A stretch of 64,000 bases of DNA from Pristiophorus japonicus (taxonomy: Eukaryota): contig NC_091986.1 in the NCBI RefSeq assembly GCF_044704955.1, positions 191,456,001 to 191,520,000 of the forward strand, written 5' to 3'. Positions 1 to 64,000 of the stretch are shown here, piece after piece. How positions within the stretch are numbered: the stretch's first letter is position 1; each line of letters begins with the position of its first letter. Made by a program: the position numbers and the translations under genes. The notes under the pieces are model-generated. The model saw only the letters and a list, made by a program, of their open reading frames with translations, had not been told where the DNA came from and made no database searches.

Positions 1-112
1 CACTTAGCCCTTGACTGAGTGTAACCTACCCCTTGCGAGCAAGTAAATTAAAGAAACTTCTACCGGAGCTGTAAGTGTCGGAGTCATTCTTTTCGGAGAT
101 CGAGATTTCGAC

Positions 113-980
113 AGTACCCCTTTCCTGCTTTCTCTCCATACCCCTTGATCCCTTTAGCCGTAAGGGCCATATCTAACTCCCTCTTGAATATATCTAATAA
201 ACTGGCGTCAACAACTCTCTGTGGTAGAGAATTCCACAGGTTAACAACTCTGAGTGAAGAAGTTTTGCCTCATCTCGGTCCTAAATGGCTTACCCCTTAT
301 CCTGAAGACTGTGACCCCTGGTTCTGGACTTCCCCAACACTGGGAACATTCTTCCTGCATCTAACCTGCCCAGTTCTGTCAGAATTTTATGTTTCTGAGA
401 GATCCCCTCTCATCCTTCTAAACTCCAGTGTAGAAAGGCCCAGTTGATCCAGTCTTTCTTCATATGTCAGTCCTGCCATCCTGGGAATCAGTCTGGTGAA
501 CCTTCGCTGCACTCCCTCAATAGCAAGAATGTCCTTCCTCAGATTAGGAGACCAAAACTGAACACAATATTCCAGGTGAGGCTTCACCAAGGCCCTGTAT
601 GTACAACTGCAGTAAGACCTCCCTGCTCCTATACTCAAAACCCCTAGCTATGAAGGCCAACATGCCATTTGCCTTCTTCACTGCCTGCTGCACCTGCATG
701 CCAACTTTCAATGACTGATGTACCATGACATCCAAGTCTCGTTGCACCTCCCCTTTTCCTAATCTGCTGCCATTCAGATAATATTCTGCCTTCATGTTTT
801 TGCTCCCAAAGTGGATAACCTTACATTTATCCACATTATACTGCACATGCATTTGCCCACTCACCTAACCTGTGCAAGTCACCCTGCAGCCTCTTAGCAT
901 CCTCCTCACAGCTCACACCGCCACCCAGCTTAGTGTCATCTGCAAACTTGGAGATATTACACTCAATTCCATCATCTAAC
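113..980 (-). mobile_element. CR1-type LINE, 3' part of ORF2 (RT C-terminal region), decayed
   Basis: Minus ORFs give QYNVDKCKVIHFG, GFEYRSREVLLQLY and PHLEYCVQFWSP, typical of CR1 ORF2. Boundaries approximate. Confidence 0.9.
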
Positions 981-1388
981 TCATTGGAGTTTAAAAGATG
1001 GAGAGGTGATCTTATTGAAATGTATAAGATTCTGAGGAGGCTTGACAGGATAGATGCAGAGAGGAAGTTTCCTCTTGTGGGGGAATTTAGAACTAGTGGG
1101 CATAGTCTCAGAATAAGGGATCGCCTATTTAAAGTAGAAATAGGAAGAATTTCTTCTGAGAGTCATGAATCTTTGGAATTCTCTACCCCAGAGAGCTGTG
1201 GAAGCTGGGTCATTGATTATATTTAAGGTGGAGATAGACAGACTTTTGAAAGATAAGGGAGTCAAGGGTTATGTGGAGCGGGCAGGGGAGTGGAGTTGAA
1301 ACCAAGATCAGATATGATCTTATTAAAAGACGGAGCAGGCTCGAGGGGCCAGATGGCCTACTCCTGCTCCTATTTCTTATGTTCTTAT
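981..1388 (+). mobile_element. CR1 LINE 3' fragment with (TTCTTATG)n-like tail
   Basis: LEFKRWRGDLIEMYKIL...GHSLRIR; ends TATTTCTTATGTTCTTAT directly before the LTR. Confidence 0.88.
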
Positions 1389-1602
1389 TGTTATATATGT
1401 GGACTTGTATTTACTCTGTACAGCCACCAGAGGGCTCATCCTCTGGAGTCTCAAGGGATTATGGGATCCCTTGGGAGCACAGGTATTTAAGGAAGCTTCA
1501 CAGGCTGAAGAGGCACTCTGGAGACCTGCAACAAAAGACTACGGTCACACTTTACTTTGAGCTCACAGTATTCAGTCTGACTCTTTCTCCATACACTACA
1601 AC

Positions 1603-1612
1603 TGGCGACGAG
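1603..1612 (+). promoter_or_regulatory. Primer-binding site, complementary to a tRNA 3' end (probably tRNA-Ser(GCT))
   Basis: TGGCGACGAG starts 2 nt after the 5' LTR. The tRNA assignment rests on my recall of the vertebrate tRNA-Ser(GCT) end ...CTCGTCGCCA. Confidence 0.7.
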
Positions 1613-4600
1613 ATACAGATAGCAAACCCAAAGATGCAGAGAACAGTGGGCATCGTGGAGAAATTCTCGAAGGAAGATGATTGGGAAACTTTTGTGGAGC
1701 GACTCGACCAATACTTCATGGTCAACAGGCTAGATGGGGAAGAGAGTGCTGCCAAATGAAGGGCGATCCTCCTCACTGTCTGTGGGGCACCAACATATGG
1801 CCTCATGAAGAATCTGCTCACTCCAGTGAAACCCACGGAGAAATCATACGACAATTTGTGCACACTGGTTCGAGAGCATTTGAACCCGAAGGAAACCGTT
1901 CTGATGGCGAGGTACCGGTTCTACACCTACAAAAGCTCTGAAGGCCAGGAAGTGATGAGTTATGTCGCCGAGCTAAGACGCCTTGCAGGACATTGCGAAT
2001 TTGAAGGACATTTGGAGCACATGCTCAGAGACTTTATCGTACTTGGCATTGGCCACAAAACCATACTTCGCAAACTTTTGCCTGTAGAGACCCCAACCTT
2101 TAGTAAGGCCATAGCGATAGCCCAGGCATTCATTGCCACCAGTGACAATACGAAGCAAATCTCCCAGCACACAAGTGCTGCTACAAGTACTGTGAACAAA
2201 GTGATGTTGTTTTCGAATCATAACGTACAGGCCGTTCACACATACCTGCAACTACACGTCCGCAGATGTCTCAGAGTCCACCATCAAGGGTGATGAATGC
2301 AAAGCCATTAACACCTTGTTGGCGCTGCAGGGACGATCATCGTTACCATTCATGCCGATTCAAAGAGTATGTTTGCAAGGGTTGTGGAACAATGGGACAC
2401 CTCCAAGGAGCGTGCAGGCAAGCTGCAAAGTCTGTTAAACCTGCAAACCACCATGTTGCAGAGGAGGACAGATCAACAGAGGATCACAACGAACCAGAGC
2501 CTCAGATAGAGGAGGCAGAGGTACATGGGGTGCACACATTCACTACGAATTGTCCCCCAATAATGCTGAATGTTGAACTAAATGGACTCCTGCTGTCAAT
2601 GGAGCTAGACACGGGCGCGAACCAGTCCATCATGGGCAAAAAGACTTTCGAAAGGTTGTGGTGCAACAAGGCCTCAAGGCTAGTCTTTACTCCAGTTCAC
2701 ACGAAACTAAGAACTTACACGAAAGAACCGATTCCTGTAATCAGCAGTGCTACCTTAAAGGTCTTCTACGATGGAATGGTGCACAAGCTACCACTCTGGG
2801 TGGTACCGGGCGATGGTCCCATGCTGCTCGGCAGGAGCTGACTGGGAAAGATACGCTGGAACTGGGACGATGTCCGAGCGCTACCGCCTGCTGACGAGAC
2901 TTCGTGTGCCCAGGTCTTAAAAAATTTCCTTCGCTGTTCGAACCAAACATCGGGAAATTCCAAGGAGCGACCCATCCATCACAAGGCGAGAGCAGTACCA
3001 TATATGATGAGAAAGGGTAGAGATCGAGCTAGACCGGCTGCAAAGAGAGGGCATCATTTCCCCGATTGAGTTCAATGAGTGGGCCAGTCCTATTGTCCCA
3101 GTTCTCAAGGGAGACGGCACCGTCAGAATCTGTGGCGATTACAAAATAACTATCAATCGTTTCTCCCTGCAGGACCAATACCCACGACCAAAGGCCGACG
3201 ACCTCTTTGCAACGCTGGTGGGAGGAGAGACGTTCACGAAGCTGGATCTGACTTCAGCTTACATGACATAGGAACTGGAGGAATCATCGAAGGCCCTCAC
3301 CTGCATCAACACACACAAAGGTCTTTTTGTTTATAATAGATGCCCGCTTAGAATCCAATCGGCGGCGGCGATATTCCAGAGAAACATGGCAAGCTTACTG
3401 AAGTCCGTCCTGCACACAGTCCAGCTTGGTCACAGGTCGGAACACAGTCGAGCATCTGCAGAACCTGGAAGAGACTCTTAGTCGACTCAACCGCGTGGGG
3501 CTCAGATTAAAACGCTCGAAGTGCGTTTTCCTGGCACCTGAAGTGGAGTTCCTGGGAAGGAGGATTGCGGCGGAGGGCATCAGGCCGACCAACTCGAAGA
3601 CGGAGGCAATCGAGAACGCACCGAAGCCACAGAATGTGACGGAGCTGCGGTCGTTTCTGGGACTCCTGAACTACTTTGGTAACTTCTTACCAGGTCTCAG
3701 CACACTGCTAGAACCACTGCATGTCTTACTACGAAAAGGGGACGAATGGATTTGGAGCAAAAGCCAAGAAAACGTCTTTGTAAAAACGAGAAAATGGATA
3801 TGCTCAAACAAATTGCTTATGTTGTATGATCCATGTAAGCGTTTGGTACTAGCATGTGATGCGTCGTCATATGGCGTCGGGTGTGTATTGCAACAAGCTA
3901 ATGATTTCGGGAAACTGCAACCGGTTGCTTATGCATCCAGGAGTCTGTCGAAGGCTGAGAGTGCCTACAGCATGATTGAGAAAGAAGCATTAGCATGTGT
4001 CTATGGGGTAAAGAAAATGCATCAATACCTGTTTGGGCTAAAATTTGAATTGGAAACTGACCATAAGCCACTTATATTCCTGTTTTCCGAGAATAAAGGG
4101 ATAAATACCAATGCATCGGCCCGCATACAGAGATGGGCGCTCACGTTGTCCGTATACAACTACGCCATCTGCCACAGGCCAGGCACAGAAAACTGCGCCG
4201 ATGCTCTCAGTAGGCTGCCACTGCCCACCATGGGGGTGGAAATGGCACAGTCCACAGATCTAGCCATGGTTATGGAAGCATTTGAGAGTGAGCAATCACC
4301 CATCACTGCCCGGCAGATCAAAACCAGGACAAGCCAGAACCCCTTATTATCTCAAGTCGTGTGCTTCACAGGAGCTAGGCCAGTGTCCCAGTGGAATTGC
4401 AGGAAGAGTTAAAGCCGTTCCAGCGGCGCAAAGATGAAATGTCTATACAGGCAGACTGCCTTCTGTGGGGCAATCGAGTAGTGGTCCCCAAGAAAGGCAG
4501 AGACACCATCAATTACCTCCACAGTACCCACCCAGGCACCGTAATGATGAAAGCGATAGCCAGATCCCACGTGTGGTGGCCCGGTATCGATGCGGACTTA

Positions 4601-5198
4601 GAGTCCTGCATTCACAGATGTAATACATGCTCGCAGTTAAGCAATGTACCCAGGGAGGCGCTGCTAAGTTTATGGTCTTGGCCCTCCAAATCGTGGTCTA
4701 GGGTACATGTTGACTATGCAGGCCTGTTCTTGGGTAAAATGTTCCTTGTGGTTGTAGACGCGTACTCCAAGTGGATTGAATGCAAGATAATGTCGGCTAG
4801 CACATCCGCTACCACTACTGAAAACCTGCGGGCCATGTTTGTCACTCATGGCTTACCCGATGTCCTGGTGAGCGACAACGGGCCATGTTTTACCAGTGCT
4901 AATTTCAAAGAATTCATGACCCGTAACGGGATCAAACATGTCACATCTGCCCTGTTTAAACCTGCGTCCAATGGTCAGGCAGAGAGAGCAGTGCAAACCA
5001 TCAAGCAAGGCTTGAAGAGGGTAACTGAAGGCTCACCTATCAGACGCGCCTATCCAGTGACCTGCTTAGCTACCGCACGAGACCCCACTCACTCACTGGG
5101 ATCCCACCTGCTGAACTGCTCATGAAAAGAGCACTTAATACAAGGCTCTCGTTAGTTCACCCTGATCTACATGAACAGGTAGAGAGCAGGCGGCTTCA

Positions 5199-5304
5199 AC
5201 AAATACAGGATCTCCGACTTCAATCTCGTGACACATTTGCGCGATCATGGTAATGATCGCGCAAATGTGTCACGCGAGATTGAAGTCAATGATCCTGTAT
5301 TTGT
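5199..5304. repeat. About 50 bp inverted repeat (long hairpin, 4 nt loop) inside the element 1 integrase C-terminus
   Basis: 5199-5248 is the near-perfect reverse complement of 5253-5304. Confidence 0.93.
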
Positions 5305-6089
5305 ATTAAATTATGGACAAGGTCCCAAGTGGCTTCCCGGCACTGTCGTGGCCAAAGAGGGGAGCAGAGTGTTTCGGGTCAAACTTTCAAATGGACTCAT
5401 TCACCGGAAACACTTGGACCAAATCAAACTCAGATTCACAGACTATCCTGAGCAACCCACCTTGGACCCTAACCTTTTTTGATCTCCCAACATACACGTC
5501 AGTGGCAACCGGCACTACGATTGACCACGAAGCAGAACTCATCACCCGCAGCAGCCCTGCAGGGCCCAACACACCAGGCAGCAAAACAAGGTCAGCTGCA
5601 CAGCGAGGGCCCAACAAATGATTCAACGACAGCAGCTTTCACACCGAGACGATCAACCAGGGCAAGAAGGGCCCCAGATCGACTCACATTGTAAATAGTT
5701 ACACTATTGTATTGGGAGGGAGTGTTGTTATATATATGTGGACTTGTATTTACTCTGTACCGCCACCAGAGGGCTCATCCCCTGGAGTCCCAAGGGATCC
5801 CATAATCCCTTGGGAACACAGGTATTTAAGGAGGCTTCGCAGGCTGAAGAGGCACCCTGGAGACCTGCAATAAAAGACTATGGTCACACACTACTTTGAG
5901 TTCAGTGTTCAGTCTGACTCTTTCTCCATATACTACACATCACTTCCATGCAGCACTCTACATTCGGATCCCAACTGTTAATCAACCCTGTGCATCTTGG
6001 CAACATTATGCTTGCCTATCTTTTTCATATTTGAATTTAAGGTATCCAATTAGATGGAGAAAAGAGGCTGGCTGAATGGACTGTTATAC

Positions 6090-6495
6090 CTTGATTGGCA
6101 CAGGCCATTTGGGCTAACTAGTCCATGCTGATGTTTATGCTGCACTTGAGCCTCCTCCCATCCTTCCTCTCTAACTCGCTCAGCATAACCCTCTATTCCC
6201 TTCTCCCTCATATGCTATCTAGCTTACCCTTAAATGCATCTATATTTTACACCTCAACTACTCCCTGTAGTAGCGACTAACATTCTCAACACTTTTTGAG
6301 TAAAGAAGTTTCTTCTGAATTCCCTATTGGATTTCTTAGTGACTCTCTTATATTGGTGGCCTCTAGTTTTGCTCTTCCCCACAAGTGGAAACTTTCTCTC
6401 TGTCTACTCAAATCAAAACCGTTCATAATTTTAAAGACCTCTATTAGATCACCCCTCAGCATTCTTTTCAAGCGAAGAGAGACCCAGCCTTTAAG
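6090..6495 (-). mobile_element. Old CR1 3' fragment
   Basis: Minus ORF LKRMLRGDLIEVFKIMNGFD. Boundaries approximate. Confidence 0.8.
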
Positions 6496-6663
6496 ATAAC
6501 TGAATTTTGTTTCCTGCATGGTTAGATTACATCAGCAGACACCAATTTGCATGGCGACTATACAAAAAGTTGTTACAAAAAATAAGTTAAAATACTAAGC
6601 ATTGTGAACACCAAATCAGGAAAACTTTTAATGTGCAATTTGTTTTTTCCATACCAAATAGTT

Positions 6664-6830
6664 ACATAAGAAATAGGAAATAAGAGCAGGCCATCTGGCC
6701 CCTCGAGCCTGCTCCGCCGTTCAATAAGATCATGGGTGATCTGATCTCGGCCTCAACTCCACTTCCCTGCCCGCTCCCCATAACACTGGACTCCCTTAAG
6801 TTTCAAAAATCTGTCTATCTCCACCTTAAA
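6664..6830 (-). mobile_element. CR1 3' tail fragment
   Basis: CATAAGAAATAGG...CTCGAGCCTGCTCCGCC, the same 3' UTR as other CR1 copies in the window. Confidence 0.8.
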
Positions 6831-8164
6831 AATTCTATTTCCAGTTTCAAGAAATCAACATCAAAATTAAAATAATTTCTACAGGATTACCAGGCAGCAG
6901 ACCGACTCAGTGTAAAATGCATGGACTTACCGAAACAATATAGTGACTTTGTACAGCCACAATAGTTAGTGGAGTCCATTCCCACAAATCCTCAAACAAC
7001 ATGCTCACAATCTTGTTTAGGCTGTTGGGAGGTAGGTCAGATGACATCATAAAACATCACCTGACTGCTGAAGTGGGACTATTACCTTATACTCACTCCC
7101 TTTTAGCATTTGTTTTTAATTAGCCATCAAAACTCAGTGCACACCATCATAAAGCCTACATTGAAAGATTTGGGGCTGAATTTTCCGTGGTAGTAGCAGG
7201 CACGATCAGTGGCGGGTCAGGTAGGAAAGTTGTTTTTTTGGACAGTGGGTCAGGAACGATCTGCAACTGCGGGGGACCCAATTGAAATAATTATGAGGTA
7301 CTTTACAGGCATTTAAGAGCCTTTCCTCCACCCCACCTCCTCCCACTTTTTAAATTTCACTGCACAGCCACGAGATTCACACAGCTCGGAACCATATCTG
7401 TCAACCTGAGGTGTGACCGTGGCCATTGCTCCAGCTGAATACTTGACAGTATGGAAAACAAATCAAAATAAAAACATGTTTATTTCATCTGCTAACAGAT
7501 TGATGGTGATTCTGTTCTACTGGTGAATGTTAATGTTTCACTGGCCATTCTTGGCTGTTGCCTTCCAACTGAACAGTAATTACAGTGAATTGATCTGCAC
7601 TATAAAAAAATGACTTACACCATTTAAATAAATGTGTGTGTTTCTGGTCAGGTTTTTCCTCACAGTATACTGTGATTGTCCAGTTACACATTAAATCAAG
7701 TCATCAACCATAACAATTTAATTCTCATCATTCATTCCACTGGTTCAATTTGCTTCCAGTCCCTGAACATGACTAATGTAATTTTTCAGTCTGAGATTTT
7801 AGAGCGGAGGTTCTCTCACTTGTCCATTGTTAACTTCAACGGAAGAGCTGCAGGAATCCCAGAAACACATTGTAAGCACCACTTGCACTGTGTCAGGGAT
7901 TCCGCAGCTGTTCTGCGGAATTTGCATAAGATTGTAAATCCACACTTTTACACTTACATAAAATTAAGCAGATTTTAAATATATTACCTATACACACACA
8001 TCTTTTATTTGTACCAGTTACTGATACAGAAATCTATAGATTTGTGACTAAAGCACCAGTAACGTCACAATTAATGTACTTTTAAAATTATGTTCTTGAT
8101 CATATTTGAAGATGGAGTTATATTACTTAATAAATTTTATTAAAATATTTCTTTGTCACGCATA

Positions 8165-9530
8165 TATAACATAGAAACATAGAAAATAGGTGTAGGAGCA
8201 GGCCATTCGGCCCTTCAAGCCTGCATCACCATTCAATATGATCGTGGCTGATCTTTCAACTTCAGTACCCCACTCCTGCCTTCTCTCGATACCCTCTGAT
8301 CCCTTTAGACGCAAGGGCCACATCTAATTCCCTTTTGAATATATCCAACAAACTGGACTCAACAACTTTCTGTGGTAGAGAATTCCAAAGGTTCACAATT
8401 CTCTGGGTGAAAAAGTTTCTCCTCATCTCGGTCCTATATGGCTTACCCCTTATCCTTAGACTGTGACCCCTGGTTCTGAACTTCCCCAACATCGGGAACA
8501 TTCTTCCTGCATCATTTTATATGCTTCGATGAGATCCCCTCTCATTCTTCTAAATTCCAGTGAATATAAGCCTAGTCGATCCAGTCATTCTTCATATGTT
8601 AGTCCTGCCATCCCAGGAATCAGTCTGGTGAACCTTTGCTGCACTCCCTCAATAGCAAGAATGTCCTTCCTCAGATTAGGAGACCAAAACGGCACACAAT
8701 ACTCAAGGTGTGGTCTCAACAAGGCCCTGCACAACTGCAAGACCTCCCTGCTCCTATACTCAAATCCTTTCGCTATGAAGGCCAACATGCTATTTGCTTT
8801 CTTTACTGCCTGCTGTACCTGCATGCCTACTTTCAATGACTGATGTACACCCAGGTCTCGCTGCACCTCCCCTTTTACTAATCTGTCACCATTCAGATGA
8901 TAATCTGTCTTCCTGTTTTTGCCACCAAAGTAGATAACCTCACACTTATCCACATTATACTGCATCTGCCCACTCACCTAACCTGTCTAAGTTACCCTGC
9001 AGCCTCGTAGCATCCTCCTCACAGCTCACACTGCCACCCAGCTTAGTGCCATCTGCAAACTTGGAGATACTACACTCAGTTCTTTCGTTTAAATCATTAA
9101 TATATATTGTAAATAGCTGGGATCCCAGCAATGAACCTTGCAGTGCCCCACTAGTCACTACCTACCATTCTGAAAAGGACCCGTTTATTCCCACTCTCTG
9201 CTTCCTGTCTGCCAACCAGTTCTCTATTCACGTCAATACATTACCCCCCAATCCCATGTGCCTTAATTTTGCACACTAATCTCTTATGTGGGACCTTGTC
9301 AAAAGTCTTTTGAAAGTCCAAATACACCACATCACCTCTACCAGTTACATCCTCAAAAATTTCTAGACGATTTCTCAAGCATGATTTCCCTTTCATAAAT
9401 CCATGCTGACTGGGACCGATCCTATCACTGCTTTCCAAATGCGCAGCTATTACATCTTTAATAATTGATTCCAGCATTTTCCGCACCACCGATGTCAGGT
9501 TAACTGGTCTATAATTCCCGGTTTTCTCTT
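8165..9530 (-). mobile_element. CR1 LINE, 5'-truncated (RT domain to tail)
   Basis: QHGFMKGKSC, VVYLDFQKTFDKVPH, ISKFADGTKL; tail ACATAGAAACATAGAAAATAGG at the left end. Confidence 0.93.
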
Positions 9531-10258
9531 TTAACTTTTATTACATTATTATACAGTAAAGAGATTGAATTAAAAATTCAATGTGGCCATTGTCCCTTTA
9601 GGGATCCCGGCTTAAAACACGTCATGAATGACGTCACCAGATCCGCTACATCTAATTGGGCCGGGTAACATGCTGGACAGGCTTAATAGGCCCCATTAAG
9701 GTAATTTCATTCTGTCCAGCGGGATTGGGATCCACCACAGACATCGGCTGCACCGGACCCGCCAAGGTAAGGAAAATTCCGGCCTAAGAATTATTTGCAA
9801 TCACTGCAAAGTTCAATAATAATGTATAGTCCATTACCAGAAGGTCTCAGGCAAACTTGCTCAAGCTCAAAATGGCGCTTGAGCAAATGAAGCTAGAGAC
9901 CATCTGTGGCATACGAAGAGAGGGGGTTTCTGAAGTGCACCTTTCAGAAAACGGTCACTACTCGGGTAACAAATATGAAGGGGAGAAATCCTCTGAAATC
10001 ACTTCTTCAATAGTATCCAGAAAAATGGACCTATATGCCCAGATTTGCTTGCATATAACCAATGCATTACTTCAAAAGCATATCATTGCATGAAATCCTT
10101 GAAGAATGGTAGCATAATACATTAAATAATTGGAAGTACATAGTCAGTGGTGTCCCTTATTGAATTCACAACATTTTTTTAATTAAATAAAATTAACTTC
10201 TCATTACTTTTCAACTGATCACCCTTAAAAAATACCTCTGAAAAATGTATGCTGATAA

Positions 10259-11050
10259 CACCCAGCTCCACCTCACTCGACCCCTCCACTATCTCTAAAT
10301 TATCAGACTGTTTGTCCGACATTTAGTACTGGATGAGTAGGAATTTCCTCCAACTAAATATTGGGAAGACCGAAGCCATTGTCTTCGGTCCCCGCCACAA
10401 ACACTGTTCCCTAGCCATCAACTCCATCTCTAGCCCTAGCAATTGTCTGAGGCTGAACCAGATTGTTCCTAACTTCTGTCAGATTTGACCTCGAGATGAG
10501 CTTCCATCCACATGTCCGTGCCATCACCAAGACCGCCTACTTCCACATTCGTAACATCGTCCGACTCTGCCCCTGCATCAGCTTATCTGCTACTCAAAAC
10601 CTCATCCATGCCTTGTTACTTATAGACTTGACTATTCCAACGCACTGCTGGTCTCCCATCTTCCATAAACTTAAAGTCATCCAATACTGTGCTGCCTGTA
10701 TTCTAACTTGCACCAAGTCCTGTTCACCCATAACCCCAATGCTCGCTGATCTACATTGGCTCCCAGTTAAGCAACGTCTTGATTTTAAAATTCTCAACCT
10801 CGTTTTCAAATCCCTCCATGGCCTTGGCCCACCCTATCTTTGTAATCTCCACCAGCCCTACCACTCATATCTGCGTCCCTCTAATTCTGGCCTCTTGTGC
10901 ATCCCCAATTTTAATCACTTCACCATTAGCAGCCGTGCCTTCAGCTACCAAGACCCTAAGCTCTGGAATTCTCTCCCTAGAACTCTCCGCCTCTCTTTCC
11001 TCCTTTTAGAAATTCCTTGAAACCTACCTCTTTGACCAAGCTTTTGGTCA
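10259..11050 (+). mobile_element. L2 LINE 3' fragment
   Basis: ORF 10463-11020 (AITKTAYFHIRNI...SPITPMLADLHWLPVKQRLDFKIL...LWNSLP) is typical of the L2 ORF2 C-terminus. Confidence 0.9.
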
Positions 11051-11054
11051 TAAA

Positions 11055-11512
11055 ATCAGAATAGTACAGCACAGGAGGCCACCAATTGGTCCTTCGAGTC
11101 TGCGTCGACTCTTTCGAAGAGCAATCCAGTTAGTCCCACTCGCTGGCTCTTTCATGATTTTAAACGCCTCTACCATATCCCTGCAATTTTTTCTTTCACG
11201 TATTTATCTAATTCCCTTTTGAAGGCTACTATTGAATCTGTATCCACCATCCAATCAGGCAGTGCATTCCAAATCCTAACCAGTCACGTAAAAATGATTT
11301 TTCCTCGCGTTGCCTGCTTATTTGCCAACCACCTTAAATCTGTACCCTCTCGTTATCGACCCTTTAACTATTGGAAACAGTTTGTCTTTATTTAATCTAT
11401 CTAAACCTTTCATGATTTTAAACACCTCTATCAAATCTTGTTTTAGCATTCTCTGCTCCAAGGAGAACAATCCCAGCTTCTTCAGTCTATCCACATAACT
11501 GTAATCCCTTAT
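11055..11512 (-). mobile_element. Old CR1 3' fragment, interrupted by a SINE
   Basis: RLKKLGLFSLEQRMLKQDLIEVFKIMKG; the sequence resumes at about 11985 after the SINE. Confidence 0.8.
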
Positions 11513-11513
11513 C

Positions 11514-11985
11514 AAGTGTCAGCTGTGGTTCAGTTGGTAGCATCCTCACCTCTGAGTCAGAAACTTGTGGATTCAAGTCCCACTCCAGAGACTTGAGCAC
11601 AATAATCTAGGTTGACACTCGTGTGGTGCTGAGGGAGTGCTGCACTGTCAGAGATGCTGTCTTTCGAATGAGAAGTTAAACCAAGGCCCTGTCTGCTCTT
11701 TCAGGTTGACATAAAAGATCCCATGGCACTATTTCGAAGAAGAGCAGGGGAGTTCTCCCTGACGTCCTGGCCAATATTTATCCCTCAAATCAACAACACT
11801 TAAAAAAAACAGAATATTTGATCATTATCACATTGCTGTTTGTGGGAGCTTGCTGTGCGCAAATTGACTGCCGCATTTCCTACATTACAAGTGACTATAC
11901 TTCAAAAAGTCCTTTATTGGCTGTAAAGCATTTTGGGACATCCAGTGGTTGTAAAAGGTGGTATATAAATGCAACTTTTTCTTTT
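11514..11985 (+). mobile_element. tRNA-derived SINE, DeuSINE (SacSINE1-like), full length
   Basis: A-box TGGTTCAGTTGG, B-box-like GATTCAAGTCC, central domain shared with 4 other copies here, L2-like tail. Family name from recall. Confidence 0.8.
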
Positions 11986-12015
11986 ATCCCTGGAACCATT
12001 GCAGTAAATCTTTTA

Positions 12016-12400
12016 CAGAAACATAGAAAATAGGTGCAGGAGGAGGCCATTCAGCCCTTCGAGCCTGCACCACCATTCAATAAGATCATGGCTGATCATT
12101 CCCTCAGTACCCCTTTCCTGCTTTCTGTCCATACCCCTTGCCTGCTTTCTGTCCATACCCCTTGATCCCTTTAGCAGTAAGGGCCATATCCAACTTCCTC
12201 TTGAATATATCCAATGAACTGGCATCAACAACTCTCTGCGGAAGAGAATTCCACAGGCTCACAATTCTGAGTGAAGAAGTTTCTCATCTCGGTCCTAAAT
12301 GGCTTACCCCTTATCCTTAGATTGTGACCCCTGGTTCTGGACTTCCCCAACATCGGGAACATTCTTCCTGCATCTAACCTGTCCAGTCCCCTCAGAATTG
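12016..12400 (-). mobile_element. CR1 3' fragment with an internal 24 bp tandem duplication
   Basis: GRMFPMLGKSRTRGHNLRIRG; CCTGCTTTCTGTCCATACCCCTTG occurs twice at about 12117-12164. Confidence 0.88.
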
Positions 12401-12771
12401 GATATATCCTATCCAAACCCATTTGCCAATCTCTCAAATGTTTTTGTTTTATCTTAAAACACTCCTATAAAGCGCCTTGTGGCGTTTTACTACGTTAAAG
12501 GCGCTATATAAATACAAGTTGTTGTGGTCAAGTTTTGAGTGATTAACGCTCCTGTGAAGCGCCCTGGGACGGTAAAGGCGTTTTATATGTACATTGTTGT
12601 TGTTCCTGGACTATTCAACACACTACTGTGTCACCATGGGGGACAGTTAGACTCTCATATCTCCAGTGTCCATAAGGTGCAGTCCATCAGTGCAGCGCCT
12701 CTGTCAGGGACATTGCTGGCCGATCGCAGTCTGTACCAGTGCTCAGCGGAGGCCCACTGTCTTCCGCCTAC

Positions 12772-12950
12772 CTGAGAAGCTGGTTGCGATGACGGATACT
12801 GCTCCAACCTCAACCCGCCCACCGTATTTCACCACCTTGCTATTAACATCGTACCTCCAAGGCGGACGAGCAAACGAAGGATCGACCACAACCTCCCCAA
12901 CCTCGCTTGGCTTCTTCCCTCAACTCCGATCAGAAAATAAACCTTACACG
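12772..12950 (-). other. Candidate non-coding first exon of a divergent transcript
   Basis: Minus-strand donor CAG|GTAGGC at 12772/12771 within the CpG island. Weaker alternative donors lie nearby; the start is a guess. Confidence 0.4.
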
Positions 12951-13342
12951 CAGCGACGCTGACGTCACCCCCCTCAACCCCTTTTGCGCGCATGCGTGGC
13001 CTTGAGTGCGACGCATTCCTGGGAGTTGAAGTCCTGCCACCCCGCGCAGCGAGGGGCGCCCTCCGAACCAAAACTACTAGTCCCAGGGTGCAGCGCGGGA
13101 GTTGACGTTGCCGCTGTCCCAGGATTCAGTGCGCGGGACAGGTTGGCCTGGGGCAATCGCGTGATAAAATAACTCGGTGCAGTGACTGAGGAGTGGGTGG
13201 GTGAGCGGGTGAGCGCAGGGGAAGCGAGGCGGTGGGCGCACGCGCCTGCTCTGGAATATTCGGCGGGGAAGCTCGGGCCGGCGTTCCGCCAGGTGTGCGC
13301 GTGCGCGGTCGGTTCTTGCGTTCACTTCAGGGACGCGCAGTG

Positions 13343-13444
13343 ATGCCGAAATATTACGAAGACAAGGAGGAGGACAACCTAGCCTGCTCCGGGGTGAGGG
13401 AAGACCTGAGGAGCTGCTTGCTGCAACTCGACTGCGTGCGCAAG
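13343..13444 (+). CDS. COA5: Cytochrome c oxidase assembly factor 5, coding exon 1 (MPKYYEDKEEDNLACSGVREDLRSCLLQLDCVRK)
   Basis: Matches the recalled COA5/Pet191 N-terminus MPKYYEDK with a CX9C motif; phase-0 donor AAG|GTGTGA. Confidence 0.96.
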
Positions 13445-13651
13445 GTGTGAAATTACATCCAAAATGTGTGTTTCAAAAAATGATTACTCATGAAGGAGGG
13501 GATATTTTTGAAAACCTATCTCTTTGGTCGAGCTTTTGGTCATCTGCCCTAATTTCCTCTTGTGCGGCTCGGTGTCAAATGTTGTTTGATAACGCTCCTG
13601 TGAAGCGCCTTGAGACGTTTTCTACGTTAAAGGTGTTGTATAAATGCAGAA

Positions 13652-14083
13652 AGAAAAACTTGCATTTATATTGCGCCTTTCACGACCACAGGACGCCCCA
13701 AAGCACTTGACAGCCAATTTCACAGTCCTTTTGACGTGTTGTAATGTAGGAAACGCGGCAGCCAATTTGCGCACAGCAAGCTCCCACAAACAGCAATGTG
13801 ACAAGGACGAGATAATCTGTTTTTGTGATGTTGATTGAGGGATCAATATTGGCTAGGATGCCAGGGATAACTCCCCTGCTCTTCTTTGAAATAGTGTCAT
13901 GGGATCTTTCATGTCCACCTGAGAGGGCCTTGATGTAACATCTCATCCGAAAGACGGCACCTCCGACGACAATGCAGTACTGCACTGGAGTGTCAGTCTC
14001 GATTTTTGTGCTAGGTCTCCAGAGTGGGACTCGAATCCACAACCTTCTAACAAGAGTGTTGCCCACTAAGCCACAGCTGACAC
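13652..14083 (-). mobile_element. DeuSINE copy in COA5 intron 1
   Basis: Reverse-complement homolog of 11514-11985, including the tRNA head; preceded by an L2 3' end at about 13510-13645. Confidence 0.82.
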
Positions 14084-14876
14084 TGTTATAATCTGAAATG
14101 AACTGTCTGAAAGGATGATGGAAGCAGATTCAATAGTCACCTTCAAAATGGAATTGTTTATATACTTGAAAAGGAAATCATTTGCAGGACTATGGGGAAA
14201 GATCAGGGGAGTGGGACTAATTGGTTAGCTCCTTCAAAGAGCTGGCCCAGGCACGATGGGACGAAGGGCATCCTGTGCTGTATGTGAGAATGGCAGATCT
14301 TCCTGACCATGGGTATAGCAAATATCTGTCACTAAATGTAAGGCTGTTCAGCTGAAATGCATAATGCATTGGAGTTTTCCCTTGGTCTATAATCAGAAGA
14401 ACCAATTGATCAAATTATTGTGATGTGATTTACTACTAGTCATCTACTGCTTGGTATTTTCAAAATACCACACGCACGCAGTACTGTATGATCAATCGGC
14501 TTTTAAAAAATATGTAGTGTGTCACGGTGACTTTCTTGTAAAATGCAGTGTATAGTTTATGCCAAAATGTTGTGATCACGGAGTTTTTTAAAAATGAGTT
14601 GATTCTTAGATTTAGAGTAGTTAAATATGTATGTAAAGGTTGTGTTTTGAATTACATAATAGTGGCAATTTTGTGACAAGGCTCTGGCACAGTCTCATTA
14701 GTGATGAGCATAATAGTGAAGATAGAATTAACATAGTTTTGTTGCATTTTATGACCCACATTTGCTACTACCTGTAGCATATAAATGTGCAAAATATGGA
14801 AAAGCTGAACAGCTTCAAAAAAGCTGATGCAACTCCAAAAAAGCTGAGAACCAAAAATGCTCAACTCTGAATAAAT

Positions 14877-17170
14877 CATCATCATAATAAGCAGTCTCTC
14901 GGAATCAAGGAAGACTTGCTTCCACTCTTTTAACATACAAGAACCGCAGTCTGTGTCGCAATGGGACAGACAGTAGTTGAAGGAAAGGATGGGTGGGACT
15001 GGTTTGCCGCATGCTCCTTCCGCTGCCTGCGCTTGGTTTCTGCATGCTCTCGGCTGCTTAGTGCCTTCCCGGATATACCTCCTCCACTTAGGACGATCTT
15101 TGGCCAGGCACTCCCAGGTGTTGGTGGGGATGTTGCATTTTATCAAGGAGGCTTTGTGGGTGTCCTTGAAATGTTTTCTCTGCCCACCTTGGGCTCGCTT
15201 GCCATGTAGAAGTTTGCTTTGGGAGTCTTGTGTCAGGCATGCAAACAATATGGCCTGCCCAGCGGAGCTGGTTGAGTGCGGTCAGTGCTTTGATGATGGG
15301 GATAGTGGCCTGGTCGAGGACACTAAAGTTGGTGCGTCTGTTCTACCAGGGGATTTGCAGGATCTTGCGGAGACATCGTTGGTGGTATTTTTCCAGCGAT
15401 TTGAGGTGTCTACTGTAGATGGTCCACGTCTCTGAGCCATACAGGAGGGCGGGTATCACTACAGCCCTGTAGACCATGAGCTTGGTGGCAGGTTTGAGGG
15501 CCTGATCTTTGAACACACTTTGATTCAGGCGACCGAAGGCTGCGCTGGCACACTGCAAGTGGTGTTGAATCTCGTTGTCGATGTCTGCCCTGTTGATAAT
15601 GGGTTCCCGAGGTATGGAAAGGAGTCCACATTGTGCAGATGACTATGGGGTAATGCTGTGCGGCGGGGTCAGGCTAGTGGAGGACTTCGTCTTACGGATG
15701 TTTAGTGTAAGGCCCATGCTTTCGTATGCCTCAGTGAAGATGTTGACTGTGACTTGGAGTTTGGTCTCTGAATGTGTGCAGACGCATGCGTCGTCCACGT
15801 ACTGTAGTTCGCTGACAGAGGTTGGTACGGTCTTGGATCTGGCCTGGAGACAACGGAGGTTGAATAGGTTCCCACTGGTTCTGTAGTTTAGTTCCACTCC
15901 AGCAGGGAGCTTGTGAGTGTGAGGTGGAGTATTGCAGCGAGGAAGATTGAGAAGAGGGTTGGCGCGATGACGCAGCTCTGCTTGACCCCGGTCTGGACGT
16001 GGATCGGGTCTGTAATGGATCCGTTGGTCAGGATCACAGCTTGCATGTCATCGTGGAGCAGGTGGGGGATGGTGATGAACTTTTGGGGGCAGCCGAAACA
16101 GAGGAGGATGCTCCATAGTCCCTCACGGTTGACAGTGTCGAAGGCCTTTGTAAGGTCAAAGAAGGCCATGTACAAGGTTTGGTGCTGTTCCCTGCATTAT
16201 TCTTGCAGCTGTCGCGCTGTAAAAATCATGTTCGTTGTACCCCGAAGAGGACGAAATCCGCACTGTGACTCCAGGAGGAGCTCCTCAGTCACAGGGAGAA
16301 GACGGTTGAGGAGGATTCTAGCGACGACTTTCCCAGTGGCTGATAACAGGGCGATTCCTCTGTAGTTGCCGCAGTTGGACTTGTCCCCTTTTTTTTAAAA
16401 AAATGGTCACGATTACTGCATCTTTGCGATCTCCCGGCATGCTCTCCTCCTTCCAGATGAGAGAGATGAGGTCATGCATTCGTGCCAATAGTGTCTCTCC
16501 GCCATACTTTTGTGCCTCAGCAGGGATTCCACCCGCTTCCGTTGCCTTGTTGTTAAGCTGGTGGATGGCCTTTTCTACCTCGTGCAGGGTTGGGGTTTTG
16601 CTGAGATGGTGGCGGGTAGCATGCTGCAGGATGGAGTCGAGGATACTCAAGTCAAAGGCAGAGTCTCGATTAAGGGGATCTTCAAAGTGCTCCTTCCAGC
16701 GGGTCCTGACTGATTAGTGTCTTCCCGTTCTTGGCCAGCAGTGGGGTGGGGCCTTGGGTGTTTGGGCCGTAGATGGCCTTGACTGCAGTGAAGAAAACTC
16801 GCACATCATGGCTGTCGGCCAGCTGCTGAATCTCCTGTGCTTTCTCCACCCGCCATCTATTCTTTAGGTCATGAGTTTTTTGTTGGACCTCGGCCTTAAG
16901 CTGTCTGTAATGCTGTTTTGCTGCCCCTGAGTTGGGTTGTTTTAGGCTCAGAAATGCCCTGCGCTTGCGATTATATTAGCTCTTGGATCTCCTGGTCATT
17001 CTCATCAAACCAGCCCTGGTTGAGTGACCGAGCGTCTCTTCACACGCATTGATTATGGAGGCCTGGAGGGCAGACCAAGCGCTGTGGGCATTCTGTGTCT
17101 CAGGGTCATCAAGGGACGCCAGGTTAGCAGTGAGGCACTGGCTGTATAGGGCTCTCTAAGCTGGGTCTTT
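14877..17170 (-). mobile_element. RTE-clade (BovB-like) LINE, 5'-truncated
   Basis: YMAFFDLTKAFDTVNREGLW, GVKQSCVIAPTLF, LQYVDD, ALLYGSETWT; (GAT)n-like tail at the left end. Confidence 0.92.
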
Positions 17171-17387
17171 AATAAAAGCTTATGGTTAATGCCACTACCT
17201 CAAGGTCGCTGAATAAGTTAAATTCCTTTTCATTTCACTTTCTGCAATTTAATTTGTATTTTGCTTTTTGTGAAAACTTTACTCCAATGGCTTTGCATAC
17301 AATGTATGAAACTTTTGAAGTGTATAGTGTATGAAAAGTAGTAGGTACAATGGGGACCTGAACTTGTCATGACCGCTTAATATTATA

Positions 17388-17729
17388 CAGGTTGAACCTC
17401 CCTTATTGGGAACCACCCCTCGTCCGGAACCATTACCGGCCACCGGGTGGCGCATGCGCAGAACTCCAACATGAACAAATTGAAGTCCTTCCTCGCTGCT
17501 GACTCCCGCAGTCGCTGGCTTGACCCCTCACTCCACCGCCCCCTCTTTCCCCCCTCCCCCCAACATATGATTTCTCTGCTGCACTCCCAGCCCCAAGCCA
17601 GCCAGCCACAATATCCCCTTGCTCAGTACCCGTACCATCCAATTTAACGTGACCACCCCTCGACTGGAAAAATCCCTTATCGGGAACAGGTCAGGTCCCG
17701 AGGGCTCCGGATAAGGGAGGTTCAACCTG
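17388..17729. mobile_element. Tc1/mariner (Tigger/pogo-type) MITE, 342 bp
   Basis: TIRs CAGGTTGAACCTCCCTTAT...ATAAGGGAGGTTCAACCTG; TA on the left, CA (probably mutated TA) on the right; non-coding interior. Confidence 0.88.
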
Positions 17730-18429
17730 CAGTTATATCTGCTGTAAATTTCTATTATACCCAATATTCCATCAGTTGTATTGTAGGGAAATGAAGTACA
17801 CGCAGTGTATTTTTGCATTGGTTGATTTAGAAACTTTTTGAAATGGATAGTGAGTGCACATGGTGCAACATTTATGGGAGTGGGGGAGTCTGGGAGCATG
17901 CCACCTATGAAATCTAAATTTCATTAAAATTTTTGCTGCATTTTGAAGTACACTGTGATCCAGCATTTGAAGCCAAAAATAATTTATTCTGCAATGGTCT
18001 TACTGGTTGATTTCCTGTGACATTGCACATAGGAAATCAACACCAATTGCAAGAACAACAGAGAGACAAAGGAGAAAGGGATGGAGGGGAGAAAGAGTCT
18101 ACTTTTGATAGATTTTTTAAAAAAAAAGTCATACACTTGCCCTTTCCAGTACACTTTATTGATCCTCTTACTTTATGTATTGATTGGTAACCTTTGAAAT
18201 TAGTCTCACTGACTATGGGCATTGTAGCATTATTGGATTTGAAAACTTTCCCATTTCTTACTGCCATTGGTCTGCTCTTTTGCTGACTCTATCAAAGTAG
18301 CATCTAGTTACATCAGAGCAGACTTGGCCAGTGGGAGGGGCAGGGTGTTGAGATGTCAGAGATACTGGGAGCAGGGTCGTGGGGGTGGCCCAGGCATTGC
18401 TATGAGTCATCGTGCTCTGAGGGCCCTAT

Positions 18430-20230
18430 CTGGAATGCATTGCCTGAAAGTGTGCTGGAAGCAGATTCAATAGTAACTTTCAAAAGGATATATAGTTGGA
18501 AGAGGAAACATTTACAGGGCTATGAAAAAGGGGTGGGGCAGTGCAACTAATTGCATTGTTTTTTCGAAGAGTGGCACATGCACGATGGGCCAAATGGCCT
18601 CCTTCTATGCTGTAAGATTCTGTAGGAGGCAAATAATTCAACTTTCTGGAAAAAATCAGCCAAAGTAAGAAAACACTCTTTTAGGGGCCACGGCAAATGG
18701 AATGGGCAGGGATCAAAACATTATTTGATGAAGTAACGGCGAGGGTTGTTGAGGGTACTGTGGTTGATGTTGTGTACATGTACTTTCTAAAGGCGTTTGA
18801 TAAAGTACCACATAATAATCTTGTCAGCAATATTAAAGCCCATAGGATTAAAGGGGCAGTGGCTGCATGTAAAAGGAATTGGCTAAGGGACAGAAAGCAG
18901 AGGTGAACATTGTTTTTCAGACTGGCGGGAAGTATTCAGTGGTGCTCCCCAGGGGTCTGGATTAGAATCACTGCTCTTTTTTACTTTAGTAATGAGCTGG
19001 ACTTAGTGAACGTAGACGGACTGGTGAAATGGGCAGGCACGCGGCTGATGAAATTTAAAATAATAATAACTTTTATTTTAAAACGTCCCAAGGTGCTTCA
19101 CAACAGGCTTACAAGGCATTAGATATTGACAAGGGAGAGGAAGAGAAAAAGCGGGAGAAGGAAGCGTAAAAGGCTCAGGTCTGAAGCGGTGTTAAAATGC
19201 GCATGCAGATAGACACAGGTGAAAAAAACTTTAAAAAAATGAAATTCAAATTACATTATAAATAATACAATATAGAGTATACAATAGTAAAATCAGAATA
19301 ATTAATTACAATTACATAATATACAATAATAAATTTAAGTTTAAAATTACAAAATCAGCAATTGAAGCAAATTAAATAGGTTTTTAGCTTTCTTTAACAC
19401 AAGTGTGAAGTGATTCATTTTGGTAGGAAGAATGAGAGGTGGTAATATAAACAAAATGGTACAATTTTAAAGGGAGTGCACGAACAGAGACTTGGGGATG
19501 CAAGTTCATAAATCTTTGAAGGTGGCAGGAGAAGCATATGGGATCTTTGGCTTTATAAATGGAGGCATGGAGTACACAAGTAAGGAGGTTCTGCTAAACC
19601 TTTATAAAACACTGGTTAGGCCCCAGCTGGAGTATTGTCGCTAATTCTGGGCACCACACTTTAGGAAGGTTGTCAAGGCCATGGAGAGGAGATTTATCAG
19701 AATGAAACTGTTTCCTGTGGCAGAAGGTTCAGTAACCAGAGGACACAGATTTAAGGTACTTGATAAAAGAACTAAAGGTGACATGAGGAAAAAAACATTG
19801 ATGCAGCGAGTTATGATGATCTGGAATGTGTTGTGTATCTATAAAGCATGCACTCCCATGTTCCGCCACCAGGGAGCACATCCCCTGACGACCCAAGGGA
19901 TCCCAGCATCCTTTGGGAGCACTGTATATAAGCCACCCCCCAAGGCCTGTTACTCACTCTGGAGTGTCTTAATAAAGACTGAGATCACTGTTACTTTAAC
20001 CTCCCTGTGTACAGTCTCATCTGTGATAGGAACACAGTAGAATGTACTGCCTGAAAGGACGGTGGAAGCAGATTCAGTAGTAACTTTCAAAAGGGAATTG
20101 GATAAATGCTTGAAGGAGAAAAATGTGCAGGGCTATGGGGAAAGAGTAGGGGAGTGGGACTAATTGGAGAGTTCTTTCAAAGAACTGGCACAGGCATGAT
20201 GGGATGAATGGCCTCCTGTGCTATATCATT
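18430..20230 (+). mobile_element. Cluster of old CR1 fragments, one split by a solo LTR
   Basis: VDVVYMYFLKAFDKVPH...NWLRDRKQR; TRGHRFKVL; CR1 sequence resumes after the LTR at 20045. Includes non-CR1 gaps. Confidence 0.75.
19829..20039 (+). mobile_element. Solo LTR of the element 2 family
   Basis: Homologous to 32524-32734; perfect 5 bp TSD GAATG (19824-19828 and 20040-20044); ends TG...TA. Confidence 0.95.
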
Positions 20231-20458
20231 CAATGACTGGGGGGAAAAAAAGCAAGATGTCTGCTCTGAACGTAGACGGTTAGCAACTGTGCTAGCATAC
20301 CTTCGTGCTGGGAGCAGTACCTTGCAGAATTATTGCCCAAATACCAGTAGCCAAGTTAACTAACTCTGATCAGTATCGATTTTTTTTTTTATTGGACTAT
20401 AATCGGGTCAAATCTATTCCAATTTACTTACATTTTAACTCGTTTGTATTTCAAGTAG

Positions 20459-20542
20459 GAAGGAAAGACACCAAAACAATGCTTAAAAGAAGGACACTGC
20501 AAGGCATTACAGCTTACTTTCTTTGAATGTAAAAGATCAATG
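20459..20542 (+). CDS. COA5: COA5 coding exon 2 (EGKTPKQCLKEGHCKALQLTFFECKRSM)
   Basis: Acceptor TAG|GAA, donor ATG|GTATGT, 84 nt, phase 0; second CX9C motif. Confidence 0.96.
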
Positions 20543-21071
20543 GTATGTAATTTTAAATAGCTAATTTTTAAACTGTTTTATATACACAACATATTTGTTC
20601 TACATTTTTTTTGGGAGAGGGGTGGTCCTATTGATCTCTGAACTATTTAGATTTCATAAAATTATAAAGCCAGTTTTATTTCTTTCTAAACTGTATAGTT
20701 GGTGTTTAGCAGATTTTCCAACCCTCTTGTATATCATGTCTGAAACTTGTATTTTGATTTGGTGACTGTTTCCCACTGTTGCCCACAGAAGCAGGATGAC
20801 AACTCTGATGTTATAACAATCGTGGATTTCAGATGATTTTATAAAATGCTTCAACTTCATTCTCAGGGTTTTTTTATTTTAAGTTTACTTCATAAGGAAT
20901 AAATAATGTCTAGGACTACATTATAAGGTTATAGTGTGTCCAAGAGATTTGGATATCCAAAATTTTAAGTTTGAACCATGGGAGAGTTTCTCTGTAAACA
21001 TTGTAAACATATTGCTACAATTGTGTTTAGATACTGCATTTCATTAATACCCTACGGATTTTGTTTTAAAG

Positions 21072-21113
21072 CTGGATAGCCGAACTCGGTTCAGAGGAAG
21101 AAAAGGATATTAG
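21072..21113 (+). CDS. COA5: COA5 coding exon 3 (LDSRTRFRGRKGY*)
   Basis: Acceptor TTTTAAAG|CTG; conserved C-terminal RFRGRKGY then TAG; total 75 aa. Confidence 0.96.
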   Translation: MDSRTRFRGRKGY

Positions 21114-21179
21114 CAACCCAACCAAAGTGGAGTAATGCTGCAGAATTTATGTACGGTGATGGCTTCGGGTGACTGTATA

Positions 21180-21395
21180 AATAAAATAATGCTCACATTT
21201 GGTTTAGAAAATCAGTGTTGTATTCAATGTTTGAGTGTTCTCATATGTATGTGGAAAAATTAGTAAAGGAATATTTTTTAAATATATGTTCAATTATTAT
21301 TCATGCAAAATGCCTGTGTTGATACTTTGTCTTCTGAAATTATTTTGTAAGACACCAGTTAAGAAAGAAAATGATTCCAAGAGTTAATAAATAAA
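21180..21395 (+). terminator. Candidate COA5 polyadenylation signals
   Basis: AATAAA at 21180-21185 with GT-rich sequence downstream; overlapping AATAAATAAA at 21386-21395. Confidence 0.55.
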
Positions 21396-22123
21396 TTTCA
21401 ACAACTGTTCATGTCCTGTATAAGACTTGTACACTATATGCACTACTAATATTACAGGGATAGTTGTATTTACTGAAGAGCAATGTTCTCTTTAATTTTT
21501 TTTGGGTGCACGGCCCGTTTAATATATCATGCATGTCTGGTTTTTCCTGTTTAAAAGCCTGTAAGCCGACTTCGCCGGAACTCCAGAGGGCTGCGCAGCT
21601 TAAATGGGACATTGCTGAAGAGCTTTTAGAAATCAGAATATAACTATTTGGTGTAGCTTCTTTCCTTGCTTGCAAGACACAGCGAATGGATTTAATTCTG
21701 ATACTCTAAATAAAAACTATTCTAGGCATGTTGGTAGAATAAGTGAATATGTATCATTCAACATTGTGCAAATACTGTGTACTGCTTTATAATTAGTTAA
21801 GACAATTAATTATATTCAACACTGTTAGCAAAAGGGAATCAAGTTAGCAACTATTAATTGTTTTTACTTTTACATTTTTTTGTATTTGGCTGTCTGCTGT
21901 AATGTGGCTTTTTTGATGTTGAAAGGTAAATAATATGTAATTTATTTGACGGTATTCCATTCATGTCTTGACATCCTAAAGTGCTTCAGACAGCTAATTA
22001 CATTTAAAAAATGCAGTCACTTGTTATGTATGCAAGTACAGCAGCTGACTAGCACAAAGCAAGGTACAACATAACCAAATCAGATAAATGTTTTTAGTAG
22101 TTATGAGAGATTAATATTGGCCA

Positions 22124-24601
22124 CGTATATTCTAGCCTCATGTCCCGACCTCACTGCTGGTCCGTGCTATATCTTCCCTGGATCCCGACCTCGCTGATGG
22201 CCTCGGCCCCCCGACCTCGCTGCTGGTCTATGCAGAGTCTTCCCTGGGTCTTGACCTGGCTGATGGCCCGTGTGGAGTCTTTCCTGGGTCCCTACCTCGT
22301 CGCCTACCGATTCTTCAATCCTTGCCGCCTGCTGATCTTCCGTTTCTCGCCGTCCGCCGATTCTCCAATTCTCGCTGTCCGCTGATCCTCCGCTCCTTGC
22401 CACTCCTCACTGCTCCTCCAATTCCCGTCGCCTGCCAATCCTTGCTACCTGTGGCCCCCGGTACTGCATGTTTTTACCAGTTTCTTCATCCCTTGCCTCC
22501 CGATGCCCAGTCGTTGGGCCAGGATATAAAGGCACACTTTCACCCGGCTTCGAATCTCTCTTCCTCCCTTGAATTTGAGGTAAAGCCTTGTCTTGTGATT
22601 TTCACTCTGGTTTAAGAAAAGGGGAACTTCTTGTGTTTCTTCTAGATTTGAGTCATGAGGGAACTGCCCATGGTGGTCTCCTGGGTCTGAGGGAGGACTG
22701 AGTATTTCTGCGCCTGCACAAGCACAAACCATCTACGCCCAATTCGTCAAGGCTCATACACAAAAATGTCTACTTGATGAGGTACCAGAGAGGTACTGGT
22801 GTCTAGAAAAGAGTCAACATCTTTTCCGTGTCACTGCAAAGGAAAGAGAGCTGGTTTGCAGTTGCAGAGAGGGTTTCTGGTTGAAGCAGGGAGTTATTTT
22901 CCATTGCACAGTGTGCAGGGGCTGCAGGTCGCTGCTGTTTGCTGTTCCTCCATCGTTATTCCCCCCTGAAGTACTGAAGCATAGCGGAGAAGTACTCTTG
23001 GTGCAAATCCATGCCCTCTCTAATCTGGAAGGAGGAGTGCATTCCAGGGGATCTGAGAGACGGCGTAATCGTGACCATATTCAAAAAAGGGGACAAGTCT
23101 GACTGCGGTAATTACAGAGGAGTTTCCCTGCTGTATGACGCAGGGCAAATCATTGCAAGAATCCTCCTCAATTGGCGTCTCCTAGTGGCTGACTAGCTCC
23201 TCCCAGAGTCGCAATGTGGATTCCGCCCACTAAGGGGCACAATGGACATAATCTTCACTGTGTGACAAATCCAAGAAAAATGTAGGGAGCAGTGTCAACC
23301 TCTGTACATGGCTTTCTTTGACATCACAAAGGCCTTTGACTCTGTCAACTGTGAGGGATTATGGAGTGTCCTTCTCAAATTTGACTGTCCTCAAAAATTC
23401 GTCACCATGCTCTGCCTGCTTCATGATGCAAGCCATGATTCTTACCAACGGATCCACCACAGACCCAATACAAGTGTAGACCGGGGACAAACACTGCTGT
23501 CATCGCAAAAAACGCTCTTCTCAATCTACCTCGCTGCAATGCTTCAGCTCATCCTTAACAAGTTCCCCACTGGAGTAGAGTTAATCTACAAGACAAGTAG
23601 AAAATTATTCAACCTCTGATGCCTCCAGTCCAGATCCAAGGTTGCTCCAATCTCTGTCATTGAATTACAATATGCAGATGACGTTTACGTTTGTGCACAC
23701 TCAGAGTCCGAACTCCACACCATCATTGACACCTTCACCGTAGCATATGAGAGTCTGGGCTTCACATTAAACATCAGTAAGACAAAGGTTCGCTACCAAC
23801 CTTCTCCTGCCACGCAGTACACCTCCCTGGTTATCAAGGTGCACGTTAAGACCTTGGACAATGTGGACTACTTCCCATATCTTGGGAGCCTACTAAGTCC
23901 AACACCGCCTTCAGTGTGCCAGTGCAGCCTTCGGCCGCCTGAGGAAAAGAGTGTTCGAAGACCAGGATTTCAAACCCGGCACAAAGCTCATGGTCTACAG
24001 AGCAGAAGTGATACCCACCCTCCTAGATGCTTCAGAGACATGGACTATGTACAGTAGGCACCTCAAAGCTCTGTAGAAGTACCACCAATGCCGTCTCCGC
24101 AAGATCCTGCAAATCCATTGGCAGGATAGGTGCCCCGACGGTGTTCTCTCTCAGGCCAACATCCCCAGCATCGAGGCATTGACCATACGCGACCAGCTCC
24201 TGTAGGTGGGGCCACATTGTCCACATGCTAGACTCCCAAAACAAGCACTCTACTCCAAGCTATGTCAAGGCAGGCGAGTCCCAGGAGGGCAGAGAAAATG
24301 CCTCAAAGCCTCATTGGAAAAAATGCAACATCCCCACAGACTCGTGGGAATCCTGTGGCGGAGGAGCATCCGAGAAGGCACCAAACACTTTGAGTCTCTT
24401 CACCGGGAGCACACAGAAGCCAAGCACAAAAAGCGGAAGGAGTGTACGACAAATCAAGCACCCCAGCCACCCGTCTCACCAACCACCATCTGCCCCACAT
24501 GTGAGAGACTAGATCCCACATTGGTCTCATCAGTTACCTTAGAACTCATTTTAGTGTGAAAGCAAGTTATCCTTGACTCCGGGGGACTGCCTAAGGTGAA
24601 G
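22124..24601 (+). mobile_element. RTE LINE (22966-24601) with an unrelated 5' segment of about 840 bp, inserted into an old DeuSINE
   Basis: RTE motifs IFKKGDKSDCGNYRGVSLL, FFDITKAFDSV and QYADD; 11 bp TSD AATATTGGCCA at 22113-22123 and 24602-24612; SINE halves at about 21960-22123 and 24602-24780. Confidence 0.85.
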
Positions 24602-24809
24602 AATATTGGCCAGGACACTGGGAAAACACTTCTCTTTGAATAATGCTATGGGATAATTTATGTTCATCTGAACAGACAAACAGGGCCTTGGTTGAACTTC
24701 TAATCCTTAGTACTGCATTGTAGTATCATGCTAGATTGTGTGCTGAAGTAGAGCTTGAACCCACACTTCTAACTTGAAAGTGGTATGAATCAAACGGATA
24801 CCTGTGGCC

Positions 24810-25535
24810 CAGTGTTGTCCAATAGATGTCGCTAATTAGCTACAGATGTGGTCATCGTGACGGTGTTCGCCACATGCACTAATTTTAGTAGCAAATGCCT
24901 TGCATACAATAAAAGGTGAATGTTAATTAAATATACACATGAAGTACAAACATCTACTATCATTCAGTGGGAAATTTTGTAGTATCTCTTTCACCAACAT
25001 TTTAAATTATGGCATAAATTTCAGATACAGTACATCTTAATGCAGCTTCTAGGTTTTGTCCATCCATTTGGACTTCATCAGAGTGATTGTGCAAGTCAAC
25101 ATTCTCAGCAAAGAGGCTTGTCAGATCTACCCCTGCTCTCCAGGCAGAACGCAGTTGGTTGCTGCTTGTCCTTTGCCATGGTATACCCTGTTGGAGCTGG
25201 ATTAGGCTTCACTTTTTTTCTGTTTGTCTGGAGTGATTTTTCTCATTGGTCAAGCTGACCAGGATGGCTGCCCCCGTCTCCATACAATGTTGCTGGTGTT
25301 TCCATGGTGCTGAAGTCTGTTTTTTCCAGCTGTGTTACATATCATTTTAGCATAAGACTATGAGTCTTGAAATCACATTCAGCCATGTTACACATCATTT
25401 TAGCATAAATATCAGTCTTGAAATCACATGCTCAACAACCGTGTCTATTACTTTTTTATTTACTAATCAAAAATGCAATTCCCCACCTCTGTATTGCCAA
25501 TTAGCCACTAGTGGCTAGTGTATTTGACAGAACTG
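24810..25535. mobile_element. Non-autonomous hAT (Charlie/MER3-like) DNA transposon
   Basis: Ends CAGTGTTGTCCAATA...TATTTGACAGAACTG; subterminal TAGCCACTAGTGGCTA palindrome; degenerate 8 bp TSD CTGTGGCC/CTGTAGTC. Confidence 0.72.
25331..25430. repeat. Two-copy tandem duplication of about 53 bp
   Basis: TGTTACAYATCATTTTAGCATAA...AGTCTTGAAATCACAT occurs twice. Confidence 0.85.
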
Positions 25536-25726
25536 CTGTAGTCTATCAGCACCACAATTACAATGTTTCCACAATTTATTTGGCTACATTTAGTCTTTGA
25601 TGAAATTCAGAATAAAATACATAAATACTTTAAACAAAATTAACTTTCTAAAATGTTTATGCAAGAAGCATATGAACATATAGGAAGTGCAACAAATGAT
25701 ATCTGTATGCACTGATCATGTGCCTT

Positions 25727-26225
25727 CATCATAGGCAGTCCCGCGGGGTCGAGGCTGACTTGCTGCCACACTACAAATGAGTACTCAGGTGACTGATGAA
25801 CTCATTTTAAATGGTGGAAGATGCCTGTGCGTGAATTATTTTAACGTGGGGTGGCCGTTGCACACCAGCCACAACACAAGCTTGACCGAGCAAGGTCTTG
25901 GTCCAGTGGCAAGGGGATCCAAGATGACTGGAGACCAGGCTCTGCCGCATGTGCTAATACATACAAACAAACTCAAACATACTCCTACTGTCCTCCTTCC
26001 TTCCTCCTTCCCACTGGCCTGCGACGTGGAATTCATAGTACGCTATGTGAGTCTCACAGCCTCGTTATTGGCCCGTGCTGCGCCTTCGCTTGGTCTTGTC
26101 CACGCTGCTCTACCTCTGGACTCCGACCTCTCCACTCCTCCGTGCCTCGTCCGTCCTCTCCGCTTCCGACCTCCAGACCTCGCCGCTCCTGACCTCCGCT
26201 CTTCGCCGCTTCTGATCTGGCAGTG
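25727..26225 (-). mobile_element. RTE-related non-autonomous fragment
   Basis: Left end TCATCATAGGCAGTCCC...GACTTGC resembles the RTE 3' end at 14877; pyrimidine-rich low-complexity right part. Confidence 0.55.
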
Positions 26226-26229
26226 TGAA

Positions 26230-26720
26230 GGACCAGTGCTATTTTCCTGCACCCATTGAAAGTGATCGCTGCCTGCTCATTATAATGATTGGTGCGCTCA
26301 TCTCGGCACTAAATGCATTGCTGATTGGCTTAGCTCTCGAGGGGGGCGATATAAAGTGCAGTCTAATGGCCAGTAATGTTTGGCCTAGGCTCTCTGCGCA
26401 AAACGGGAGATGCTTTGTTGCTGTTGCACCTCGTTTATCATTCTAGCTGAAGACATTGCTCAGCAACCAATGGAGCAAGCACGAAGTTTCTTGGAAGCTG
26501 CAGTGGAGGTCTTGGTCATGGTCAAATCAAAGAAGGTGGGCTGTACTGTTCCTGCAGGCCAGGAAGCAATCTAAGGCCACTTGCAGAAGGCTCGGGGGGA
26601 GATTGCTAATTCCGTCACGGTCACCAGTGTGTTCCAAGGATGTGGATCTACTGCTGAGAAAAGTTTAATGACCTCACATTAAGGTGAGTGAATGCTTCAG
26701 CAAATGCCATATCCCACTAA
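26230..26720 (+). mobile_element. PIF/Harbinger remnant with a decayed Myb/SANT-like ORF
   Basis: Across frameshifts it reads MEQARSFLEAAVEVLV..RRWAVLF..GEIANSV..RMWIYC*EKFNDLT, followed by donor AAG|GTGAGT. Confidence 0.65.
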
Positions 26721-27829
26721 AAATGAGTATTCAGGTGACTGGAGGTCGGAAGCGGTGTGGAGCATATGCCTTGTAAAAGATGTTCATGCAGTTCTTCTTG
26801 AACAGCTTAGTACCACTTTTAGTAACAGCATTATGCATTCCTATTATTCTTGGGATCTTTTACTATGTTAAAGGAGCTATATAAATCCAAGTTGTTTTGA
26901 TATGGGACAATAAACAACTTTGAATGTTATAATCTTAGAGATGAAATTTGAATTCAAGATAAAATCATTTAAGACTTGCTTAATTTTGAACTAGCTTTTT
27001 CTGTACACTTTTGCTCATCAAGGTACAGGATGATAATTCTGTAGCCAAACATTTTCCTACTTCACTGACTGCATCGAGTTTATTATTAGATACAGGGCCG
27101 ATGTTAGAACATGTTATACACCATACCTGCCCATTTTCAGGAATTAATTCTATCTGGATTCAGCCTACTATTAGGCCTGCCTACCTTTTTGACTGAGCGG
27201 GCGTACAGAGTAGGTGGAAGCTAGAAACTTATTCAAAAGGTTATTGAAGACCCCCACTGGCCTTTCCATTCTTTGGCTAAACTGGCAGTAAGGGTAGCTT
27301 GGGCAAGACCTTCATTAAAAGGGCATTTAAAAAGCCAGTTGTATTTCTGGTAAGTGATTTTAGGCCATTTCTGGGCCCTTTGTTTTTCTTTCCTGCTGTG
27401 CCTTGCATTTAATGAGCATTTGTGCCAGTTGCCCGTAATATTTTATTCTGCAGTTTAATTGGCACCTGGGAAGCCTTTACTGATCTTCCGAAGAGGTAGA
27501 TATATATAGGATGCAAGAAAGGTCAGACTGTCTGAGAGGTGCTCTGTTTCCTTATGCCATTACTTACACCTGCTTAAAAAAAATGAAATAACTTTGCTTT
27601 GGCAGATACAGTGTTGGTGGAAGCATCCCTTCTCTACAGGAATCTATGCCAGCAAACCCATATGGCTTCGCCATGATAATTGTTATTTTAGAAGCACACC
27701 ATTTGCAGCATTTCATGCTTTATTTATGTGATACTACATGAAAGGCAAAATGGTAGGGTGATCAAGAGCTAATGTTGCTTGATTAGCTGCACTTGCCAAG
27801 ATGCCAGCAATCATTTCTGCAGGTCAAAG

Positions 27830-28610
27830 AAAACCTTGAGCTTGGTGTCTAGTTTTGGTGACAAAGACAGGAAGGAGACATTCAAGTTTTGGAGGTGGCG
27901 CAGAAGAGCCATAAGATTGATCTCTGGTGCCTGAGGTCTGACATGGGAGAAAAGAGAAATTTGGGCTTTTCAGCCTCCAATAGGGGCAATTGAGAGACTA
28001 CATAAAGATGTATCTATATATGTTAATCTTGTGTGTGCATGCACTTCCTACTAGATTTTTCTATTATAAATTCATACATCCACATTTGCAGTGGAAGCTT
28101 TACATAAACTTGACATGCTGTAATTACACTCTTCTTAGAAAAGGTGCTACAGCAGTATCACTAATTAAAGTGTGACAAGTTTACATTGGCAGTACCATTA
28201 TAAATGGATGTAGAAATTTAAAATATGATCTTTAAAGGGGGCCTGATTACGTCTGCATGCTCTGGTCCAATTGTCCCCTGAGCTCTAACCCCGTTTCACC
28301 TGAAAATACATTTGGTTTTGACTCTGTGTGTGTGTATGATCATGGGATCATAAAATATTAAAAGGTAAATTCTAAACACTATTTCAAATGAAATCATGAT
28401 AGTATGACAAGGTTGAAACTGGTGAAGAAAAATTTAGGACAGACATCAGGAAGGTCCTCTTTGCACATTGAGTGATCCACACATGGAATAGACTTTCAGG
28501 CAGAGTAGTGGAGGCTAAAATCCTGTTTAACTAACAGCTGAATGTTGTGATGGGAAACTATGGGATCTTTCTGGATGGGCAAGCTATGATTGGCTGAATG
28601 GCTTTTGTCA
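27830..28610 (+). mobile_element. Very old CR1 3' fragment, interrupted by unique sequence at about 28020-28340
   Basis: Degenerate QFW-like motif, GLFSL, and FRTDIRKVLF remnants. Confidence 0.55.
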
Positions 28611-28869
28611 TTTGGAGAAAAGGAATATAATTTTTCACATGCTTCATTAACTTTTACCTATATGTTGATACAGCAATTTCACACCTTTGTGTTTCTCCCC
28701 TTCCTATAGTTTGAGTTTATTAGTATCTATACAACTATTTTTTATTCATTCACAGGATGTGGACATCGCTGGCAAGGCCAGCATTTATTGCCTATAGCTA
28801 ATTGCCTTCGAAAAGTTGGTGGTGAGCCACCTTCTTGAATACAACTGAGTGGCTTGCTAGGCCATTTCA

Positions 28870-29965
28870 GAGGGCAGTGGTTTTTGAAGGTCAATCATCC
28901 CAGCTGCAGGAGTTCCCCAGGGCAGTATCCTTTAATTACACTTTAATTAGTGATACTGCTGTAGCGCCTTTTCTGGGGAGAGTGTATTGCAGCATGTCAA
29001 GTTTATGTAAAGCTTCCACTGCAAATGTTGAAGGCCCAACCATCTTCAGCTGCTTCATCAATGACTTTTCCTCCATCATAAGGTCAGAAGTGGAAGTTCG
29101 CTGATGATTGCAGTGTTCAGTTCCATTCGCAACTCCTCAAAGATTGAAGCAGTCCATGCCAACAGTCAGCAAGACCTGGATGACACTCAGGCTTGGGCTG
29201 ATAAATGGCAAATAACACTCGTGCCACACAAGTGTCAGGCAATGACCATCTCCAACAAGCGAGAGTCCATAACAACCTTCTCTTGATATTCAATGGTATT
29301 ACCATCGCCGAATCCCCCATCATCAACATCCTGTGGGTCACCATTGACCAGAAACTTAACTGGACCAGCCACATAAATACCATGGCAACAAGAGCAGCTC
29401 AGAGGCTGGGTATTCTGCGGCAAGTGTCTCACCTCCTGACTCCCCAAGCCTTTACATCATCTACAAGACACAAGTCAGGAGCGTGATAGAATACTCTCTA
29501 CTTGCCTGGATGAGTGCAGCTCCAACAACACTCAAGAAGCTCGACAACATCCAGGACAAAGCAGCCCACGTAATTGGCACCTCATCCACTACCTTAAACA
29601 TTCACTCCCTCCATCACTGGCGCACTGGCTGCAGTGTACACCATTTACAAGATGCACTGCAGCAACTCGCTAAGGCTTCTTCGGCAGCACCTCCCCAAAC
29701 TCATGACCTCTGCCACCTAGAAGGACAAGGGCAGCAGGCGCATGGGAGCACCATTACTTGCAAGTTCCCATCCAAGTTACACATTATCCTGACTTGGAAA
29801 TATATCACCTTTCCTTCATCATCCTGGAAATCGCTCCCTAACAGCAATGTGGGACTGCCTTCACCACAAGGACTGCAGCGGTTCAAGAAGGTGGCTCACC
29901 ACCACCTTCTCAAGGGCAATTAGAGATGGGCGATAATGCCACCCACATCCCGGAAGGAATAACAA
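28870..29965 (+). mobile_element. CR1/L2-group LINE RT 3' portion, a family distinct from the main CR1
   Basis: GVPQGS..GPTIFSCFIND, FADD, AWADKWQ, TIDQKLNWTSHIN, WKSLPNS. An inverted 3'-end fragment of similar sequence lies at about 28745-28835. Confidence 0.85.
28932..29031 (-). repeat. 100 bp insertion that is an inverted copy of 28082-28173
   Basis: By-eye alignment gives 5 substitutions and 1 indel over 92 bp; it interrupts the LINE between GGCAGTATCCT and AGGCCCAAC. Confidence 0.92.
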
Positions 29966-31214
29966 AATCACCACTACCGATAGCAGCTTTTTATTCCAGA
30001 TTAATTAATTAAATTCCCCAGCTACCATGGTGGGATTTGAACTCACGATCATCTGGATCGTTAGTCCAGGCCTCTGGATTACTAGTCCAGAAATATACTA
30101 CCTTACCGTACCCTCAAACTCTATACTGGTGTTTGAAAATCAAAATTGAGTACACTTTCCATTCACCTGCTTAGATATTCAGTAGTAACTCACTGCTTTA
30201 GTCACAAGAGGGCAGTAAATGAGTAAATTTGATTTTTGACTCTAACAAACGATCTTACCCATCGTGTGCGAGCGTGTGTTGTCCTTTGCTTTCTAAATGG
30301 TGAGCAGAACAGATCCCTCTGCTAATCTCAGTGACGCAGTACAGAAGAGGAGGGTGCTTGAAAGCAAGAAAAGATGCCTGTGGTGGAATAATACTGCAGG
30401 AGATTGAAGAGTTCCACCAGCGGGCATCAACATCTCACTACACCTGTGCAGCGAGGATATCAAAACCACAGCAATTTACGTCAGTAAGAAAGAAAAGGAA
30501 GAACAGTTGCCATACCAAACAGAGTGCAAGGGATAACAATACACGTAATACAACTATCCTTTTGCTGTGAGGTATGTTAAATATGTATCCCTTGCAGTAT
30601 ATAATTGGCTAGGTTGTCCTCTAAGGTTTGCGAAAAACGGATTGTATCATTTTTGTGTTGGACAGTTTATGGGACGCATGATAAAGGAGGAGGAGAAAAC
30701 GCAAATCAAGTGGGGGGAAATGAGCTTAATTTTGATGCTTTGATCTGTAAAGTCCAGAAAGTTTATCACTGGAATATGTGGGGGAGATCCTTTATAATTC
30801 GACTGATAATGGTGGAGCGATAAAGGGAGTGGCATTCTCCTCATAAAAAGGGCGGGGCATTGCAATTGTGCTGTGAATTTTTTATGTAAGTTAAAAATGT
30901 AGAATTAAGTATTTACATCTTAATCTAACAACTGAAATGAATTCTTGCTGGAATCACATTTTGAATTTAAAATATAATGTTTTAAATATTAGTGGTTTCC
31001 TATAATAAAATAGTATACAGTTTATTCTTAATTTCAAAATTGCTTATTTCAAATATTCTGACTGGAAATTTCCACTTTGCATTATTTACATGGCTCATTT
31101 TAAATTATTGGATAAAATAAATTTCTGGCACAAAAATAACTAAATTGAATGTAAGTTAATGGGTTTTACAGCACAATTACATTTGTATTAGCAAAAAGAA
31201 TATTTTCTTATCTT

Positions 31215-31535
31215 ACCTTACTTGTGCCTTTCACGACCACTGGACGTCTCAGAGTGCTTTACGGCCAATGAAGTACTTTTGGAGTGTAGTCACTGTTATA
31301 ATGTGGCAAACGTGGCAGCCAACTTACACACAGCAAGCTCCCACAAACAGCAATGTGATAATGACCAGATAATCTGTTTTAGTGATGTTGATTGAGGGAT
31401 AAATATTGGCCCAGGACACCGGGGATAACTGCCCTGCTCTTCTTTGAAATAGTGCCCATGGCATCTTTTACGTCCACCTGAGAGAGCAGACAGGGTCTTA
31501 ATTTAACATCTCATCTGAATGTACTGCTCTGGAGT
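31215..31535 (-). mobile_element. DeuSINE partial copy
   Basis: Homologous to 13652-14000. Confidence 0.82.
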
Positions 31536-32279
31536 CTTGTTTGAGGCTACAGCAATGAAAAGTGACTTGGAAATAATGACTTAAAGGAGCTGAGTATACT
31601 ACTCAACTATTGTGTAATACGAAATGTTATAGAGGAATATTGTCACTTGTACTTTTTTTTAAACTGTTTTAATGCTTCAAAATGCACTTAAGAGGTAACA
31701 TGGAAGAGTGCCCCACCCATCCCAAGGATGTGCCAGCATGAGGTTCCACTCCACTGATTACATGAGTAACGATGGTGGGCTGTGGGCTGTACTCTCCATT
31801 CATTATGTCACTGGAATGGAGGGCCTGTCTATGATGATGATGGAATGGAACTTAATAGGCAACTAAACTATATTTGTTACAATACGCCCCCTTTCGTGGA
31901 AAACATCAATTCAATATAAATTTATATTTTCTTTTCAATTGTTGACACAGGTCAGCTTGCTCGCTGCTAAGCCATTCGGGAAGTTCTGCATAAAATGTCA
32001 GCTCCAACCAGCTTCAAACTAGTTTTGCTTTAAAACTTAAAAACTGTAACTAGGGGTGTCTAGCAGATCTCCCTTTTTTATAACATTTCATATTTTTGCT
32101 TAATTGCAGGAGGTGGAATTTCAGTTACAGGAATAATGAATTAAACTTTTAGGAAGATTGAATCAAATCTAGTATTAATGAATCTTGGGATCTTATTTTA
32201 TTGCTTGGGGGAGCAAATTACCTTGATTCTGTGCCAAGATTATTAAAGGTAGCATAACATAAAATATGTATTTTAATCT

Positions 32280-35200
32280 ATTAACTGAGCATGAGCTGAT
32301 CAGAGAGTGCCAGCATGGATTTGTAAAGGGTAAGTCGTGTCTAATGAGCCTGGTTGAATTTTTTGAGGAGGTAACTAACGTGGTAGATAAGGGAGAGTAT
32401 ACGGATGTTAATTATATGGACTTCCAGAAGGCATGAGACAAGGTTACACATAAGAGGCTGTTAACAAAAATGAGATGCATGGAATTGGAGGCAACCTATT
32501 GCCTTCGATAGGGAATTGGTTAGTGTTGTGTATCTGTAAAGCATGCTCTCCCATGTTCCGCCACCAGGGAGCTCATCCCCTGAAGTCCCAAGGGATCCCA
32601 GCATCCCTTGGGAGCACTGTATATAAGCCGGCCCCTAAGGCCTGTTCCTCGCTCTGGAGTGTCTTAATAAAGACTGAGGTCACTGTTACTTTAACCTCCC
32701 TGTGTGCAGTCTCATCTGTGTTAGGAACACAATAACAAACCCAATGCAAAGATGCAGCAAACTGTGGGCATCCTGGAGAAGTTCTCGGAGGGTGAGGACT
32801 GGGAAGCCTATGTCGAACGGCTAGATCAGTACTTTGTAGCCAATGAGCTGGACGGAGAAGGAAGCGCTGCAAAAAGGAGAATGGTCCTCCTCACGGTCTG
32901 CGGGGCACCGACCTACAGCCTCATGAAGAAACTTCTGGCTCCAGTGAAACCCACAGATAAGTCGTATGAGGAGCTGTGTACACTGGTTCTGGAGCATCTT
33001 AACCCGAGGGAGAGCGTGCTGATGGCGAGGTATCGGTTCTACACGTGCCAGCAATCTGAAGGTCAGGAAGTGGCGAGCTACGTCGCCAAGCTAAGGCGAC
33101 TTGCAGGACAATGTGAGTTTGATGGCTACCTGGAGCAGATGCTCAGAGACTTTTTTGTACTGGGCATTGGCCACGAGACAATCCTACGAAAACTTTTAAC
33201 TGTAGAGACACCGACCCTCAGTAAGGCCATTGCGATAGCACAGGCGTTTATGTCCACCAGTGATAACACCAAACAAATCTCTCAGCACACAAGTGCTAGC
33301 AATGTTCATAAATTAACTGGAACTGTGTTTGCGAGCAGAAATGTACAGGGCAGAAACCACGAGTCTGCAACTGCCAGCAGGCCTCAGGTGACCCAGATGA
33401 CTGAGAGTCCACAACAAAGGATGAATGCAAGGCAATTCGTACCTTGTTGGCGTTGTGGAGGGTTCCATTCAGCCTATTCATGCCGCTTCAAAGGGTATGT
33501 TTGCAAGAGCTGTGGAACAATGGGGCAGCTCCAACGAGCTTGCAGATGAGCTGCAAGCTCTGCAAAACCTGCTAACCACCACGTGGCAGAGGAAGATCAG
33601 TCCATGGTGGATCAAAGTAATTTCGAGTCTCGGAGAGAGGAAGCAGATGCTAAAGTACATGGGGTGCACACATTTTCGACGAAATGTCCACCTATAATGC
33701 TAAATATAAAATTGAATGGCTTACCCATAGCCGTGGAACTGGACACTGGCGCTAGCCAATCCATCATGAGTAAAAAGATGTTTGAGAGACTGTGGTGCAA
33801 CAAGGCACTCAGACGAGCCCTGAGCCCCATCCACACAAAACTGAGAACGTACACCAAAGAGCTCATCACTGTCCTTGGCAGCGCCATGGTCACGGTCACC
33901 TACGAGGGCACGGTGCACAAACTGCCACTCTGGATTGTCCCGGACGATGGCCCCACACTGCTTGGAAGGAGCTGGCTGGACAAAATCCGCTGGAACTGGG
34001 ATGACATCCGAGCGCTATCACATGTCGATGAGGCCTCATGTATCCAGGTTCTTAACAACTTTCCTTCCCTTTTTGAGCCAGGCATTGGAAACTTTTCCAG
34101 GGCGACGGTGCGGATCCACTTGGTCCCAGAGGCACGACCCATTCACCACAAGGCCCGAGCAGTACCTCACATGATCAGGGAGAGAGTGGAAATCGAGCTG
34201 GACAGGCTGCAATGTGAGGGCATCATCTCCCCAGTGGAATTCAGGGAGTGGGCCAGCCCGATTGTTCCAGTACTCAAAAGTGATGGCACGGTCAGGATTT
34301 GCAGCGATCATAAAGTAACTATTAATCGTTTCTCACTACAGGATCAATACCCGCTATCTAAGGCAGATAACCTATTTGCGACGCTGGCAGGAGGCAAGAC
34401 GTTCACCAAGCTCAACCTGACTTCGGCCTACATGATGCAGGAGCTGGCGGAGTCTTCGAAGGGCCTCACCTGCATCAACACGCACAAGGGCTATTCATCT
34501 ACAACAGATGCCCGTTTGGAATTCGGTCGGCTGCAGCGATCTTCCAAAAAAACATGGAGAGCCTACTCAAGTCAGTACCACGCACGGTGGTTTTTCAGGA
34601 CGACATATTGGTCATGGGTCGGGACACCGTCGAGCACCTACAAAACCTGGATCGCATAGGGCTGTGGCTGAAGAGGTCGAAATGCCTCTTCATGGCAACA
34701 GAAGTGGAATTTTTGGGGAGAAAGATCGCGGCAGACGGCAGACGGCCCACAGATGCCAAGACAGAGGCTATCAGGAACGCACCCAGGCCACAGAATGTCA
34801 TAGAGCTGTGGTCGTTCCTGGGACTCCTCAACTATTTTGGTAACTTCCTACCGGGGTTAAGCACCCTCTTAGAGCCTCTACATGTGTTATTGAGTAAAGG
34901 TGAGAACTGGGTATGGGGAAAAAAACAAGTAATTGCTTTTGAGAAAGCCAGAAACATTTTATGCTCCAACAAGCTGCTTGTATTGTATAACCCGTGTAAA
35001 AGACTTGTGCTAGCATGTGATGCATCGTTGTATGGAGTTGGGTGTGTATTACAACAAGCTAACATTGCGGGGAAGTTGCAACCTGTCGCCTATGCCTCCA
35101 GGAGCTTGTCTAAAGCCGAGAGGGCCTACAGCATGATTGAGAAAGAGGCATTAGCATGTACGTTCGGCATAAAGAAAATGCATCAGTCCCTGTTTGGCCT

Positions 35201-38150
35201 CAAATTTGAGCTGGAAACCGATCACAAGCCTCTCATATCCCTGTTCGCTGAAAACAAGGGGATAAATACTAATGCCTCAGCCCACATACAAAGGTGGGCA
35301 CTCGCGCTTTCAGCGTATAACTATACCATCCGCCACAGGCCAGGCACCAAGAACTGTGCGAATGCTCTCAGTCGGCTACCATTGCCCACCACGGGGGTGG
35401 AAATGGCACAGCATGCAAACTTGTTGATGTTGGCGCAGCCCGCAGACTTGTTGATGGTCATGGAAGCATTTGAAAATGATAAATCACCTGTCACGGCCCG
35501 CCAGATTAGGACTTAGACCAGCCAAGATCCCCTGCTGTCCCGAGTAAAAAAAACTGTGTACTGCATGGGAGCTGGGCCAGCATCCCTGTTGAAATGCAAG
35601 AGCTAATCAACCCGTTCCAGTGGTGAAAGGACGAGCTGTCCATTCAGGCAGACCGCCTGTTGTGGAGTAACTGCATAGTGCTACCCAAAAAGGGCAGGGT
35701 GACAGACGTTCATCTCGGATCTCCACAGGACACACCCTGGTATAGTAATGATGAAAGCGATAGCCAGATCCCACGTGTGGTGGCCCAGTATCGACTCTGA
35801 CTTAGAGTCCTGTGTACGGCAATGCAGCGTGTGTGCTCAGTTGAGCAACGTGCCCAGAGAGGCACCACTAAGTTTGTGGTCCTGACCCTCCAGACCATGG
35901 TCCAGGATCCATGTCAACTATGTGGGCCCGTTTCTGGGTAAAATGTTCCTGGTGGTGGTGGATGCTTTTTTAAAATGGATTGAATGTGAAATAATGTCGG
36001 GAAGCACCGCCACCACCACCATTGAAAGCCTGAGGGCCATGTTTGCCACCCACGGCCTGCCTATCATACTGGTCAGTGACAACGGGCCATGTTTCATCAG
36101 TGCCGAATTTAAAGAATTCATGACCCTCAATGGGATCAAACATGTCACCTCGGCCCCGTTTAAACAAGCTTCCAATGAGCAGGCAGAGCGGGCAGTACAA
36201 ACAATCAAACAGAGCCTTAAACGAGTCACAGAAGGCTCACTCCAAACCTGCCTGTCCCGAGTACTGCTCAGCTACCGCACGAGACCCCACTCGCTCACAG
36301 GGGTGCCTCCGGCTGAGCTACTCATGAAAAGAACACTTAAAACCAGACTCTCACTGATTCACCCCAACCTGTATGATCAGGTAGAGAGCAGGCGGCAGCA
36401 ACAAAATGTAAACGATGGTCACGCCACTATGTCACGGGAAATTGATCTGAATGACCCTGTGTATGTGCTAAACTATGAACATGGTCCCAAGTGGATCGCG
36501 GGCATGGTGATAGCTAAAGAAGGGAATAAGGTGTTTGTAGTCAAACTAGACAATGGACAAATTTGCAGGAAGCACCTGGACCAAATTAGGCTGTGGTTCC
36601 CAGACTGCCCTGAACAACCCACAGCAGACACCACCTTTTTCGAGCCCACAACACGCACCCAAAGGATCAACGACACCATGCCGGACCAGGACTTCGAACC
36701 CATCACGCCCAACAGCCCAGCAAGGCCAGGCTCACCCAGCAGCCCTGCAGGACCAACAACACGCCAGCCCAGCGAGGGCAAGCCAACACACCAGAACAGA
36801 CATTTGTACCGAGGCGGTCCACCAGGGAAAGAAAGGCTCCTGACCGCCTCACCTTGTAAATAGTTTTCACTTTGACTTTGGGGGGGGGGGAGTAATGCTG
36901 TGTATCTGTAAAGCATGCACTCTCATGTTCTGCCACCAGGGAGCTCATCCCCTGAAGTCCCAAGGGACCCCAGCATCCCTTGGTATATAAGCTGGCCCCT
37001 AAGGCCTGTTCCTCACTCTGGAGTGTCTTAATAAAGTCTGAGGTCACTGTTACTTTAACCTCCCTGTGTGCATTCTCATCTGTGTTAGGAACACAATAGT
37101 TAGGAGGTAGGAAACAGAGACTGGAGATAATGGATATGTACTCAAATTGGCAGGATGTGACTAGTGGTGTGCCCCAGGGATTGGAACTGGGGCACATCTT
37201 TTCACTGTTTATAAATTACTTTGATGTGGGAATACAGAGCCATATATCTAATTTGGCTGACAACACTAAGTTAGGTGGCACAGTAAATAATGTAGCAGGG
37301 AGCAGAAAGTTGCAAAGGTACATTGATAAATTAAGTGAGTGGGCAAATCTATGGCAGATGGAGTTCAATGTGGGAAAGTGAGAAATCATTCACTTTGGAC
37401 CTAAGAAAGTTAGATCAAAGTATTTTCTAAATGGCGAGAAGCAAGGAACTGTGGATAAACAGAGCATTTTAGGGGCCTGTGTACAGAAATTACTAAAAGC
37501 TCATGGACAGATACAAAAAAATTTTAAAAGGTTAATGGAATGTTGGCCTTTATCTCAAGGGGGCTGGAATAAAAAGGGGTGCAAGTTATGTTACAGCTGT
37601 AAAGAGTTCTGGTTAGACCATCTGAAGTACTGCATTCGGTTGTGGACACCGCACCTCAGGAAGGTTATTGGCCTTGGAGCGGGTGCAGTGTAGATTCACT
37701 AGAATACCAGGGTTAAATTATAAGGACAGGTTGTATAGATTAGGCTTGTGTTCCCTTTTAATATAGAAGATCAAGAGGTGATCTAATTGAGGTGTTTAAG
37801 ATGATTAAAGGATTTTATAGGATAGATAGAGAGAAACTATTTCCTTCGGTGGAGTTCAAAACAAGGGGGCATAACCTTAAATTTAGAGGTAGGTCGTTCA
37901 GGGGTGATGTCAGAAAGCACTTTATACAAAGGATAGTGGAAATCTGGAACTCTCTTTCCCCCAAAAAGCTGCTGAGACTAGGTTAATTGAAAATTGAAAA
38001 TAACAAGATTGATAGATTGTTGCTAGGCAAGGGTATTAAGGGTTATGGAATCAATGTAGGTAGATTGAGTTAAAATACAGATCAGCTGTGATCTAATTGA
38101 ATGGCGGAACAGGCTGGCAGGGCTGAATGGCCTTCTCCCGTTCTTATGTT
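32280..38150 (+). mobile_element. CR1 LINE split by Gypsy element 2 (pieces 32280-32523 and 37104-38150)
   Basis: Removing the element and one TSD restores GGGAATTGGTTAGGAGGTAGGAAACAGAGA (NWLGGRKQR); then GVPQG, LADNTKL and the 3' tail. Confidence 0.9.
32524..37098 (+). mobile_element. Gypsy LTR retrotransposon (element 2), near full length, decayed
   Basis: LTRs 32524-32734 and 36896-37098; TSD GTTAG; G-run PPT; gag from 32752, LDTGA, RT FQDD at 34593-34604, RNase H and integrase ORFs; PBS absent. Confidence 0.97.
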
Positions 38151-39216
38151 AAGTTGTTTGTAAGATATAGACAACACAGTATTTGTTCTGTTATTTTCTT
38201 ATGGGTATCTTATAGAAGCATAGAATGGTTACAGCACAGAAAGAGGCCATTCAGCCCACCAAGCCCATGCCGTCTCTCTGCAAGAGCACTGCAGCTGGTC
38301 TCACTCCCCCTCCTTTTTCCCCATCACCCTGCAATTACTTTCCTTCAGGTACTTAACCAACTCCCTTTTGACAGCCGTGATTGAGACTGCCTCCACCACC
38401 CTCTCAGGTAGTGCATTCCAGATCCTAACCTCTCGCTGTGTTAAAAAAAAATTCTTCAGCTAAGTAGTACTGCTGCGTACAAAATTCAGACTGAGATGGA
38501 AGCTTTTTTTAATGAATACATCTGGGAAACACATTGGAGTTGAGCTGTTATTTAGTGTTTTAATAGGATACGTCAGTTCCTGAACTCTCAAATGGAAACA
38601 TATGTATTATACAAATGCAGGATTAATTACAGTTTTTACATGTTACTTCTTTGGTTTGAACTGTGTACCTATCTATAATTTAACCATAAATACATATTCT
38701 ACATTTCTGCCAAGATATTTAATCAATTTAAAGACTAATTTATTATACAGCCATTATTTTTCAATTTGATATAACTTGGTAATTCAATCAAATTACCTGA
38801 CTCGTGACTGCTAACTAGATGGTGACTAGTCACCAGCCTGCTTGTCACTCAAACAAGACCTACAAATGGTGGAAATCTGAAACAGAATCAAAGAGGAATG
38901 ACACAGCATTTCTCATAGATGACTTTTCTTTTGACACCCATAAGGAATCATAAGAACATAAGAAATAGAAGCAGGAGTAGACCATTTGGTCCCTCGAGCC
39001 TGCTCTGCCATTTAAAAAGATCATGGCTGATTTTGGGCTCAGCTCCACTTCCCTGCCTGCTCCCCATAACCCTTCACTCCCTTATCGCTCAAAAATCTGT
39101 CTATCTCCATCTTAAATATATTCAATGACCCAGCCTCCACAGTTCTTTGGGCAGAGAATTCCATAGATTTTTGACCCTCTGAGAGAAGAAGTTCCTCCTC
39201 ATCTCAGTTCTAAATG

Positions 39217-42200
39217 TGTTATGTATGTAATAACTCGATAGACTGAATACTGTAAACTAACACAGGTCTGAACCCGGCTCTGCTTTATTCGGGCCCAAAG
39301 TGAATACATTACGTGATGGCTTGCCTTTTATACCTGGGCCGCACACATGTGTGTACAGCCCAATGACCTCCGACAGTCGCGCCACCTGGTGGCTAGTAAC
39401 CCCAAGCATACATACATGACAATATCCTCCTTTAAGATATTAGTAACAGTCTTTTTACAAATTGAGACGGTCCGGGGCGTTCCGCTCCCGAGTTGATCAT
39501 CTCCGTTCAACTCCAACCTTGGGCGAGCGTACTGAGTCTGTTATGACTGGGGGCTGGGTAGCCAACCTGATAGGAGTGGCAATGACCACGTCAGGGATTG
39601 AAAGTCAAGATTCATTGATGACAGCGGAGTCCTCTGATGACTGAGGGTAGGTTGGTTGGTCACTGATTGTGTCTTCCTCAGACTGTTCTGGTTCATCCCT
39701 ATGCCACAGCTTTATCTGATCAACATGTTTCCTGCATGTTTGCCCATTCTTGAGCTTGACAATAAACACTCTGTTACCCTCCTTGGCCATAACAGTACCG
39801 GTGATCCACTTGGGACCTTGACCATAATTTAGTACATACACAGGATTGTTAACAGAAATGTCGCGTGACACAGCAGCACGATCATGATACCACTGCTGAC
39901 TTTGACGTCTGTCTTTAACATGATCGTTCAAGTCAGGGTGGACAAGAGAGAGCCTGGTCTTGAGACCTCTCTTCATCAATAGTTCAGCAGGGTGACCCCG
40001 GTAAGTGTGTGGGGTCTTGTCCTGTAATTAAGCAATATGCGTGACAAGCGAGTCTGCAGTGAACCTTGAGTTACACGTTTCATACTCTGCTTAATGGTTT
40101 GGACAGCACGCTCTGCTTGACCATTAGATGTGGGTTTGAATGGTGCTGACCTCACATGTTTGATACCATTGAGTTTCATGAACTCTTGAAACTCCAGACT
40201 AGTGAAGCAAGGTCCGTTGTCGCTTACAACGATGTCGGGCAGACCATGAGTGGCAAACATGACACGAAGGCTTTCAATAGTAGCTGTGAATGTACTGGAT
40301 GACATGATTATACACTCTATCCACTTGGAATATGCATCCACCACAACTAAAAACATCTTTCCCAGGAAGGGACCTGCAAAGTCGATGTGGATCTGGACCA
40401 TGGTTTATATGGCCACGACCACAGACTCAACGGCGATTCCACTGGTGCTTTACTTAACTGCATGCAAGTGTTACACTGATGCACACATGATTTCAGATCA
40501 GAGTCAATTCCAGGCCATCATACATGAGACCTGGCAATGGCTTTCATCATGACAATACCGGGATGAGTGCTATGTAGATCATGTACAAATTTCCCTCTGC
40601 CTTTCTTAGGCATAACAACACGATTATCCCACAGTAAACAATCTGACTGAATGGATAGTTCGTCTTTGCAATGGTTGTAAGGTTTGGTCTCATCACCCAT
40701 TTGCTTGGGTATGGCAGACCAAGCACCACTAAGGACACAACGTTTCACAACTGATAATATCGGGTCCTGGCTGGTCCAGGTCTTAACTTTTTGAACCATG
40801 ACAGGGGTTCCTTCACTTTCAAAAGCATCCATGACTAACAGTAGGTCCACAGGTTGTGGCATCTCCATCTCCAGTGTGGGCAACGGCAGACTGCTCTGTG
40901 CATCGGCACAATTCTCGGTGCTAGGTCTTTGGCGAATGATATAATCATAGGCAGATAATGTCAGCGGCCACCTCTGGATGTGGGACGATGCATTTGTATT
41001 GATACCTTTGTTTTCCAAAAACAATGAAATGAGTGGCTTGTGATCTATTTCCAGTTCAAACCGAACACCAAATGATGCATCTTTTTAACCCCATATACAC
41101 AGACTCATGCTACTTTTTCTACCATGCTGTAGGCTTTTTCCGCCTTTGACAAACTTTTAGAAGCATATGCAACAGGTTGTAGTTTACCTGACTCAAAAGC
41201 TTGTTGGAGCATGCAACCAACTCCATATGACGAAGCATCACAGGCCAATATTAGATGCTTACACGGATCATAATACACCAGCAGCTTGTTAGAACAAAGC
41301 AGATTAGTAGCTTTCTCAAAAGCTCTGTCTTGAGATGCACCCCAAACCCAGTTGTCGCCTTTTCTTAGCAGCATGTGCAGTGGCTCTAATAAAGTGCTCG
41401 CGGTAGGAAATTACCGAAGTAGTTGAGTAGACCAAGGAACGAACGCAGCTCCGTCACATTCTGAGGCTTGGGTGCATTTTTGATGGCCTTGGTTTTCGAG
41501 TCCGTAGGCCTGATGCCGTCAGCAGCAATTTTCCTCCCCAGGAATTCAACTTCCGGTGCCATGAAGACGCACTTCGAACGTTTCAATCTGAGTCCCACTT
41601 TGTCCAGACGATGTAGAACCTCTTCCAAGTTGTTCAGATGTTCAGCGGTGTCACGATCTGTGCACACGACGGTTCTAGGGACACACTTCAGCAGACTCTC
41701 CATGTTCCTCTGAAATATGGCTGTAGCCGAGCGAATTCTGAAAGGATACCTGTTGTAGATAAACATTCCTTTATGAGTGTTGATGCGCGTAAGTTTCTTC
41801 GACGTCTCGACCAGCTCCTGTGTCATGTAGGCCGACGTCAAATCCAGTTTAGTGAATGACTTCATCCTGGCTAGCGTTGCAAACAGGTCATCAGCCTTCG
41901 GTAACGGGTATTGATCCTGCTTCGAAACTCGGTTGATCATAACCTTGTAGTCTCCCCAAATCCTGACAGTGCCATCATTCTTCAACACAGGAACAATGGG
42001 GCTGGCCCATTCGTTAATTTCGACCGGTAATATGACCCCTTCACACTGGAGTCTGTCTAGTTCAATTTCGACCTACTCCCTCATCATGTACAGAACCGCC
42101 CGAGCTTTATGATGGACGAGTCTTGTATCCAAGTCCACCTTGGCTCCCGTGAATTTTCTGATGCCTGGTTCAAACAGCGAGGGGAACTTGCTCAGCACAC

Positions 42201-45200
42201 GAGCACATGGAGTATTATCCTCCTCCGACAATGCTTTGGTATCGTTCTAATTCCATTTGATTTTCTCTAGCCAATTCCTGCCAAACTGCGTGGACCATTG
42301 CCTGGAACAATCCAAAACGGTAAATTATGAAATGCACCATCATACGACACCTTGACTACTGCACTGCCAATCACCGTTATGACTTCTTTAGTGTACGTAC
42401 GCAATTTGGCATTAGAAACATAGAAAATTGGTGTAGGAGCAGGCCATTCGGCCCTTCGAGTCTGCACCATCATTCAATATGATCATGGCTGATCATGCGA
42501 CTTCAGTACCCCACTCTTGCCTTCTCTCCATATCCCTTGACACCTTTAGCCATAAGGGCCACATCTAACTCCCTTTCGAATATATCCAACGAACTGGTCA
42601 CAACAACTTTCTGTGGTAGAGAATTCCATAGGTTACAATTCTCTTGGTGAAAAAGTTTCTCCTCATCTCGGTCCTAAACGGCTTACCCCTTATCCTTAGA
42701 CTGTGACCCCTGGTTCTGGACTTCCCTAACATTGGGAACATTCTTCCTGCATCTAACCTGTCCAATCCCGTCAGAATTTGATATGCTTCTATGAGATCCC
42801 CTCTCATTCTTCTAAATTCCAGTGACTATAAGCCTAGTCGATCCAGTCTTTCTTCATATGTCAGTCCTGCCATCCTGAGAATAAGTATGGTGAACCTTCG
42901 CTGCACTCCCTCAATAGCAAGAATGTCCTTCCTCAGATTAGGAGACCAAAACTGCACACAATACTGAAGGAGTGGTCTCTTCAAGGCCCTGTGCAACTGC
43001 AGCAAGACTTCCCTGCTCCTATACTCAAATCCTCTCGCTATGAAGGCCAACATGCCATTTGCTTTCTTAACTGCCTGATGTACCTGCATGCCTACTTTCA
43101 ATGACTGATGTACCATGACACCCAGGTCTCTTTGCACCTCCCCTTTTCCTAATCTGTCACCATTCAGATAATAATCTGCCTTCCTGTTTTTGCCACCAAA
43201 GTGGATAACCTCACACTTATCCACATTATACTGCATCTGCCATACATTTGCCCACTCACCTAACCTGTCCAAATTAACCTGCAGCCTCTTATAGCATCCT
43301 CCTCACAGCTCACACTGCCACTCAGCTTAGTGTCATCTGCAAACTTGGAGATATTACATTCAATTCCTTCGTCTAAATCATTAATATATATTGCAAATAG
43401 CTGGGGTCCCAGCACTGAACCTTGCGGTACCCCACAAGTCACTGCCTGCCATTCTGAAAAGGACCCGTTTATTCCCACTCTTTGCTTCCTGTCTGCCAAC
43501 CAGTTCTCTATCCACGTCAATACATTACCCCCAATCCCCTATGCCTTAATTTTGCATACTAATCTCTTGTGAGGGACCTTGTCAAAAGCCTTTTGAAAGT
43601 CCAAATACACCACATCCACTGGTTCTCCCTTATCCACTCTACTAGTTGCATCCTCAAAAAATTCTAGAAGATTTGTCAGCATGATTTCCCTTTCATAAAT
43701 CCATGCCGACTTGGACCGATCCTGTCACTGCTTTCCAAATGCGCTGCTATTACATCTTTAATAATTGATTCCAGCATTTTCCCCACTACCGATGTCAGGC
43801 TAACCGGTCTATAATTCCTTGTTTTCTCTCCCTCTTTTTTTAAAAAGTGGGGTTACATTAGCTACCCTCCAATCCATAGGAACTGATCCAGAGTCCACGG
43901 AATGTTGGAAAATGACCACCAATGCATCTACTAATTCTAGGGCCACTTCCTTAAGTACTCTGTGATGCAGACTATCAGGCCCTGGGGATTGATTGGCCTT
44001 CAATCCCATCAATTTCCCTAACACTATTTTCTGACTAATATGGATTTCCCTCAGTTCCTCCTTCTCGCTAGACCCTCGGTCCCCTAATATTTTCGAGAGG
44101 TTATTTGTGTCTTCCTTAGTGCAGACAGAAGATTGACTGGACTTAGCTTAGGCCTCACAGCTTTAGTATCCCACAGCTTGTCGAATGACCTCTGGCTCAT
44201 TATTGATTGACTCGCACCTGTGTCCAATTCTATCGGTACCGGCACACCATTAAGTTTCACATTAATCATTATCGGTTGGCTCTTTCTTAGGAACGAATAC
44301 AGTCCATACACTTCCTCCTCTGGTATCTCGGGTTGCATATCCAGATCCGTGCTATATTGGTCATCATCCTCCACATGACGTGTCGTAGCGCGCTTGCTCA
44401 GTTGCGGACACATGCGCTGGAGATGCCCCAGTCGCGAACAGCCTTTACAAATGTACTGTTTAAACCTACACTGATGATTGCCCCCACAACGCGGTGAAAT
44501 CGGATTCATTCCCATTGGCGGACTTTGGGCAGCCACAGGTTTCGCATACGCAGTCGTGTAGGCCCTGCCATACGCAGTTCTGCCAAACGACGACATAATC
44601 TTGTTTACAGTACTTGCCGAGTTCCGATTTTTCAATGATATCTGCTTTAAGTTTTTGTCCGTCATCATGCATGCCTGGGCAATCGTGATGGTCTTGCTCA
44701 AATCCAGCATCTCCGTCGCAAGTAGCTTACGCAGGATCACGTCATGGTTGATGCCGATTACAAAGAAGCCCCTCAGCATGTCTCCCAATGCGTTTTCGAA
44801 CATACACGGTCCAGCTAGACGTCTTAGGTCGGCAACGAATTCCGACACATCCTGGCAATCAGAACGAACGTGCTTGTAGAATCGATATCGTGAGATGATG
44901 ATGCCTTCTTCTGGTTTGAGATGGTCACGTACCAGAGCACACAATTCCTCATAGTCCTTGTCCGTTGGACTTGCAGGTGAGAGAAGATTCTTTATGAGTC
45001 CATAAATTTTCGGACCACAAACCGTGAGGAAGACCGCCCTGCACCTAACTGCGTCAGTGGGTTCCTCCATTTTGTTGGCCATGAAGTACTGGTCCAGGCG
45101 AGCTACAAAATCTGCCCAGTCCTCTCCCTCCACGAATCTCTTGAGAATTCCAATTATGCTCATTTTTGCATGCGAAGGTTCTTAAGTTACCTTGTCACCA

Positions 45201-45396
45201 AATGTTATGTATGTAATAACTCGATAGACTGAATGCTGTAAACTAAAACAGGTATGAACCTGGCTCTGCTTTATTTGTGAATACATTACATGATGGCTTG
45301 CCTTTTATACCTGGGCCGCACACATGCGTACAGCCCAATGACCTCCGACAGTCACGCCACCTGATGGCTAGTAACCCCAACCATATGTACATGACA
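39217..45396 (-). mobile_element. Gypsy LTR retrotransposon (element 3, different LTR family), interrupted by a CR1
   Basis: 5' LTR 45203-45396, 3' LTR 39217-39421 (TG...CA); TSD AAATG; PBS TGGTGACAAG; PPT AAAGGAGGA; gag-protease ORF 44084-45163; RT, RNase H and integrase fragments. Confidence 0.96.
42414..44130 (-). mobile_element. Younger CR1 LINE nested in the protease region of element 3
   Basis: RT motifs KSPGPD-like and [10 protein letters not shown]; the Gypsy frame KLSPVN|AKLRTYTK rejoins across it with ATT duplicated. Confidence 0.94.
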
Positions 45397-45460
45397 AAAT
45401 GGGCGACCCCTTATTCCAAAACTATGCACAACTAGTTCTAGATTCCCCCATGAGGGGGAA

Positions 45461-45536
45461 CATCACGATTGCCCAGGCATGCATGACGACGGACAAAAAC
45501 TTAAAGCAGATATCGAAAAATCGGAACTCGGCAAGT
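45461..45536 (+). repeat. 76 bp inverted copy of element 3 gag (44612-44690) at the 5' junction of a CR1
   Basis: Matches the reverse complement of 44612-44690 except for 1 substitution and a 3 bp gap. Confidence 0.93.
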
Positions 45537-46513
45537 TACATTAATGATTTAGACGAAGGAATTGAATGTAATATCTCCAAATTTGCAGATGACACTAAGC
45601 TGGGTGGCAGTTGTGAGCTGTGAGGAGGATGCTAAGAGGCTGCAGGGTGACTTGGACAGATTAGGTGAGTGGACAAATGCATGGCAGATGCAGTATAATG
45701 TAGATAACTGTGGGGTTATCCACTTTGGTGGCAAAAACAGGAAGGCAGAATATTATCTGAATGGTGACAGATTAGGAAAAGGGGAGGTGCAACGAGACCT
45801 GGGTGTCATGTTACATCAGTCATTGAAAGTTGGCATGCAGGTATAGCAGGCGGTGAAGAAGGCAAATGGTATGTTGGCCTTCATAGCAAGAGGATTTGAG
45901 TATAGGAGCAGGGAGGTCTTACTACAGTTGTACAGGGCCTTGGTGAGGCCACACCTTGAATATTGAGTACAGTTTTGGGCTCCTAATCTGAGGAAGGACA
46001 TTCTTGCTATTGAGGGAGTGCAGCGAAGGTTCACCAGACTGATTCCTGGGATGGCAGGACTGACATATGAAGAAAGACTGGATCGCCTAGGCTTATAGTC
46101 ACTGGAATTTAGAAGAATGAGAGGGGATCTCATAGAAATATATAAAATTCTGATAGGATTGGACAGGTTAGATGCAGGAAGAATGTTCTCGATGTTGGGG
46201 AAGTCCAGAACCAGGGGTCACAGACTAAGGATAAGGGGTAGGCCATTTAGGAAAGAGATGAGGAGGACCTTCTTCATTCAGAGAATTGTGAACCTGTGGA
46301 ATTCTCTACCACATAAAGTTGTTGAGGCCAGTTCATTAGATATATTCAAAAGGGAGCTAGATGTGGCCCTTATGGCTATAGGGATGAAGGGGTATGGAGA
46401 GAAAGCAGGAATGGAGTACTAAAGTTGCATGATCAGCAACTTTTTGAATGGTGGTGCAAGCTCGAAGGGCCGAATGGCCTACTCCTGCACCTATTTTCTA
46501 TGTTTCTATGTTT
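45537..46513 (+). mobile_element. Younger CR1 LINE, 5'-truncated
   Basis: [22 protein letters not shown] through the (TTTCTATG)n tail. Confidence 0.93.
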
Positions 46514-48534
46514 CTGCATCTACCTTGTCGAGCCCCCTCAGTATCTTATATATTTCAATAAGATTACCTCTTATTCTTCTAAACTCCAATGAGTATAGGC
46601 CCAACTTGCTCAACCTTTCTTCATAAGTCAACCCCTTCATCTCAGGAATCAATCTTCTCTGAACTGCCTCCAATACAAATATTTCCCTCCTTAAATAAGG
46701 AGGCTAAACTGTACGCAGTACTCCAGGTGTCCTCACCAATACCCTGTACAGTTGTAGCAGGACGTCTCTGCTTTTATACTCCATCCCCCTTGCAATAAAG
46801 GCCAATATTCCATTTGCCTCTCTGATTTTTTATTTTTCCTTCCAAAGTGGATAACCTCACACTTTCCCACATTATACTCCATCTGCCAAATGTTTGCCCA
46901 CTCACTTAGCCTGTCTATGTCCTTTTGCAGATTTTTTGTGTCCTCCTCATAACTTGCTTTCCCTCTTATGTTTGTATTATCAGCAAACTTGGCTACATTA
47001 CACTCGGTCCTTTCATCCAAGTCATTAATATAGATTGTAAATAATTGAGGCCCCAGCTCCAATCCCTGTGGCACCCACTAGTTACTGTTTGCCAACCGGA
47101 AAATTACCCATTTAACCCGACTCTTTGTTTTCTGTTAGTTAGCAAATCCGTTATCCATGCAAATATATTGCCCCAACCTCGTGAGCTTTTATCTTGTGCA
47201 ATAACCTCTTACGTGGCACCTTATCGAATGCCATCTGGAAATTCAAATACACCACATCCACTGGTTCCCCCTTACCCACCCTGCTCATTACATCCTCAAA
47301 GAACTCCAGCATATTTGTCAAACATGATTTCCCTTTCATAAAACCATGCTGACTCTGCTTGACTGCATTATGCTTTTCCAAATGTCCTGCTACTGCTTCC
47401 TTAATAATGGACTCCAGCATTTTCCCAATGACAGCTGTTAGACTAACTGGTCTATAGTTTCCTGCTTTCTGTCTGCTTCCTGAATCACTGGGTTGCCCCA
47501 GTGTCATCAAACAAGAAAACTAACAAAAGTGTCCCCTTTTTAGCGAGGCACAACTAATAGAAAACTATGTCGACTATGCCCTCCACTCTCTGCGGTGCCC
47601 ACCAGCCGTGGAAGGCCTCAAGTGTACCGCACATTGCGTGCTCCTTCTCTAGCCATAGATGTTGACTGACCTGCTGTGTGTTTCTGGCATTTTCTGTTTT
47701 TGTCAATCACACTGACTTTCTGGTTTCAGTTAGATTGGTGTCATTGGTAGCTGGATCACTAGTAAGGAGCAGCACATTATTATGGAGTACTTCAGCTGAA
47801 AGGGAGGGGTGCAAAAATCTCATCCAACTCTTATTTGTTTGTATTCCATTTGCCATGGCTTAACATGGAGCAGTATTTAGGGTCATGTAAATGTCTAGCT
47901 GAGATTGGATACTGATATGTTGGTGAGTAATAGTCCGATTGATTTAGCATACTGCAACAGAAACTGTTATATGCTATTGTATTTTTTTACAACATTTTTG
48001 AGTTAGACCCTAAATTTCAGCTGTAATGAAAATTACTGAATAAATATCTGCATGTCAGACTTTCAATGGTTAAGCCTCATGGAATAAATTAATCAGATGG
48101 ATTTAAAATCAACTTCATAATTGAAAGCATAACATGATAATACAGGAACAAAGATTTGTGTGGGGACAGTTAAGTATAATAATGTAACACGGGTTCATCT
48201 TGCCAGGCTATGTGCCAGGTAACCAGTGCCATCGCAATGAATCCCATTCAAAGGGAACTAGAAAAACAAAGTGGATTTTAAATGTGTATAAATGTACGGT
48301 GATGTGTCTACTAGTAAAGATGGCAAAAGAAAGTAATTTGGATGAAATGATTGACCATTTATTGAAATCTGAGTCAAAGTAAAGGTGCTATCAACAGGGC
48401 TGTCATACATTTCAAAAAAGTTTAATAACATGTTATTTTAGCCTTCTACATTTTATTTGTAAGGGCAAATTTGAAATATACTCAACAATTTGGGCCTATT
48501 ACTTTCAAATGGACATTATGCATTAGAGAGTACA

Positions 48535-49660
48535 TCAAGTCTACACCACAGAAACAGGCCATTCATCCCAACTTGTCTATGCCGGTGTATATGCTCCACA
48601 TGAGCCACCTCCCACCCTTTTTCATCTAACCCTATCAGCATAGCCTTCTTTCCATTTTCCCATTATGTGCTTATCTAGCTTACCCTTAAATGCATCTATA
48701 CTATTCACTTCAAATACTCCTTCTTCCACATTTTTACCAATCTTTGGGTAAAGAACTTTTTCCTGAATTCCGTATTGGATTTATTTGTGACTATCTTATA
48801 TTTAAGACCTCTAGTTTTGGTCTCCCCCACAAGTGGAAACATTTTCTATGCCTACTTCATCAAAATCTTTTATTATCTTAAAGACCTCTATCAGTTTACC
48901 CCTCAACCTTCAATTTTCTAGAGAAAAGACCCCCAGCCTGTTCAGTCTTTTGTGATCGTTATGATCTCTCAGTTCTGGTATCATCATTGTGAATAATTTT
49001 TGCATCCTCTCCAATGTCTCTATATCCTTTTTATAATGTGGAGACCAGAACTGTGCATAGTACTCCAAGTGTGCTCTAACCCAGGTGCTATACAAGCTTA
49101 ACGTAAGTTCTCTGTGTGTATCTATACTTCTAGATCCCTTTGCTCCTCTACCCATTCAGACTCGTTATATAAGCAGTATGTTGCCTCCTTATTCTTCCGA
49201 CTAAAATGCACCAGCTCACACTTATCTACATTGAAATTAATTTGCCAATTACATACCCATTCTACAAGTTTATTAATGTCTTATATTTGTTGTATTCTTC
49301 CTTTGTGTTAACTACACCTCCCCAATTTGATGCTGTCTGCAAATTTGGAACTTGTACTTCTGATCATTGGACCTAAATCTTTAATGTAAATTGTGAACAA
49401 CAGTGGTCCTAGCACCGACCCCTGTGGAACATCACTTCCCACCTTTTGCCAGTCTGCGTAGCTACCCTTATCCCCTACTCTCTGTTTTCAGTTTTGTAAG
49501 CAGCTTGCTATCCATTCCGCTACCTGTCCCCTGACTCCACATTGCTCCGCTCTGATCTGAGTCATGAGTCTGCGATAGCTTATCAAAGGCTTTTTTGAAA
49601 ATCCAAATATATTACATCTACTGCATTATCCTTGTCTACTCTTTCTGTTGCTTCTTCGAA
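48535..49660 (-). mobile_element. Old CR1 fragment
   Basis: HLEYYAQFWSPHYKKDIETLE; GVFSLE. Boundaries approximate. Confidence 0.82.
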
Positions 49661-51581
49661 GAGTAAATCGAGAAGAGCAACTAGACTTGGATGGGGGTCT
49701 CATAGAATGAAGACTGCAAGGAAACATGGTTCAGGTCGATTGAGATTTAAAATGGACAGACAATATATATATGTAATTAGTTTATTTTACTTCTAACTGT
49801 GAATGAAAGGACATAAGTACAAAATTAATAATCCTAAAATAAGGCTTGGAGATGAAAAGTTTGATTTCCTCAGAAAACTAAATATGCAGAATAGACATGC
49901 ATCAGATTATTAATGTTCTGGTCAAGAAATAGATGGATAACTATCTGGCTAAGAATGAGATTTAGAAACATATATGTGTAGGCATAAGTCAATCAGATAT
50001 TCTATGGAACATCATTTCTGTGCTGCTGGAACTAGCGAAATGTCATAAACTAAGTATCTTTGGGGTTAGATTAGCTTCAGGACAAGTCTGGTGATAAAAG
50101 ATTGGAAAAGAGTCACCATTCCATGGCAGACTGGTAATTGGATACTTGAGTTTTGCAGCACGCCAAAGCACTATTGATTGATCAACTAGCTTGGCTCATT
50201 AATGGGAACTGGAAGGGTAAACTTGTTACTCATGGCTGGGATTGACTAGGTTTGACCTGTAGCTCCTTTTCAATCCAATTCAATTGGTTCTCACCATATT
50301 CCAGCTAACCCTTCAAGCCAGTACCTAACAGGCAAGAGGATCCCAGGTGGAGAAGCAATGGAAAGCTTACCAGTACATTTTAGCTGGTTAAACTTAAGCA
50401 GTGTCCTTGCACGTACTTGGGGATCACCCCACCTTGGTTGTCGCTAACTTGTCCTAAACTCTCTATATTTCAGTAAGTGGGATATGTCTCATTAGTTTTG
50501 TCTGGAGACATTTGAGCAACGTGCTGGGTTTCTGTGTTTCCAAAAATAAGGTTGGGTTGATAACCAGGAATTTTTACTTCGTTACCTCCAGATATGCAGC
50601 TGAAATTTCACTGAGCTAGACCTCAGATGTTTTATCAGTGAATATTCATCTCCCTCAGCATACAATGACCGGTAGACTATCAATAAATAATTCCTTAGAA
50701 GGAGCGGAGTCATTTGGCCAAATTGCTTTATTTCATTCCATATGACTTTTTATTTTTCATTTTACAACTCTCAAGAGTATGGCAATTAGAAAACATGTGA
50801 TACTTCTGCTTGGAAAAGTTTCTAGGACAATGAATTCTCAAAGCCTTGAAACTTTCTATATTCCACAGAGCTCCAACAGTAACATTGTGGACTTGAATGC
50901 TGAAAATTTTGACTTGTAGGTCTTATTCAATGCAATTCCACAGGTTCTGTTGTTATATCCCCTGACTTAATCTTTCTATTCTCAAACTTGAATTGTCAAA
51001 TCTTCTCTGCATCCTGACACGACGACACCTACCCCACCCCAGAATGCATGTCAGGAATTTGATTCAACTGTGCCCCAGATTGTTGACTTTTAAAGGGAAT
51101 TGAAAGTACATTGAATTTTACTTTAAAGGAATACATTTTCAAATTATTGTCTTGCATTTTCAGCAGGGTGCAATTAGCTCTGTTCTATCTAAAGCAATGA
51201 TGCATCTTTCTTGTTCTGTGTGCTTGATTTATCTTTCTTGAGTCACAGTCAGAGAAAAGTATCAGGGTATAAAATGAACAGCACTGGCTGGAGAAGCTGG
51301 AAGAAGATATTGATTGCCCAGTACTGTAACAAAAGGATTTTCCATTTGCTTTCATTTTCACCTCCTTCATAATAACTTGAAGTAGGCCTTTCAAATTTAA
51401 AAAAAATGGTCAAAGTGAGATAATAATTTCAAGTTTATTTAATTGAGACAAAGTAGTATTTAATAAAGGGAGGATCTGCAAAATAACATTTGCAGGGCTG
51501 GATAGATCACGTAATTCTTAAATTGTGTAATTAATAATGCATCTGTGACCCTCAAATTATCCAGTGAAAGTTGAAAAGCAT

Positions 51582-54500
51582 ACATAGAAACAGAGAAAGT
51601 AGGTGCAGGAGTACGCCATTCGGTCCCTCGAGCCTGCACCACCATTCAATATGATCATGGCTAATCATGCAACTTCAGTCCCCCATTCCTGCTTTCTCTC
51701 CATACTCCTTGATCCCTTTAGCCGTAAGGGCCACATCTAACTCCTTTTTGAATATATCTAATGAACTGGCCTCAACAACTTTCTGTGGTAGAAAATTCCA
51801 CAGGTTCACAATTCTATGAGTGAAGAAGGTCCTCCTCATCTCTTTCCTAAATGGCCTACCCCTTATCCTTAGTCTGTGACCCCTGGTTCGGACTTCCCCA
51901 ACATCGCGAACATTCTTCCTGCATCTAACCTGTCCAATCCCGTCAGAATTTGATATGTTTCTATGAGATCCCCTCTCATTCTTCTAAATTCCAGTGACTA
52001 TAAGCCTAGTCGATCCAGTCTTTCTTCATATGTCAGTCCTGCCATCCCAGGAATCAGTCTGGTGAACCTTCGCTGCACTCCCTCAATAGCAAGAATGTCC
52101 TTCCTCAGATTAGGAGACCAAAACTGCACACAATACTCAAGGTGTGGTCTCACCAAGGCCCTGTACAACTGTAGTAAGACCTCCCTGCTCCTATACTCAA
52201 ATCCCCTCGCTATGAAGGCCAGCATGCCATTTGCTCGCTTTACTGCCTATTGTACCTGCATGCCTACCTTCAATGACTGATGTACCATGACACCCAGGTG
52301 GCATTGCACCTCCGCTTTTACTAATCTGTCACCATTCAGATAATAATCTGCCTTCCTGTTTTTGCCACCAAAGTGGATAACCACACACTTATCCACATTA
52401 TACTGCATCTGCCATGCATTTGCCCATTCACTTAATCTGTCCAAGTCCCCCTGCAGCCTCCTGGCATCCTCCTCGCAGCTCGCAGTGCCACCCAGCTTAG
52501 TGTCATCTGCAAACTGGGAGATACTACATTCAATTCCTTCATCTAAATCATTAATATATATTGTAAATAGCTGTGGTCCCAGCAATTAACCCCACTAGTC
52601 ACTGCCTGCTATTCTGAAAAGGACCCGTTTATTCCCACTATTTGCTTCCTGTCTGCCAACCAGTTCTCTATCCACATCAATACATTATCCCCAATACCAT
52701 GTGCCTTAATTTTGCACACTAATCTCTTGTGTGGGACCTTGTCAAAAGCCTTTTGAAAGTCCAAATACACCACATCCATTGGTTCTCCCTTATCCACTCT
52801 ACTAGTTATTTCCTCAAAAACACTAGAAGATTTGTCAAGCATAATTTCCGTTTCATAAATCCATGCTGACTTGGACCGCTCCTGTCACTGCTTTCCAAAT
52901 GCGCTGCTATTACATCTTTAATAATTGATTCCAGCATTTTCCCCACAACCGATGTCAGGCTAACCAGTCTATAATTCCCCCTTTTCTCTCTCCCTCCTTT
53001 TTTAAAAAGTGGGGTTACATTAGCTACCCTCCAATCCATAGGAACTGGACCAGAGTCCATGTAATGTTGGAAAATGACCACCAATGCATCTGCTATTTCT
53101 AGGGCCACTTCCTTAAGTACTCTGTGATGCAGACTATCAGGCCCTGGGGATTTATCGGCCTTCAGTCCCTTCAATTTCCCTATCACCATTTCCTGACTAA
53201 TAAGGATTTCCCTAAGTTCCCCCTTCTTGCTAGACCCTCGGTCCCCTAATATTTTCGGGAGGTTATTCGTGTCTTCCTTCGTGAAGACAGAACCAAAGTA
53301 TTTGTTCAATTGGTCTGCCATTTCCTTGTTCCCCATTATGAATTCCCCTGATTCTGACTGCAAGGGACCTACTTTAGTCTTCACTAATCTTTTTCACTTC
53401 ACATATCTGTAGAAGCTTTTGCAGTCAGTTTTTATGTTCCCTGCAAGCTTACTCTCATACTCTATTTTCCCCCTCCTAATTAAACCCTTAGTCCTCCTCT
53501 GCTGAATTCTAAATTTCTCCCAGTCCTCTGGTTTGCTGCTTTTTCTGGCCAATTTAACACTTTCCCTAATTTCCCTTGTTAGCCACGATTGAGCCACATT
53601 CCCTTTTTTATTCTTACGCCACACAGGGATGTACAATTGTTATAGTTCATCCATATGATATTTAAATGTCTGCCATTGCCCATCCACCATCACCCCTTTA
53701 AGTATCATTCTCCAGTCTATCCTAGCCAATTCACATCTCATACCATTGAAGTTTCCTTTCTTTAAGTTCAGGACCCTAGTCTTTGAATTAACTGTGTCAC
53801 TCTCCATCTTTATGAAGAATTCTACCATTTTATAGTCACTCTTCCCCAAGTGGCCCCGTATGACCAGATTGCTAATTAATCCTCTCTCGTTACACAAGAC
53901 CCAGTCTAGGATGGCCTGCTCTCTAGTTGATTCCTCAACATATTGGTCTAGAAAACCATCCCTTATACACTCCAGGAAATCCTCCTCCACAGTATTGCTA
54001 CCAGTTTGGTTAGCCCAATCAATATGCAGATTAAAGTCACCCATGATAACTGCTGTATTCTTATTGCACGTGTCCCTAATTTCCTGTTTGATGCCATCCC
54101 CAACCCCCCTACTACTGTTTGGTGGTCTGTACACAACTCCCACTAACGTTTTCTGCCCTTTGGTGTTTTGCAGCTCTACCCATTTCGATTCCACATCATC
54201 CACGCCAATGTCCTTCCTTACTATTGCGTTAATCTCTTTAACCAGTAACGCTACCCCACCTCCTTTGCCTTCCTGTCTGTCCTTCCTGCACATTTAATAC
54301 CCCTGGATGTTGAGTTCCCAGCCTTGGTTACTTTGGAGCCATGTCTCCGTAATCCCAATTACATCATATCAGTTAACTGCTATCAGCGCAGTCAATTCAT
54401 CCACCTTATTACAAATGCTCCTCGCATTGAGACTCAGAGCCTTCAGGCTTGCTTTTTTTTAAACACTCTTTGTCCTTTTAGAATTATGTTGTAATGTGAT

Positions 54501-54622
54501 CCTTTTTGATTTTTGCCCTTGATTTCTCTGTCCTCCACTCTTGCTTTTCTCCTTCCTACCTTTTGCTTCTGCCCCCTTTTTACTTCCCTCTGCCTCCCTG
54601 CATAGATTACCATTTCCCTGCC
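51582..54622 (-). mobile_element. CR1 LINE with essentially complete but disrupted ORF2 (AP endonuclease + RT)
   Basis: GGGVALLVKE, GVVYRPPNS, IMGDFN, ILDWVL (endonuclease); LDFQKAFDKVPH and FADDTKL (RT); tail at the left end. Confidence 0.95.
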
Positions 54623-54625
54623 TTG

Positions 54626-55060
54626 TGAGGAGAGACTGAATCGATTGGGCCTGTATTCACTGGAGTTTAGAAGGATGAGAGGGGATCTCATAGAAACATA
54701 TAAAATTCTGACGGGACTGGACAGGTTAGATGCAGGAAGAATATTCCCGATGTTGGGGAAATCCAGAACCAGGGATCACAGTCTAAGGATAAGGGGTAAG
54801 CCATTTAGGACCGAGATGAGGAGAAACTTCTTCACTCAGAGAGTTGTTAACCTGTGGAATTCCCTACCGCAGAGTTGTTGATGCCAGTTCATTGGATATA
54901 TTCAAGATATGGCCCTTACGGCTAAAGGGATCAAGGGGTATGGAGAAAAAGCAGGAAAGAGGTACTGAGGTGAATGATCAGCCATGATCTTATTGAATGG
55001 TGGTGAAGGCTCGAAGGGCTGAATGGCCTACTCCTGCACCTATTTTCTATGTTTCTATGT
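54626..55060 (+). mobile_element. CR1 3' fragment
   Basis: GLYSLEFRRMRGDLIETYKIL through the TTTCTATG tail. Confidence 0.92.
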
Positions 55061-55419
55061 TTGGGGGTCGGGTCTCGTGTCTGCCATGCGAACAATGTGG
55101 CCTGTCCAGCGGAGCTGATCAATTGTGGAAATGTAATGATAATTCAATATATTATTGGCTTTATTGATTGCTACTCTGCATTGGCTGGACATATTCAGCA
55201 TTGAGTCTACTAAGACTCCTAGGTCTCTTTCAAGTTCATTCTTAGCTATTTTAACACCCATCATGATATAAGTATGTTGCCCGTTCTTTCCTATGTGCAA
55301 TATTTTACATTTATTTGCATTAAACCTCATCATTAAAAAAATGGAAAGACTATGGGGGTACATTTTCAATTTGCTCATTTGAGCAATGGCCAGACAAGGG
55401 TTGTGCACTGTCTCCTACG

Positions 55420-56010
55420 TAAAAAAAAGGCTGAGGCCGGAGGGCGCAATGAATCCTGGGAGTTGTAGTTTTATTTTTCAGGCAGCGGAATGAACGCGTT
55501 GGAATTTGGTGGGGGAGAAGAACTACAACTCCCAGAGCTCCCCGCGCCGGGAGCAGTGCAGGCGCATAGGTTGGAGTAGGAGGGCGGTTGAGCAGAGACG
55601 TTGCTGCCGCTGCTATCTGTTTCATTTTGTCGCTGGGGTGAAGCGGGGACAGGGCGGTGTTGGAGGAGGAGACGACGCTGTCGAAGACGAAGGGGAGGGG
55701 TTGAAATAAAAAAAAAATCAGCCGCAGGTAAGCGATGGTTAGTCAGTCATGATTATTGTGGGGATTAACGGGGCGGCCGGTGGACAACGGGCTGACCTGT
55801 TTGACCGGGGTGGATGAGCTCCTCAGCGGCCGGAGGAAAGGCCTCTGCCGGCGGGGAGGGTACCTTCCCGGGTGAAGCGACACAACTATTTGTTGTGTCA
55901 ATGGTGCAATCGGGAGCTGCAGTTTGTGCAGCGCAAGAGCAATCTTCTCGTTTTATTTTTCGAGATGATTCGCTGTCAAAAGGCGGATAAAGGGACACCC
56001 CGCCTCCCTC
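55420..56010 (+). promoter_or_regulatory. CpG-island promoter of an unidentified gene
   Basis: CpG-rich; two divergently oriented ACTACAACTCCCAG (ZNF143/THAP11-type) motifs at 55451-55470 (-) and 55521-55540 (+). Confidence 0.82.
55580..55727 (+). other. Probable non-coding first exon
   Basis: Strong donor CAG|GTAAGC at 55727/55728 downstream of the promoter motifs; no ATG in the exon; start approximate. Confidence 0.65.
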
Positions 56011-56117
56011 TTGCCTGCACATATTCCCTAATTAATGCTCACATGTCGGTGTGATATTTAAAGCAATCGACAGCAACTTAATCAGGCGCAGCAGGCTTTC
56101 TGTTTGTTAGAGAGCAA

Positions 56118-56410
56118 GACTTTACATTTACATAGCGCCTTTCACGGCCTCGGGACGTCCCAAAGCGCTTTACCCGCCAATGAAGCACTTTTTGAAGTGT
56201 CGCCACTGTTGTCCTGTAGGAAACGCAGCAGCCAGTTTGCGCCTAGCAAGCTCTCACATACAGCAATGTGATAAATGAACAGATAATCCGGTTTTGTGAT
56301 GTTGATTGAGGGATAAATATTGGCCAGGACATTGGGGAAAACTCTCCTGTTACTGTTCGAAATAGTGACTTGGGATCTTTTGCGTTCCCTCGAGAGGGGC
56401 CTCGGTTTAA
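56118..56410 (-). mobile_element. DeuSINE partial copy
   Basis: Homologous to 13652-13940. Confidence 0.8.
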
Positions 56411-57874
56411 TGTGCAAGTCAGTTTGTTAATAAATTGTGCTATTTATCAGATTAGTAAAACATGATTGGCGACTTGATGTTGCCTCCTCGTGCTAGAGTG
56501 TATTGTTTCAAACAATTAGATTGACCTGATAATCAAAACGACATTGAGAAAGTGTTAAGTTAGCAACTAGCCAGGTGGCTACTTTGTCTTTCTTGTGAAG
56601 CTTGCTGTTCTCGGAATTGATTCTTCCTGAGGTGTTGATTCGCCTTGCCTGCAATACCAAGCTTGTTGATTATTACATTTACTAGTTAATCTGTTTTTTG
56701 GTGGTGTTGACTAAGGAATGAATGATGGCTAGAACTCCCCATTGGTTATTACCGACTCAAATTGGATCAGTGATTAGTAAATACAATCGTCAGAAACTCA
56801 GTTGAGTTTATTCAGATTCAATTGCAGTTATCGCTAAATGATGTCTAGTTATTTGCTATGTTATATAGTGGGAATGGGACGTTCTTGGCTGCTGTTTGTA
56901 CGGTAGCTGCTCCCAGTCTCACCGATTAAAAACCTGAAAAACAAAGTGATCAGTAATAGCCTGTATAGTGGAGGATTAGGAACTGATTTTCAATTCAAAG
57001 CTGCATTTGTCCTATCTTCAGCTCTTTGGTACAGTGAAGGTAGTTGCCTATGAAATCGATCACATCTTATTTCATTATGCATGAAGTTTTCTATTTTGGT
57101 GTACTCACTATGGCAAATCCTAGATTTAGTTAAATCCTCCTGTGAATGTTACCAAGCATTAAGAATGTCATGCTGGGTGTTAAGTGTTCTGATTTTTGAG
57201 CCATTTACAATCAACAAAACTGTATGCATAAGCAATAATGGTAGTTCATTGACTATAATGTGCATGTTAGTTATAAATTGCTCGAGCTTTTTTTGGTTTG
57301 TGTAACATGAGCCAATCCCATTACAGCCCTGTAATTGTTGTGTGCAACCTCTATTTTTATATTTTACTAGATACACTAGTACTATAGAAAAGTAAAACAT
57401 TTAATGTACAGATGTGGGTGGACAATATTTTAATACTTTTCCTGAATCGATCTACCATTCCCAGAATGAGAGGATGTCAAGAAGACTTGCTTCTAGATCC
57501 CTTTGCTACTCTTGAGCTGGGAAAAGGAGGTACATCAAGACACCCATTACCTGCACTTCTATTATCTGCCACAATTTTTGGAGGACGTTGCTTCATTACA
57601 TAATTTTTGTTATTTGTCCCTCTTGGTGAATAAAACACATGTTTCTTTTGTTTGTCTTCTGCCTGCTGTCATTCCCATGTCTACAGCACTGCTGTACCAG
57701 ATTTTGGGGACTTGATTGTCGCCAAAGAATCCCTGTTATGTTATACATTGGAGGTTCCTGTTGAAAGTTGGTCTTAATTGTCAATTTAAGTTCCTTGCTG
57801 ATCAAATTTCTTCCATCTCCCCAGCCGGTACTTTTTTCTAAGAGGTCAAATAAAACCAGGAAACAGATGTGTGC

Positions 57875-58076
57875 TGTTATGTATGTAATAAAGGTACAAA
57901 CTGAGTACTGTTTAACTGAACAAGGTGCAACCTTGTTTCTGCTTTATTACGGCCCAAAGTGCCTGACTCTCAAAATGGCTGGCCTTTTATACAGAGCAGC
58001 ACCATGTGCGTGCTGCTCAATGGCCTCCAACAATGACACCATCTGGTGGTTACAAACAGCATGTACATACATGACG
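57875..58076 (-). mobile_element. Solo LTR related to the element 3 family
   Basis: Shares TGTTATGTATGTAATAA...CATACATGAC with 39217-39421; TSD TGTGC/TGTGA (4 of 5). Confidence 0.88.
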
Positions 58077-59601
58077 TGTGAACTGGGATTTTGTTTTGAG
58101 ATGGTTTTGAAATTTGATGGGGGGGAAAAGAAGACACAATTGGAATGGCCAAGGTCTTATTTAGCGAGCGTATTTAAGTATTGTACCAACTTGTATTATG
58201 TTCATTATATACTGTCAGAATGGGTTTGTGCTTGTTAACAAATATAATACAAATCTTGTACCTAGTTTTTATACTACTATTCATTTAAATTGGCTTTACG
58301 TTACTGTTTCTTTTATATAAAAAAAAAACACACTGTACTACACACATTTTAATGGGCTAATAGAGCATCCTCTCCCTCCCTTTTCTCCCGTGCTCTCTGG
58401 GTGCTGAATTTTGCTGGGTACTGTTCCATGAACCTGGTAGTTCTCTGGCACTAAACCTAAATGACTGTTCTTCATGCTATTCCATGGGAATGTGTTGTAG
58501 GCTTGCACATTGCAAATGGAGACTTGGGGTCGGGACTGAGGGCTGCCAGTGCCGGAAGAAATGTACTCCAGCAAGAGTTGGCCCTTGGAGGGGAGGAGAA
58601 AAATATTGGTGGCCAGACAATGCATCCAGACAATGTTATACTGTACTATAACACATTGCTGTGGAAAAGTATTTAAATGTCAAAAATAAAGACAATAATT
58701 ATATACATTTATAAATGACATTTTAGATGGAACCAAATGCAATCATTTTGGTACACTTTCTAAAGTACGTTTTACTGAAGAAAAGTGACTTCCTTTATGG
58801 TTTCAAATATTTGTGGTCTATTGTGTGTGGAAAAACTGCATACTGATTAAAGCAAAACCCAAATGTACTTGAACAGTCTTCAGAGTTGTTGATTAGTAGA
58901 AGATGACATACCGGTGAACTTGTCTGTCAAGTTGCAAGAATAGTAATATTCCTGTCTTTGCTGTTTGTAGCAGAATTGTAAATTATTCTTTATTATAACA
59001 CCACTGTTAAATAAATCCTGTTGAACTAATACTAATTGAAGTTAACTAGTTGAGTAGCTGTAGGGTTAAACAGCGATAACTGAACAGTAATACTGAAAGA
59101 CCAGGACTTCAAGGGAAGGTGCTTACAAGTAAATGTTGAGGGTGCAAAACATGACCGAAAAGGGAAAAAAATATTTATTTTTTGATTAGTAGGAGCATAC
59201 AAGTAGGTGGAATTGGAACCATGTCAAAGGAAAGATGTGGGGCAATAGAAATAGCCAGCACATTTACTGGGAAATAACATGCCAGAGTATAAACCCTACA
59301 GAAGGTAAATGAATAATGAGGTGTGGAGATAAATAATTGACAACGCAACCAGATGCCACTAAGTAGCAGATGCAATTTGAAGTGAACAGATGTAAAATTA
59401 ATATGGGCGCATGAAGTATTTAGCTACAGTAAAACAGAAAATACAGTACTGGGTAGCATTGCAGAGGAATGCAGGATAAATGTAGAGCATTTGTATTGCT
59501 GCTTTTATAAAGTGTTGGTGAGACCACATATGGAGTAATGTGTACAGTTCTGGCTTTCTAACCATAGCATGAATATTACTGTCCTTGAGGGGATACAGAG
59601 A

Positions 59602-59930
59602 ATAAGAACATAAGAAATAGGAGCAGGAGTAGGCCATATGGCCCCTCGAGCCTGCTTTGCCACTTAGTAATATCATGGCTGATCTGATCATGGCCTCAAC
59701 TCTACTTTCCTGCCCGTTTCCCATAACCCCTGACTCCCTTATAGTTCAAGAATCTGTCTATCTCAGCCTTGAATATATTCAATGACTTGGCTTCCACAGC
59801 TCTCTGGGGTAGAGAATTCCAAAGATTCACGACCCTCTGAGAGAAGAAATTCTTCCTCCTCTCCGTCTTAAATGGACGACCCCTTATCCTGAAACTATGT
59901 CCTCTAGTTCTAGCTTCCCCCATGAGGAAC
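59602..59930 (-). mobile_element. CR1 3' fragment
   Basis: ARTRGHSFRIRGRPFKTERRKNFFSQRVVNLWNSLP plus tail. Confidence 0.9.
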
Positions 59931-60180
59931 AAAGTTGATCACGGGTGTCTTGAGTTTGAGTATCGATTTTAAGGAAATTAGGCTTTTCTTTCTAAAAGAG
60001 ACTTTCAAATTTTCAAGATTATAATGGGAATTGATAAGTTTAGCCAGACAAATATCAGAAAATAGGTATGAATTGAATGGCTGAAATTCTGCCCATCCTG
60101 GTTTATTCATCCAGAAAGAATTATAGTTTCCCCCCATCACAGCAAGCAGCAGATTCTGAAATGATTCTCTGGGATTCACC

Positions 60181-61035
60181 TCCATTACCCTTGCACCAGG
60201 GAGGCAACATACCATCCTGGAGTCTCGTTTGCAGCCTCAGAAACGCCTAGCACAATAGCTCACGCTTTTTCCTGCCCTGTGCAGCAGAGTCACCCCTGGT
60301 GCCATGAACTTGGCTGCTGCTGCCTTCCCCTGATGAGCCATCTCCCCAACAGTATCCAAAACGATATATCTGTTTTGGAAGGAGGTGACCGCAGGGGACC
60401 TCTGCACTACCTACCTTCCTTCCCTTGCTCTTCCTGATGGTCACCCATTCCCTATCTGCCTGTGTAACCTTTACCTGCGGTGTGACCAGCTCACTAAATG
60501 TGCCATCCACGACGTCCTCAGCATTGCGGATGCACCAGAGTGAATCCATGCGCAGCTCCAGTGCCGCAATGCGGTCCGACAGGAGCTGCAGCTGGACACA
60601 CTTCCTGCACACATAGTAGCCAGGGACACTGGAAGTGTCCTGGACTTCCCATATAGCACAGGAGGAGCATGACTCAGCTCTGGGCTCTCCTGATGACTTA
60701 ACCCTTAGATTAACTTAATTTGACAACAATGCCAAAGGTTACCTACTGATAAGAAAAGAAAAAGAAAAAATACTCACCAATCACTTACCAGCTTGGCTGT
60801 GCGGTCACACTTCAATTTCTTTTTACTTCTATTTTGCCTTTTCTCCCTGTACCAGATGGCTCCTCCAACTGCCGCTGGCCTTTTATAGGCCTCGAGCCTC
60901 CCGCTGGCTGCTCCTCCGACTGCCACTGGCCTTTCATAGGCCTCGATCCTCCTACTTCCACTAGCTCCTCCTGATCTGTCGCTGGCCTTTTATAGGCCTC
61001 GATCCTCCCACTCCCGCTAGCTCCTCCGACTGCTG
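60181..61035 (-). mobile_element. CR1 5' end: 5' UTR plus ORF1 N-terminal half (Zn finger, leucine zipper, start of esterase domain)
   Basis: SCSSCAIWEV...CRKCVQLQLLSDRIAALELRMDSL...VCCLPGARV, characteristic of CR1 ORF1. Confidence 0.85.
60860..61033 (-). repeat. Tandem monomers of 51-56 bp (3 plus a partial) in the CR1 5' UTR
   Basis: Units start at 60860, 60911, 60965 and 61021; the full units contain GGCCTTTYATAGGCC. Confidence 0.9.
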
Positions 61036-61416
61036 ATCCACTCCAACGGGGAAATCCTAATTACTGGTGCAGAGTTGGGCTAATTGTCCAGCAATGACGC
61101 CTGAAAGTTTTGCAGCTGATGCAAACAGGCACAGGGGCGAGAGGATACCTGTACCTCTTAAAAGCTATATTAGGCTGGAAATAAAGCATTTTAGGATTTT
61201 GTCCATGAAAAGTATTGTTCATGAAAAGTTTGGAGGAAGCGGTTGCTATATTGAGGGTTTTATTTATTTTAGTTTTGCATCTATGTGGAACATAAGCTTA
61301 AAAAAACATCTGTACAGAAAGTGGAGGAAAGGGGGAAAAAAAACCTCATTACTAGAACCTTCCAGGAATTAATGTGCATGAACATCTATGGAATAAATAA
61401 TGAGACCTTCTGTTTG

Positions 61417-61568
61417 CTGATTGGCGCATTGGCCTACCTGATACTAGGCATGCTTCTGCACACGCTGCGCCGCTGGGATCCGTGGGTCACTACACTGCCC
61501 TCTACTACGCAGCATCTGCCAGCAAGTCCTGGAAGGAGTGTTCCCCCCCCCCCCCCCCTCCACATCAG
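61417..61568 (+). other. Candidate alternative first (or internal) exon
   Basis: Two inverted CCAAT boxes at 61417-61432, local CpG enrichment, perfect donor CAG|GTAAGT at 61568/61569. Confidence 0.5.
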
Positions 61569-62639
61569 GTAAGTGCGCATTTGGTTTGGATGCCGGCATT
61601 GTAATCCGTCGGTACGCCGCTAATCTCAAAATCCAGGCCAATATTTTACTGTAGTATTTGTCAATGTTAAAAAGAAAGTAAATGCTAGTCTTGCTGGCTC
61701 CTTGTTTTGTATTTCTTTTCTGGAAGTTGACTGGTTTACCTATTTGCATTGTTTTACATATTGGTTTCCTGCAGTAAAATATTTCAATATGAATCATTCT
61801 AAAAAATTTGGAGACTAAATTTGTTGCTAGTAAGAATCACTGTAACTAAAGCTTTCTCACATTTGATTATTTTTTAAAAAAGATACAAATTTATAATGAC
61901 TTGATTTGAATTATAAAGCTGTCATTAATTCCATGCACCGTACAATTTCCTGATGATGGCTCATCCAGGCAGTTTCACATCCTAACTGATGATAAAGCAC
62001 TTTAATGGTCTGTACCATACATAATTTCTTCCATACATTTTTAAATGGTTAACAAAAATGCAATAAAGTTCAATAATTAATAACGATACAGCTAATATCA
62101 TTTCAGCAAAGTCCTCACGACTTCTCCTTTTTGTGTCTTCATACCTATATCCTTTTACCTGAAAAGGCACGGCAGTTAAAGGAATAAGTTCTTCATGTCT
62201 ACTGTCACCATACTTATGTGGCAAGGCTGGTTCTGCTTTTCTCTGTCCCAAGTGCAGGGAGCCTTACCTCGTGGCGTGGCTGAGAACTGTCAACATTTTT
62301 TTTGAAAGCAGTCAGTGCTGAAATTAAAACTTTAGCTTTAAAATGCTACGTACCAGATCAACCTCCTATTGTATTTTACTCCTCCCCTGATACTTTCCTC
62401 CCCATTTGAGTTTTGTCTTCACCATTCTGAATGTGCGACCTCCTTCCAGGCATTTGTAACCTGTTGATAAAAAGTTCATTGGGTTTGAATGAGTTGTTAA
62501 ATTGTCTGTCTATTCAATTGGATGTGAAAGATTCCATTGCACTATTCAAAGAAAGAGCAGGGAGTTTTCCCAACAGTCTAGTTCTGAAGGCATTTAGGAT
62601 CAAGTGTAGTGTCGGATGTAGTAGTAAGCCTCAAGTATA

Positions 62640-63635
62640 GAATCTTGAAGCACAGAAAACCATTTGGCCAGTCTTGCCTGTGGCGGCTCTTTGAAGCCCT
62701 GCAGTCTTCCGTTTCAAGTATATATCCAATTCCCTTTTGAAAGTTACTATTGTATCTGCTTCTAACTTTCTGGCAGTACATTCTAGATCATAATTTGCTG
62801 TGTTTAATTTTTTTTTTAAATTCTCCTCTGCTCCCCTTTGGTTCTTGTGCCATTTATCTTAATTCTGTGTCCTCTGTTTACTAACCCACCCACCAGTGGA
62901 AACAGTTTCTTCTTTATTTTCTCTTGAAACCCATTATAACTGTAATGACTCAAGAGTCTGGTTACTGTAAACTCAGGTGCAACCTGATCCATCTTTATTC
63001 CAGCCCAAGAGTGCCAGCATGACAGACACCCAGCTTATATACAGGTGACCAAGCACACATGCCACATGCGTTCAGCCCGATGACCTCCAACCGTGGCGCC
63101 CTCTGGTGTCTGGTGACCCCCAAGCATTCTCGCATAACAATAACTTCTACCAAATCTCTCCTTAACCTTAATAGCTTCTCTATTCTCTCAACATAACTGA
63201 AGTCCCTCATCCCTGGTATTCTGTCTAATCTCATCTGCTCCCTCTCCAAGGCCTGGACCTCCTTTAAATGTGGTGTCCAGAATTGAACACAATTCTCTAG
63301 CTGAGGCATAACCAATGATTTCTAAAGATTTATTTACCATAATTTCCTTGCTTTTTGTACACTGTTTCTATTTATAAAGCCAAGGATCCCATTTTTAGGC
63401 AGCTTTATGAACTTGCCCTGATTTTGTATGTGAAATCCTGTGACTCTCTGTTCCTGCACCCTCTTTAATATTGTTTTATTTAGTTTCTATTGCTGTTATT
63501 CATTCATCTTCCCCCTGCCTCCCCCCCCACCCACCACCACCAAATGTATAATTTCTCACTTCTCTGTTAAATTTCATCTGCCATGTGTCTTTGCATTTCA
63601 CCAATCTTTCACTCACTCTGAACTCTGCTGTTATC
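62640..63635 (-). mobile_element. Old CR1 fragment containing a solo LTR
   Basis: PQLENCVQFWTPHLK, WQMKFN. Confidence 0.8.
62941..63139 (-). mobile_element. Solo LTR (fourth family, distantly related to element 3 LTRs)
   Basis: TG...CA ends; perfect TSD ATAAC (62936-62940 and 63140-63144); TATA-like and AATAAA signals on the minus strand. Confidence 0.9.
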
Positions 63636-63644
63636 CTCCATGCG

Positions 63645-64000
63645 CGACTGGAAACAGCGAGTAGTGGTGAACGGTTTGTTTTTCGGACTGGAGAAAGGTA
63701 CACAGTGGTGTTTTCCAGGGGTCAGTACAAGGGCCACTGCTTTTCTTGATCTATATTAATGATTTGGACCTGGGTGTACATGACAATTTCAAAATTTGCA
63801 GATGACACAAAACTTGGGAGTATAGTGAACAGTGAGGAAGATAGTGATAGACTTCAAGAAGACACAGGCTGGTGGAATGGGTGGATACGTGGCATATGCA
63901 GTTTAACACAGACAAGTGTGAATTGATACATTTTGGTAGGAAGAACGAGGAGAGGCAATATGAACTAAAGGGTACAGTTCTAAAGAGAGTTGCATGAACA
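63645..64000 (+). mobile_element. CR1 RT fragment running off the window end
   Basis: [27 protein letters not shown]. Confidence 0.88.

Follow-up and report, generated by a model that had tools for sequence, protein, structure and literature searches.

A CTCF-like motif in the U3 of Mag-type Gypsy LTRs of a shark, a predicted site in the promoter of the element

The question raised by the locus

The spread of CTCF sites by transposons is already known, and the question addressed here is the reason that an element carries one. It is raised by the window, a 64,000-nucleotide stretch of the genome of the shark Pristiophorus japonicus in which nine LTRs each bear a CTCF-like core. Families whose sites are strong, weak or doubled occur side by side in this one genome. 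The CTCF core is CCNNNAGGGGGCGC (PMC10287918). A CTCF motif in U3 and CTCF sites in Gypsy elements have precedents in the mouse IAP U3 and in lamprey Gypsy repeats at ChIP peaks, respectively. To judge from sequence, the shark motif is real, is selected by the element and is likely a promoter site. We lean towards the more specific view that the U3 motif of this Mag-type Gypsy clade is a predicted CTCF or CTCFL/BORIS site that likely activates the element's own TATA-initiator promoter and is selected by the element rather than by the host.

Elements and LTRs of the window

The source elements, together with the gene that one of them has entered, are as follows:

1389-5937, plus strand: E1, full Ty3/Gypsy (Mag-type) element, gag-PR-RT-RNase H-integrase, broken
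1603-1612, plus strand: primer-binding site TGGCGACGAG of E1, pairing with the 3' end of tRNA-Ser(GCT)
13343-13444, 20459-20542 and 21072-21113, plus strand: COA5 coding exons (PF10203 pieces and splice sites)
19829-20039, plus strand: family-2 solo LTR inside intron 1 of COA5, gene-sense, target duplication GAATG
32524-37098, plus strand: E2, full element (family 2), target duplication GTTAG, primer site deleted
39217-45396, minus strand: E3, full element (family 3), target duplication CATTT, LTR identity 93.8%
57875-58076, minus strand: solo LTR, with its core inside
62935-63139, minus strand: solo LTR of a fifth family, with its core inside, 3' end uncertain

The Ty3/Gypsy domain order gag-PR-RT-RNase H-integrase lies between two LTRs, as seen with Pfam on the window ORFs and in a tblastn map of E1-E3, and the elements show the other hallmarks of the group, namely TG...CA ends, a primer site for a tRNA, a purine tract and a 4-6 bp target duplication. 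The LTRs of E1 (1389-1600 and 5728-5937) are 89.5% identical and those of E2, which begin at 32524 and 36896, 95.5% identical, while E3 is interrupted by a repeat insertion at about 42430-44130. LTR ends and target duplications were identified for E2, E3 and two solo LTRs; a target duplication was sought at E1 and at the 63-kb solo LTR and none was found. For the tRNA-Ser(GCT) match of the primer site, one of three loci was called by ARAGORN, and no tRNA genes were found within the 64-kb window. Matches to pol are K02A2.6-like proteins at 42-58%, from fishes and frog among others; such proteins are presumably linked to Mag. The tree holds no named SURL or Mag reference. RT-RNase H identity among the three full elements is ~70-76%. 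The window LTRs are short, and their ends match the Mag C (SURL-like) termini TGTNATRT and AYANAACA, the family 2 LTR start TGTTGTGT being one letter off. Short LTRs with these termini and AATAAA are likewise described for Mag C Metaviridae (PMC3601003), in the main text of which CTCF and insulators have no occurrences.

The preliminary description had placed the nine LTRs in four families. The motifs stand but the grouping does not: there are six insertions and five LTR families, the LTRs with cores ending at 58049 and 63109 clustering apart, all in one Mag-type Gypsy clade. The nine cores are thus not independent origins, and separate origins of the motif in four families are ruled out. The placing of one copy in COA5 intron 1 was correct, as the COA5 exons are real and the solo LTR at 19829-20039 lies inside that intron.

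Nine cores and their match to the CTCF matrix

1424-1437, plus strand: core in the E1 5' LTR, 15.0 bits
5763-5776, plus strand: core in the E1 3' LTR, 15.2 bits
19866-19879, plus strand: core in the COA5-intron solo LTR, 14.2 bits
32561-32574, plus strand: core in the E2 5' LTR, 9.8 bits, A at a conserved G position
36933-36946, plus strand: core in the E2 3' LTR, 9.8 bits
39379-39392, minus strand: core in the E3 3' LTR, 23.2 bits
45354-45367, minus strand: core in the E3 5' LTR, 13.3 bits
58036-58049, minus strand: core in a solo LTR, 15.4 bits
63096-63109, minus strand: core in a solo LTR, 20.7 bits

All nine 14-mers first reported are present at these coordinates and strands, sense to their LTRs, and the distance of 27-37 nt given for them is exact: the core is preceded by 35, 35, 37, 37, 37, 29, 29, 27 and 30 nt from the LTR starts. 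With a count matrix approximating JASPAR MA0139.1, the scores of the cores range from 9.8 to 23.2 bits (p from 4e-5 to 7e-9), and all nine are within the 19 best matches of the window. The suggested scan against background favors the motif, since all nine LTRs score at p<1e-4 and each core is the top match of its own LTR. In first-order Markov resamples of each LTR the observed score was equalled in 0-6 of 150 trials, the weakest two cores, each at 9.8 bits, being those of family 2 (6/150 and 2/150); family 2 has A where the matrix has 98% G.

TGCACTCYC does occur, as was claimed, in two of the three family-2 copies, starting 17 nt before the core, and the third copy reads TGCTCTCCC. The optional upstream module of CTCF (5-6 nt spacing) is matched at 6-7 of 10 letters at -17 in this family, whose core is weakened. 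In the COA5 copy the match lies as follows:

19849-19858, plus strand: upstream-module match at -17, sharing 7/10 letters with TGCARTRCCC and spaced as is regular in the Spec-seq library for CTCF

One family with a weak core matches the module at 5-8 of 10 letters, and most of the 11 scored families lack it; one equal score falls at -14. For the ZF1 downstream extension (40A, 43G and 46C of PMC9410893), the A and G agree and the third letter is G, in a register that was guessed (midpoint taken as matrix position 10).

Conservation of the core across families

Seventy-seven loci were selected by primer site alone and clustered into 15 families, with protein identity among them of ~44-79%. Five self-blast "LTR pairs" in L011-L070 (L016, L038, L042, L044 and L064) were left out ahead of scoring as simple repeats or partial. 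A sense match at p<1e-5 is found in 40 of the 77 loci and an antisense match in 2, with a Markov expectation of 0.5%. Between families, identity is 0.79 in the core 11-mer and 0.75 in the TATA window, as against 0.42 for the median column and 0.33 for the 15 nt upstream. The proposed per-column check therefore makes the core the best-conserved 11-mer of the LTR across the 15 families, level with the TATA box. Alignment-free word sharing gives CACCAG in 11/15 families and CCACCA in 10/15, with only AATAAA and GGTCAC/AGGTCA ahead. The core matrix match has a family median of 9.8-23 bits in 13 of the 15 families, and two families fail.

Natural variation in the core falls mainly at tolerated positions and letters, in families that are not independent. 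At alignment-picked sites, position 11 is A/G at 55/45, position 12 is G/T at 67/32, a transversion that the CTCF matrix tolerates, and position 3 is A/G; information content at these sites follows that of the matrix over 19 positions (Spearman 0.77). The actual between-family changes leave a mean of 15.4 bits, whereas the same changes placed randomly in the core leave -0.2, and 0 of 2000 replicates match the observed value; p-values here are nominal, because the families are related and the matrix is an approximation. Maintenance of a CTCF-like U3 site by this Gypsy lineage, as first claimed, is thus backed by a top-ranking window in 15 families, matrix-like variation and strict orientation.

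A strong site is not required. In families 3 and 5 of the 77-locus clustering (19/77 loci) the site is one G short, with medians of 2.8 and 3.6 bits and none of the 36 ungapped copies reaching p<1e-4, and both thrive with these weak sites, being equally abundant and equally young (median LTR-pair identities 93.5 and 94.7).

Geometry of the LTR promoter

Within the 5' LTR of E1 the core is followed by these features:

1445-1448, plus strand: GGAG box, 7 nt past the core, conserved like the core across families and outside the CTCF matrix
1450-1475, plus strand: inverted repeat (stem-loop) between the GGAG box and the TATA box
1484-1490, plus strand: TATA box, 60 nt downstream of the first letter of the core
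1514-1518, plus strand: initiator-like CA(C/T)T, with the A at 1515, 31 nt downstream of the TATA T; putative transcription start

Each LTR has a single forward-oriented site. Across families the GGAG box lies 7-10 nt downstream of the core, and nearly all copies have 31 nt between TATA and the initiator A. Family medians are 48-69 nt from core to TATA (sd 6.0), 160-186 nt from core to 3' end (sd 5.5) and 28-93 nt from LTR 5' end to core (sd 21.7). The same position in every LTR, as first described, therefore holds for short LTRs and not for long-LTR families, in which the distance from the 5' end is not constant. Such a constant distance as a rule in the shark genome is ruled out; the core keeps pace with TATA and initiator. 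The initiator is intact in six LTRs of the window, and in these the core centre lies at -75 to -90 (about 84 nt) before the putative start. Relatives from other hosts do not keep the distance to a TATA-like box and do keep that to the 5' end, at 36-40 nt, and two distant relatives from other hosts have the same site at LTR position 36. Two matches among metagenome relatives, L211 (within integrase) and L231 (beyond the LTR), were false.

A forward site near-fixed before TATA and initiator resembles the layout of CTCF/BORIS-activated mammalian promoters, and suggests an activator rather than an insulator role. CTCF-dependent mouse promoters carry the site ~60 bp upstream, in direct orientation in 90% (bioRxiv 10.1101/095802), and mouse promoter CTCF sites lie at a median of ~79 bp, forward, with direct activation and with BORIS able to substitute (PMC12695661); "forward" in both sources is assumed to mean the JASPAR sense strand. 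Shark CTCFL is testis-biased (PMC7471279). On this model CTCF or CTCFL would bind the new or unmethylated 5' LTR ~84 nt before the start, and might keep the short promoter open and aid Pol II loading in germ cells; site-bearing master copies would then be more transcribed, and each insertion would, as a by-product, add one or two oriented sites to the genome, the majority of which are probably methylated and unbound.

The core-TATA distance classes of 29, 38, 48.5, 52, 59.5 and 68 nt give a hint of helical phasing (p 0.04-0.07 for six non-independent classes). Of the 22 family rows, 11 give z<=-2 for the stem-loop between site and TATA box; this structure could fix the spacing without any activator.

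An outer-edge barrier, selected by the element against heterochromatin or methylation spreading from the flank and involving no position-specific activation, is the best surviving alternative, and an unlikely one. The short LTRs with their site 27-38 nt from the edge would suit it, as would four relatives from other hosts in which the site is at 36-40 nt and the TATA distance is not fixed, and the mouse IAP LTR, with its motif at the U3 5' end and binding inverse to methylation (PMC7898769). However, in long-LTR families of the shark genome the site is 57-94 nt or more from the edge and still with TATA, and LTR pairs show no CpG protection near it.

Slightly less probable again is a 25-nt bipartite U3 element (CCAC...GGAG) that serves another factor or a reverse-transcription hairpin, the CTCF likeness being incidental. 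The GGAG box varies as little as the core, a non-CTCF version suffices for two thriving families, and the neighbouring stem-loop amounts to a structural constraint on U3; moreover, a CTGNTGG-like stretch mirrors the 5' half and pairs with it fully in one family, and 30-mers fold with z<=-2.4 in families 1, 3 and 11 of the 77-locus clustering. Yet the core itself rarely folds better than shuffles (z<=-2 in 2 of 22 rows), the pairing register moves between families, the supposed loop retains RKGG with CTCF's A/G and G/T split, and in distant relatives the CTCF word occurs with no mirrored arm beside it. A hairpin as the reason for the core is unsupported in most families.

Fate of the site after insertion

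Exact core words of the genome are found in the LTR promoter layout in at least 78,615 of 201,031 cases (at least 39%), and in the opposite orientation in 893. That the lineage disperses oriented sites is therefore upheld at the level of sequence, with at least 78,615 copies, one of them in COA5 intron 1. Purifying selection on the core after insertion was sought in 35 LTR pairs and none was seen, a result for the average copy: non-CpG mismatches number 22/461 (4.8%) in the core and 298/5997 (5.0%) in the rest of the LTR (p=1.0). CpG protection near the site was likewise not seen in 83 CpG pairs, a comparison of modest power (decayed 18/35 vs 26/48), so that inserted copies show no sign of lasting occupancy in the germline. 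The 15 diverged families, as a natural substitution series, show selection on the site in the transposing element and neutrality after insertion.

Retention of the sites as insulators or loop anchors that serve the host, the COA5 copy included, is very improbable: the sheer number of oriented sites, the overlap of lamprey Gypsy repeats with CTCF peaks (odds ratios 58 and 24; PMC5504073, Table 3) and the well-described mammalian TE-derived anchors speak for it, but mismatches build up in the core at the rate seen elsewhere in the LTR (in the average copy, so that a small exapted subset is possible), the LTRs of one element share direction and so form no convergent pair, most motif-bearing IAP LTRs are unbound (PMC7898769), and the COA5 copy at 14.2 bits is nothing special. 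The "insulator or loop anchors" of the preliminary description are hence unsupported for the average copy, with neutral core decay, unprotected CpGs, tandem LTRs and a site tied to TATA and initiator and not to the edge.

Comparison with known systems

Mouse IAP LTRs resemble the shark elements in a transposition-spread CTCF motif in U3 near the LTR 5' end, with many copies probably unbound (PMC7898769). Unlike the shark Gypsy clade, in which the site is in 13/15 families with turnover among tolerated letters, they are endogenous retroviruses with the motif in only ~10% of LTRs; their binding was shown by ChIP, whereas the shark site is known from sequence. The lamprey LTR/Gypsy repeats #743 and #697, enriched at CTCF ChIP peaks, are likewise vertebrate Gypsy elements with CTCF sites, for which clade, position, orientation and cross-family conservation are not given in the cited part of the report (PMC5504073). 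The CTCF-activated mouse promoters (bioRxiv 10.1101/095802; PMC12695661) have a single forward site 60-80 bp upstream, comparable to the ~84 nt from centre to putative start in the shark LTR, but are housekeeping promoters with binding and dependence shown, in contrast to a TATA-initiator LTR promoter read from its letters. In bovine leukemia virus CTCF also acts on the LTR promoters of an integrated element, but there represses the 5' LTR and favors the 3' LTR promoter (PMC8989512); activation is thus not the necessary sign of a CTCF effect.

A broader reading, in which CTCF/CTCFL would be a dedicated, helically phased germline activator of vertebrate Mag-type Gypsy elements, with the site at ~36 kept or regained in at least three lineages, and in which these elements would be the top source of CTCF motifs in the shark genome (the at least 39% of exact core words), with tens of thousands masked by the host, is put forward tentatively, and we would sooner doubt it than rely on it. 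Studies of shark genomes in 3D are also affected, since many of the predicted CTCF motifs are LTR-borne and may be silent. A shark genome paper, Hara 2018, reportedly includes CTCF ChIP-seq.

Motif-bearing LTRs and their elements

The preliminary description had reported a CTCF-like motif (the core) in nine LTRs; all nine 14-mers lie at the positions and on the strands claimed, and 27-37 nt precede each core as measured from the LTR ends. The window (G000:C10:191456001-191520000) contains six insertions, half of them full elements and half solo LTRs:

1389..5937 (+), full element E1
19829-20039, solo LTR in COA5 intron 1, on the gene's strand
32524..37098 (+), full element E2
39217..45396 (-), full element E3
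57875..58076 (-), solo LTR
62935..63139 (-), solo LTR

The order gag, protease, RT, RNase H, integrase places the elements in Ty3/Gypsy. Their primer site (behind the 5' LTR) matches tRNA-Ser(GCT), and the LTR termini agree with the Mag C motifs as given in PMC3601003. Since E1, E2 and E3 are ~70-76% identical in RT-RNase H, the nine LTRs represent six insertions and five LTR families of one clade; the motif is indeed in every LTR, but the four families first counted are not four independent cases. The COA5 insertion was correctly placed, its solo LTR lying between coding exons 13343-13444 and 20459-20542 (the next is 21072-21113). An intron-less COA5 match at G000:C21:78259817-78259994 is likely a processed copy. 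E2 lacks a primer-binding site behind its 5' LTR (32731-32760), and L155 (G000:C1:5041200-5045200), a 3.1 kb member of this group with gag and protease and almost no RT/integrase, is likely non-autonomous.

Against a JASPAR MA0139.1 count matrix (column sums 908-913) the nine cores score 9.8-23.2 bits (p 4e-5 to 7e-9). Every core is the top match within its own LTR, and Markov resamples attain as much in 0-6 of 150 trials. The lowest scores are those of the family 2 copies in E2, because these carry A at a position that is 98% G. Strong matches (13-18 bits) also occur beyond these LTRs at 17437 (+), inside COA5 intron 1, at 23191 (-) and 23224 (+), in a repeat, and at 24816 (+) and 30199 (+).

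Prevalence in the clade and genome

The primer-site pattern matches the 5.92 Gb genome 49,123 times, against 824 for a control pattern. From contig C1 (3.35-12.3 Mb) 77 consecutive matches were sampled, the first 23 among 100 matches listed being skipped as a duplicated end region; 41 of the 77 loci yielded an LTR pair. Within the final 200 nt before the primer site, sense matches are found at 45/77 loci (p<1e-4) and 40/77 (p<1e-5) and antisense matches at 4/77 and 2/77, the Markov expectations being 6.8% and 0.5%. This sample, the window and RNase H-selected loci together give 15 families with proteins ~44-79% identical. Median scores are 9.8-23.1 in thirteen of them; in two the site is one G short (medians 2.8 and 3.6; p<1e-4 in 0/36 ungapped copies), and these degenerate families, 19 of the 77 loci, are not older. 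In an outgroup family of the same genome (~35-40% identical; 17 loci) sense sites are absent and a weak antisense word is all that occurs, mostly at 3.4-7.8 bits (11.3 in one case); two further, unrelated LTR families, sampled at 6 loci, show nothing above 5.6 bits. The motif observation is real and holds across the whole clade.

Genome-wide, CCACYAGRKGG with AATAAA 84-100 nt further on occurs 78,615 times (one double count among 100 matches listed), against 893 in the opposite orientation, and CCASYAGRKGG 201,031 times (reversed control 89,608). This LTR arrangement therefore accounts for no fewer than 39% of the exact core words, a density of one every 75 kb; the share is a floor because the pattern matches just 3 of the 9 window LTRs.

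Conservation of the core

Across 48 aligned copies of 15 families, conservation peaks in the core 11-mer window (0.79), above a TATA window at 0.75; the median LTR column reaches 0.42 and the 15 nt upstream of the core 0.33. Among 134 LTRs, with sites picked from family alignments, the core varies as the matrix does (A/G at position 3, A/G 55/45 at position 11, G/T 67/32 at position 12), and information content in sites and matrix is correlated (Spearman 0.77). The actual between-family differences keep a mean of 15.4 bits, versus -0.2 when these very transitions and transversions are redistributed randomly within the core (0/2000); p-values of the between-family tests are nominal because families share ancestry.

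PMC10287918 gives the optimal upstream module as TGCAATACCC, together with its spacing, and also indicates that middling cores depend more on the upstream site. Window family 2 (the E2 and COA5 LTRs) matches 6-7 of its 10 letters exactly at -17, a putative module that would fit that finding; most families lack it. In a young subfamily (L018, L022, L043, L046, L084) the site was cut by an 11-bp deletion, which has remade a CTCF-like word of 14 bits one helical turn closer to TATA.

Position relative to the predicted promoter

Family medians from the core start are 28-93 nt to the 5' end (sd 21.7), 48-69 nt to TATA (sd 6.0) and 160-186 nt to the 3' end (sd 5.5), counted with 135-190 nt from the 3' end allowed and the site present in 70/90 LTRs. 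In nearly all copies a CA(C/T)T box has its A 31 nt past TATA, a standard TATA-initiator spacing, and in the six window LTRs with this box intact the core centre is 75-90 nt ahead of the inferred start. CTCF-dependent promoters of mouse cells carry the site in direct orientation, ~60 bp upstream (10.1101/095802); a second study gives a median of ~79 bp, with direct activation by CTCF and BORIS able to take its place (PMC12695661). Catshark CTCFL is reported as testis-biased (PMC7471279). The preferred reading, somewhat more probable than not, takes the core as a predicted CTCF/CTCFL site selected by the element, likely as an activator of the LTR promoter.

Relatives in other hosts

A barrier at the element's edge seems unlikely, yet is favoured by relatives in other hosts, since those with a site have not kept a fixed distance to the TATA-like box. 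A metagenome search with an 18-protein alignment gave 69 loci; an LTR could be delimited in 25 distinct elements, of which two show a clear sense site, in each case at LTR position 36; two further sites were placed by eye:

Sites in metagenome relatives (loci, LTR position, score)
L183/L188, 36, sense, 20.7 bits
L180/L181, 36, sense, 17.3 bits
L186/L187, 37, 11.7 bits, by eye
L207, ~40, 12.2 bits, by eye

An automatic match in L231 was rejected as lying outside the LTR. In a FastTree tree (midpoint root, 107/112 rows) L183, L186 and L207 cluster with proteins named from bony fishes, lungfish and frog; L180 lies elsewhere, and the P. japonicus clade is separate.

Other conserved features of U3

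That the core serves another factor or a structure is slightly less probable than the edge barrier. A GGAG box 7-10 nt past the core (1445-1448 in the window) is as invariant as the core and is not explained by the CTCF matrix. Between it and TATA lies a stem-loop of varying sequence (1450-1475, 32587-32612), with z<=-2 in 11/22 family rows for this region, 2/22 for the core region and 1/22 past TATA. Either the box or the stem-loop may be part of a further U3 function and may set the spacing; the stem-loop centre in families 1 and 2 is a candidate match to a Staf/ZNF143 consensus.

Fate after insertion

Insulators kept by the host are very improbable: in 35 5'/3' LTR pairs of strong-site families the core carries 22/461 non-CpG mismatches against 298/5997 outside it (p=1.0), and CpGs have decayed in 18/35 cases close to the site versus 26/48 farther off (p=0.83). 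The site is accordingly under selection in lineages that transpose and neutral in an average inserted copy. As the two LTRs of an element have the same orientation, it supplies no convergent pair. At the sequence level the Gypsy lineage does maintain a CTCF-like U3 site and disperses oriented copies of it, as first proposed, but the accompanying idea of insulators or loop anchors is not supported for the average copy.

A mostly title-level literature search, outside shark ChIP work and the lamprey supplement, returned no conserved CTCF site described for Mag or shark Gypsy LTRs. Mouse IAP LTRs are reported to carry a CTCF motif at the U3 5' end in ~10% of copies, mostly unbound (PMC7898769), two lamprey Gypsy repeats are enriched among CTCF peaks (PMC5504073), and BLV LTRs are CTCF-regulated (PMC8989512). 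One P. japonicus LTR family (L148-L151, L154, L163, L166; e.g. G000:C1:5842977-5843046) carries a pair of forward CTCF-like cores at a distance of 58 bp (~16 and 19-24 bits), with 1,521 exact genome matches (control 0), and resembles the clustered double sites that CTCF and BORIS are described as occupying in germ cells (PMC10832218).
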